From positions 1 through 43,588 of the forward strand of contig JAPKYU010000480.1 in the NCBI GenBank assembly GCA_026394175.1: DNA of 43,588 nucleotides. Direction: 5' to 3'. The DNA is from Acidobacteriota bacterium (GTDB taxonomy: Bacteria; Acidobacteriota; Terriglobia; JAJPHL01; JAPKYU01). Positions 1 through 43,588 of this stretch are shown here, piece after piece. The translations under genes were made by a program, and so were the position numbers. The notes beneath the pieces were generated by a model. It had not been told where the DNA came from. It made no database searches and saw only the letters and a list, made by a program, of their open reading frames with translations. Position 1 is the first letter of the stretch; every line of letters starts with the position of its first letter.

Positions 1-75
1 TGCCGATGAACGGACGGGCCCGGCGCTGCTGTTCCCACCATGGGGAGGGAGCCCGCCACAAGGAGGAACAAGCAC

Positions 76-429
76 ATGAAACGCATCGTGGTTCTGCTGC
101 TGGTACTCTCACTGGCAGCCTTGTCGGCCACGGCACAGAAAGCAGACGAACAGAAAGCCAAGAAGGAGAAAAAGGCAGCCGCAGCCAAGGAGGAGCGCTG
201 GCACGGCATTATCGTGCGCAGCAACGCGGCCAACAATACGATGACGGTCCGCAAGGGCAACATCGAGAAGACGGTGGTCTGGCAAGCCGCGACGAAATTC
301 ACCAAGGACGGCAACAAGCCGGCTGAGGTGGAGGAGTTCACGGACGGCTCCGACGTGATCGTCCTGGGCAAGTACGACGAAAAGGCCAGGCTGGTCGCAA
401 CGCGCATCGATCTGTGGCGCCCCAAGTGA
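76..429 (+). CDS. small secreted protein, function unknown
   Basis: ORF 40..429. AGGAGG at 61-66 lies about 10 nt before ATG 76. That start gives the N-terminus MKRIVVLLLVLSLAALSATAQ (Sec-signal-like), then a Lys/Ala-rich linker and a beta-rich domain. No family recognised. Confidence 0.6.
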   Translation: MKRIVVLLLVLSLAALSATAQKADEQKAKKEKKAAAAKEERWHGIIVRSNAANNTMTVRKGNIEKTVVWQAATKFTKDGNKPAEVEEFTDGSDVIVLGKYDEKARLVATRIDLWRPK

Positions 430-509
430 TCAGGTGGGCGGAGGCAGGTGGCCGGCTGGGGGTTCTGGGTGTGCTTGCCACCCGCAACCTGTGCCCTGCA
501 CGCTGCAAC

Positions 510-782
510 CTACGTGCCGGCGGCCTTGCGGGCCAGCATGGCCAGTGCCCCAAGCACCTTGCCGGGGCCGAGCTGGAGGGGCCGCCCCCCGTGTCGGGCG
601 ACGGCGGCCGCCCCCTCCAGAATAACGAACATGCGGTCGGCCGCCTCGTTTTCCCGGTACAGCGCTTCGCCGGCCGCATAGCCGGCCTCCACGCAAACGG
701 CGGCCACCCGAGCCAGGCTCTCGGTGGGGACATCGGCAGAGACCGCTAGACTGTGACCAAGCGGACTCGCTAATGGGTTCAT
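510..782 (-). CDS. short cyclic-nucleotide-binding-domain-like ORF, probably a truncated remnant
   Basis: 90 aa. GEALYRENEAADRMFVILEGAAAV...LGPGKVLGALAML resembles the core of cNMP-binding domains but ends before the domain is complete. Only 12 bp separate its start (782) from the divergent ATG at 795. Confidence 0.35.
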   Translation of the reverse strand: MNPLASPLGHSLAVSADVPTESLARVAAVCVEAGYAAGEALYRENEAADRMFVILEGAAAVARHGGRPLQLGPGKVLGALAMLARKAAGT

Positions 783-794
783 GGAGATCAGGAA

Positions 795-2069
795 ATGAGA
801 GTCTACACCGAGGCAGTCACTCTGCCGAAAACTGAATTGAGATTGAAGGCGCTGAAAGCGGCCTTCTCATCCTTGAAACATCCGGTCCGTTTCGCGGTCA
901 CGAGCAGCACGGCTGGCGAGTGTTCGTGCGAGATCGACTGTGTTTCGGACATTGCGAACTACGGACTGCCCGAGAGCAGCATTTTTGACTTCACGCCGCG
1001 GCGTTTCGAAGACACGGACCGGTTCAACGCGGTGATGATAATTCCGACGGGAATCGGCGCCAGCATAGGCGGCCACTGCGGGGACGCCAACGCCGTGGCC
1101 CGGCTGCTGGCGTCGGCCTGCGACACTCTCATCACGCATCCCAACGTGGTGAACGCCGCCGACGTGAACGAAATGACGGAGAACACGCTGTACGTGGAAG
1201 GGTCCATCCTGACGCGGTTCATGATGGGCAGCATCGGCCTGCAGAAGGTCAGGAGCAACCGCCTCATGCTCCTGATGGACAAGCACCAGTACAAGGCCTT
1301 CAACGACGGCGCAGCGAACGTGGTGAGTGTCGCCCGGGTGTGTCTGGGGCTGGACTGCGACGTCCTGCAGATGCCCGGCACCACAACCTTCACCTCCGGT
1401 TACACCAAAGCCGGAAGGGCCGCCGGTGAGATCGCACATGCCGAGGAGATCTTCGAGATCGTGGCTTCCTGCCGCTCGAAGTATGACGCCATCGCCTTGA
1501 CCACGCGCATCGAGGTGCCGTTTGAACTGGAGCTTAAGTACTACAAGAGCCCGGACGTCGTGAACCCGTTCGGCGGGATAGAGGCCATGCTGACGCACAG
1601 CCTGGCCACCGCGTTCGACATCCCGTGCGCCCATTCGCCGATGGCGCTGACGCTGACCGGCACGAACGAACTCTTCGAGACCCTGGGCGTGGCTGACCCG
1701 CGCAAGGCCGCCGACGCAATTTCGCGGACGTTTCTGTTTTCCATCCTGAAGGGCCTGCACAAGGCCCCCAGGATCGTCCACGACGGCGGGCTGACCGTGG
1801 CGGACGTGTCCTGCCTGGTGACGCCGGACGGCTGCATCGGCCTGCCGACGCTTGCAGCGCTCGAACAGGACATCCCGGTGATCGCCGTCAGGGAGAACAA
1901 GAACCTGATGCGGAACAACCTCGAGGACCTGCCGTTCAAGCCCGGCAAGCTGTTCGTCGTGGACAACTACTGGGAGGCGGCGGGAATCATGACGGCGCTC
2001 AAGGCGGGAGTCTCCCCGGCCACCGTTCGGCGGCCGCTCCAAGACACCGTGATCAAGGGACGGGAATGA
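795..2069 (+). CDS. DUF3326-family protein (uncharacterised)
   Basis: 424-aa ORF with AGGAA just upstream of the ATG. The motif IIPTGIGASIGGHCGDA matches my recollection of the DUF3326 (PF11805) signature. The family assignment is from memory, not a search. Confidence 0.65.
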   Translation: MRVYTEAVTLPKTELRLKALKAAFSSLKHPVRFAVTSSTAGECSCEIDCVSDIANYGLPESSIFDFTPRRFEDTDRFNAVMIIPTGIGASIGGHCGDANAVARLLASACDTLITHPNVVNAADVNEMTENTLYVEGSILTRFMMGSIGLQKVRSNRLMLLMDKHQYKAFNDGAANVVSVARVCLGLDCDVLQMPGTTTFTSGYTKAGRAAGEIAHAEEIFEIVASCRSKYDAIALTTRIEVPFELELKYYKSPDVVNPFGGIEAMLTHSLATAFDIPCAHSPMALTLTGTNELFETLGVADPRKAADAISRTFLFSILKGLHKAPRIVHDGGLTVADVSCLVTPDGCIGLPTLAALEQDIPVIAVRENKNLMRNNLEDLPFKPGKLFVVDNYWEAAGIMTALKAGVSPATVRRPLQDTVIKGRE

Positions 2070-2087
2070 GAGGGCGCCGGCGCCCTC
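2070..2087. terminator. 18-nt GC-rich perfect palindrome immediately after the DUF3326 stop codon
   Basis: GAGGGCGCCGGCGCCCTC is self-complementary and lies between two convergent genes. There is no U-tract, so a terminator role is uncertain. Confidence 0.25.
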
Positions 2088-2222
2088 GGCAACGATGGGG
2101 AGGCTCCTGCAGGCACCGCCTCCATGCGCACGCCCGGCCTTCGGCGGCAGATGCCTCCCTTTTCCAAGTCCGGGGAGCCGGACAAAGCGCGTGACCCGCG
2201 GGCGCGAGAGACCTGTCCCTCC

Positions 2223-3707
2223 TCAGCGCCACACGGGCTTGTTGGGTTTGAAGTCCGCATTGGAAATGCTGAGCTGCGCCCGGTAGAACCGCCGGCGGAA
2301 GTCGGGTATCTGGTCGTCCTCCACCAGCGACCATAGCTGCAGGCTGGTGTTCTCGTCCATGAAGACTCCGAACGGTTTCTCCACCTGGGCCGCCAGATAG
2401 CGCATCGCGCCCTTGAACCATTCGGCCTCGCCCTCCGGCCAGAACATGTGCTCGGGGCCCAGAGGCTTTGCCATCGGCTTCTCGAGACGGCCGGCGGCAA
2501 TCGTCTCGATGCTCCTTCCCTGAGTCACCGACAGCAGGTACAGGACGTAATCCGTGACGCAGTCGTATGAGTTTAGAAAGCCGGCGATGTCGTCCAGCTT
2601 GGCGCCATCGTGGAAAAGGGAACTGATCACTATGTTGATGGAGACGCGCTGATAACCGGCCTGCTCGAGGTGCCTCAGGCCGGCCAGGAACCCGGGAATG
2701 TCGATTCCCTTGTTGTAGATCTGGTTGCAGATGTGCTCGTCAGGGCATTCCAGACCGAAGGAGATCTTGGAGCATCTCGAGCGCTTCAACAGGCCGGCGA
2801 GTTCCTCGTCGATGGCGATGGCCCTGGATTCCAGGCCGTATTTCGGAATGCCGTCCCCGCAGGCGTTCAGTTCTTTGAGCAGCCCCCGCAGCTCTTCCTT
2901 CCGAATCCCGCTGCCGCCGAGCCAGACGAAAGGGACGCCGCTGGCGTGCATGTGCCGCAGGGCAGAGATAATCTCTTCGTTCGGAAACTTGTAGTAGGCG
3001 GAAGACCCCGAGTAGCTGCGCTCCGCGCAGAAGCTGCACCTGCCGTAATAGCACCCCATGTTGATCGGAACGGTGAGGATCTGCGGGTAGGGATAGAGGG
3101 AGATGTTGGGATGAAACCGCGGCATTCCTAGCGGCGCTTCCTTTCTCGAGGTTATCCAGGGAGTGCCGTTCCGTGAGAAAACCGAGGAAAAACATCTCTC
3201 CACGTCGCCGGAACTCAGCAGTTCCCTAACCTGCGACCGGCCGTCGCCAAAGACGACGATATCGAAGCCCGCGTCGAGCAGGGACGGCGCGATTTCCGGA
3301 TAGTAGTCGAGGATCAGCGCTCCTCCCACCGCGATCGTTGCGTCCGGACGAATGCCCCTGATGAACGCGGCCATGTTCACGGCCAGGGGCTTCAGCCAAT
3401 CGCCGTTCAGCGACACCCCGAAGAGCTTGTAGCCGCGGATCTTGCCGGCATGCGGAGATACGAACCCGGAGAAGGCGTCGAAATCATGCAACCGCTTGAC
3501 TCTCGACTTGAAATCGACGACGTGACCGCACAGCTTGCTCAGGGAGTCGTCGTCCGTTGCCAGCCGGTACCCATCGCCGCAGATCTGTCTCGTGAGGTCG
3601 AGATTGAGGTCCAGAATGTCCACACCCTCTTCCTGCAGGGCGTAGACGGAGGAGGCCGTCTGCAGCCCGTAACCGGGAAGTTGAATCAGCAGCATTCGAT
3701 TGTCCAA
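2223..3707 (-). CDS. radical SAM protein with N-terminal B12-binding-like (Rossmann) domain
   Basis: 494 aa. The cluster motif is MGCYYGRCSFCAE (Cys219/224/227, nt 3027-3053). A flavodoxin-like N-terminal half precedes it (IAVGGALILDYYPE..., DIVVFGDG). Several AGA/AGG/ATA codons are visible, which is atypical for the core genes here. Confidence 0.8.
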   Translation of the reverse strand: MDNRMLLIQLPGYGLQTASSVYALQEEGVDILDLNLDLTRQICGDGYRLATDDDSLSKLCGHVVDFKSRVKRLHDFDAFSGFVSPHAGKIRGYKLFGVSLNGDWLKPLAVNMAAFIRGIRPDATIAVGGALILDYYPEIAPSLLDAGFDIVVFGDGRSQVRELLSSGDVERCFSSVFSRNGTPWITSRKEAPLGMPRFHPNISLYPYPQILTVPINMGCYYGRCSFCAERSYSGSSAYYKFPNEEIISALRHMHASGVPFVWLGGSGIRKEELRGLLKELNACGDGIPKYGLESRAIAIDEELAGLLKRSRCSKISFGLECPDEHICNQIYNKGIDIPGFLAGLRHLEQAGYQRVSINIVISSLFHDGAKLDDIAGFLNSYDCVTDYVLYLLSVTQGRSIETIAAGRLEKPMAKPLGPEHMFWPEGEAEWFKGAMRYLAAQVEKPFGVFMDENTSLQLWSLVEDDQIPDFRRRFYRAQLSISNADFKPNKPVWR

Positions 3708-3779
3708 TGGGCTCTCTCCACCTGTCGCTGGTTCCTCACCGGGCTATATCATAACCATCGAAAGGAAATTGAGAACGTT

Positions 3780-4064
3780 ATTCATCGGCTGGCCGGCCTG
3801 ACCGCCGTCACCGCCTGCACGGTCTGGCTGTACCTACGCTATGGGCGCACCCCGCTGGAAATCATCTCGCCGCGCCTGGACCTGCTGCTGACCGATTACC
3901 TGGCTCTTCCCTGGCGGCACCACTGCCGCGATTGCTCCGCGCGCGCCCACTTCCGCTGCGGGCGTTGCGGCGCTCCGCTCTGCGGCGCGCACTGGCGCCC
4001 CCGCGGCCTTGCCGGCGTTTGCGCAAACTGCTGCCAGGGCGAATCCAGGGGCGCCACCGGGTGA
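3780..4064 (+). CDS. Cys-rich zinc-ribbon/B-box-like small protein with one hydrophobic helix; start codon unresolved
   Basis: This frame of ORF 3450..4064 lies downstream of the radical SAM start. About 80 of 93 codons end in G/C by hand count. It encodes LAGLTAVTACTVWLYL followed by HHCRDCSARAHFRCGRCGAPLCGAHWRPRGLAGVCANCC. There is no ATG/GTG/TTG between 3708 and the stop; only ATT 3780 and CTG 3789 follow an AAAGGAAA stretch. Confidence 0.3.
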   Translation: MHRLAGLTAVTACTVWLYLRYGRTPLEIISPRLDLLLTDYLALPWRHHCRDCSARAHFRCGRCGAPLCGAHWRPRGLAGVCANCCQGESRGATG

Positions 4065-4065
4065 T

Positions 4066-4136
4066 TTGACAGAAGAACTGGCTTTGCTATAAAATGTGTG
4101 CAGAAAGTTGAAAAAACAAAGACTATCTGCACACAT
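4066..4136 (+). promoter_or_regulatory. sigma70-like promoter plus 11-bp inverted-repeat operator candidate for the abiE operon
   Basis: TTGACA (4066-4071), a 16-nt spacer, then TATAAA (4088-4093). A perfect inverted repeat ATGTGTGCAGA (4094-4104) / TCTGCACACAT (4126-4136) is separated by 21 nt. Confidence 0.45.
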
Positions 4137-4725
4137 TAATCCCCGGCGTCCAGACCGGTTGGCCCTCTACCGCCGCGCCGAGCAGCAAGCGGGCTACTTC
4201 ACTGCGAAACAAGCTGCGGTAGCGGGTTTCTCTCGGGACGGGCTATCGAGAAATGCCAGCGCTGGACGTTTCCTTCGCGCCAGCCGGGGCGTATACCGAC
4301 TTGTCCAGTTTCCAGCCTCGCCACTGGAGGATCTGTTCGTGGCCTGGCTTAGGTGCGGCCCGAAATCGGTCATATCGCATGACAGCGCACTTGCTGTGTA
4401 TGACCTTTCAGGAGTGATCCCCGGCGAGGTTCACGTGACAGTGCCTCGGTCGGCGTCGCGGAGACGCCCTGGTATCCGGCAGCACACCAGATCGATCGAT
4501 CCCTCAGAGATAACGATACGGGAGGGCCTGCCTGTCACTTCGGTTCCCCGCACTATCGCTGACGTGGCATCGGCCGGCCTCCCTGAAGAACACGTCGGCG
4601 AAGCAATTCGCGATGCCCTCAAGGAGGGTCTCGTAGGACCCGAACTTCTGCTGAGGGAAGCGCAGAACAGAGGGGGGCGCGCAGCCCGCCTGATCGCGCG
4701 GTTCTTGCGGAACGAGGCGTCGTGA
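4096..4725 (+). CDS. abiEi: AbiEi-family type IV antitoxin / transcriptional regulator
   Basis: The N-terminal wHTH-like segment AGYFTAKQAAVAGFSRDGLSRNASAGRFLRASRGVYRL and the AbiEi-type C-terminal domain fit this family. Its stop overlaps the toxin start (GTGA at 4722-4725). The true start may be TTG 4159, because GTG 4096 lies inside the predicted -10/operator region. Confidence 0.8.
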   Translation: MCRKLKKQRLSAHINPRRPDRLALYRRAEQQAGYFTAKQAAVAGFSRDGLSRNASAGRFLRASRGVYRLVQFPASPLEDLFVAWLRCGPKSVISHDSALAVYDLSGVIPGEVHVTVPRSASRRRPGIRQHTRSIDPSEITIREGLPVTSVPRTIADVASAGLPEEHVGEAIRDALKEGLVGPELLLREAQNRGGRAARLIARFLRNEAS

Positions 4726-5615
4726 AATACTCGACTGCGGGAGCGTTCCGCCAGGCGCTGGAAGAGCGTTTGCGTCAACAGGCGCTCGAGACGGGCATTG
4801 CCATGTTCCGGCTGCGGAAGATGGTTGCGTTCGACCGTCTGCTGGCCCGGCTCGCTGCTCAGGACCGCACATTTTGGATACTCAAAGGGGGGATCCTTCT
4901 CCAGTGGTTGGTGGGTTGGCGAGCCAGGGCGACGAAAGACATTGACGCAGAAGCAAGCAGAACGGTCCCCGTTCCCGTTCTGCATGATCTCCTCCGGCAG
5001 GCTGGCTCCCGCGATCTCGCCGACTGGTTTCAGTTCCAAGTTGGCAGGAGCTTGCCTGCGGCTACTGGCGCTCCGCTGGGCGGCGCCCGCTTCCCAGTCC
5101 TCTGTCGACTTGACGGACGCCAGTTCGAGCGCTTTCACCTTGATGTCGGTCAGGGAGATGTTCTGGTGCAGCCACCGCGCGAAATCTCCGGGCCTTCCTT
5201 GCTTGATTTCGCTGATATACCGCCGGCGCGGGTTTTGTGCTATCCACCGGAGGCGCAAATCGCCGAAAAGTTGCACGCCTACACCCGGCCGTACAGAAGC
5301 GGCGAGAGTAGCCGAGTTCGGGATCTGGCTGACATATTGCTGCTCGCCGCTTTTGCCAGAATGGATGGCCGGCAGCTTCATCGTGCGATTCAAGCGACCT
5401 TTGCGGCCATCAAATCCCATGAGGTTCCGCGGCAATTGCCTGCGCCGCCGGCCGCCTGGAGAGCGCCGTACGGGAGGATTGCCAGGGAACTGATGCTTGA
5501 TTGGAAGACGTTGGAAGAAGCCGCGGACGCAGCTTCGCGATTCCTCAATCCGATTCTGCCAGCGGAAAGGACTGCTGCGAGGTGGCAGCCCGCCAAGTGG
5601 CAGTGGTCGAAGTGA
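4722..5615 (+). CDS. abiEii: AbiEii/AbiGii-family nucleotidyltransferase toxin (DUF1814)
   Basis: 297 aa. The FWILKGGILLQ...RATKDIDAE motif is typical of AbiEii nucleotidyltransferases. It is translationally coupled to abiEi. Confidence 0.85.
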   Translation: MKYSTAGAFRQALEERLRQQALETGIAMFRLRKMVAFDRLLARLAAQDRTFWILKGGILLQWLVGWRARATKDIDAEASRTVPVPVLHDLLRQAGSRDLADWFQFQVGRSLPAATGAPLGGARFPVLCRLDGRQFERFHLDVGQGDVLVQPPREISGPSLLDFADIPPARVLCYPPEAQIAEKLHAYTRPYRSGESSRVRDLADILLLAAFARMDGRQLHRAIQATFAAIKSHEVPRQLPAPPAAWRAPYGRIARELMLDWKTLEEAADAASRFLNPILPAERTAARWQPAKWQWSK

Positions 5616-5643
5616 AGAGCGGGACGGACAGTTCGAAAACGCG

Positions 5644-5667
5644 GAGGCCGCCCCGTAGGGCGGCCTC
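5644..5667 (+). terminator. GC-rich stem-loop downstream of abiEii
   Basis: GAGGCCGCCC / cgta / GGGCGGCCTC forms a perfect 10-bp stem with a 4-nt loop, 28 nt after the stop. No clear U-tract follows. Confidence 0.4.
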
Positions 5668-5854
5668 GCACCCTTCTCCCGAAGGAAAAGGGGGGGTATC
5701 ACAACTCCAAATATGCGCCCCCGGGACGTGCGGTGTCAAGGCCAAATGTTCGCCAGCCAAGCGATAAGCCTGCCCGAGCGCGCCCGCCCAGCCCGGAGTG
5801 ATCCGCGCTATAATCATGGGTTGGCCTCGGCCGCAAGTTCCACACAGGGGACCC

Positions 5855-8818
5855 ATGGGCAACGAAAGCATTCAGGTCCGCGGGGCGCGCGTCCACAACC
5901 TGAAGAACATCAATTTCGAAATCCCCCACAACGCCCTGACCGTGGTGACCGGGGTCAGCGGCTCCGGCAAGTCCAGCCTGGCATTTGACACCGTCTACGC
6001 CGAAGGGCAGCGGCGCTATATCGAGTCGCTGTCCGCCTACGCCCGGCAGTTCCTGGAGCGCATCGAGAAGCCGGACGTGGACGAGATCCTGGGAATCGCG
6101 CCGGGCATTGCCATCCGGCAGAAGAACACCACGCGCAATCCCCGTTCCACGGTGGCCACGGCCACCGAGATTTACGACTACCTGCGGCTGCTGTTCGCGC
6201 GGGTGGGCCGCACCTACTGCCTGGAGTGCGGGGGGCTGGTCAAGAAGGACACGGTGGACGAGGTGGCCGAGCGGGTGCTGGCGCTGGCCCCCGGCAGCCG
6301 TTATTACCTGCTGTTTCCGGTGCGCGGCACGGCCGCGGCCATGGCCGCCAAGCAGGCCCCCGAGCGCCCCGCCCTGGACATGGAGGCCCTGCGCGCCCAC
6401 CTGTTCGACCTGCGCAAGGCCGGCTTCACCCGCCTCTACCAGGATGGCAAGACCTTCGAGTTCTCGACGCCGGAGTCGCTGCTGGACCTCAACTTCACCC
6501 GCGGCGTCTACGTGCTCGTGGATCGGCTGGCGCTGTCCCCTGACCCGGCGCTCCGCCAGCGCATCGCCGACAGCGTGGAAACCTGCTACCGGCAGGCGGG
6601 CGAGGCCATTTTCGAGCCGCAGCGGCATGGCTTTCAGGCTGTGCCCGGCGACGGCGATCCGCAAGAGGCGCACAGCCTGAAGGCTATGCCACTGCGCTTC
6701 AGCGAGCGATTCGAGTGCAAGAGCTGCCACGCGGCCTACGAGGAGCCGGAGCCCCGCCTGTTCTCCTTCAACAGCCCCTACGGCGCCTGCCCGCGCTGCC
6801 AGGGATTCGGCAACGTCATCGATTTCGACATGGACCGGGTGGTCCCCGACAAGTCGAAATCGCTGGAACAGGGGGCCATCGATCCCTGGACCAAGCCCAA
6901 GTACCGCGCCTTCGGCAATGATCTGAAGCGCAAAGCCAGGGCCGCCGGCGTGCGCCTGGATGTGCCCTTCTATCAGCTCACCCCCGAAGAGAAGGAATTC
7001 ATTATCGAGGGCGGGCCGAAGTTCGACGGCATCCGCGGCTTTTTCGATTACCTGGAGCAGAAGAAATACAAGCTGCACATCCGCGTTTTCGTGAGCCGCT
7101 ATCGCGGCTACACGCTGTGCCCGGAGTGCAAGGGGGCGCGGCTGCGGCGGCAGGCCTTACAGGTGCGGATCGCCGACACGGACATCGGCCAGATCGGCCG
7201 CATGACCATCGAGCAGGCGCGCGATTTCTTCTCGCATTTGCGGCTAAGCCCCATGGAAGCGGAGATCGCCGACCGGGTGCTGGAGGAGATCCGGCAGCGG
7301 CTCGAGTTCCTGCACCAGGTGGGGCTGGAGTACCTGACGCTAGAGCGGCTGGCATCGACGCTGTCCTGCGGCGAAGCACAGCGCATCCAGCTTGCCACTT
7401 CGCTGGGATCGCGGCTGGTGGGGGCGCTGTACGTGCTCGACGAGCCCTCCATCGGCCTGCACCCCCGCGACACCAACCGCCTGATCCGGCTGCTGGCCGA
7501 GCTGCGCGATCTGGGCAACACCATCCTGGTGGTGGAGCACGACCCGGACATGATCCGCGCCGCCGATCACCTGCTGGACCTGGGGCCGGGCGCCGGGGAA
7601 CACGGCGGGCGGGTGGTTTTTTCGGGCACCCTGGCGGAGCTGCTGCGCAACGGCACGGCTTTGACCGGGCGCTACCTGAAGGGCGATCTGCACATCCCCA
7701 TTCCCCAGCAGCGCCGCCCGGCCAACCCCCGGCGGCTGCTGAAGATCGTGGGCGCGTTCGCCAACAACCTGAAAAGCATCGATGTCACCATCCCGCTGGA
7801 AACCATGGTGGCCGTCACCGGCGTTTCGGGCTCCGGCAAATCGACGCTGGTGCACAGCGTGCTGTACGAGGGGCTGCAGGCGCTGCGGGCCATGAAGCCG
7901 CGGCTGCCGCGTCCGCCGGCCGAGCTGCGCCAGCGCGCCGCCGAAACCGCCGGGGAACCGCAAGAGCCGGCGCCGGCGCCCCGCCTCAACTGTGCCCGCG
8001 TCGAGGGCGCCAACCTGATCCGGGACGTGGCGCTGGTGGATCAATCGCCGATCGGGCGCACGCCGCGCTCCAATCCCATCACCTACATCAAGGCCTTCGA
8101 TGCCATCCGGGAGCTGTTCGCCGCCACGCCCGACGCCGCCAAGCGCGGCTACACGCGCACCCATTTCTCCTTCAATATTCAGGGCGGGCGCTGCGAAGCC
8201 TGCCAGGGCGCCGGCACCGTTACCGTGGAGATGCAGTTCCTGGCCGACGTCGAGCTGGTCTGCGAGGAGTGCAACGGAAAGCGCTTCAAGAGCGGAGTGC
8301 TCGAGATCCGTCATAACGGCCGCAACATCGACGACGTACTGCAAATGACGGTGCGCGAGGCGCTGGGCTTCTTTTCCGGCATCCCCAAGATCGTGAACCG
8401 CCTGAAGGTGCTCGAGGACGTGGGCCTGGGCTACCTGCGCCTGGGCCAGTCGGCTACGACGCTGTCCGGCGGCGAGGCGCAGCGCGTCAAGCTGGCCGCC
8501 CACCTGGCCGCGCACAACGCCGAGCGCACCCTCTACATCTTCGACGAGCCGACCACCGGCCTGCACTTCGATGACATCGGCAAGCTGCTGAACGCCTTCC
8601 GCCGCCTGCTGGACCAGGGAGCCAGCATCCTGATCATCGAGCACAATTTAGAAGTGATCAAATCCGCCGACTGGGTGATCGACCTGGGCCCGGAGGGCGG
8701 CGAGCGGGGCGGCCAGGTGGTTGCGGCCGGCACACCGGAAACCGTGGCCCGCTGTCCCCAGTCCTATACTGGTAAGTTCCTGGCGCAGGTTTTTCACATG
8801 CGCAACCAAAAGAAGTGA
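5855..8818 (+). CDS. uvrA: excinuclease ABC subunit A
   Basis: [19 protein letters not shown]...[35 protein letters not shown], with two ABC modules and zinc-finger Cys clusters. ATG 5855 was chosen over the ORF start 5798 because of the conserved N-terminus and the upstream ACAGGGGA. TATAAT lies at 5809-5814. Confidence 0.97.
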
Positions 8819-10146
8819 GCTTATTTCATCACAAAGGCACAAAGGCACAAAGACACAAAGGGAACTCCTTCTTGGTGTCTTTGTGCCTTTGTGCCTTTGT
8901 GATAGGCGTTTCCGCTTTGCAGGCGCAAACCGGCCCGGCCGACCAGGAGGCGCTGGCCAAAGCCGAGGAAGCCATCAGCGCCAAGGACTACGCCAAAGCC
9001 CTCGCCGCGCTGGAACAACTGGTTGCCAGGGATCCGAAGAACTACCGGGCGTTGTTCGACATCGCCTACGCCTGCACCATGATGGGCGAGCGTGCCAAGG
9101 CCATTGAGGCCTATCGGAAGACGCTGGCCGTGCGCCCCGACCTGCCCCAGGCCAACGTGAACCTGGCGACGCTGCTGCTGGAGGAAAAGCAGGCAGCCGA
9201 AGCGGCCGGTTTGCTGGCGAAGGTGGCGGCCGCGCGGCCGAGCGACGCCCACGTGCAGCTCTTGCTGGCCAACGCGCTGGCCGGCAGCGGCCAGGACACC
9301 GAGGCCGCCGTCCAATATCGAAAGGTGCTGGCGCTGGATCCCAACTCCCCGGAGGCCTGCCTGGGGTTGGGCCGTATCCTGGCCAAGCAGGGACAGAACG
9401 CGGAGGCGGAACAGCAATTCGCCCGCGCCCTCCAGTTGCAGCCCGGCGACCCGGCCACGGTGCTGGAGGCGGGCCGCTTTTACGAAGCGGCCGGAAAAGG
9501 GGAGCAAGCCCTGCGCCTGTACGCCGGCCTGGCGGCCAAACAGCCGCAGAATGCCCAGGCGCGCCGCCGCTTGGGCGAATTGCTGCTCCACCAGAAGCGT
9601 TACGCCGAGGCGGCTACGGAACTGGAGGCAGCGGCCCGGCTGGCGCCCTCCCCACAGGACGACTGGAATTTGGCCCGTGCCTATGCCGGCGCCAAGCAAC
9701 CGGCGCAGGCCGTCCCCCTGCTCCGAAAAGTAGTGGCCGCCAATCCCGGTGACTACGACGCGCACCTGTTGTTGGGGGAGATGCTGACGTCGCTGCGCGA
9801 ATTCGCTGCGGCCCGCCCGGAACTGGAAGCCGCGGCCCGCCTGCGCCCCGAGGTCCCCGATGCCTGGGTGGACCTGGCCAACGTTTTGTACCTGCAGGGG
9901 GACTTGCCCGGCGCCGTCAGTATGCTGGACCGTGTGGCCGCCACCGGCCGCAAGACCGCCTGGTACTATTTCCTTCGCGCCATCACTCTGGATAAACTGG
10001 AAGTGCTGGACGAGGCCTTGGAATGTTACAAACAGTTTCTGGCGGCAGCCAACGGCGCCTACCCGGACCAGGAATTCCAGGCCCGCCAGCGCATCAAGGC
10101 CATCAACCTGCGCCTGGAAAAGGGCTGGAAACGGAGAAAACGGTGA
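8815..10146 (+). CDS. TPR-repeat protein, possibly secreted
   Basis: Multiple TPR-like repeats (AxxxYxkaLxxxPxxxxA). GTG 8815 overlaps the uvrA stop (GTGA). An alternative start is GTG 8899, after the palindrome. The long form begins with a signal-peptide-like sequence encoded by the palindrome itself. Confidence 0.8.
   Translation: MSLFHHKGTKAQRHKGNSFLVSLCLCAFVIGVSALQAQTGPADQEALAKAEEAISAKDYAKALAALEQLVARDPKNYRALFDIAYACTMMGERAKAIEAYRKTLAVRPDLPQANVNLATLLLEEKQAAEAAGLLAKVAAARPSDAHVQLLLANALAGSGQDTEAAVQYRKVLALDPNSPEACLGLGRILAKQGQNAEAEQQFARALQLQPGDPATVLEAGRFYEAAGKGEQALRLYAGLAAKQPQNAQARRRLGELLLHQKRYAEAATELEAAARLAPSPQDDWNLARAYAGAKQPAQAVPLLRKVVAANPGDYDAHLLLGEMLTSLREFAAARPELEAAARLRPEVPDAWVDLANVLYLQGDLPGAVSMLDRVAATGRKTAWYYFLRAITLDKLEVLDEALECYKQFLAAANGAYPDQEFQARQRIKAINLRLEKGWKRRKR
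8828..8903. repeat. periodic palindrome, CACAAAGG 8-mer family (perfect 29-nt arms)
   Basis: ATCACAAAGGCACAAAGGCACAAAGACAC (8828-8856) is the exact reverse complement of GTGTCTTTGTGCCTTTGTGCCTTTGTGAT (8875-8903). The spacer is 18 nt. Confidence 0.9.
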
Positions 10147-10619
10147 GCACCAGGGCCAAGCATTTCGCGGCGTCCGGTCTGCTGGCGCTTTCTCTGGCCG
10201 CCTGGGCGGCCACCGGCGACGACCAGGCGCGGATCAAGGCCAAGGCGCAAGCCGAAAAAGACCCCATCAAGCGCGCTCAACTGGAAATCCGGCTGGCCCA
10301 GTTCCGCCTGGACGGCGCCCAGAAGGCTTATGAAGAGGGCGTGCCCGACAAGGGGCTGGCGGAACTCAAGGAGATGATGGCGCTGGTTCAGGATGCGCAC
10401 AACCGGATGTTTGAAACCGGCCGCAATCCGCGTAAGAAGCCCAAGGGCTTCAAGGAAGCCGAAATCAAGTTCCGGGAGATGACGCGCCGCCTGAAGGATT
10501 TGCGGCTGTCGATCCCGGTCGACGATCGCGACCCGCTCGATAGCATGATCGCCAAGATCGTCAAGATGCAGGAACACCTGCTGAAGGGCTTGATGCAGGT
10601 CGATGAAGCCAAGAAATAG
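10143..10619 (+). CDS. secreted helical protein, function unknown
   Basis: GTG 10143 overlaps the TPR gene stop (GTGA). The N-terminus VSTRAKHFAASGLLALSLAAWAATG is signal-like. The rest is charged and helical. Confidence 0.6.
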   Translation: MSTRAKHFAASGLLALSLAAWAATGDDQARIKAKAQAEKDPIKRAQLEIRLAQFRLDGAQKAYEEGVPDKGLAELKEMMALVQDAHNRMFETGRNPRKKPKGFKEAEIKFREMTRRLKDLRLSIPVDDRDPLDSMIAKIVKMQEHLLKGLMQVDEAKK

Positions 10620-10674
10620 GCTGTAGGCTGTGGGCTCTGGGCCAGCCTACAAGCCACGGCTTGCAGCCCACAGC
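10619..10674. repeat. periodic imperfect palindrome, CTGTAGG/CCCACAG 7-mer family
   Basis: GGCTGTAGGCTGTGGGCT...AGCCCACAGC. GCTGTGGGCT (10627-10636) pairs with AGCCCACAGC (10665-10674), and there is an inner hairpin CAAGCC-AC-GGCTTG. It fills the whole spacer between the stop at 10617-10619 and ATG 10677. Confidence 0.6.
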
Positions 10675-10676
10675 GT

Positions 10677-11219
10677 ATGGGAAACATGAGGCAAGCTGTT
10701 TTAATGGCGGTGCTGCCCGCCATAGTGCTGTGCGTGCTCGCTACGGCGCAGCGGCGCGAATTCCTGACCGATGGCGAGATCGAGGCCATCCGCGAGGCCC
10801 AGGAGCCGAACGAGCGCCTCAAGCTCTACACCGACTTTGCCCACCAGCGGCTTTGGCTGGTGGAAAAGGCGCTGGCCGGTTCCGAGGCCGATCGCGCCCA
10901 GCAGATCCACACCACACTGAGCGAATACAACCGCATCCTGGAGGCCATCGACGCCAACGTTGACCAGGCCCTGACGCACCGCGACCTGGTGCGCAAGGGC
11001 CTGGAGTACGCGCTCAAGAACGAGCCGGATTTCCTGAAACTGCTTCAGTCCTTCCAGGCCCGCAATCCCAAGGACCTGGACGAGTACCGGTTCGCTCTCA
11101 GCCAAGCCATCGAGAATACCAAAGACAGCATCGACGGCCTGCGCGAGGCGCTTCAAAAACAGCCCAAGGGCCGCCAGCAAGAAAAAGAGGCCAGGGAAAC
11201 AAAGGGGAAAAAGGGGTAA
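10677..11219 (+). CDS. secreted helical protein, function unknown
   Basis: 180 aa. The N-terminal hydrophobic segment AVLMAVLPAIVLCVLATAQ is followed by charged helical sequence and a Lys/Glu-rich tail. Confidence 0.65.
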   Translation: MGNMRQAVLMAVLPAIVLCVLATAQRREFLTDGEIEAIREAQEPNERLKLYTDFAHQRLWLVEKALAGSEADRAQQIHTTLSEYNRILEAIDANVDQALTHRDLVRKGLEYALKNEPDFLKLLQSFQARNPKDLDEYRFALSQAIENTKDSIDGLREALQKQPKGRQQEKEARETKGKKG

Positions 11220-11998
11220 TGGCGGAAGAGCCGATTTCGGATTTCGGATTTCGGATTTCGGATTTCAAGCTCGAAGGCGGTTCGCAGCCGGCAATCCGCA
11301 ATCCGAAATCCGAAATCCGAAATTTGTTCGCCTCGGTGTTCCGCGAACTGAAGCCGCGGACCACCCGGCCGGACTTCGACATTCAGTTCCGTCCCTTTGC
11401 CGACGTGAACCACACCATACGCCTGCGGGAGGGGCGGGTGGTGGCGCGGCTGTCCGACCTGCTGCAGGGCGCGCCGCCGCCGGTGTGGGAAGCGCTGGCC
11501 TTCATCCTGCTCTGCAAACTGTACCGCCGGCCGGTCCCGGCCTGCCACGAGGCGCGCTATCGCCGCTTTCTGGGGCGCAAAGAGGTGCGCCGGCAGGTGG
11601 AGCTGGTGCGGCAGGCGCGTGGCCGCAAGCACCTGGACCCGCCGCAAGGCGCCGTCTACAACCTGGAGCGGATTTTTCAGGAACTCAATGCCCGGTTCTT
11701 CCACGGCCTGTTGGGGATGCCGGTTCTGGGCTGGAGCCGCAGCCGGTCGCGGACCATGCTCGGGCATTTCGATTCCGCCCACAACACCATCACCATCAGC
11801 CGCCTGTTCGATTCCCAAGCGGCGCCCAGGTACGTCCTGGAGTATCTGATGTATCACGAGATGTTGCACCTGAGGTACCCGGTGGTGCATTGTGCGGGAC
11901 GGCGCCGCGTGCACCCTGCCGAGTTTCAGCGCGACGAGCAGTTATTCCCGCGATACCAAGAAGTGCGCCGGGCGCTGAAAGCGCTTCAGTTACAGTAG
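11219..11998 (+). CDS. SprT-like zinc metallopeptidase-domain protein
   Basis: FQELNARFFHGLL...LGWSRSRSRTMLGHF...ITISRLF...YLMYHEMLHL (HExxH) resembles the SprT-like family. ATG 11219 overlaps the upstream stop (TAATG). Alternative starts are TTG 11324 and GTG 11336, after the GATTTCG hairpin. Confidence 0.65.
   Translation: MAEEPISDFGFRISDFKLEGGSQPAIRNPKSEIRNLFASVFRELKPRTTRPDFDIQFRPFADVNHTIRLREGRVVARLSDLLQGAPPPVWEALAFILLCKLYRRPVPACHEARYRRFLGRKEVRRQVELVRQARGRKHLDPPQGAVYNLERIFQELNARFFHGLLGMPVLGWSRSRSRTMLGHFDSAHNTITISRLFDSQAAPRYVLEYLMYHEMLHLRYPVVHCAGRRRVHPAEFQRDEQLFPRYQEVRRALKALQLQ
11233..11323. repeat. periodic palindrome, GATTTCG/CGAAATC 7-mer family
   Basis: (GATTTCG)x4.9 occupies 11233-11266. 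Complementary AATCCGCAATCCGAAATCCGAAATCCGAAAT occupies 11293-11323, giving at least 24 nt of exact complementarity. Confidence 0.85.
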
Positions 11999-12154
11999 CT
12001 TGCCCGCGATCCGTGGCTTTCCCCTTTTTTGCAACGAATCGCCCTGCGCCTGCATCTTATGGTTGTGGTGAACGACTCGCGGGCGGCTGCCCGCGAGGAC
12101 GAAGAAGAAACTGCCGGCCCGGCGGTACCGGCGCACGACAGGCGGGAATAGAAG

Positions 12155-12385
12155 ATGTTGAACCTTTTGATGGACACTTTTTTCGGGTGCAGCCACAAGA
12201 ACACCGGTTTTCCCATTACTCCCCGATCAAAATTGCCACGCAGGCGATTCGACACCTACGTGGTATGCCTCGATTGCGGGAAGGAAATGCCCTACAGTTG
12301 GGAAGAGATGCGGCTGGTGAGCGCGTCCCCGAAGTCCGCTCCCCCGGTGGCCGAACAGGTGGGTTCCTTGTCGATCACGAAGTAG
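12155..12385 (+). CDS. small Cys/His zinc-binding-like protein, function unknown
   Basis: 76 aa. GCSH...YVVCLDCGKEMPYSWEEM resembles a small conserved hypothetical family, recalled from memory. Confidence 0.5.
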   Translation: MLNLLMDTFFGCSHKNTGFPITPRSKLPRRRFDTYVVCLDCGKEMPYSWEEMRLVSASPKSAPPVAEQVGSLSITK

Positions 12386-12438
12386 GCTGGGGAAAGAACC
12401 CCGGTCGAGTTTCCTCAGGGTTTCCAGTCAGCGGGTCA

Positions 12439-12476
12439 GAAGCCGCCCGGCGCACCTCGGTCCGCCGGGCGGCTTC
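12439..12476. terminator. bidirectional stem-loop between convergent genes
   Basis: GAAGCCGCCCGGCG (12439-12452) and CGCCGGGCGGCTTC (12463-12476) form a perfect 14-bp stem with a 10-nt loop. Confidence 0.6.
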
Positions 12477-12572
12477 GCTGTTCCTCTCCCTACGTTCTCT
12501 CCAATTGCTCACCGAGCCGCTCGGGCGTTACTCCGACTTCTCTCTGCCTGAAATCGAGGACTGGCAGACGGC

Positions 12573-12791
12573 TCAAACCGACACCTCAATCTGTTGCAAA
12601 CCCGCGAAGCGAGGAAGGTTGTCAACCGCGCCCTGGTATTCTTCCAGGCACAGTTCCAGGACCTCCCTCAGATTTGCATGGAGTTCATCGAGCGTGGCAG
12701 CCTGGGTGTGCGCGCCCGGAACACCGGGGACGATCCCCACATAAAGATTCGCCTCCGGATCCCACTCCACGTAAGCTGTAAAGCTCCTCAT
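12573..12791 (-). CDS. hicB: HicB-family antitoxin (UPF0150-like)
   Basis: MRSFTAYVEWDPEANLYVGIVPGVPGAHTQAATLDELHANLREVLELCLEE is a typical HicB N-domain. The start is taken at Met25 of ORF 12573..12863. Confidence 0.7.
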   Translation of the reverse strand: MRSFTAYVEWDPEANLYVGIVPGVPGAHTQAATLDELHANLREVLELCLEEYQGAVDNLPRFAGLQQIEVSV

Positions 12792-12895
12792 TCGGCCCTC
12801 ACCACTTGATAGGCTACCACGGATGGGACTATTCCCGGGCTGCTCTGATTTGCGGCTTGACATCGGGCCGCCCGCCAGGTGAAAACGTCTGCAGA

Positions 12896-14035
12896 GTGAA
12901 AACGGGGAAGCCGAGTTTCACGGCGTTGGCGTTGCTGCTGGCCGCGCTGGCGATCACCTGCGCGCTGGCCTACGCGCGCTTCCGCTCCGGCCAGCCGGCG
13001 CTGCGCGATTTTCTTTCCTTCTATGCGGGCGGGCAACTGTTCCTGGAATCGCCGCCGTTCACGTGGTCGGCGGCGCCGGCGCGCATCTACTCGGCAAAGG
13101 CGCAGCGCGACATGGAGTCACGGCTGCGGCCGGGCGCGCCGTACATGCCCTGCCTGCGTCCGCCGCTGTTCTGGGCCATGGTGGCGCCGCTCTCGCGCCT
13201 GTCCATTGAGAACGCGCTGATGGTCTGGCTGGCGCTGAACGCGGCTGCCGCGGCGGCCATCGGGCTTTGGGCGGCGGCCCGCATGGGAGAGCCGGCGATG
13301 CTGCTTCTCCTGGCTCTGTTTGTGCCGCTGATTGTGAGCCTCAGCGTCGGGCAGGACACGCCGTTGCTGGTTTTGGTGCTGCTGGGGTTCCTGGCGCTGC
13401 TGGAGCGCGGCCGCCCGGCCGCCGCCGCCGTCCTGCTGTCGCTGCTCTGGGTGAAGCCGCAATGGCTGCCGCCGTTCGTGCTGTTGCTGCTGGCGCGCAG
13501 AGAATGGCGCGCGCTGGGCGTGCTGGCCGGCCTCAGCGCCGCCCTCTGGGCGGTTTTCCCGCCGCTGCCTTACCTTCGGTTTCTGAACGAAGTGCGGCAC
13601 TCACCCGGCGTCCCGGCCTGCCTGGCCTGCATGCCGAACGTGCGGGGACTGGCGGCCTGGCTGGGCGGGGTCCAGGCCATGGGACCGGCAGCCGCCGTGG
13701 GGGCCGGCGCCGCCTGGGCTATCGTGTATATGCGAGCGCGCCGCGGTTCGTTGTCCGCCGGCTTCGCGCCGGCGTGCCTGGCCGCCTTGCTCGCCGGTTA
13801 CTACTCTCACATCTATGACTGCCTGCTGGTGGTTCCCGCTGTCGCGGCGGCAGCGTCGGACGAATTTCAGGCGCCCTGGCAAAAGGCTACCGCCGGCGTC
13901 GCGCTCTCGCCGCTTCCTTACCTGGCTTCCTACTGGGGCCCCGCTCTGCGGGGATTCCCCGCCGTGACCGCGCTGGCAGTATTTGCCGCGCTTGCGGCCG
14001 GGAAAAGTGCTGCGCGCCGGGCGCCGCAAAAGTAG
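12896..14035 (+). CDS. polytopic membrane protein, GT87/DUF2029-like glycosyltransferase candidate
   Basis: About 10 hydrophobic segments. The early motif RDFLSFYAGGQL resembles the DF..FY signature of DUF2029/GT87. GTG 12896 was chosen because it precedes the first TM segment. Confidence 0.55.
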   Translation: MKTGKPSFTALALLLAALAITCALAYARFRSGQPALRDFLSFYAGGQLFLESPPFTWSAAPARIYSAKAQRDMESRLRPGAPYMPCLRPPLFWAMVAPLSRLSIENALMVWLALNAAAAAAIGLWAAARMGEPAMLLLLALFVPLIVSLSVGQDTPLLVLVLLGFLALLERGRPAAAAVLLSLLWVKPQWLPPFVLLLLARREWRALGVLAGLSAALWAVFPPLPYLRFLNEVRHSPGVPACLACMPNVRGLAAWLGGVQAMGPAAAVGAGAAWAIVYMRARRGSLSAGFAPACLAALLAGYYSHIYDCLLVVPAVAAAASDEFQAPWQKATAGVALSPLPYLASYWGPALRGFPAVTALAVFAALAAGKSAARRAPQK

Positions 14036-14265
14036 CGTTGTGCCTCAGAAGCGGGTCGACAATGGCGAAGGCAGAAGAGTGCACGCAATCGACCATGGAA
14101 GTCCCCCCGGGCGACGCCCTCCGACGCGAGGAGCCCGCGCGGCCGTCAGTGAAACTACCTTTGAGCCGGGAACGTGTCAAGCAGGCCGTTGGACCACCCC
14201 CGGCCCCCACACCGACAGCCGTGGACATTCCGTGCTTTGAAAAAACGCAGGCCCGGCGGCCGCCG

Positions 14266-15531
14266 CTACGGGCGGGAGGCTGCGCGCCTCGCGAGGCTCC
14301 ACTTCAGAGCCGGCGGGGTGACGAGCGTGGTGACAAGGACCATCACGACAACCGCGGAAAACGTGGCCGCGTCCATGATCGGCCTGCCGCCGATGCTCAG
14401 AGACAGGCCAATGTTGGCGAAAATCAGGCCAACTTCGCCGCGCGGAATCATGCCCAAGCCCACCGACCAGCGGTCCACGCCTGCCTGAAACACACCGAGC
14501 GCGCAGGCCTGTTTGCCGATGACCGCGGCAACGACCAGCGCGGCGGCAAGCCCCAGAACGCTTGGCTCGGCAAACACGCGCAGGTCAGTCCGCATGCCCA
14601 TCAGCACGAAGAACACCGGCGCGAGGAAGTCCACCAGCGGCCGGACCAGTTCGCCCAGCGCCCGCTCGTCGCGCGCAACGAAACCGCGGTAGTGAACGTC
14701 CTCCAGAATCAGGCCGGCGGCAAACGCGCCGACGATGGGCGCCAACCCGACGGCTCCGGCCGCCCAGGAAAGCAGGAAGCAGAAGGACAGCCCGGTGGCC
14801 AGCAGCACGCCCCGCGCTCGGATTCTGGAAGCGGTCGAAAAGATCCGGGGCGAAAGCAGGACGCCGAGCACAAGAGATCCCACCAGGAAAACAATCGCCT
14901 TGGCAAGAACCGCAAGGACAGCGACCGCAGAAAAGCCGCCGCTGACGTCCGCCCTGGTGATCATGCCGGTCACAACGGCGAGGATCACCAGACCGAGAAC
15001 ATCGTCAATGACCGCCGCGCCGAGGATCACCCGTGCTTCCGCGCTCTTCGAGTGGCCCAGATCCTGAAACACCCGGGCGGTGATGCCGACGCTGGTCGCG
15101 CACAGAGTGGCGCCGAGGAAGGCGTGCACGTAGGGGCCCGAATCGGGCAGCAGCAGCGCTCCCACGCCCCAGCCTAAGGCAAAGGGAGCCAAAACTCCCA
15201 GTGCCGCGACGGAGAGCGCCGTTCTCCCCACCCGCAGCATTTCACCAACCGTCGATTCCAGGCCGACCTCGAACAGCAGGATGATTACGCCCAGGCGGGC
15301 AATCATGTCCACCATCGGGTCGTGCGTGATCTGTGCCAGGCCCGGCACGCCCACGAGCGCCAGATTGCCGAGCACGATGCCGACAACCAGCTCGCCCAGT
15401 ACCGCCGGCTGCCCCAGCCGCACCGCCGCGTGGCCGCCGATCTTGGCCGCCATCAGCAGAATCGCCAGCCCCAGCATCAGCGAGGTGACCGGGTCCGGTG
15501 CGAGAAACGCGAGCGCCACCATCGAATTCAT
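14266..15531 (-). CDS. cation:proton antiporter (Na+/H+ exchanger / Kef-like family)
   Basis: MNSMVALAFL...LGQPAVLGELVVGIVLGN... with about 12 TM segments. ATG at 15531 was chosen because the longer TTG start at 15549 lies inside a repeat element. Confidence 0.85.
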   Translation of the reverse strand: MNSMVALAFLAPDPVTSLMLGLAILLMAAKIGGHAAVRLGQPAVLGELVVGIVLGNLALVGVPGLAQITHDPMVDMIARLGVIILLFEVGLESTVGEMLRVGRTALSVAALGVLAPFALGWGVGALLLPDSGPYVHAFLGATLCATSVGITARVFQDLGHSKSAEARVILGAAVIDDVLGLVILAVVTGMITRADVSGGFSAVAVLAVLAKAIVFLVGSLVLGVLLSPRIFSTASRIRARGVLLATGLSFCFLLSWAAGAVGLAPIVGAFAAGLILEDVHYRGFVARDERALGELVRPLVDFLAPVFFVLMGMRTDLRVFAEPSVLGLAAALVVAAVIGKQACALGVFQAGVDRWSVGLGMIPRGEVGLIFANIGLSLSIGGRPIMDAATFSAVVVMVLVTTLVTPPALKWSLARRAASRP

Positions 15532-15616
15532 TGAACCACAAAGCCACAAAGAACACGAAGGTTCACACAGCGTAAAGCTTCGTGAACTTGGTGGTCTTCG
15601 CTTCTTTGTGGTGAAC
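15531..15616. repeat. degenerate periodic palindrome, CACAAAG/CACGAAG family
   Basis: CCACAAAGAA (15544-15553) pairs with TTCTTTGTGG (15602-15611). CGAAG pairs with CTTCG, and GTTCAC with GTGAAC. It fills the spacer between the chrA stop and the antiporter start. Confidence 0.55.
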
Positions 15617-15621
15617 GAACT

Positions 15622-16815
15622 CTATTTTTCCGGAATGATGCCCGCGATTCCGAGTGCGGCGCCGGCGGCCAGCACCAGCGCCGGCGGTGCTTTGATCCGA
15701 ACCAGCAAGAGGAAGGCCACGCCGGCCAGCAGGCCGCTACGCCAGGAGGTCAGCGCGTCGCGGCCCAGCAGCGCGGCGGCGCCGGCAATCAGCCCCACAA
15801 CGGCGGGGCCGATGCCGGCCAGGAAATCGGCCGCCCGCCTGCCGTGTCCGGCACGCCCATATCCGTGGCTCAACAAGAGCATCACCACAATAGCCGGCAG
15901 ATAGAGCGAAAAGGTGGCCACCAGCGCGCCGGCCACGCCGCTCAACTTGTAGCCGGCAAAGGTGGCCAGCACGGAAACCGGCCCCGGGGTCATGTTGCTG
16001 ATGGCGACTCCGTCGACGAATTCAGTGGCGCTCAACCAGCCGCGCTCCACCACCAGTTGCTGATACAGGACCGGGATCACGACGAAGCCGCCGCCGAGAA
16101 ACATGAAGCCCATTTTCAGGAAGGCCGTGGCCAGCTTCGCCAGGGGGATGGCCGGCCACGCGCCTGCCAGCCACAAACAGAGGCCGGCCGAGGCCGGCGG
16201 CTGGCGGCTGGCGGCTGGCGGCGGCTTTGGCCGGCCGCCGCCAGTTGCTTTGTTGAGCGCTTCCCTGCCGAGCAACAGCCCGGCCACGCCAGCGGCAATC
16301 AGGATGTACAGCGGGTTGGTTTTCGACAGGCCGCCGAGAAATGCGGCGGCGGCAATGCCTGCCGCCGGCCACCCGCGAACCGCCTTTTCACCCATGGACC
16401 ACGCGGCTGCCAGAATCAGCGCAATCACCACCGCGCCCAGGCCCGCCATGGCCCCCCGCAAGGCCGGAAGGGTGTGATAGGCGAAGTAGAGCCGCGAAAG
16501 CAAGAGAACGACAACCATCGACGGGGCAACGAAGGCCAGCAGCGAAAGAATCCCGCCCGCCGGGCCGTGCAGGCGGTAGCCGACGAACAGCGAGGTATTG
16601 ACGGCGAAAGGCCCCAGCACCTGGGCCAGGCCCACGCCATGAAGGAACTCGTCGGCGGCGATGGCGCGCCGCTTGCGCACGAACCTCTCTTCCATGACGG
16701 CGATGATGGCCATGCCGCCGCCAAACCCAATCGCGCCGATCTTCAGAAACTCCAGCAGGACGGCGGGCAGTGAGAGCGGCTTCTGTTCCGGTGCGCCTTG
16801 TGGGCCGGTGCTCAT
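15622..16815 (-). CDS. chrA: chromate transporter (CHR family, two-domain)
   Basis: LEFLKIGAIGFGGGMAIIAVME...EFLHGVGLAQVLGPFAV, with a second similar half (FLKMGFMFLGGGFVVIPVL). Confidence 0.85.
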   Translation of the reverse strand: MSTGPQGAPEQKPLSLPAVLLEFLKIGAIGFGGGMAIIAVMEERFVRKRRAIAADEFLHGVGLAQVLGPFAVNTSLFVGYRLHGPAGGILSLLAFVAPSMVVVLLLSRLYFAYHTLPALRGAMAGLGAVVIALILAAAWSMGEKAVRGWPAAGIAAAAFLGGLSKTNPLYILIAAGVAGLLLGREALNKATGGGRPKPPPAASRQPPASAGLCLWLAGAWPAIPLAKLATAFLKMGFMFLGGGFVVIPVLYQQLVVERGWLSATEFVDGVAISNMTPGPVSVLATFAGYKLSGVAGALVATFSLYLPAIVVMLLLSHGYGRAGHGRRAADFLAGIGPAVVGLIAGAAALLGRDALTSWRSGLLAGVAFLLLVRIKAPPALVLAAGAALGIAGIIPEK

Positions 16816-16889
16816 CGTTCCGCCACCATGCTAACTCCGATGGGCCGTGGGAGCCAATCCGTACCTTGAATTTGAAACTTGAGACTTCT

Positions 16890-17915
16890 TTACCCGGCCA
16901 GCGCCATTCGCGAGGCGCCGAGCTTGAAGATCAGGTCCTCGACGTCCTTCTGGTAGAAAACGCGGATGCTGACCTCGGGATACAATTCGCGCAGCCGTTT
17001 CACCTTGCGGTTTTTTCGCGTGACCAGCGACTGCTTCATGGTCGTCAGCTCGACGTAGAGGTCCAGTTCGGGAAGGTGAAAATCGGGAGTGAAGGCCTCG
17101 GTAACTTCCTGCTGCTCGTTCCATTCGATGGGGAAGGTGTTGGGCTCGTATTCCCACCCAATGCCGTAAAAATCCATCAGCCGGGCGAAGACGCGCTCGC
17201 TGGGATGGGCGAAGGAGACGCGCTCCAGCAGTGGGGAGCCGGGCAGATCGGCGAAGTGGCGGGCCAGCCGGATCTGGCTGCGCAGGCGGATGCGCTCGGC
17301 GGTTTCGGGGGAAAGCAGCGCCGCGCCCGGCAACAGTGTGGATTCGACCGCCCGGAAAGCCAGATCGCCGGCCCGCTCCAGGTCCATAGCGGCCGTGTTC
17401 AACGTGAGGTGGTACAGGTCGGCGTGCTGCGGGCTGCGGCCGAAGACGGTGTGCAGGTAGCGCGTCTGAACGGCGTCGCACCGCAACACCAGTTCGGCGG
17501 CCGCCGGCGGGGCCAGCCCCATCTCGGCCGCCACCGTGGCGGCGCGCCATTGCTTGGGGGCCGCCAGCCGCAGATGGAAGGCGCAGGTGGCCTCACGAAA
17601 CAGGAACTGGCCGCCGCGCCCCACCAGCACCAGGTGCTCGCGGGTGGCCATCTCGACCGCGATTTGCGCGATCAGGTTGGCGTACAGGTTCAGGCGCGCG
17701 CGCGCGCTCACCGCATCTGCGCCGCCGGCGCTTTCCGGTTCAACGGGCGGCGCCCGCCCGCCCGCCGGCTCGGGCGGATCGACGCCGAACTGCGCCCGCA
17801 TTCCCTGCTCCAGCGCCTGCCGCCCCACCAGGCGGAAGCCGGTGCGCCGCGCCAATTCCCGCGCAATGTCGTCCCCGCGGCTGCCGAATTGCCGGGAAAC
17901 CGTGACGATGGCCAT
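16890..17915 (-). CDS. cytidylate-kinase-like family protein with an extra C-terminal nuclease-like domain
   Basis: The N-terminus MAIVTVSRQFGSRGDDIARELA is typical of the cytidylate-kinase-like family (degenerate P-loop). The C-terminal ~110 aa are ERVFARLMDFYGIGWEYEPNTFPIEW...FTPDFHLPELDLYVELTTMK, which looks like a PD-(D/E)xK-type core. Confidence 0.7.
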   Translation of the reverse strand: MAIVTVSRQFGSRGDDIARELARRTGFRLVGRQALEQGMRAQFGVDPPEPAGGRAPPVEPESAGGADAVSARARLNLYANLIAQIAVEMATREHLVLVGRGGQFLFREATCAFHLRLAAPKQWRAATVAAEMGLAPPAAAELVLRCDAVQTRYLHTVFGRSPQHADLYHLTLNTAAMDLERAGDLAFRAVESTLLPGAALLSPETAERIRLRSQIRLARHFADLPGSPLLERVSFAHPSERVFARLMDFYGIGWEYEPNTFPIEWNEQQEVTEAFTPDFHLPELDLYVELTTMKQSLVTRKNRKVKRLRELYPEVSIRVFYQKDVEDLIFKLGASRMALAG

Positions 17916-17957
17916 GGCTGCCTAGCGCTCTGCCTCCCAGACAGGGTGACCGCAGCG

Positions 17958-18013
17958 AAGGCGGAAGGCAGACGGCGGAAAGCAGCATGCGCCGTTGCCG
18001 CCTTCCGCCTTCC
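17958..18013. repeat. periodic palindrome, GAAGGCG/CGCCTTC 7-mer family
   Basis: GAAGGCGGAAGGC..ACGGCG (17958-17978) pairs with CGCCGT..GCCGCCTTCCGCCTTC (17991-18013). That gives 13 + 6 bp with a small internal loop. Confidence 0.65.
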
Positions 18014-18168
18014 GCTTTCTGTCTTCAGCCCGATGATTCATTGTCCGGACGCGGTACGTGATATGGGATGGCACGGCGCGGCCGGGCGTTGCCACCCCGC
18101 GGGCCGTGCCCCCGCGGTCAGAATGCCTCTGGTTAAAACAGAATGCAAGTGAATTGTTTGAACAGACC

Positions 18169-18245
18169 GGCTGTCGCCTGACGGCTGTCGGCTCGGGGTC
18201 TTTCGTGCGCCGTCAGCCGCCGGCCGTCAGCCGATCGCCGGTCGC
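18169..18245. repeat. weak period-7 inverted repeat (GGCTGWC / GWCAGCC) overlapping the thrC 3' end
   Basis: GGCTGTCGCCTGACGGCTGTCGG opposes CCGTCAGCCGCCGGCCGTCAGCC, with about 78 percent complementarity by hand. The right arm encodes the last thrC residues. Confidence 0.35.
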
Positions 18246-19550
18246 CTCGCGGAGGGCGGCCTCCAGGGCGGCGGCCTCCGCCGCGACGATCCGCGGGCGG
18301 TTGGCCAGGCGGCTCTCCAGCGGCCGGCCGCCGCATTCCAGTTCGCCGGCGTGATAGCGAAGGATGTAGTCGGGATCTTTGAGCAGGTGCCCGGTGAGGA
18401 TTGCGACCACATCCTGATCGGGCCCCACGACGCCGGCGGCCCGCAGCTTCCTGGCGCCGGCCAGCGTGGCGGCCGAAGCCGGCTCGCAACCGATGCCGGC
18501 GCGGCCGATGACCGCCTTGGCGTCGGCGATCTCCTGCTCGCTGACGGCCACGCAGACGCCGCCGCTGGCCCGCAGCTCGCGCACGGCCTTCGGCCAGGAA
18601 ACGGGCGCCCCGATCTTGATGGCCGTGGCCAGCGTCTGGGGCCGCTCGACGGGCCGCAGCTCGGCGGCCGCCGATTCCATCATGCGGCACAACGGCGCCG
18701 CCCCTTCGGCCTGGATCACCGCCAGGCGCGGCAAGCGCCGGATCAGCCCCAGATCGCGCAGCTCGCGCAGGCCCTTGCCGAAGGCCGACACATTGCCCAG
18801 GTTGCCGCCCGGCAGCACGATCCAGTCCGGCTCGCGCCAGCCGCATTGCTCCAACAACTCCGCCATGATGGTTTTCTGGCCTTCCAGGCGAAAGGGATTC
18901 ACCGAGTTGAGCAGGTACAGCCCCAGGGACTCCGCCATGCGGAAGATGAGGCGGAGGATCTGGTCGAAGTTGGCCTCCACCTGGAAGGTGACGGCACCGT
19001 ATTCGAGCGCTTGGGCCAGCTTGCCCAGCGCAATCTCGCCGTGCGGGATGAAGACCACCGGAACCAGCCCGGCATAAGAAGCGTAGGCCGCCATCGAAGC
19101 CGAGGTGTTGCCCGTGGAAACGCAGCCCACCAGGCGCATGCCGAGCGCGCGGGCGCGCGTGACCCCGCAAGTCATGCCGTTGTCCTTGAAGGAGCCGGTG
19201 GGGTTGAAGCCCTGGTGCTTGAAGCGGATGGCGTCCAGCCCCGCAAAACCCGCGGCGGCCGCGGAATCCAGCAGCGGCGTGTTGCCTTCGCCCAGCGTGG
19301 CGACCAGCTCCGCGCTCTCCGGTTCGCTGATGAACGGGATCAGTTCGCGGAAGCGCCAGACGCCGCTCGAGTCCAGCTTCCGGAGCGAGGCGCGCCGCCC
19401 GCTCCACAGCGCGGGCCATTGCGCGGCCGCCTCCCGGTCGAAAGCATATTCGACGTCCAGCAGCCCGCCGCAGCGCGGGCAGGTGTGGATATTCTCCGCC
19501 AGCGGGTATGCGGCGCCGCAGCTTTCACGGATACAGCGGAAAACGTGCAT
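18213..19550 (-). CDS. thrC: threonine synthase
   Basis: MHVFRCIRESCGAAYPL...CPRCGGLLDVEY is an N-terminal zinc ribbon, and the PLP-lysine motif is PTGSFKDNGMT. The 24-aa extension to 19622 lies inside a repeat and was rejected. Confidence 0.93.
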   Translation of the reverse strand: MHVFRCIRESCGAAYPLAENIHTCPRCGGLLDVEYAFDREAAAQWPALWSGRRASLRKLDSSGVWRFRELIPFISEPESAELVATLGEGNTPLLDSAAAAGFAGLDAIRFKHQGFNPTGSFKDNGMTCGVTRARALGMRLVGCVSTGNTSASMAAYASYAGLVPVVFIPHGEIALGKLAQALEYGAVTFQVEANFDQILRLIFRMAESLGLYLLNSVNPFRLEGQKTIMAELLEQCGWREPDWIVLPGGNLGNVSAFGKGLRELRDLGLIRRLPRLAVIQAEGAAPLCRMMESAAAELRPVERPQTLATAIKIGAPVSWPKAVRELRASGGVCVAVSEQEIADAKAVIGRAGIGCEPASAATLAGARKLRAAGVVGPDQDVVAILTGHLLKDPDYILRYHAGELECGGRPLESRLANRPRIVAAEAAALEAALREATGDRLTAGG

Positions 19551-19570
19551 CGATGTTATCTCACCACAAA

Positions 19571-19659
19571 CAGTGATAAGTGACGAGTGACAAGTGACGA
19601 GCGGCCCGGCCTCGCTTGTCACTCATCACTCGTCACTTGTCACTTGTCACTCATCACTG
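19571..19659. repeat. periodic imperfect palindrome, GTGAYRA/TYRTCAC 7-mer family
   Basis: CAGTGATAAGTGACGAGTGACAAGTGACGAGCG opposes CGCTTGTCACTCATCACTCGTCACTTGTCACTTGTCACTCATCACTG. There are 4 units against 6 units. It contains the thrB stop codon. Confidence 0.8.
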
Positions 19660-20572
19660 TCGCGCCGGTGGCGGCGACGGCCAGGGGCCGCACCTCGGCC
19701 GCCAGGCCCAGGCGCCGGTAGACGCCCTCCAGCGCCTGCACGGTCGGCTGCGGCGATCCCTCGACCAAGGCCAGCAGCGAGGGGCCGGCGCCGCTGAGCA
19801 CGACTCCCAGCAGGCCGGGAGCGCGCAGTTCCAGCGCCTCGCGAAGCCCGGGCACCAGCGGGGCGCGGTAGGGCTGGTGCAGGCGGTCGTCGACCGCGGT
19901 GGGCATCCGGAGTGCCGCCGCGGAGCCGGAGGCCAGCGCGCCAACCAGCAGCGCCACCCGCTGCAGGTTGAAGACGGTGTCGGAGCGGGCGTAGGAAGCC
20001 GGGAGCACGGCGCGCGCCTTGCTGGTTTCCAGCCGGAACTCGGGAACGGCGACCACCAGCGAGATCTGTTCCGGCCACTTCAACCGCAGCGTTTCCACCC
20101 GGCCGTCGCCGAGTGCGCAGGCCACAATCAGGCCGCCGCACAGCGAGGCGGTCACGTTGTCCGGGTGGCCGTCCTCCATCTCGGCCGCCAGCCAAGCCAG
20201 CCGTTCGGTGGCCAGACCGAGCCGGCCGCAATGGTTGGCCAGCACCAGCCCGGCGACCGCCGCGGCGCCGCTGGAGCCCAGCCCGCGCGCCAGCGGGATG
20301 TGGTTCTCCAGTTCCAGGCACACGGGCGGGGCCGGCCGGCCGGCCGCCTCGAAACCGCGGCGGAACGATTTCAGGATCAGGTTCGAGTCATCGGTGGCGA
20401 TGCTCTCCGTGTGCGGGCCCGACAAGCGGACGCGCGGCCTGCCGCCGCCCGGTGAAAAGACCGCCGCCTCCAGCCATAATTCCAGCGCCACCGCAAGCAC
20501 GTCAAATCCCGGGCCCAGGTTGGCGCTGGAGCCGGGCACGCGCACCCGCGCCGGCAGAATCAGTTCGCTCAC
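19640..20572 (-). CDS. thrB: homoserine kinase
   Basis: RVRVPGSSANLGPGFDVLAVAL is a GHMP kinase motif, and the gene lies directly upstream of thrC. Confidence 0.93.
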   Translation of the reverse strand: MSELILPARVRVPGSSANLGPGFDVLAVALELWLEAAVFSPGGGRPRVRLSGPHTESIATDDSNLILKSFRRGFEAAGRPAPPVCLELENHIPLARGLGSSGAAAVAGLVLANHCGRLGLATERLAWLAAEMEDGHPDNVTASLCGGLIVACALGDGRVETLRLKWPEQISLVVAVPEFRLETSKARAVLPASYARSDTVFNLQRVALLVGALASGSAAALRMPTAVDDRLHQPYRAPLVPGLREALELRAPGLLGVVLSGAGPSLLALVEGSPQPTVQALEGVYRRLGLAAEVRPLAVAATGATVMSDK

Positions 20573-20649
20573 ATCCCTAAGTTAAAGGAAAAACACAAAG
20601 ACACCAAGGCGGAAAGAAGACCCAAGATCGAGCCGCGAGCGTCAGAGGA

Positions 20650-21699
20650 CTATTTCCCGCCGGCGCCGGCGGCCTCCAGCAACTGCCGCGCATGATAATT
20701 GACCACCCGCGACTGGTTCCGCAGGGTCTCCATGTAGGCTTCGCGCAGCAATTGCCCCCTGCGGTTTTCCAGCGTGTTGCGGATTTCCTGCTGCACGGCC
20801 GGATCGGAGATCTGGCGTTGCCCCGGCGTCTGCTTCTCCACCAGCTTGAGGATGTAGTAGGCGTCGCGCGCGCGAATGGGACCGGCGGTGCCCCCGGGCT
20901 GCATGGTCAGGATGGCGCGCTTCAGCAGGGGGTCCGCTTTGTCCAGCGACGAGGCGGGAATGAAGCCCATGTCTCCCTCGCTGCGCGCCGTGTTGGGGTC
21001 TTCCGACAGATCTTCGGCCAGGCGGCCGAAATCGTCTCCGGCGCGCAGGCGCGCCGCGATGCCTTCGGCTTTGCGCCTGGCCTCCTGTTCGCCCTTGGCC
21101 TTGTCGTTCTTCAGATTGGCCACGGGGATGTCGGTGGCCGGGGTCACCACGATCTGCGCCAGGTGGAAGCGGGTCTCGGGCACGTTGAATCCCGCTTTGT
21201 TCTCCTGGTAGAACTTGGAGATCTCCGCATCGCTCACTTTGATCTTGGAGCGAATCTCCTTGTTGAAGACTTTATCGAGACTGATCTCGCGGCGCAGGTC
21301 ATTTTTCAGGTCCGCGGCGGTCAGGCCCCGCTCCTTCAAGCGCGACTGAAACTCCTGCTCCGAGTACGGGCTCTTGCGTTCGGCGAACTTGCCTTCGGCT
21401 TCGGCGTCGGTGGCCAGCAGCCCCAGTTTCTCGGCCCGCTGCAGCAGGATTTCGTTGTCGATCAAGGCCCGCAAGATCATCAGCCGCTGAACCTGCTCCT
21501 GCTCGGGCGAGGGCTTCTGCGGGGTCTCGGCGAGCTGCGCCTGGTAAAACTTATCGACTTCCGAGGAAAGGACCCCGCGGCCGTTGACTTCGGCCAGCAC
21601 CTTCTGGCCGCCGGACCGCGTCCGGCATCCGGCGGCGTACCAAACCAGTAGCGCGACCACAGCGGCAAGGGGCAAAAGAACCAGCGCTTTTTTTCTCAC
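20650..21699 (-). CDS. SurA-N/parvulin-type peptidyl-prolyl isomerase, membrane-anchored or secreted
   Basis: An N-terminal hydrophobic anchor is followed by a SurA_N-like chaperone region and a PPIC-type segment (FGRLAEDLSEDPNTARSEGDMGFI). Confidence 0.8.
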   Translation of the reverse strand: MRKKALVLLPLAAVVALLVWYAAGCRTRSGGQKVLAEVNGRGVLSSEVDKFYQAQLAETPQKPSPEQEQVQRLMILRALIDNEILLQRAEKLGLLATDAEAEGKFAERKSPYSEQEFQSRLKERGLTAADLKNDLRREISLDKVFNKEIRSKIKVSDAEISKFYQENKAGFNVPETRFHLAQIVVTPATDIPVANLKNDKAKGEQEARRKAEGIAARLRAGDDFGRLAEDLSEDPNTARSEGDMGFIPASSLDKADPLLKRAILTMQPGGTAGPIRARDAYYILKLVEKQTPGQRQISDPAVQQEIRNTLENRRGQLLREAYMETLRNQSRVVNYHARQLLEAAGAGGK

Positions 21700-21902
21700 A
21701 ATGCCAACATCTTACCAGACCCGGGAGCGCGGGTGTCCCCCCGCAGCACCTCGCGGCATTTTGCCAGGGAAGGCGCAGGGAAGGCGAAAGCCACTTGGCT
21801 CGTACCCCGTAGAAATGTTAATCTTTGTCGGCTCGCACCTCTTCCCTATTGCTCACACGTTAGCCATCGGCGGGGCAAGCAACGGCTCTCAAGAGGTGTT
21901 CA

Positions 21903-24900
21903 ATGGCACGCCTGGAAGACTTAAAACCCGGCGGCACTATCAAGGGCATATTACCGGACGCCCAGGTGACGGTGATCGAAGCCAAGTTCCACGGTGCCAA
22001 CGTCGTGGAACTGGTTTACAAAGACGCCAAGGGACGCCTGGGCACGGAACTGATCTACCGGTACCGTGAGCCGACTTTGGAAATCGTCGCGGAGGGCCAG
22101 CCCTGGAGCTTCGATGCTGATGCCGGCATGCTGCGGCTTGTTTCGGAGGCCTACCGCATCCGTCTGGCGTACCTGTTCGACCCCCTTCTGGCCATCCACA
22201 CGTCGCTGATCGATCCTCTGCCTCACCAGATCACCGCCGTTTACGCCGAGATGCTCAGCCGGCAGCCGCTACGCTTCCTGCTCGCCGATGATCCCGGCGC
22301 GGGCAAAACCATCATGGCGGGCTTGCTGATCAAGGAACTGCTGATACGGGGCGATCTCCACCGCTGCCTGATCGTCTGCCCCGGAATGCTCGTCGAGCAA
22401 TGGCAGGACGAACTCGATCTAAAGTTCCACCTGCCGTTCGAGATCCTCACCAACGACAAGCTGGAAGCATCGCGAACCGGAAACTGGTTCCTTGAGAATC
22501 CACTGGCAATCTGCCGCCTCGACAAACTGAGCCGCGATGAGGACGTTCAAGCTAAGCTGGAAACGACCGACTGGGACCTGGTCGTCTGCGATGAAGCGCA
22601 TAAAATGTCGGCTTCCTTTTTTTCCGGGGAAGTAAAGGAAACCAAGCGCTACAAGCTCGGCCGGCTGCTCTCACGCCTCACCCGCCATTTCCTCCTGATG
22701 ACGGCCACACCGCACAACGGCAAAGAGGAGGACTTCCAGCTTTTCATGGCGCTGATCGACGGGGACCGTTTCGAAGGCAGGTTCAGGGATGGCGTCCACG
22801 TCACCGACGTCTCCGACATCATGCGCCGTCTGGTGAAGGAGCACATGCTCAAGTTCGACGGGACGCCGCTCTTCCCAGAGCGCCTGGCCTACGCGGTGAA
22901 CTACAAACTGTCAGATGCCGAGGCGCACCTCTACGAGCGCGTCACCAACTACGTCCGTGAAGAGTTCAACCGTGCGGAGGCCTTGGAGAACGAGGGGCGA
23001 AAAGGCACGGTCGGTTTCGCGCTGACCATTCTTCAGCGCCGCCTCGCGTCCTCCCCGGAAGCCATCTACCAATCGCTCAAGCGCCGGCGCGAGCGCCTGG
23101 AAAAGCGCTTGGCGGAAGAGAAGCTGCTCAAGCGAGGCCGCGACGCGGGCATGAGTCGCATGGAACTGATGGCGGCGCGCGTCGAAACCGGCCAGGATTT
23201 GCCGCTGATCAAGGCCGAAGACTTGGACGACATGGAGGATGCACCCGAGGCCGAAGTCGAACAGGCGCAGGAGGAGGTGGTCGACCAGGCGTCGGCGGCC
23301 CGCACAATTGCCGAGCTTCAGGCCGAGATCGACATACTGCGGGAACTGGAAGGCCTGGCATGGCAGGTCCGTAAGAGCGGGACGGACAAGAAGTGGGAGG
23401 AGCTGTCGAAAGTTCTCGATGAAAGCGCCACCAAGTGCAATGCCGAAGGCCACGGTTGGAAGCTGGTGATCTTCACTGAGCATCGCGACACGCTGAGTTA
23501 CCTGGCTCAGAGGATCGGCGACCGGATCGGCGCGGCAGCGGTCGTCATGATTCATGGCGGAATGGGCCGCGAGGAGCGCAAGAAAGCGCAGGAAACGTTC
23601 ACCTAGGATAAGAGCGTTCAAGTCCTCGTCGCCACCGACGCGGCGGGGGAAGGTATCAACCTTCAGCGGGCGCACCTGATGATGAACTACGACCTGCCAT
23701 GGAACCCCAACCGGATCGAGCAGCGGTTTGGGCGCATCCACCGCATCGGCCAGACCGAGGTATGCCATCTCTGGAACCTGGTTGCCGGCGAGACGCGAGA
23801 GGGCGAAGTGTTCCATCGGCTGTTTGAGAAACTGGAGGAGCAGCGCAAGACGCTGGGCGCCGGGGTTTTTGACATTCTGGGCAAGCTTTTCCGTGACACG
23901 CCGCTGCGCGACCTGCTGGTGGAGGCCATCCGTTACGGAGACCGCCCGGAAGTGCGCGAGCGCCTGCGTTTGATCGTTGACAACCTGGCCGACCGTGAGC
24001 GCTGCACGGAGCTGCTCGAAGAACGGGCGCTTGCCCACGATTCGATGGATGCCTCGGCTGTACGTCGTATCCGCGAGGAAATGGAGCGCGCCGAAGCCCG
24101 CCGCTTGCAGCCGCACTTCATCGAGGCTTTCTTCCTGCAGGCCTTCCGTCTGATGGGCGGCGCCATTCACGGGCGCGAACCGAGGCGCTATGAGATCACG
24201 CATGTTCCGGCGGTGGTTCGCAGCCGGGATCGGCAGATTGGCACCCGCGAGCCTGTGCTCGCCCGCTACGAGCGCATCACTTTCGAGAAAGACCTGATAG
24301 CTTTCCCGGGCAAGCCGCTGGCGGCGTTCGTTTGCCCCGGTCACCCGCTGCTGGACGCGACGATTGACCTCATCCTGGAACGCAACCGCGACCTGTTGAA
24401 GCGCGGCGCGGTTCTGCTGGACCAGAGCGATGCGGGTGAGAAGACGCGGGCGCTCTTCTATTTGGAGCATTCCATCCAGGACGCCCGCACCGATCGCTCC
24501 GGCAATCGCCGCGTCGTCTCCCGCCAGATGCAGTTCGTCGAGATCGACTGCGCAGGCACGGCCCGCACCGCCGGCTATGCGCCCTACTTGGATTACCGGC
24601 CGCTGACGGAGAAGGAGCGTCCGCTGGTTACCCCGCTCGTGGAAAAGCTGCTGGCAACAAGCGAAATTGAGGCGCAGGCATCGTCCTATGCCATCTCCAA
24701 TCTCGTGCCCGCCCATTTTGAAGAAGTCCGCGAGCGCCGGGAAGAACTGGTTCGCAAGACGATGGCGGCCGTCAAAGACCGCCTCACGAAAGAGATCAAC
24801 TACTGGGACCACCGCGCTGAAGAACTGAAAATTCAGGAACTGGCCGGCCGCGTGAACGCCCGCATCAACTCCGGTAAGGCCCGCCAGCGCGCCGACGAAC

Positions 24901-25436
24901 TCCAGGTCAGATTGCAGAAGCGTATGGAAGAGTTGGAGCAGGAGCGATTGCTCTCTCCACTCCCGCCCGTTGTCATCGGCGGCGCGCTGGTCATCCCCGC
25001 TGGTCTGCTGGCCAAACTGAGGGGCGAATCGCGGGAGGCTCTCGATCACTTCGCGCGTGAAACCAAGCGCAGCGAAGAGATGGCGATGGCGGCAGTCATG
25101 GAGGCGGAACGCGGGCTCGGATTTGATCCGAAGGATGTGAGCGATCAGAAATGCGGCTACGATATTGAGTCCCGGGTGCCGGCAACCGGCAACTTGCGTT
25201 TCATTGAGGTGAAGGGCCGCATGGCCGGGGCAACAACGGTGACTATCACGAAGAACGAGATTCTAGCGGCGCTCAACAAGCCCAACGACTTCGTCCTGGC
25301 GATTGCCGAGGTGGACGGTGACGTCGCGCGGCTGCGGTACGTCCGGCGGCCTTTTCAGCAAGAGCCAGACTTCGCCGTGACCAGTGTAAACTACAACCTC
25401 GAACAGTTGCTGTTTCGCGGAGAAGATCCGTGCTGA
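21903..25436 (+). pseudogene. SNF2-family helicase with C-terminal DUF3883 (PD-(D/E)xK-like) domain, interrupted by one in-frame TAG
   Basis: ORFs 21903..23606 and 23679..25436 are in the same frame. TAG lies at 23604-23606. Helicase motifs are DPGAGKT (I) and DEAHK (II). Motif V, VLVATDAAGEGINLQ, is encoded directly after the TAG and before the next ATG. Motif VI is QRFGRIHRIGQ. The C-terminus has GYDIES...FIEVKG. Confidence 0.85.
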
Positions 25437-27160
25437 CCAAGCTGAGCATCCGAAATTTCAAGCGCTTTGGTTCTGTTGAGATCGAACTGGGCAACCCTGT
25501 CGTGTTCATCGGTCCCAACAACTCCGGCAAGACCACCGCGTTGCAGGCGCTTGCGCTGTGGGATGTCGGCCTGCGGCGGTGGAACGAGAGGCGTTCGGGG
25601 AAGAAGAGCACGCCAGAAAAGCGCCCGGGAGTGACCATTAACCGCCGCGATCTCATTGCGGCTCCCGTTCCTGACGCAAACCTATTGTGGCGCGATCTAC
25701 ATGTGCGCGACGTGCGCAGAACGAATGGCAAGCCGGAGACCCAAAACATCCGGGTGGACATTACCGTGGAAGGCGTCGCAGAAGGGGCGGCTTGGGTCTG
25801 CGGATTCGAGTTCGACTACGCCAACAAAGAATCCTTTTACTGCCGTCCTCTCCGAATCTCGAAAACCGAGCGGATGCCGGTTCCACCCCAAGCTGCCAAG
25901 ACTCGGGTCGCGTTTCTTCCGCCAATGTCGGGCCTGGCAGCCAATGAGAACCGTCTCGACGCGGGCGCGGTCCATGTGCGCTTGGGTGAGGGACGAACAG
26001 CCGAGGTGCTCCGCAATCTCTGTTATCAGGTTCTGCGCGACCTCGGTGAGCCCGCGTGGAACAAGTTGCAGGGCCGAATCAGGGAATTGTTTGGCGTCAC
26101 GCTGCAGGAACCGGTGTATGTCGCAGAGCGCGGCGAGATCACAATGTTGTACCTTACCCCTTCGGGCGTTCGGCTGGATCTCTCTTCCGCTGGGCGCGGC
26201 CTTCAGCAGACGCTCCTGCTTCTGGCCCACCTCGCCGTCAACCCCGGGTCGGTGCTCCTGCTGGACGAACCCGATGCGCACCTCGAGATCCTTCGCCAAA
26301 GACAGATCTACCAGTTGCTTGCAGAAGCAGCCCGGGAACAGAACAGCCAGATCATTGCGGCCAGCCATTCCGAGGTGCTTCTCAACGAGGCCGCCGACCG
26401 CGACGTGGTCGTGGCGTTTGTTGGAAAGCCGCACCGGATCGACGATCGGGGCAGCCAGGTCCTCAAGTCCCTGAAGGAAATCGGGTTCGAGCAGTACTAT
26501 CAGGCGGAGGAAACCGGATGGATCCTCTACCTGGAAGGGTCCACGGATCTTGCCATACTCCGCGCCTTTGCGGAAATACTGAACCATCCCGCAGGGCCTC
26601 TGCTGGAACGGCCTTTCGTGCACTATACCTATAACCAGCCGCTGAAAGCGCGGGACCATTTCTACGGTCTGCGGGAGGCGAAGGGAGACCTTGTCGGGAT
26701 TGCCATTTTCGACCGCCTGGACCAAAAGCTTCAGGACCGCCCCGAGCTCAAAGAACATATGTGGAAGCGGCGAGAAATTGAGAACTATCTCTGCTGCCCT
26801 GAGGCGCTCTCCGCATGGGCGAAAGAAGAGGGAGGCCAAAAACTGGGGCCGCTCTTTGCCCCCGGCTGGCAGGAGCAAATGACTCAAGCGGTGGGTGAAA
26901 TCGAGACGGCTATGGCTACCCTGGGGAAGGGGTCGCCCTGGTCGCCTGACACGAAGGTTTCCGACGATTTTCTGGACCCTCTCTTTGTAGCCTTTTTCAA
27001 GAGGCTATCGCTCCCAAACCTCATGCGCAAGAGCGACTACCATGTTCTGGCCCGACACGTACCAGCGGACCGCATCGATCCCGAGATAACCCAGGTGTTG
27101 GAGGGCGTTGTTGAAGTGTCAGCGCGGGCGAATCCCGCTCGGGAAGAAGACGGTGCCTGA
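25430..27160 (+). CDS. ABC-type ATPase (AAA_15/21-like) fused to a DUF4435/OLD-like Toprim domain; single-chain PARIS (AriA-AriB)-like defence protein
   Basis: Walker A is GPNNSGKTT, Walker B/D-loop is [11 protein letters not shown], and the H-loop is IIAASHSE. The C-terminal part has [22 protein letters not shown] and KRREIENYL, as in DUF4435/Toprim. GTG 25430 overlaps the helicase stop. Confidence 0.75.
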
Positions 27161-27162
27161 AT

Positions 27163-27387
27163 ATGGGCAAGAAACTGATTGACGTGGCGCTGCCGCTGGA
27201 GGCGATCAAAAAAGCATCGGCGCGGGAGAAGTCCATCCGGCATGGGCATCCGTCCACGCTTCACTTGTGGTGGGCGCGGCGGCCGCTGGCGGCGGCACGG
27301 GCGGTGATTTTCACGCAAATGGTGGACGACCCGTCGGCGCCCCCGACCAGGTGGTGCGCACCGTCACCGAGAATTGCCGCACGCTGA
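27163..27387 (+). pseudogene. N-terminal stump of a DUF1156-family DNA methyltransferase
   Basis: [58 protein letters not shown] matches the conserved DUF1156 N-terminus. Similarity ends at about 27335 and the frame stops at 27387, whereas full-length proteins are around 900-1000 aa. Confidence 0.7.
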
Positions 27388-27487
27388 AGTTCAAGACCTA
27401 CGGCTTCGAAGAGGAGTAGGACCAGCGCCGGAAAGAAACTGCCGCAATCGAGCAAGCGCTACGGAGAGGCGCGGCGGCGCGAGACCT

Positions 27488-27516
27488 TTGACAGCACCGG
27501 GGGGCTGTGTTACGGT
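27488..27516 (+). promoter_or_regulatory. sigma70-like promoter candidate for the gcv operon
   Basis: TTGACA (27488-27493), a 17-nt spacer, then TACGGT (27511-27516). ATG 27529 would leave only a ~6-nt leader. Confidence 0.35.
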
Positions 27517-27528
27517 TTTCAGGTTCCG

Positions 27529-28659
27529 ATGGCAGCCACAAATCCGCGGGAAACCACGCACCCGCCGCCGCGCCGCACCGCACTCAATTCCGTCCACAAG
27601 AGAATCGGCGGCCGCATGGTAGCGTTCGGCGGCTGGGAAATGCCGGTGGAATACAGCGGCATCGTCGCCGAGCACATGGCGGTGCGGACGCGCGCCGGCC
27701 TGTTCGACGTCAGCCACATGGGCGAAATCGAGGTGCGCGGGCCCGAGGCCCTGCGCCTGGTGCAGCACGTCACCTCGAACGACGCCGCGCGCCTCTCCAC
27801 GGGTCAGGCCCAATACAGCGGCCTGATGTACCCGCAGGGCACGCTGGTGGACGACCTGCTGGTCCACAAGATGGCCGACGGCCACTATCTGCTGGTGGTG
27901 AACGCTTCCAACCAGGACCGCGACTTCGCCTGGATGCGCGAACAGAACCGCTTCGACTGTGAGGTGCGCAACGCCGGCGACGCGTACACGCAACTGGCCG
28001 TCCAGGGGCCGCGGGCGCCCGCCATCCTTCAGAAGCTGACCGAAACGGACCTGGGGGCCATCCGCTACTACTGGTTCACGGGCGGGCGCGTGGACGGCGT
28101 CGAGTGCCTCATCGCCCGCACCGGCTACACCGGCGAGGACGGCTTCGAGATTTACTTCGCGCCCGGCGAATCGGAGCGCTTGTGGAACCGGCTGCTGGAA
28201 GCGGGCCGCGAGGACGGGCTGATCCCCTGCGGCCTGGGGGCGCGCAACACGCTGCGCCTGGAGGCGGCCATGGCGCTCTACGGCCACGAAATCGACGAGA
28301 CGCACACGCCGCTGGAGGCCAACCTGGGCTGGATCTGTAAACTGGAGAAAGGCGACTTCCTGGGCCGCGAGGCGCTGGCGCGGCAGAAGCAGGAGGGCGT
28401 GCGCCGCCGCCTGGCCGGTTTCGAGATGACCGGCCGCGGCATCGGCCGGGACGGCTATCCGGTCTACGTGAACGGCAACGAGGCCGGGTACGTGACCAGC
28501 GGTTCGCCCGCCCCCTTCCTCAAGAAAAACATCGGGCTCGCCTACCTGCCGGCGGAATTCTGCCAGGCGGGCCGGGAACTGGAGATCGGGATCCGCAGGC
28601 AGCGCGTGGCCGCGCGCCTTGTGGAAACACCTTTTTATAAGAGGCAGCACAAATCATGA
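27529..28659 (+). CDS. gcvT: glycine cleavage system aminomethyltransferase (T protein)
   Basis: [41 protein letters not shown]. The stop overlaps the gcvH start (ATGA). Confidence 0.95.
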
Positions 28660-29057
28660 GCTATCCCCCCAATTACCGTTATACGCGGGAGCACGAGTGG
28701 ATTCGGCTCGAAAACGACACCGCCGCCGTCGGCATCACCGACCATGCCCAGGAGCAACTGGGCGACATCGTTTACCTGGAACTGCCGAAGGTCGGCGACC
28801 GCTTCAGCGCCACGCAGCCGCTGGGCACGGTGGAATCGGTGAAGGCCGTCTCCGATATCTACTCGCCGGTGACCTGCGAGGTCGTCGATGTCAACGCCGA
28901 GCTGGCCGCACACCCGGAGTTGCTGAACCAGGACCCGCACGGCGCCGCCTGGCTGGTGAAGGTACGCCTTGCCGACCGCGCCCAGCTCGATGGCCTGCTG
29001 TCGGCGGAGCAGTACGAAGCCTACATTGCCGAAGAGGCAGTGAAGAGTGACAAGTGA
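28656..29057 (+). CDS. gcvH: glycine cleavage system H protein
   Basis: YTREHEWIRL...LGTVESVKAVSDIYSP carries the lipoyl-lysine motif. The last codons (SDK-stop) lie in a repeat element. Confidence 0.95.
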   Translation: MSYPPNYRYTREHEWIRLENDTAAVGITDHAQEQLGDIVYLELPKVGDRFSATQPLGTVESVKAVSDIYSPVTCEVVDVNAELAAHPELLNQDPHGAAWLVKVRLADRAQLDGLLSAEQYEAYIAEEAVKSDK

Positions 29058-29124
29058 TAAGTGACGAGCCACCCGGTCCTCACTCGTCACTGGTCACTGG
29101 TCACTGGTCACTGGTCACTCGTCA
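29040..29124. repeat. periodic imperfect palindrome, GTGAYRA / TGGTCAC 7-mer family
   Basis: GTGAAGAGTGACAAGTGATAAGTGACGAG opposes CTCACTCGTCAC(TGGTCAC)x4TCGTCAT. It spans the gcvH stop to the gcvPA ATG. Confidence 0.85.
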
Positions 29125-30407
29125 TGCGCTATCTTCCGAAGTCCGATATTGAGCGGCGCCAGATGCTGGAGGCGCTGGGGTTGGGCGGCATGGAGGAGCT
29201 GTTCGCCCACATCCCCGCCGAGATCCGCCTTTCGCGCCCGCTGAATCTTCCCGACGGCGTTTCGGAGATGGAGGTGCTGCGGTATTTCCAGAAGCGGGCG
29301 GGCGAGAACGCGGCCGGCTACGTCTCGTTTTTGGGCGCCGGTGTCTACCACCACTTCCGGCCCGTGGTCATCGACTCGCTGATCTCGCGCGGCGAGTTCT
29401 ATACCGCCTACACGCCCTACCAGGCGGAGATCGCCCAGGGCACGCTGCAGTCCATCTTCGAATTCCAGACCATGATCTGCCAGCTCACCGGCATGGAAGT
29501 GGCCAACGCTTCCATGTACGACGGCTCGACGGCGCTGCCCGAGGCGGTGCTGATGGCGGCGCGAATCACGGGACGGCGCAAGGTGGCCGTGGCCCGCTCC
29601 GTGCACCCGGAGTACCGGCAGGTGCTCGACACCTACACGCGCTTTCAGGGCATCCAGGTGCGGGAACTGGAGTATGACCGGGAGGCGGGCACGCTGGCGC
29701 CGTTTACCATCGACGATGGCGTGGCCGCCATCGTCCTGCAATCGCCCAATTTCTTCGGGATCGTCGAGGACCTCGAGCGGGCGGCGGAAATGGCCCACGC
29801 CGCCGGCGCGCTGTTGATCGTGGTCATCACCGAGCCGGTGTCGCTGGGGCTGCTCAAGCCGCCGGCCTCGGCCGATATCGTGGCCATGGAAACGCAGGCT
29901 TTGGGCATGGCGCCCAGTTACGGCGGGCCCTACGCCGGGGTGATCGCCACGCGCGAGAAATACGTGCGCAGCATGCCCGGGCGCCTGGTGGGGCAGACCA
30001 CCGACGCGCAGGGCCGGCGCGGCTTTTGCCTGACGCTGGCCACCCGCGAGCAGCACATCCGCCGCGAAAAAGCCACCTCCAACATCTGCACCAACCAGGC
30101 GCTGTGCGCGCTGATGGCCGCCATCTTCATGACCGTGTACGGCAAGGAGGGCCTGCGCGAGCTGGCCCGGCAGAACCTGGCCAAGGCCCATTACGCCGCG
30201 TCGCGGTTGAAGCTGAAGTTCTCCGGGCCGTTTTTCAACGAGTTCGTGGTGGCGGGCGGAAAGACCAGGGCGCTGTTGGACAAGAAGATTCTCGGGGGGC
30301 TGGATTTGCGCAAGTTTTATCCGGAGCTCGGCGAGGCGCTGCTGGTCTCGGTCACCGAGGTGCATACGCGCCAGCAGATTGATGAGCTGGTCGGGGGACT
30401 GGCATGA
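29124..30407 (+). CDS. gcvPA: glycine dehydrogenase (decarboxylating) subunit 1
   Basis: [20 protein letters not shown]...[23 protein letters not shown]. The 21-aa extension to 29061 is repeat-encoded and was rejected. Confidence 0.95.
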
Positions 30408-31891
30408 AGAAAGCAAGGCCACACGTCAACCAGAACGAAGGGCTGATCTTCGAGCACTCCTCGCCGGGCAAGCGGGCCTGGCAGTTGCCGCCGCTCGACG
30501 TGCCGGAGGTGGACCCGGCCGCGGCGCTGGGCGGCGACCACATACGCGAGAGCATCGGCGGCTTCCCCGAGGTGAGCGAGGTGGAGGTGGTCCGCCACTT
30601 CACCCGCCTCTCCACCTGGAACTACGGTGTGGACACCGGCCTGTACCCGCTCGGCTCCTGCACCATGAAATACAACCCCAAGGTGAACGAGGTGGTGGCG
30701 CGGCTGGAGGGCATCGCCGGCGTGCATCCCTACCAGCCGGACGCCCTGGCCCAGGGCTGCTTGAAGATCCTGCGGCTGCTTTCCGGCTGTCTGCTGGAGA
30801 TCACCGGGATGGAGGCCATCACGCTGCAGCCGGCCGCCGGCGCCCACGGGGAGTTGACGGGCATCCTGCTGGTCCGCGCCTATCTGGAATCGCGGGGCAA
30901 CCCGCGCCGGAAGATCCTGATCCCGGACTCCGCGCACGGCACCAATCCGGCCACCGCGGCGATTGCCGGCTACCAGGTGGAAAACATCCGCTCCAACGCC
31001 CTGGGGACCGTGGACCTGGATGTTCTTCGCCGCGCCGTCACCGAAGAGGTGGCGGCGCTGATGATCACCAACCCGAACACCCTCGGCATTTTCGAGGAGA
31101 ACATCGGCGCCATCGCCGAAATCCTGCATGCCCGCGGCGCGCAGCTTTACATGGACGGCGCCAACATGAACGCGCTGGTGGGCATGGTGCGGCCCGGCGA
31201 CGCCGGCGTGGACGTGATGCACCTGAACCTGCACAAGACCTTCTCCACGCCCCACGGCGGCGGAGGGCCGGGCGCCGGGCCGGTGGGTGTCAAGAAGCAC
31301 CTGGAGCCGTTCCTGCCCGTTCCCGTGCTGGAGAAGGGCGCCGGCGGCCGCCTGCGCCTGATCCACCACCGGCCGCAGGCCATCGGCCGGGTGCGCGCCT
31401 TCACCGGCAACTTCGGCGTGCTGGTCCGCGCCCTGGCCTACATCCTGGCCTGCGGCGGCAACGGGCTGAAGGCCGCCACCCAGGACGCTGTGCTGAACGC
31501 GAATTACATCCGCAAGGGTCTTGAGGATGTCTACGACCTGCCCTACAAGCAGCCCAGCCTGCACGAATGCGTGTTCAGCGACCGCCTGCAGGCCGGCCAC
31601 GGCGTGCGCACCGGCGATATCGCCAAGCGCCTGATCGATTACGGCTTCCACCCTTACACCGTCAGCTTCCCGCTGATCGTGCACGGCGCGCTGATGATCG
31701 AGCCGACCGAGAGCGAGAGCAAGGAAGAGCTGGACCTGTTCATCGAGGCCATGCGGGAGATCGCGCGGGAGGCCGAGCAGGAGCCCCAGACGGTGCTCGC
31801 CGCGCCGCATACCACGCGGGTCGGCCGGCTGGATGAAGTTACGGCCGCCCGCCGCCCCATCCTCCGCTGGCAGGAACCGATTGCGGAGTGA
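30404..31891 (+). CDS. gcvPB: glycine dehydrogenase (decarboxylating) subunit 2
   Basis: [11 protein letters not shown]...[19 protein letters not shown] carries the PLP-lysine motif. ATGA overlaps the gcvPA stop. Confidence 0.95.
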
Positions 31892-31929
31892 GTAGACTCC
31901 GCACTCCGAATTCCGCACTCCGCACTCGG
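31882..31929. repeat. tandem TCCGCAY heptamer array with one opposing unit
   Basis: TGCGGAGTG (in the last gcvPB codons) is followed by TCCGCAC TCCGAAT TCCGCAC TCCGCAC TCGG. Confidence 0.6.
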
Positions 31930-31998
31930 CTCAGGCGATTTTGCGCAGCTTGACTATTTAGACGATGGCGGACGTCCAAGAGGTGTCAAAAGCTGCAA

Positions 31999-32090
31999 CA
32001 GAGCCGCGAGCGTAAGCGAACGGGTGCCCGCGCAGCGCATGGGCTCGGTTGTCCTGCGGGAGCACCCGCTCGCTTACGCTCGCGGCTCTG
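31999..32090. repeat. REP-like long hairpin (29-nt arms, 1 mismatch)
   Basis: CAGAGCCGCGAGCGTAAGCGAACGGGTGC (31999-32027) opposes GCACCCGCTCGCTTACGCTCGCGGCTCTG (32062-32090). The right arm contains the cmk stop codon. A solo half-copy GAGCCGCGAGCGTCAGAGG lies at 20630-20648. Confidence 0.8.
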
Positions 32091-32757
32091 CTGCGGATCG
32101 CTGCCGGACGTGCTGCAGGATGGCATCGACTACCTGGTCGATGGTGAGGGAAGAGGAATCAAGGTAAATGGCGTCGGGGGCCTGGAGCAGGGGCGAGTCG
32201 GCGCGCTGGCTGTCGCGCCGGTCGCGCTCCTTGATTTCCGCCATGAGCTGCTTCAGGCGGGCGGGATCGCCGGGCGTCCCGGCATCCGACTGGGCCAGCC
32301 GGCGGCGGCCGCGCACCTCGGCGCTGGCGTCCAGGTAGACCTTCACTTCCGCGTCCGGGAAGACCTTGGTGCCGATATCGCGGCCTTCCATCACCACGTT
32401 GCCGGAGCGCCCCAGCTCACGCTGCCGCCGGACCAGCGCCCGGCGAACACCGGGCAGCGCGGAAACGATGGAGGCCGCCTGGCTGACCTCCTCGCCGCGA
32501 ATGACGTCGGTAATGTCTTCGCCGTCGGCCAACAGCCGGTTGCCCTGCGCGGTGGACAGGAAACGGTAGTGGATGTCCCCGGCCAGTTCCTCGAGCGCCG
32601 GCGCGTCCGACAGCGGAACGCCGCGGCGCAGCGCGAACAGCCCCACCGCCCGGTACATGGCCCCCGTTTCGATGTAGGGGCAGCCGAGGCGCTGTGCCAG
32701 CAGCCGCGCCACCGTGCTCTTGCCCGCCCCGGCGGGCCCGTCAATAGCTATAACCAT
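32074..32757 (-). CDS. cmk: cytidylate kinase
   Basis: MVIAIDGPAGAGKSTVARLLAQRLGCPYIETGAMYRAV. Confidence 0.93.
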   Translation of the reverse strand: MVIAIDGPAGAGKSTVARLLAQRLGCPYIETGAMYRAVGLFALRRGVPLSDAPALEELAGDIHYRFLSTAQGNRLLADGEDITDVIRGEEVSQAASIVSALPGVRRALVRRQRELGRSGNVVMEGRDIGTKVFPDAEVKVYLDASAEVRGRRRLAQSDAGTPGDPARLKQLMAEIKERDRRDSQRADSPLLQAPDAIYLDSSSLTIDQVVDAILQHVRQRSAAEPRA

Positions 32758-32830
32758 CAGGCTACAGGCTACAGGCTACAGGCTGCAGGCCGCAAGGCGG
32801 TTCCTTCCTGCAGCCTGCAGCCTGCGGCCT
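32758..32830. repeat. periodic palindrome, AGGCTRC / GCAGCCT 7-mer family
   Basis: C(AGGCTAC)x3 AGGCTGC AGGCCGC AAGG / cggtt / CCTT CCTGCAG CCTGCAG CCTGCGG CCT. It fills the entire spacer between the mutL stop and the cmk start. Confidence 0.85.
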
Positions 32831-34751
32831 AAATGCGGTGGAACGCCTTGAGAATCTCGCGCAACTCATACTTCAGCACCACGGGGCGTCCGTGCGGGCA
32901 GCTCATGGGCGCTTCGGTGCGGGCCAGCTCATCCAGCAGCCACTGCATTTTCGCGGTGTCCAGCGGCATGTTCACCTTGATCGCGGCGTGGCAGGCAATG
33001 GAGGCGGCCACGCGGCTGCGGGCGTCGGCCAGCGGGCGGACGTGCGTGGCGTCGATTCCATCCAGCAGCTCGTGCAGCATCTTCTCGATCTCCGCGGCGG
33101 CGATGCCGGCGGGCGCGGATTTGACGGCGATGGTGCGGCGCCCGAAGGGCTCGATCTCGAAGCCGTTGGCCTCCAGCTCCCCGCGGATGTCGTCCAGGGC
33201 GGCCTGCTGGGCGGGTGTAAGCTGGATGACCAGCGGCATCAGCAGGTGCTGGCCCTCGGCGCGGCCGGCGGAGCGCTGGCGCAAGGTCTTCTCGAACAGG
33301 ATGCGCTCGTGGGCCACGTGCTGATCGATGATCCACAGGGCGTCGTCGCCGGCCGCGACGATGAAGCTTTCGCGAAGCTGCCCCAGCGGCCGCAACCCGG
33401 CCAAGTCGGGGCCGCCCGCCGGACCTTCGACTTCGGACCCGCCGCGGCGGGGACCTTGGACTTCCATGTCGATGGGCGTGGCCGCGCTGAACTCGAAGCG
33501 GCGGCTCTCCGGCTCGACGCGCGGCGGCCGCAAGACCAGCGGCGGGGCGCCCTCGGCGCCGGGCGCGGGCTCCGCCGCCGCCCCCGGCTTCCCGACTCCC
33601 TCGGGAAACACCGGCTGCGGCGCCAGCACCGGCGGCGCGCTTACCGGGAAGGTGGAAACCGGGCGCGATTCGGTCAGGCGACGCCGCAGCGCGTCGCGGA
33701 TGAAATCATGCACGAAGGCCTGGTGACGGAAACGCACCTCGATTTTGGACGGATGCACGTTCACGTCCACCTCGTCGAAGGGGATCTCCAGGAACAGCAG
33801 CGCCAGCGGGAAGGTGGACGACGGAATCAGGTTGCGGTAGGCCTCGCTGATGGCGTGCAGCGCCAGGCGGTCGCGGATCAGCCGCCGGTTCACGAAGATG
33901 AAAATGGAATTGCGATTCGGCTTCTGGAATTGCGGCCGGGAGATGAAGCCGGAGAGGCGAAGCGTCTTGGCCGCCGGCCGGCGCTCGGCGTCGGAATCGG
34001 CGCCCGGGTGCTCGGGGGTGAACCCGGGGGGCGCGCCGCTGGTGGCCGACGGGATCAGCAGCTCGGTCTCGATCTGGCCCAGCTCCACGAGCTGTTCCAG
34101 CGTCTCGGGGCCGAAAATCTGGAACAGGCGCTCGCGGTGCGAGGCCACCGGCGTCACGCTGAGCAGATCGCCGGTGGCGGCGGTCAGCCGGACCTGCCGC
34201 TCGGGATGCGCCAGGGCGTAATGCGTGGCCAGCGAAGCGATGTGCGCCAGTTCGGTAGGCTCCGACCTCAGGAACTTGCGGCGCGCCGGAATGTTGTAGA
34301 ACAGGTCGCGCACGCTGATGGCGGTGCCGGGCGGGAGGCCGGCCTCGCGCACCTCGGCCAGGCGGCCGCCATTGATCTCCAGGCGCGTGCCCGCGCCTTC
34401 CTCGGCCGCGCGGGTCTCCAGCGTGAGCCGCGAGACGGCGGCGATGGAAGGCAGGGCTTCGCCGCGGAAGCCCAGGGTGGAAACCGAGAGCAGGTCGTCG
34501 GCCGTACGCAGCTTGCTGGTGGCGTGGCGCTCGAAGGCCAGCAGGGCGTCGTCGCGTCCCATGCCGCAGCCGTCGTCGGTGACCCGGACCAGCTTCTTGC
34601 CGCCCGCTTCCACGTCGATGCGGATGGCCGAGGCGCCCGCGTCCAGCGCGTTCTCGACCAGTTCCTTGACCACCGACGCCGGGCGCTCCACGACCTCGCC
34701 CGCCGCGATCTTGTTGGCCACGTTGTCGGGGAGAATGCGGATCTTGCCCAT
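32829..34751 (-). CDS. mutL: DNA mismatch repair protein MutL
   Basis: IRILPDNVANKIAAGEVVERPASVVKELVENALDAGA, with a GHKL ATPase N-domain and a MutL C-terminal dimerisation domain. Confidence 0.95.
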   Translation of the reverse strand: MGKIRILPDNVANKIAAGEVVERPASVVKELVENALDAGASAIRIDVEAGGKKLVRVTDDGCGMGRDDALLAFERHATSKLRTADDLLSVSTLGFRGEALPSIAAVSRLTLETRAAEEGAGTRLEINGGRLAEVREAGLPPGTAISVRDLFYNIPARRKFLRSEPTELAHIASLATHYALAHPERQVRLTAATGDLLSVTPVASHRERLFQIFGPETLEQLVELGQIETELLIPSATSGAPPGFTPEHPGADSDAERRPAAKTLRLSGFISRPQFQKPNRNSIFIFVNRRLIRDRLALHAISEAYRNLIPSSTFPLALLFLEIPFDEVDVNVHPSKIEVRFRHQAFVHDFIRDALRRRLTESRPVSTFPVSAPPVLAPQPVFPEGVGKPGAAAEPAPGAEGAPPLVLRPPRVEPESRRFEFSAATPIDMEVQGPRRGGSEVEGPAGGPDLAGLRPLGQLRESFIVAAGDDALWIIDQHVAHERILFEKTLRQRSAGRAEGQHLLMPLVIQLTPAQQAALDDIRGELEANGFEIEPFGRRTIAVKSAPAGIAAAEIEKMLHELLDGIDATHVRPLADARSRVAASIACHAAIKVNMPLDTAKMQWLLDELARTEAPMSCPHGRPVVLKYELREILKAFHRI

Positions 34752-34812
34752 CGCCGTGGGCGATTATTTCATACCGGCGCGGGAACCGCCAAGGAACAAA
34801 GACCGACGGGCC

Positions 34813-34861
34813 CCTTGTGCCGCCGGCCTCCCGCCGGCGGTGCGGTCCTGGCCGCACAAGG
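34813..34861. repeat. nested inverted repeat in the divergent mutL / FecR-like intergenic region
   Basis: CCTTGTGC (34813-34820) pairs with GCACAAGG (34854-34861). Inside it, CGCCGGC / ctcc / GCCGGCG also pair. Confidence 0.4.
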
Positions 34862-34928
34862 CTATTGCCCCGCCCGGCCGCCCATGGTAGATTCTTGAGA
34901 CCTTCATCCCGTGCGGTAGTGTGACATC

Positions 34929-36203
34929 ATGCCTGAGCTCCCGGAGTCTTTAGCACCGAAAAGCGCCAGAGCGGAACGGGACGAAACGGAGTACCGGACG
35001 ATCTCCTACCGCTCGGTGGTGATCCTGGTCGTTCTGGTGGTGGCCGGCGTTGGCGTGGGCATCTCCGTGTTCCTCTACCCCGAGCAGATCAAGCGCGCCA
35101 TCGCCAAGTTGCTGGAAAGCACCGGCGGCACCGCCGTCGCCCCGGCCCTCGAACAACGGCAGGCGCGCTTCGTCAATATCGACGGCACGGTCCGGGTGAA
35201 GAAGGCCAACGGCGTGCACTGGGTGGCCGCCTCCCCCAACCTGGCCCTGGAAAAGGGGGACGTGGTTCAAACCTCTTCCGACGGGCAGGCGCGCATCGCT
35301 TTCGCCGACGGCACCATCTATATGGTGCGGGCCGACACGCTGCTGGTGGTGGAGGAGAACTCCGGAGTGCCCAACTCCAAGGTCACCAATGTGTCGGTAC
35401 AGGTGACGACGGGCGAAGTCGATCTCTCGACCACCAAGTTTGAGGGCGAGTCCAAGGTGGTGTTCGCCAATGCCGTGGCCCGCATCGCCCAGGACACCCG
35501 GGCCAGCGTCAGGAACGATCCCAAGAGCCAGACCAGCCAGTTCACCATGACCCAGGGCCATGCCGAGGTGCTGCGCGGCAGCGAGAAAGTCGAGCTCGGC
35601 TCCTACGAACAGGTGTCGTTCCAAGCAGATTCGAGCGCCATGGAGCGGCGGCGCGTCGTGGGGCCGCCGATGTTGCTGACGCCGGTCAACCAGGCGCCGG
35701 TGATCGCCGCGGAAACCGGCAGGACCGAGGTTACCTTCGTTTGGAGCCCGGTTCCCACGGCCAAGAACTACCGCCTGCGCCTTTCCACCTCGCCCATTTT
35801 CTCCACGCTGGTGTACGACAAAAAAGTGCCCTCGAGCACCGCAAAAGTCCCGGCCTTGACGGAGGGCGTCTATTACTGGGCGGTATCGTCGATCGGCGAA
35901 AACGGCAAAGAGAGCCAGACCAGCGACGCCAGCAAGTTCAGCCTCCTCCGGCAGAAGGACGAGATTCTGCTGGAGGTGCAGAACGTGATTCAGCACGGCA
36001 AAACGATCGAGATCGTGGGGCGGACCGAACCCGGCGCCCGCATCATGGTGAATGATCAGCCGGTGTTTGCGGTTCAGCCCGACGGGAGCTTCAAGCACTT
36101 CACCCCGCCGTTCACCACCAACGGCGCCAACATCATCACCGTGACGGCGCAGAACGCGAAAGGGCAGATCGCCACGCGCCGCAAAACGGTGTACATTCAA
36201 TAG
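34929..36203 (+). CDS. FecR-domain membrane-anchored protein with C-terminal Ig/FN3-like repeats
   Basis: One TM segment (VVILVVLVVAGVGVGISVFL). The FecR-like pattern is GTVRVKKANGVHWVAASPNLALEKGDVVQTSSDGQARIAFADGT. Confidence 0.65.
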   Translation: MPELPESLAPKSARAERDETEYRTISYRSVVILVVLVVAGVGVGISVFLYPEQIKRAIAKLLESTGGTAVAPALEQRQARFVNIDGTVRVKKANGVHWVAASPNLALEKGDVVQTSSDGQARIAFADGTIYMVRADTLLVVEENSGVPNSKVTNVSVQVTTGEVDLSTTKFEGESKVVFANAVARIAQDTRASVRNDPKSQTSQFTMTQGHAEVLRGSEKVELGSYEQVSFQADSSAMERRRVVGPPMLLTPVNQAPVIAAETGRTEVTFVWSPVPTAKNYRLRLSTSPIFSTLVYDKKVPSSTAKVPALTEGVYYWAVSSIGENGKESQTSDASKFSLLRQKDEILLEVQNVIQHGKTIEIVGRTEPGARIMVNDQPVFAVQPDGSFKHFTPPFTTNGANIITVTAQNAKGQIATRRKTVYIQ

Positions 36204-36312
36204 TACGGGCTTGGCAGGGGCGGCGCCCCGGCGGCCAGGGGCAGGGGCCGCGGGCCGCCCGCGGGATGGGTATGGGATGGCCGCCGCGACAGGATAGGGA
36301 GTAATTCGCGCG

Positions 36313-37338
36313 ATGAACCTGCGTTCGCTATTCAGTCTGTTTTCATCGGACCTGGCCATTGACCTGGGCACAGCCAACACCCTGATCTATGCCAAGGGCA
36401 AGGGCATCGTGGTCAACGAGCCCTCCATTGTCGCCATCAACAAGAACACCGGGGAGGTGGAAGCGGTGGGCAAGGAGGCCAAGGAGATGCTGGGCCGCAC
36501 CCCGGGCAACATCGTGGCCATCCGGCCGCTGAAGGATGGAGTCATCGCCGACTTCAAAGTCACCGAGAAGATGCTGAATTACTTCATCCGGAAGGCGCAC
36601 AACCGCAAGATGCTGGTGCATCCGCGGATCGTGATAGGGGTGCCCAGCGAGATCACCCAGGTGGAGAAGCGCGCGGTGACGGAGTCGGCCTACCAGGCCA
36701 AGGCCTGCGAGGTGCACCTGGTGGAGCAGGCCTTGGTGGCGGCCATCGGGGCGGGCATGCCCATTACCGAGCCCTGCGGCAACATGATCGTGGACATCGG
36801 CGGGGGCACCACCGACATCGCCGTGATTTCCCTGTCCGGCATCGTCTACAGCCGCTCGGTGCGTGTGGCCGGCAACGAGATGGACGAGGCCATCATGCAC
36901 TACCTGAAACGCAAATATAACCTGCTGATCGGCGAGCGCACCGCCGAGCAGATCAAGATCGAAGTCGGCTCCGCCTACCCGCTGGAGAAGCCGCTGACCA
37001 TGGAGATCAAGGGCCGCAACCTGATCGAGGGCGTGCCCAAGACCCTGACCATCGACGACAGCGAGATTCGCGAGGCGCTGTCGGAGTGCGTCTCCACCAT
37101 CATGAACGCCATCCGGGTGGCGCTGGAGCGCACCCCGCCCGAGCTGTCGGCCGATATCAGCGACCGCGGCATCGTGCTGACCGGCGGCGGCGCCCTGCTG
37201 AAGAACCTGGACAAGCGCATCCGCGAGGAGACCGGCCTGCCGGTCTCGATCGCCGACGATCCGCTGGCCTCCGTGGTCCTGGGCACCGGCAAAATGCTGA
37301 GCGATTTCAAACTGCTGCGCAAGATCTCGATCGAGTAG
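36313..37338 (+). CDS. mreB: rod shape-determining protein MreB
   Basis: [29 protein letters not shown]... is an actin-like ATPase. Confidence 0.96.
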
Positions 37339-37341
37339 AAG

Positions 37342-37419
37342 ACAGGCTACAGGTTGCAGGCTGCAGGCCACAGGAAGTGCGACTGGAACCTGCAGCCTGT
37401 AGCCTGTGGCCTGTAGCCT
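37342..37419. repeat. periodic palindrome, AGGCTRC / CTGTAGC 7-mer family
   Basis: ACAGGCTACAGGTTGCAGGCTGCAGGCCACAGG opposes CCTGCAGCCTGTAGCCTGTGGCCTGTAGCCT. All arm differences are transitions. It spans from the mreB stop to 3 nt before the mreC ATG. Confidence 0.85.
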
Positions 37420-37422
37420 CTC

Positions 37423-39009
37423 ATGGACACGCTGTTCAGCCGCTATCGCAACGCCGTGGTGCTGGTGGCGGCCCTGTTCCTGCAACTGGTCCTGCTGGCC
37501 TTCCAGATCAAGCGCGACAAGGATGTTCCGCTGCTCCGCATCTGGGCCGTCGGTGCCATCACGCCCCTGGAAAAGCTGGTGAGCAGCGGCGTCCGCGGCG
37601 TCTACGGGGTGTGGCACGACTATGCCGACCTGCGCCAGGCGCGGCAGGAAAGCCAGGGGCTCTTGGAAGAGGTCAGCCGGCTCAAGCTGGAGCGGCACCG
37701 GTTGCTGGAAGAGGCGGCCGAAGCGCGCCGGCTGCGCGCCCTGGTGCAGTTCCGCGACCTGACGCCCTCGGTCACCGTGGCCGCCCGCGTCATCGGATCC
37801 AGCGCCTCGGAAACGTCCCGCGTGCTGTTTCTCGACAAGGGCAGCGAGTCCGGCATCCGGCCGAACATGGCGGTGATTACCCCGGATGGCATCGTCGGCA
37901 AGGTCCACCGTGTCTTCCGCGGCACGGCGCAGGTGCTGGTGATCACCGACCCGGACAGCGGCCTGGGCGCGGAGTTGGGCGCGCTGCTGCAGTCTTCCCG
38001 CGTGCATGGCGCATTGCGCGGCTATGGCGGCTTCTTCTGCCAGCTCCGCTACATCGCCAACGACGAAAAAGTGGAACCCGGCGATCTGGTAGTTACTTCC
38101 GGCGAGGACCGCATCTATCCCAGGGGTCTGCCCATCGGCGTCGTCACCTCCGCCAAGAACGGGCCGGTGTTCAAGGAAATCATGGTGCAGCCGTTGGCCC
38201 GGCTCAACCGGCTGGAGGAAGTGCTGGTGGTAACGCGCGGCGCGGACCAGGAGATTCCGGCCAGGCCCGAGCCTGCGCCGGCGGTTGCCGAAACCACGCC
38301 GGCTGAACCCCCGCGGGCGCCCCCCGCTTCCGCTGCGCCGGGGACCGGCGCAAAGCCGGCAGCCGACGCTGCGGCCAAGCCCAAGGCGGTTCCTGGACTG
38401 GCGGGCTCCCGCACCAAGCCCGAAACCGACGCCGATCGGCTACAGGATGCGTATCGGGCCGTGCAGGCCCAGAAGAGCGAGGCGCAGCGGGCGCTGGGCG
38501 GGTTGATGCTGCCGGCGACGGGCGGCGGAGTCACGGACATGGCACGCCAGCCGCCTGCGACCGCGGCCGCGCCCGCGGCCCGCAAGCCGCCGGCGACCAG
38601 TGCCGCCCCCGGGAGCGCGGGCGTGCCGCCCGCTCAGGGGCCGCCCGCCGGCAGTAATGTAGGGGCGCCGCTCGCTGCGCCCCGCAAACCTCCTCCAACC
38701 ACCGGGGGTACAGCAAGCAGCGCCCCTGCCGTCCAGCCGCCATCGCCGCCGCGCAAGGCGCCTCCGACATCGGCAGCTCCGGCAGGGAACGCCGGCCCAG
38801 GCCAACCGCAATCCGCACCGCGCAAGGCGCAACCGAAACCGCCGCCGTCCACCACCGGCCAGTCCCCTGAAGGAGCGAAACCCCAACAGCCGACGCAACA
38901 GAAGCCGCCAGAACAGCCGCCATCGGATTCACCGTCTCCGTTGGCTTGGCTGTCTCCGCACTCCGCATTCCGCATTCCGCACTTCTTCGGACGCCAGGAG
39001 GACCGCTGA
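37423..39009 (+). CDS. mreC: rod shape-determining protein MreC with a long Pro/Ala-rich C-terminal tail
   Basis: Assigned by position between mreB and mreD, an N-terminal TM plus coiled coil (LLEEVSRLKLERHRLLEEA), and a beta-barrel region (ITPDGIVGKV, LVVTSGEDRIYPRGLPIGVV). About 250 aa of P/A-rich low complexity follow. Confidence 0.85.
   Translation: MDTLFSRYRNAVVLVAALFLQLVLLAFQIKRDKDVPLLRIWAVGAITPLEKLVSSGVRGVYGVWHDYADLRQARQESQGLLEEVSRLKLERHRLLEEAAEARRLRALVQFRDLTPSVTVAARVIGSSASETSRVLFLDKGSESGIRPNMAVITPDGIVGKVHRVFRGTAQVLVITDPDSGLGAELGALLQSSRVHGALRGYGGFFCQLRYIANDEKVEPGDLVVTSGEDRIYPRGLPIGVVTSAKNGPVFKEIMVQPLARLNRLEEVLVVTRGADQEIPARPEPAPAVAETTPAEPPRAPPASAAPGTGAKPAADAAAKPKAVPGLAGSRTKPETDADRLQDAYRAVQAQKSEAQRALGGLMLPATGGGVTDMARQPPATAAAPAARKPPATSAAPGSAGVPPAQGPPAGSNVGAPLAAPRKPPPTTGGTASSAPAVQPPSPPRKAPPTSAAPAGNAGPGQPQSAPRKAQPKPPPSTTGQSPEGAKPQQPTQQKPPEQPPSDSPSPLAWLSPHSAFRIPHFFGRQEDR
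38954..38981. repeat. tandem TCCGCAY heptamer array inside the mreC 3' end
   Basis: TCCGCAC TCCGCAT TCCGCAT TCCGCAC. No complementary arm was seen nearby. It is translated as ...SPHSAFRIPHF. Confidence 0.6.
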
Positions 39010-39010
39010 C

Positions 39011-39535
39011 GTGAAAGTCGCTGTCCGGATGCGGTCCAATTTGCGGGTTGAGGTGCACCGCTTCAATCCGCTGCTGGCCATCTTCGCTTCCCTGTTCGCC
39101 ATCCTGATTCAGGGCTACCTGCCGATGTGGTTCCCGACAACAGCGGCGCTGGACCTGCCGCTGCTGGTGACCCTGTACTTTGCGCTGAGCCGGCGCAGCC
39201 AGATCGCCGGTCTGCTGATCGGCGCGGTGATCGGCCTGGCCCAGGACAGCCTGAGTCACGGGCCCATCGGCATGTTCGGCATGACCAAGACCATCGTGGG
39301 ATATGCGGCCTCATCGCTGGGCGTTCGCATCGACACCGAGCACCCGGGCGTGCGCCTGCTGGCCGTCTTCGGTTTTTACTACATGCACCTGGTGGTCTTC
39401 CTCGGGCTGCAGCGCGTGCTGCTGGAGAAGGCCATGCTGATGCCCGGCCCGCGCAGCCTGGCGGTGGCCATGGTGCATGCCATCCTGGCCGTCGTGCTGT
39501 TCCAGTTCCTCGACCGCTTCCGCAAAGACTACTGA
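39011..39535 (+). CDS. mreD: rod shape-determining protein MreD
   Basis: Small polytopic membrane protein immediately after mreC. GTG 39011 lies 1 nt after the mreC stop. The start is uncertain. Confidence 0.75.
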   Translation: MKVAVRMRSNLRVEVHRFNPLLAIFASLFAILIQGYLPMWFPTTAALDLPLLVTLYFALSRRSQIAGLLIGAVIGLAQDSLSHGPIGMFGMTKTIVGYAASSLGVRIDTEHPGVRLLAVFGFYYMHLVVFLGLQRVLLEKAMLMPGPRSLAVAMVHAILAVVLFQFLDRFRKDY

Positions 39536-39550
39536 CCGCGCCCTAACTCA

Positions 39551-39620
39551 CCACAAAGGCGCCTGGACACAAAGCTTCGTGCCCTTTTCTTTGCGACGTT
39601 GTGGCTTCGTGCCTTTGTGT
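39551..39620. repeat. degenerate periodic palindrome, CACAAAG/CTTCGTG family
   Basis: CACAAAGGC (39552-39560) pairs with GCCTTTGTG (39611-39619). There is an internal direct repeat GCTTCGTGCC x2 (39574-39583, 39604-39613). Confidence 0.5.
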
Positions 39621-39690
39621 TGAAGCGCTGGCGGCCGGGCTATTCTGTCTCTCTGTGGCTGATCCCCCTCCAGGACTCCCGATAGCAGCG

Positions 39691-39699
39691 TGATAGAAT
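39691..39699 (+). promoter_or_regulatory. extended -10 promoter candidate giving a leaderless ABC transporter mRNA
   Basis: TGATAGAAT has the form TGnTAnAAT. Its last T (39699) is 7 nt before the A of ATG 39706, and no SD is present. Confidence 0.4.
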
Positions 39700-39705
39700 T
39701 TCTTC

Positions 39706-40644
39706 ATGTCCGTTGCGGTGCGCTGTGCAGGGCTCCACAAGCGCTACGACAACAAGGTGGACGCGGTTCGCGGCCTGGATCTGGAGGTCGAACAGGGCGA
39801 GTGTTTCGGCCTGCTGGGGCCCAACGGCGCCGGGAAAACCACCACCATCGAGATCATCGAGGGCTTGCTGTCCGCCACGGCGGGCGAGGTCGAGGTCTTC
39901 GGCAAGCGCTGGGGCCGCGACGACGACGAGCTGCGCGAGTTGCTCGGCATCTGCCTGCAGGAAACCCGGCTGTCCGAAAAACTCAAGGTACGGGAAACGC
40001 TGGAGCTGTTCGCCAGTTTTTACCGCCGCCCCGCCGACCCGGCCCGCGTCATGCGGGAGGTGGAGCTGACCGAGAAGGCCGAAGCCTGGGTGGGCAAGCT
40101 GTCGGGCGGGCAAAGGCAGCGGCTGGCGGTGGCCTGCTCGCTGGTGGGCGACCCGCGCCTGCTCTTCCTGGACGAGCCCACCACGGGGCTGGACCCCCAG
40201 TCGCGCCGCCAGCTCTGGGACATCGTTCGCAAGTTCAAGCGCCAGGGCGGGACCGTGCTGCTCACCACCCATTACATGGACGAGGCCGAGCGGCTCTGCG
40301 ACCGCGTGGCCATCATCGACCACGGCAGGATCATCGCGCTGGGCACGCCGCGGGAACTGATCCACTCCTTGGGCGCCGAACACATCGTGGAATTCACGCT
40401 GGCCGACCCGGCTGCCTTTCCCGACCTGGGGGGCGACGGCCTGGCTGCCGTCCCCACGGTGCTCTCGGTGCGCCAGGAAGACGGCCTGTACGCGCTCACC
40501 GTCGGCGAGCCGCACCGCGCGCTCCCGGCCCTGTTCGACTGGCTGGAAGGGCGCGGCATCGAGCTGGCCCGCTTGAGCACCCGCCATGCCAGCCTCGAAG
40601 ACGTGTTCGTGAAGCTGACCGGAAGGCACCTGCGGGATGAATAG
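39706..40644 (+). CDS. ABC transporter ATP-binding protein (ABC-2/DrrA-like)
   Basis: Walker A is GLLGPNGAGKTT, the signature is LSGGQRQRL, and Walker B is LLFLDEPTTGLD. Confidence 0.92.
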   Translation: MSVAVRCAGLHKRYDNKVDAVRGLDLEVEQGECFGLLGPNGAGKTTTIEIIEGLLSATAGEVEVFGKRWGRDDDELRELLGICLQETRLSEKLKVRETLELFASFYRRPADPARVMREVELTEKAEAWVGKLSGGQRQRLAVACSLVGDPRLLFLDEPTTGLDPQSRRQLWDIVRKFKRQGGTVLLTTHYMDEAERLCDRVAIIDHGRIIALGTPRELIHSLGAEHIVEFTLADPAAFPDLGGDGLAAVPTVLSVRQEDGLYALTVGEPHRALPALFDWLEGRGIELARLSTRHASLEDVFVKLTGRHLRDE

Positions 40645-40730
40645 GCTGTGGGCTGTAGGCTGTAGGCTGTGGGGGATGCGCTATACGCGTCAGTGCCTTT
40701 CCCACAGCCCACGGCCTACAGCCTACAGCC
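40643..40730. repeat. periodic palindrome, GGCTGTR / YACAGCC 7-mer family
   Basis: AGGCTGTGGGCTGTAGGCTGTAGGCTGTGGG (40643-40673) opposes CCCACAGCCCACGGCCTACAGCCTACAGCC (40701-40730). The arms differ only by transitions. It begins in the TAG stop of the ATPase gene. Confidence 0.85.
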
Positions 40731-40739
40731 GGTGTAAGC

Positions 40740-41777
40740 ATGATTAACTGGCGCGCCTATTCGCAATTACTGCTGGCCCGCAGCCGTGAGCTGTCGCGCG
40801 AGCCCGAGGTCGTGTTCTGGGTGTTCTTCTTTCCCGTGCTGCTGGCGGTGGCCCTGGGCATTGCCTTCCGCAACAAGCCGCCGGACAAGGTAGATGTGGC
40901 GGTGGTCGAGCACCCCAACGCCGCGCGGGTGGTCAGGGCCCTGAACGCCGCCCCGCCGCTGGCCGCCGAGGTGATCGGCACGGAAGACGCGGCCCGGCAG
41001 TTCCGGCTGGGGAAGGTGGCCCTGGTCGTCTACCCCGGGCAGGTTTACAGCTACCGCTACGACCCCAACCGCCCCGACAGCATGCTGGCGCTGTCGCTGG
41101 CCGACGCCGCGCTGCAAAAAGCGGCGGGGCGCGCCGATCCCATCCGCATCCACGAGCAGGCGGTGACCGAGCCGGGCGCACGGTACATCGATTTCCTGAT
41201 CCCCGGCCTGCTGGGCCTGAACCTGATGAGCGGCGGCATGTGGGGCATGGGATTCGCGCTGGTGGACATGCGCGTCAAGAAGCTGCTCAAGCGCCTGGTG
41301 GCCACCCCCATGCGCCGCAGCGATTTCCTGCTGGCCCTGGTCTCCAGCCGGCTGATCCTGATGCTGGTGGAGGTAATCCTGCTGCTGCTGGTCGGCCGCC
41401 TGATCTTCAAAATGGTGATTCAGGGCAGCCTGGGCAGCATCATCGTGGTGAGCGCGGCGGGCTCGCTTTCCTTCGCCGGCATCGGCCTGCTGTGCGCCAG
41501 CCGCGCCCAGAAGATCGAGACCATCTCCGGCCTGATGAACCTGGTGATGCTGCCGATGTTCGTCTTGTCCGGCATCTTTTTTTCGGCCGACCGCTTCCCG
41601 GCCGCCATGCAGCCCTTCATCCGCATCCTGCCGCTGACCGCCTTGAACGACGCCTTGCGCTCGGTGATCCTGGAAGGCGCCAGCCTGGAAGCCCAGGCGC
41701 TGCGCTTGCTGATATTGACCACCTGGGGGGCGGTTTCGTTCTTGTTGGCCCTGCGCCTGTTCCGGTGGGTGAATTGA
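40740..41777 (+). CDS. ABC-2 type transporter permease
   Basis: 345 aa with about 6 TM segments, directly downstream of the ATPase gene. Confidence 0.85.
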   Translation: MINWRAYSQLLLARSRELSREPEVVFWVFFFPVLLAVALGIAFRNKPPDKVDVAVVEHPNAARVVRALNAAPPLAAEVIGTEDAARQFRLGKVALVVYPGQVYSYRYDPNRPDSMLALSLADAALQKAAGRADPIRIHEQAVTEPGARYIDFLIPGLLGLNLMSGGMWGMGFALVDMRVKKLLKRLVATPMRRSDFLLALVSSRLILMLVEVILLLLVGRLIFKMVIQGSLGSIIVVSAAGSLSFAGIGLLCASRAQKIETISGLMNLVMLPMFVLSGIFFSADRFPAAMQPFIRILPLTALNDALRSVILEGASLEAQALRLLILTTWGAVSFLLALRLFRWVN

Positions 41778-41813
41778 AGAGGGAATTCAGTGGACAAGCC
41801 AGGTTGCGTTCCC

Positions 41814-41843
41814 TTGTACACAACCGACTACTTTCCCTATAAG
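41814..41843 (+). promoter_or_regulatory. sigma70-like promoter candidate for the RHH-ParE operon
   Basis: TTGTAC (41814-41819), an 18-nt spacer, then TATAAG (41838-41843). AGGAG at 41852-41856 precedes GTG 41863. Confidence 0.35.
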
Positions 41844-41862
41844 ATGTATTCAGGAGAAGAGA

Positions 41863-42111
41863 GTGGGTGAATCTTCGGTTCTCAGCTTGCGCCTGGATCC
41901 CGGGCTGAAGCGGCAACTGGACAAGCTGGCACAGGCGACGCGCCGCAGCCGCTCGTACCTGGCGGCCGAGGCCATTCGTGAATATGTCGCCTTGAATGCC
42001 TGGCAGGTGGAGGAGATTAAGAGAGCCGTCGCTGAGGCGGACCGCGGCGAGTTCGCCAGCGAGCGGGAAGTCCGGCGCACGATGAAGAAATGGGTGGGCA
42101 GTGCAAGTTAG
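41863..42111 (+). CDS. ribbon-helix-helix (CopG/ParD-like) antitoxin
   Basis: VLSLRLDPGLKRQLDKLAQATRRSRSYLAAEAIREYV is an RHH motif. It overlaps the downstream toxin gene by 11 nt. Confidence 0.75.
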   Translation: MGESSVLSLRLDPGLKRQLDKLAQATRRSRSYLAAEAIREYVALNAWQVEEIKRAVAEADRGEFASEREVRRTMKKWVGSAS

Positions 42112-42385
42112 ATGGCTGCGACGGGCGCTCGCCAACCTGGACAGCGAGGCCGAGTACATCGCCCGTCACAACCCGCAAGCGGCTGCAAGGATAGTCATGG
42201 CCATACAAGAAGCGGTCGCGCGGCTGGCCGAATATCCCGCGATGGGCCGGTCGGGCCGCGTTCCCGGCACACGCGAACTGGTCGTACTGGGCACACCCTA
42301 CATCATTCCTTATCGTGTGTGGGGCGACCGCGTCGAGCTCCTGCGCGTCTTTCACGCGGCTCGCAAGTGGCCGCCCAAGCTCTGA
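42101..42385 (+). CDS. parE: RelE/ParE-family toxin
   Basis: 94 aa. ALANLDSEAEYIARHNPQAAARIV...YIIPYRVWGDRVELLRVFHAARKWP is a typical ParE pattern. Confidence 0.8.
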   Translation: MQVRWLRRALANLDSEAEYIARHNPQAAARIVMAIQEAVARLAEYPAMGRSGRVPGTRELVVLGTPYIIPYRVWGDRVELLRVFHAARKWPPKL

Positions 42386-42509
42386 GAGGAGGGTCCGCCA
42401 TGCTCACGGCGATCCGAAAAAGCTATGACGGCTTCAACGCCACTTCCAGGCCGAGGATGGGGTTTGACCCGCCACCCGATCTCAATCCGTCAATGCCCGC
42501 AGGTTTCCT

Positions 42510-43588
42510 ATGAAACGGCGTGAATTTGTGGCCAGCATCGCGACCGCGGCGGGACTCGGTCGGAAAGCAGCAGACGCCATGCAACAGACAAAGCCCGGCG
42601 GGTCGATCACCGATGTCGAGGGCATCAAGGTCGGCCACTTTACCGAAACCCGGCGTCCGACCGGCTGCACCGTGGTGCTGACCGAGGAAGGCGCGGTGGC
42701 CGGGGTCGATGTGCGTGGCGGAGCGCCCGGCACACGGGAAACCGACCTGCTCAGCCCCGTCAACACCGTCTCGCAGGTCAACGCTATCCTGCTGTCCGGC
42801 GGCAGCGCCTTCGGACTGGCGGCGGCCGATGGCGTCATGCGCTACCTGGAAGAGAAAGGCTTCGGCTACCAGGCGGGGAGCGTTCGCGTGCCGATTGTGC
42901 CGGCGGCCATTCTGTTCGACTTGCAGATCGGCGACAGCGCCATCCGGCCCACGGCGGAATCCGGCTACAAGGCCTGCCAGGCGGCGCGCGGCGGCCCAGA
43001 CGCCCGCATCGCGCAGGGCAGCGTCGGCGCCGGCGCCGGCGCCACTGTGGGCAAGCTGCGGGGCCGCGAGCGCGCCATGAAAGGCGGCATCGGCATGGCG
43101 TCGTTCCGCCTGCCCGACGGGCTGGTGGTGGCCGCGCTGGTGGCTGTCAACGCCGTGGGCGACGTCTGGGACCCGGCCACCGGCGTGATTCTGGCCGGCG
43201 CCCGCACTTCCGATGGCAAGAAGCCGGCCGACATCATGCGGATCATCCGCGAAGGCCGCTTGCCGCCGCTCGCGGCCGGCGACCGCCGCGGAAACTCGAC
43301 GATTGGCGTGGTGGCCACCAACGCGGCGTTGAACAAGACCGAGGCCACCAAGGTGGCGCAAATGGCGCACGACGGACTGGCCCGCTCCATCCGGCCCGTG
43401 CATACCCCATCCGATGGCGACACGCTGTTTGCCGTGGCCACCGGGCGGTGGAAGTCCGAGGCGGGCCGCACGCAGCTTGGCGCGCCGCTCGTTCTTACGG
43501 TGATCGGGGCGCTGGCCGCCGAGGCCACGGCGGCAGCCGTGATCTCGGCCGTTTTGCACGCCACCGGCATCCCCGGCTATCCCGCCTG
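42510..43588 (+). CDS. peptidase S58 / DmpA (P1) family aminopeptidase, 3'-partial at window end
   Basis: Not in the ORF track because no stop is reached. My hand translation from ATG 42510 gives MKRREFVASIATAAGLG (Tat-like RREF), then ITDVEGIKVGHFTE...TGCTVVL...AGVDVRGGAPGTRETDLL...AILLSGGSAFGLAAADGVMRYLEE, and the frame stays open to 43588. Confidence 0.85.
   Translation, partial: MKRREFVASIATAAGLGRKAADAMQQTKPGGSITDVEGIKVGHFTETRRPTGCTVVLTEEGAVAGVDVRGGAPGTRETDLLSPVNTVSQVNAILLSGGSAFGLAAADGVMRYLEEKGFGYQAGSVRVPIVPAAILFDLQIGDSAIRPTAESGYKACQAARGGPDARIAQGSVGAGAGATVGKLRGRERAMKGGIGMASFRLPDGLVVAALVAVNAVGDVWDPATGVILAGARTSDGKKPADIMRIIREGRLPPLAAGDRRGNSTIGVVATNAALNKTEATKVAQMAHDGLARSIRPVHTPSDGDTLFAVATGRWKSEAGRTQLGAPLVLTVIGALAAEATAAAVISAVLHATGIPGYPA

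Follow-up and report, generated by a model that had tools for sequence, protein, structure and literature searches.

The question raised by this locus is what kind of repeat fills the short spacers between its genes with hairpins, and how such hairpins, whose arms are built of short tandem units, are generated. Herein, we analysed the complete 43.6 kb stretch (the window) from a soil or sediment acidobacterium (Acidobacteriota, class Terriglobia; 65% GC), together with conspecific strains and more distant relatives.

Tandem arrays with inverted partners in the window

An array scan detected 21 short-period tandem arrays in the window, compared with a mean of 2.5 in 40 dinucleotide-preserving shuffles. 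Arrays with a period of 7 or 8 nt numbered 17 against 0.15 expected from the shuffles, and 13 of these 17 had an inverted partner (score of at least 12) against a shuffle mean of 0, indicating that both the tandem arrays and their inverted pairing are far above chance. The same hairpins were recovered from more than 20 independent assemblies (ENA, JGI and Logan), and further sequence of this species, beyond the window, contained others of like design. Neither chance nor assembly error therefore explains the pattern, and we give this explanation practically no weight. The original observation was confirmed. A search of Rfam with the hairpins matched no family.

The window contains 12 two-armed stem-loops with computed fold energies of −26 to −71 kcal/mol and stems of 22–33 bp, in which the two arms are unequal in length. 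At least six unrelated unit types lie side by side, most of them without G-quadruplex potential. Copies of the same type have unrelated loops and flanks, and the units alone recur. The element ends are not conserved, and every copy differs in arm length and unit variants. The earlier view that these are not copies of a single mobile element is upheld by this pattern. The purine-rich arm lay 5′ of its partner in 14 of 18 hairpins, indicating a constant polarity; among GGCTRYR arrays from metagenomes, the G-rich arm came first 16 times and second twice.

Individual hairpins and their gene context

Direct reading, Tandem Repeats Finder and an inverted-repeat list were used to place the features, and all of the sites first reported contained the features described. 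In the UvrA-like/TPR spacer (8828..8903), an 8-nt unit forms a stem-loop with (CACAAAGG)4 arms (−55 kcal/mol), which are 33 nt long and 97% complementary; this hairpin is identical in six strains. A degenerate hairpin of the CACAAAGG type lies downstream of mreD (39551..39620, −26 kcal/mol). The (TAGGCTG)n hairpin of the hyp158/hyp171 spacer (10617..10674) has the TAG stop of the upstream gene as part of its first unit, as does the (AGGCTGT)4-loop-(ACAGCCY)4 hairpin between the ABC ATPase and permease genes (40643..40730, −71 kcal/mol). The mreB/mreC spacer (37342..37419) carries (ACAGGCT)4.7-loop-(CCTGYRG)4.4 (−58 kcal/mol), and the whole spacer from the mutL stop to the cmk start (32758..32830, genes on the minus strand) is occupied by (CAGGCTR)5-loop-(CCTGCRG)3 (−53 kcal/mol). 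Further hairpins are (GATTTCG)5-loop-(CGAAATC/CGCAATC)4–5 at 11233..11323 (−55 kcal/mol) and (GAAGGCG)n/(CGCCTTC)n in the cmk-like/thrC spacer (17957..18030, −42 kcal/mol). The thrB/thrC hairpin (19571..19659), (GTGAYRA)4.4-loop-(TYRTCAC)7 with −55 kcal/mol, includes the thrB stop and last five codons (VMSDK*), and the gcvH/gcvPA hairpin (29040..29124), (GTGAYRA)4-loop-(TCACTSG)6.4, takes in the final gcvH codons (VKSDK*) together with the A of the ATG that starts gcvPA. A degenerate CACAAAG-type hairpin fills the spacer from the ChrA stop to the Na/H-exchanger start (15531..15616, genes on the minus strand). A weak GGCTGTC/GACAGCC-type inverted repeat overlapping the thrC stop region (18165..18245, 83% complementary) is the least convincing member of the set.

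Other arrays have one arm. The thrB/surA spacer (20593..20609) holds the solo arm ACACAAAGACACCAAGG, and a one-armed (YTCCGCA)4 array lies within mreC, where the coding sequence nears its 3′ end (38954..38981), and is the same in the window and in 10 strain contigs. Downstream of gcvPB (31882..31929), a (TCCGCAY)5 array had been called mostly one-armed; the array is as described, but a short complementary 5′ arm, GCGGAGTG, accompanies it, and a two-armed version of this unit type was found in L185. One site had been overlooked, namely the weak one-armed array CTTGAAT TTGAAAC TTGAGAC in the ChrA/cmk-like spacer (16865..16887). In L014 and L033, there are arrays of a related unit (GAAACTT/GAAACTC).

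Two-armed periodic hairpins occupied 9 of the 13 co-directional spacers of 60–130 nt, operon-internal ones included, in keeping with the earlier description of such spacers, most of which are filled, and two further spacers had one-armed arrays. None of the four divergent spacers had an array or hairpin, and one one-armed array sits between convergent genes. The reported absence from the two accessory segments is true, but it is uninformative, since short spacers between co-directional genes are nearly lacking there. The hairpin in several spacers reaches from the upstream stop to the start codon that follows, and the stop with the last few codons is sometimes absorbed into the array. Because the stop codon is at the 5′ base of the hairpin, folding would draw stop and start together. 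At cmk, gcvPA and the Na/H exchanger, the start adjoins the 3′ arm, leaving no space for a ribosome-binding site.

Arms change in length by whole units between strains

Approximately 40 conspecific contigs, which were about 99% identical, were compared. Hairpin length changes rapidly from strain to strain. The indels between strains lay mostly inside the arrays, with only a few small ones elsewhere. Length changes clustered at five hairpins, and those that could be aligned cleanly were 7 or 14 nt long and affected a single arm, showing that the arrays gain or lose whole units, one arm per event, and indicating replication slippage. In the 3′ arm of the gcvH/gcvPA hairpin, there were 2, 3, 4 or 5 TCACTGG units depending on the strain, and the expanded unit was one that mismatches the 5′ arm. 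The 5′ arm of the ABC ATPase/permease hairpin had 2, 3 or 4 units, the mutL/cmk hairpin differed by 7 nt in either arm, some hyp158/hyp171 alleles were 7 nt longer in the 5′ arm, and strain contig L094 was without one 5′-arm unit at mreB/mreC. At 11233..11323, a variant unit, GCAATCC, had spread in the 3′ arm of L103 and L104 with the length unchanged.

We interpret the hairpins as inverted pairs of long simple-sequence repeats that form stem-loops in transcribed non-coding spacers and have grown by slippage, a reading to which we assign a probability of roughly 0.7. Of the generating mechanism originally suggested, slippage plus strand switching, slippage is the part that the single-arm polymorphism bears out directly. 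The process would start from a short palindrome or from an array with one arm, and slippage would expand each arm, probably spurred by polymerase stalling at the hairpin. Complementarity may be made and refreshed by quasi-palindrome template switching between the arms, or by inverted duplication. Copies would decay afterwards, which would account for the degenerate state of the hairpins at 15531, 18165 and 39551. Hairpins would survive where they do little harm, outside promoters and reading frames, the latter because steps of 7–8 nt shift the frame, and also as self-folding inserts that hold stop and start codons near each other. However, slippage alone does not explain why a second arm exists, why several spacers share the same unit types at constant polarity, or why the period is 7.

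Replacement and presence/absence of whole hairpins

In three spacers, strains that were about 99% identical had the whole hairpin swapped for one of another unit type, showing that a single spacer can exchange its entire hairpin. The alternative hyp158/hyp171 allele was a completely different, CGCAGAT-type hairpin, a different hairpin of this type was present between the ABC ATPase and permease genes in L091 and L095, and L100 had a GGCTGGA-type hairpin at mreB/mreC. A gcvPA/gcvPB hairpin, absent in the window, was present or absent depending on the strain and was flanked by a 7-nt direct duplication, TGAAGAA. Such events resemble mobility or recombination more closely than slippage. They would fit non-autonomous mobile elements (REP/REPIN, MITE or TIR type) copied by a hairpin-recognising single-strand transposase encoded elsewhere in the genome, such as a RAYT-like TIRYT, with the tandem units as a secondary feature or an enzyme by-product. 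The sharing of unit types among spacers at constant polarity, the CGCAGAT type at no fewer than seven loci, a small cargo gene between inverted heptamer arrays in L062, and the co-directional, in one one-armed case convergent, and never divergent placement known from REPs also point this way. Moreover, Acidobacteria encode RAYT-like transposases that form a group of their own and have long inverted repeats on either side (PMC3733652).

Nevertheless, we consider mobile elements an unlikely explanation, considering that same-type copies have no loop, flank or end sequence in common and vary individually in arm length and unit variants, and that target duplication was not seen at any copy other than gcvPA/gcvPB. 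The suggested search for a transposase yielded none, RAYT included, in the approximately 75 kb of this genome examined. Like REP/BIME/REPIN sequences, the hairpins are extragenic palindromes; both sit between genes in co-directional or convergent arrangement, are probably transcribed and comprise multiple types per genome. However, REPs are near-identical copies with fixed-sequence stems of 5–13 bp and an unpaired GTAG or CGTC tag, whereas the arms here are variable tandem arrays in 22–33 bp stems with unrelated loops and no conserved tag. Beside one replaced allele, the last three codons (stop included) had three synonymous differences, and a diverged gene end adjoins the present/absent gcvPA/gcvPB hairpin; both are explained just as well by homologous recombination involving a diverged donor.

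Evidence bearing on a role in RNA

The hairpins might instead be selected RNA elements of polycistronic mRNAs, serving as RNase III sites, as 3′-end stabilisers or in translational coupling, in which translation of the upstream gene would be needed to unmask the downstream start; the repeats would then be the cheapest route to a long stem. A double-stranded stem of 22–33 bp is long enough for RNase III. The hairpins were found solely in spacers that are transcribed through, with stops at the 5′ base and three starts abutting the 3′ arm, and where the sequence has been swapped, the spacer still has a hairpin. Segregating substitutions affected 1.2% of hairpin sites compared with 2.3% of other intergenic sites, which hints at constraint or homogenisation. 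The sense RNA fold was stabler than the antisense fold by at least 3 kcal/mol in 6 of the 12 hairpins, and the opposite held for one. Transcript stability and translational coupling have also been proposed for the cyanobacterial STRR hairpins (PMC2670836).

The arms themselves speak against such selection. Arm-to-arm differences, originally described as all transitions in several copies, were so in only 4 of the 12 hairpins, and the pooled mismatches were 31 transition-type and 25 transversion-type. The suggestion that such differences could be partly tolerated as G-U pairs in RNA gained no significant support (18 G.U against 13 A.C on the sense strand), and the mismatch counts gave no signal of wobble bias or compensatory change between the arms. 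The arms are unequal in length and drift apart, as seen in the gcvH/gcvPA 3′-arm expansion and in the variant confined to one arm at 11.2 kb. Neither T-tails at the hairpins nor a match in Rfam was found. The proposed comparison of orthologous spacers revealed presence and absence, at gcvPA/gcvPB and at mutL/cmk. The latter was the sole spacer comparable with more distant relatives (MutL 59–70% identical), and in L001 and L003 it was short and without a hairpin, indicating that the hairpin there is a lineage-specific insertion making up the spacer. Selection as RNA elements is thus possible but doubtful. Within the slippage reading, an RNA-level role (3′-end protection, RNase III processing or translational coupling) would be secondary and putative, and it is unproven.

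Comparison with known repeats

The original prediction regarded the hairpins as an undescribed repeat class with an unusual periodicity. By comparison with published descriptions, neither is supported: the repeat type is one already known from cyanobacteria and Xanthomonas, of the same kind as STRR hairpins and inverted heptamer pairs. Xanthomonas campestris and X. axonopodis have ~70–75 convergent inverted GGGAATC array pairs per genome; the pairs are transcribed, and their length differs from species to species (Rehm et al. 2015, PMC4692102). As here, these are intergenic 7-nt units, mostly in 2–5 copies, arranged mostly as array, short gap and inverted array, an order that could fold into a stem-loop; the array that leads is the G-rich one, and close relatives vary in length and sequence while retaining the single or paired type. 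Unlike the present set with its at least six unrelated types, the Xanthomonas catalogue concerns one G-rich unit studied as a G-quadruplex former. The present hairpins also include periods of 8 to 10 nt, belong to another phylum and are much denser (12 per 43.6 kb).

In several cyanobacteria, STRR repeats of 7 bp lie between hupS and hupL, two genes of one operon, and form hairpins there (PMC2670836). They likewise consist of tandem units of several types per genome, are intergenic, including within operons, and are hairpin-forming. Their unit sequences differ from those of the window, yet some Terriglobia relatives have units matching those of Nostoc, such as TTGTCAG. STRRs are mostly described as one-armed arrays, and a strain-level length series like the one above was not found in the STRR papers examined.

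Regarding periodicity, heptamers are described as the most abundant long simple-sequence repeats (5–11 nt units) in most bacterial genomes, with a non-coding location and with polymerase slippage as the proposed origin (Mrazek et al. 2007, as summarised in PMC4679880 and PMC4692102). That literature treats direct arrays, and the paired inverted form is not its focus. Some units here, as there, contain stops in all three frames and adjoin gene ends; the TAACTGA arrays of Beggiatoaceae, in contrast, are found immediately 5′ of start codons, and inversion is very rare among them (1 of 170). Among the short-period (5–10 nt) arrays at 80 other Terriglobia loci, a period of 7 was the commonest, and periods of 9–10 nt were also present in sister strains. 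Hairpins of the same design occurred on an unrelated contig of 52% GC.

Arrays and hairpins in the window

The window has a GC content of 65%. Acidobacteriota accounted for 79 of the best 80 genomic matches, and the closest relative of its MutL was a Terriglobia MAG protein with 70% identity. Pfam scans returned the same gene order as the original prediction: UvrA-like and TPR genes; Na/H exchanger and ChrA; thrC-thrB-surA; a helicase/ATPase island; gcvT-H-PA-PB; cmk-mutL; mreBCD; and ABC ATPase-permease. Direct reading and Tandem Repeats Finder confirmed each of the predicted array coordinates, and the unit types read directly were CACAAAGG, GGCTRYA, GTGAYRA, GATTTCG, GAAGGCG, and TCCGCAY.

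Our own scan found 21 short-period arrays in the window; 17 had a period of 7 or 8 nt, and for 13 an inverted partner array lay no more than 70 nt away. In 40 dinucleotide-preserving shuffles, the averages were 2.5 short-period arrays, 0.15 arrays of period 7–8, and none with an inverted partner, indicating that the hairpins lie far above chance. Almost all of the longest inverted repeats of the window were periodic hairpins. Their stems of 22–33 bp were made of tandem units, loops and arm lengths differed from copy to copy, and the predicted folding energies of 12 of them ranged from −26 to −71 kcal/mol.

Placement was counted with gene ends taken from strain contigs. Intergenic DNA makes up 10.9% of the window yet holds 15 of the 17 arrays, the exceptions lying at 16196 and 38954. 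Among the 13 co-directional spacers of 60–130 nt, nine carried a two-armed periodic hairpin and two more a one-armed array, and none of the four divergent spacers of the window carried an array. Hairpins are excluded from the spacers between divergent genes and are almost entirely absent from coding sequence. The array at 38954–38981, (YTCCGCA)4, falls within mreC, at the 3′ end of the coding part, in a long low-complexity C-terminal extension, and was unchanged across the window and 10 strain contigs.

Two other inverted repeats were also recorded. The longest of the window, at 31995–32094, is nonperiodic, with 41-nt arms that are 90% complementary; it lies between gcvPB and cmk, overlaps the 3′ end of cmk, and has a 3-nt indel between strains on the inner side of the 3′ arm. 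A second copy of its AGCCGCGAGCGT motif lies at 20631–20642. The other, at 6618–6696 inside the UvrA-like coding sequence, has 27-nt arms (89% complementary).

Variation between conspecific strains

Using exact-protein look-ups, we retrieved approximately 40 conspecific metagenome contigs, which were about 97–99.9% identical to the window. As these same-species contigs came from ENA, JGI, and Logan assemblies, an assembly artefact was ruled out. Most indels between strains along the 43.6 kb fell within arrays, and those that aligned cleanly were of 7 or 14 nt, affected a single arm, and occurred in five hairpins. At gcvH|gcvPA, the 3′ arm contained 2, 3, 4, or 5 TCACTGG units depending on the strain, and cmk|mutL varied by one unit in either arm. 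In strain variants, the 5′ arm was one unit shorter at mreB|mreC, one or two units shorter at ABC|permease, and one unit longer in the hyp158|hyp171 spacer (10617–10674). In the hairpin at 11.2 kb, a variant unit had spread across one arm with the length unchanged. Segregating substitutions were no more frequent in hairpins (1.2%) than in coding sequence (1.5%) or in the remaining intergenic DNA (2.3%).

In some strains, three spacers (hyp158|hyp171, mreB|mreC, and ABC|permease) had their entire hairpin exchanged for a different one. Of the three replacement alleles, two were of the CGCAGAT type, with a period of 9–10 nt; this type was absent from the window, occurred at no fewer than seven loci elsewhere, and was variable in unit number. 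It was also present at gcvPA|gcvPB. In the window (30404–30407), the two genes overlap by ATGA with no hairpin, and all 19 other strain loci covering this junction had a 90-nt insertion with a CGCAGAT-type hairpin (11739–11824 in the strain contig L081). The insertion was flanked by a direct TGAAGAA duplication, and beside it the last ~25 nt of gcvPA had diverged, with several synonymous changes. In two more distant loci, whose MutL proteins are 70% and 59% identical to that of the window, cmk follows mutL with a short hairpin-free spacer, indicating that the mutL|cmk hairpin is a lineage-specific insertion that created the spacer. Single-arm gain or loss of units in situ, whole-allele replacement, and insertion relative to relatives were thus all seen in strains and relatives.

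Insertion and replacement of whole hairpins are what a mobile element served by a RAYT- or TIRYT-type enzyme might produce, and Acidobacteria encode RAYT-like TIRYTs (PMC3733652). The Pfam lists for the ~75 kb of this genome covered included no RAYT (Y1/HUH) transposase. A MITE was rejected, as the loops, internal sequences, and ends of the hairpins were unrelated and a 7-nt direct duplication was present only at gcvPA|gcvPB, a single site that does not serve as evidence of transposition.

With an allelic series running from 2 to 5 units, hairpins that have been swapped, and an empty site, the dozens of near-identical strains provide an unusually clear natural experiment, in which mutation mode, polarity, and the consequences for downstream translation can be measured directly. 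The variable hairpins sit in the essential gcv, mre, thr, and mutL-cmk operons, and the typing of strains of uncultured Terriglobia is a possible use of the arrays. The hairpins are a genuine and striking feature, the value of which rests on these strain-resolved dynamics and on the question of mechanism.

Strains also differed outside the hairpins. A CAG-to-TAG nonsense change at 23604–23606 splits the SNF2/NOV_C helicase gene (21903–25436), which is intact in L081 (1177 aa). Accessory differences were found at window 3708–5797, at 13637–15023 of the strain contigs L115 and L116, and at window 42112–42467; one site was occupied by an AbiEii gene in some strains and by a 329-aa ORF in others. 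Beside an RHH antitoxin gene, the gene for a ParE toxin was full-length, truncated, or absent depending on the contig.

Gene ends and tests for an RNA-level role

Several hairpins spanned the whole interval from a stop codon to the next start codon. In hyp158, the ABC ATPase gene, and mutL, the TAG stop formed the first unit of a TAGGCTG-type array, and GTGAYRA units encoded the TGA stop and the last five codons of thrB (VMSDK*) and gcvH (VKSDK*), so that repeat units supply the C-termini of ThrB and GcvH. At the other end, the 3′ arm touched the ATG of cmk, gcvPA, and the Na/H exchanger gene. A rule that the 5′ arm contains stop codons in all three frames held for TAGGCTG and GTGACAA and failed for CACAAAGG, GATTTCG, and GGCTACA. 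The arrays mislead gene callers: for both the TPR gene and the gene at 11219–11998, the called start shifted with or through hairpins, and the hairpin at 11233–11323 falls within the latter gene. In this species, 14 of 18 hairpins had the purine-rich arm on the 5′ side. Given the strand symmetry of the design, this polarity applies to transcripts of either direction.

The position between cistrons raises the alternative that the hairpins are selected RNA elements. No match to Rfam covariance models was obtained in the window at the gathering score. Intrinsic terminators were rejected, as the terminator scan flagged no whole periodic hairpin and its total hits were not above those of shuffles; the only hit within a periodic hairpin was an antisense-strand sub-stem of 6 bp in the 5′ arm at mreB|mreC. 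Direct reading of the tails revealed no T run after the hairpins. Arm mismatches comprised 31 of transition type (18 G·U and 13 A·C on the sense strand) and 25 of transversion type. The excess of G·U over A·C was not significant and gave no significant support to the suggestion that arm differences are tolerated as G-U pairs in RNA. When the folds of the two strands were compared, a stability difference of 3 kcal/mol or more favored the sense strand for 6 of the 12 hairpins and the antisense strand for 1, and the minimum-free-energy structures had G·U pair counts of 33 versus 19. Neither these counts nor the difference in stability is more than suggestive of selection on RNA; both could also result from strand-biased deamination.

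Relation to described repeats and possible origin

The hairpins had not initially been recognized as a described repeat class; the paired-array architecture has in fact been described. According to Mrazek (2007), as cited in PMC4679880 and PMC4692102, heptamers are the commonest class of long simple-sequence repeat in the majority of bacterial genomes, and polymerase slippage has been proposed for them. For two Xanthomonas genomes, Rehm et al. counted 186 and 183 arrays of GGGAATC, including 70 and 75 pairs in convergent inverted orientation that could form stem-loops; the arrays are transcribed, and the two species differ in array length but keep the same single or paired type (PMC4692102). 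Several cyanobacteria carry hairpin-forming STRR 7-bp repeats between hupS and hupL, with proposed roles in transcript stability or translational coupling (PMC2670836). This kind of repeat is defined by at least three head-to-tail copies of a 5–11 nt unit, typically 7 nt, above chance. The window arrays have such tandem copies, and they are likewise mostly noncoding, polymorphic in unit number between close relatives, and paired with an inverted array. Their units differ in sequence from those of the STRR1–3, GGGAATC, and TAACTGA families; they are other families of the same kind. Our literature searches found no description of the architecture in Acidobacteria.

The predicted REP/BIME-like behavior was borne out in gene context: like REP, BIME, and REPIN elements, the hairpins lie between co-directional and convergent, not divergent, genes. 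REP stems are 5–13 bp with a fixed sequence and an unpaired GTAG or CGTC tag, whereas the stems here are longer, are built of tandem units, and have no near-identical copies. GTAG was seen only inside paired GGCTGTA units of one type, and no common terminal tag was present. Inspection likewise showed none of the regularly spaced unique spacers of a CRISPR.

We favor an origin as slippage-driven microsatellite arrays. A palindrome or one-armed array would serve as the seed, and the array would expand by slippage, probably stimulated by the hairpin itself. Template switching or inverted duplication may then create or renew the complementarity between the arms, after which the hairpins would decay. 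An insert that folds on itself might be tolerated because it keeps the stop and start codons adjacent. The preference for 7 nt, the polarity bias, and the presence of the same unit types in several spacers are not accounted for by slippage and keep both the mobile-element and the RNA-function explanations alive. Why 7 nt dominates among bacterial microsatellites, and what role the hairpin-forming ones play, have been questions since the STRR papers of about 1990.

Arrays in other genomes

In 80 Terriglobia loci, arrays with periods of 5–10 nt were most often of period 7 (51 arrays, versus 32, 25, and 5 for periods 5, 6, and 8). They were sparser than in the window and mostly one-armed, and orthologous spacers had differing units. 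Further hairpins of the same design were found beyond the window in the same species. Clustering of units across loci, as a test for a vocabulary common to them, gave 56 pairs within one mismatch versus 26.6 ± 4.5 expected. Because orthologous arrays and variants within single hairpins confound this excess, we gave it no weight.

When metagenomes were scanned for three GGCTRYR units, more than 120 contigs matched, with GC contents of 27–71%. Among the matches listed, an inverted partner was present downstream in 16 of 75 and upstream in 2 of 71, and in none of the shuffled flanks; the G-rich arm came first 16 times and second twice. L140, an unrelated metagenome contig of 9.5 kb with 52% GC, contained six such hairpins between co-directional ORFs (2342–9338) with at least four unit types, CGAAAGA, CCCATAG, TTTAYGA, and CTAACGG. 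Several of these are pyrimidine-first, so a universal purine-first or G-first rule fails.

A broader reading is that Cyanobacteria, Xanthomonas, Acidobacteriota, and others share a distinct, self-renewing intergenic class, made by a dedicated mechanism rather than passive slippage, or alternatively kept as RNase III or translational-coupling modules between cistrons. Its rules would be periods of 7–10 nt, a purine- or G-rich arm first, and the coexistence within a genome of several unit types, which reach new spacers and displace each other in place; candidate makers would be a hairpin-specific HUH/TIRYT-type enzyme or hairpin-templated repeat synthesis. We regard this reading as rather unlikely.

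Individual loci among those compared had other arrangements. In L062 (789–1228), the inverted arrays (AGTGGCG)4 and (GCCACTC)4 lie 384 nt apart around a small gene whose product belongs to the 23S rRNA intervening-sequence protein family (PF05635, E = 5e-38), with a 519-aa ORF, putatively hisS, downstream. This arrangement indicates that heptamer arrays can bracket a cargo gene. Two Acidobacteriaceae/Korobacteraceae MAGs contained (AGGGATT)9 (L040, 9240–9302) and GGGATYA (L068, 9049–9069), which resemble the quadruplex-type heptamers GGGGATT of Nostoc and GGGAATC of Xanthomonas. L036 carried TTGTCAG/CTGACAA arrays, the unit of which is the same as that of the Nostoc PCC 7120 repeat csR1.1 (PMC2408588).
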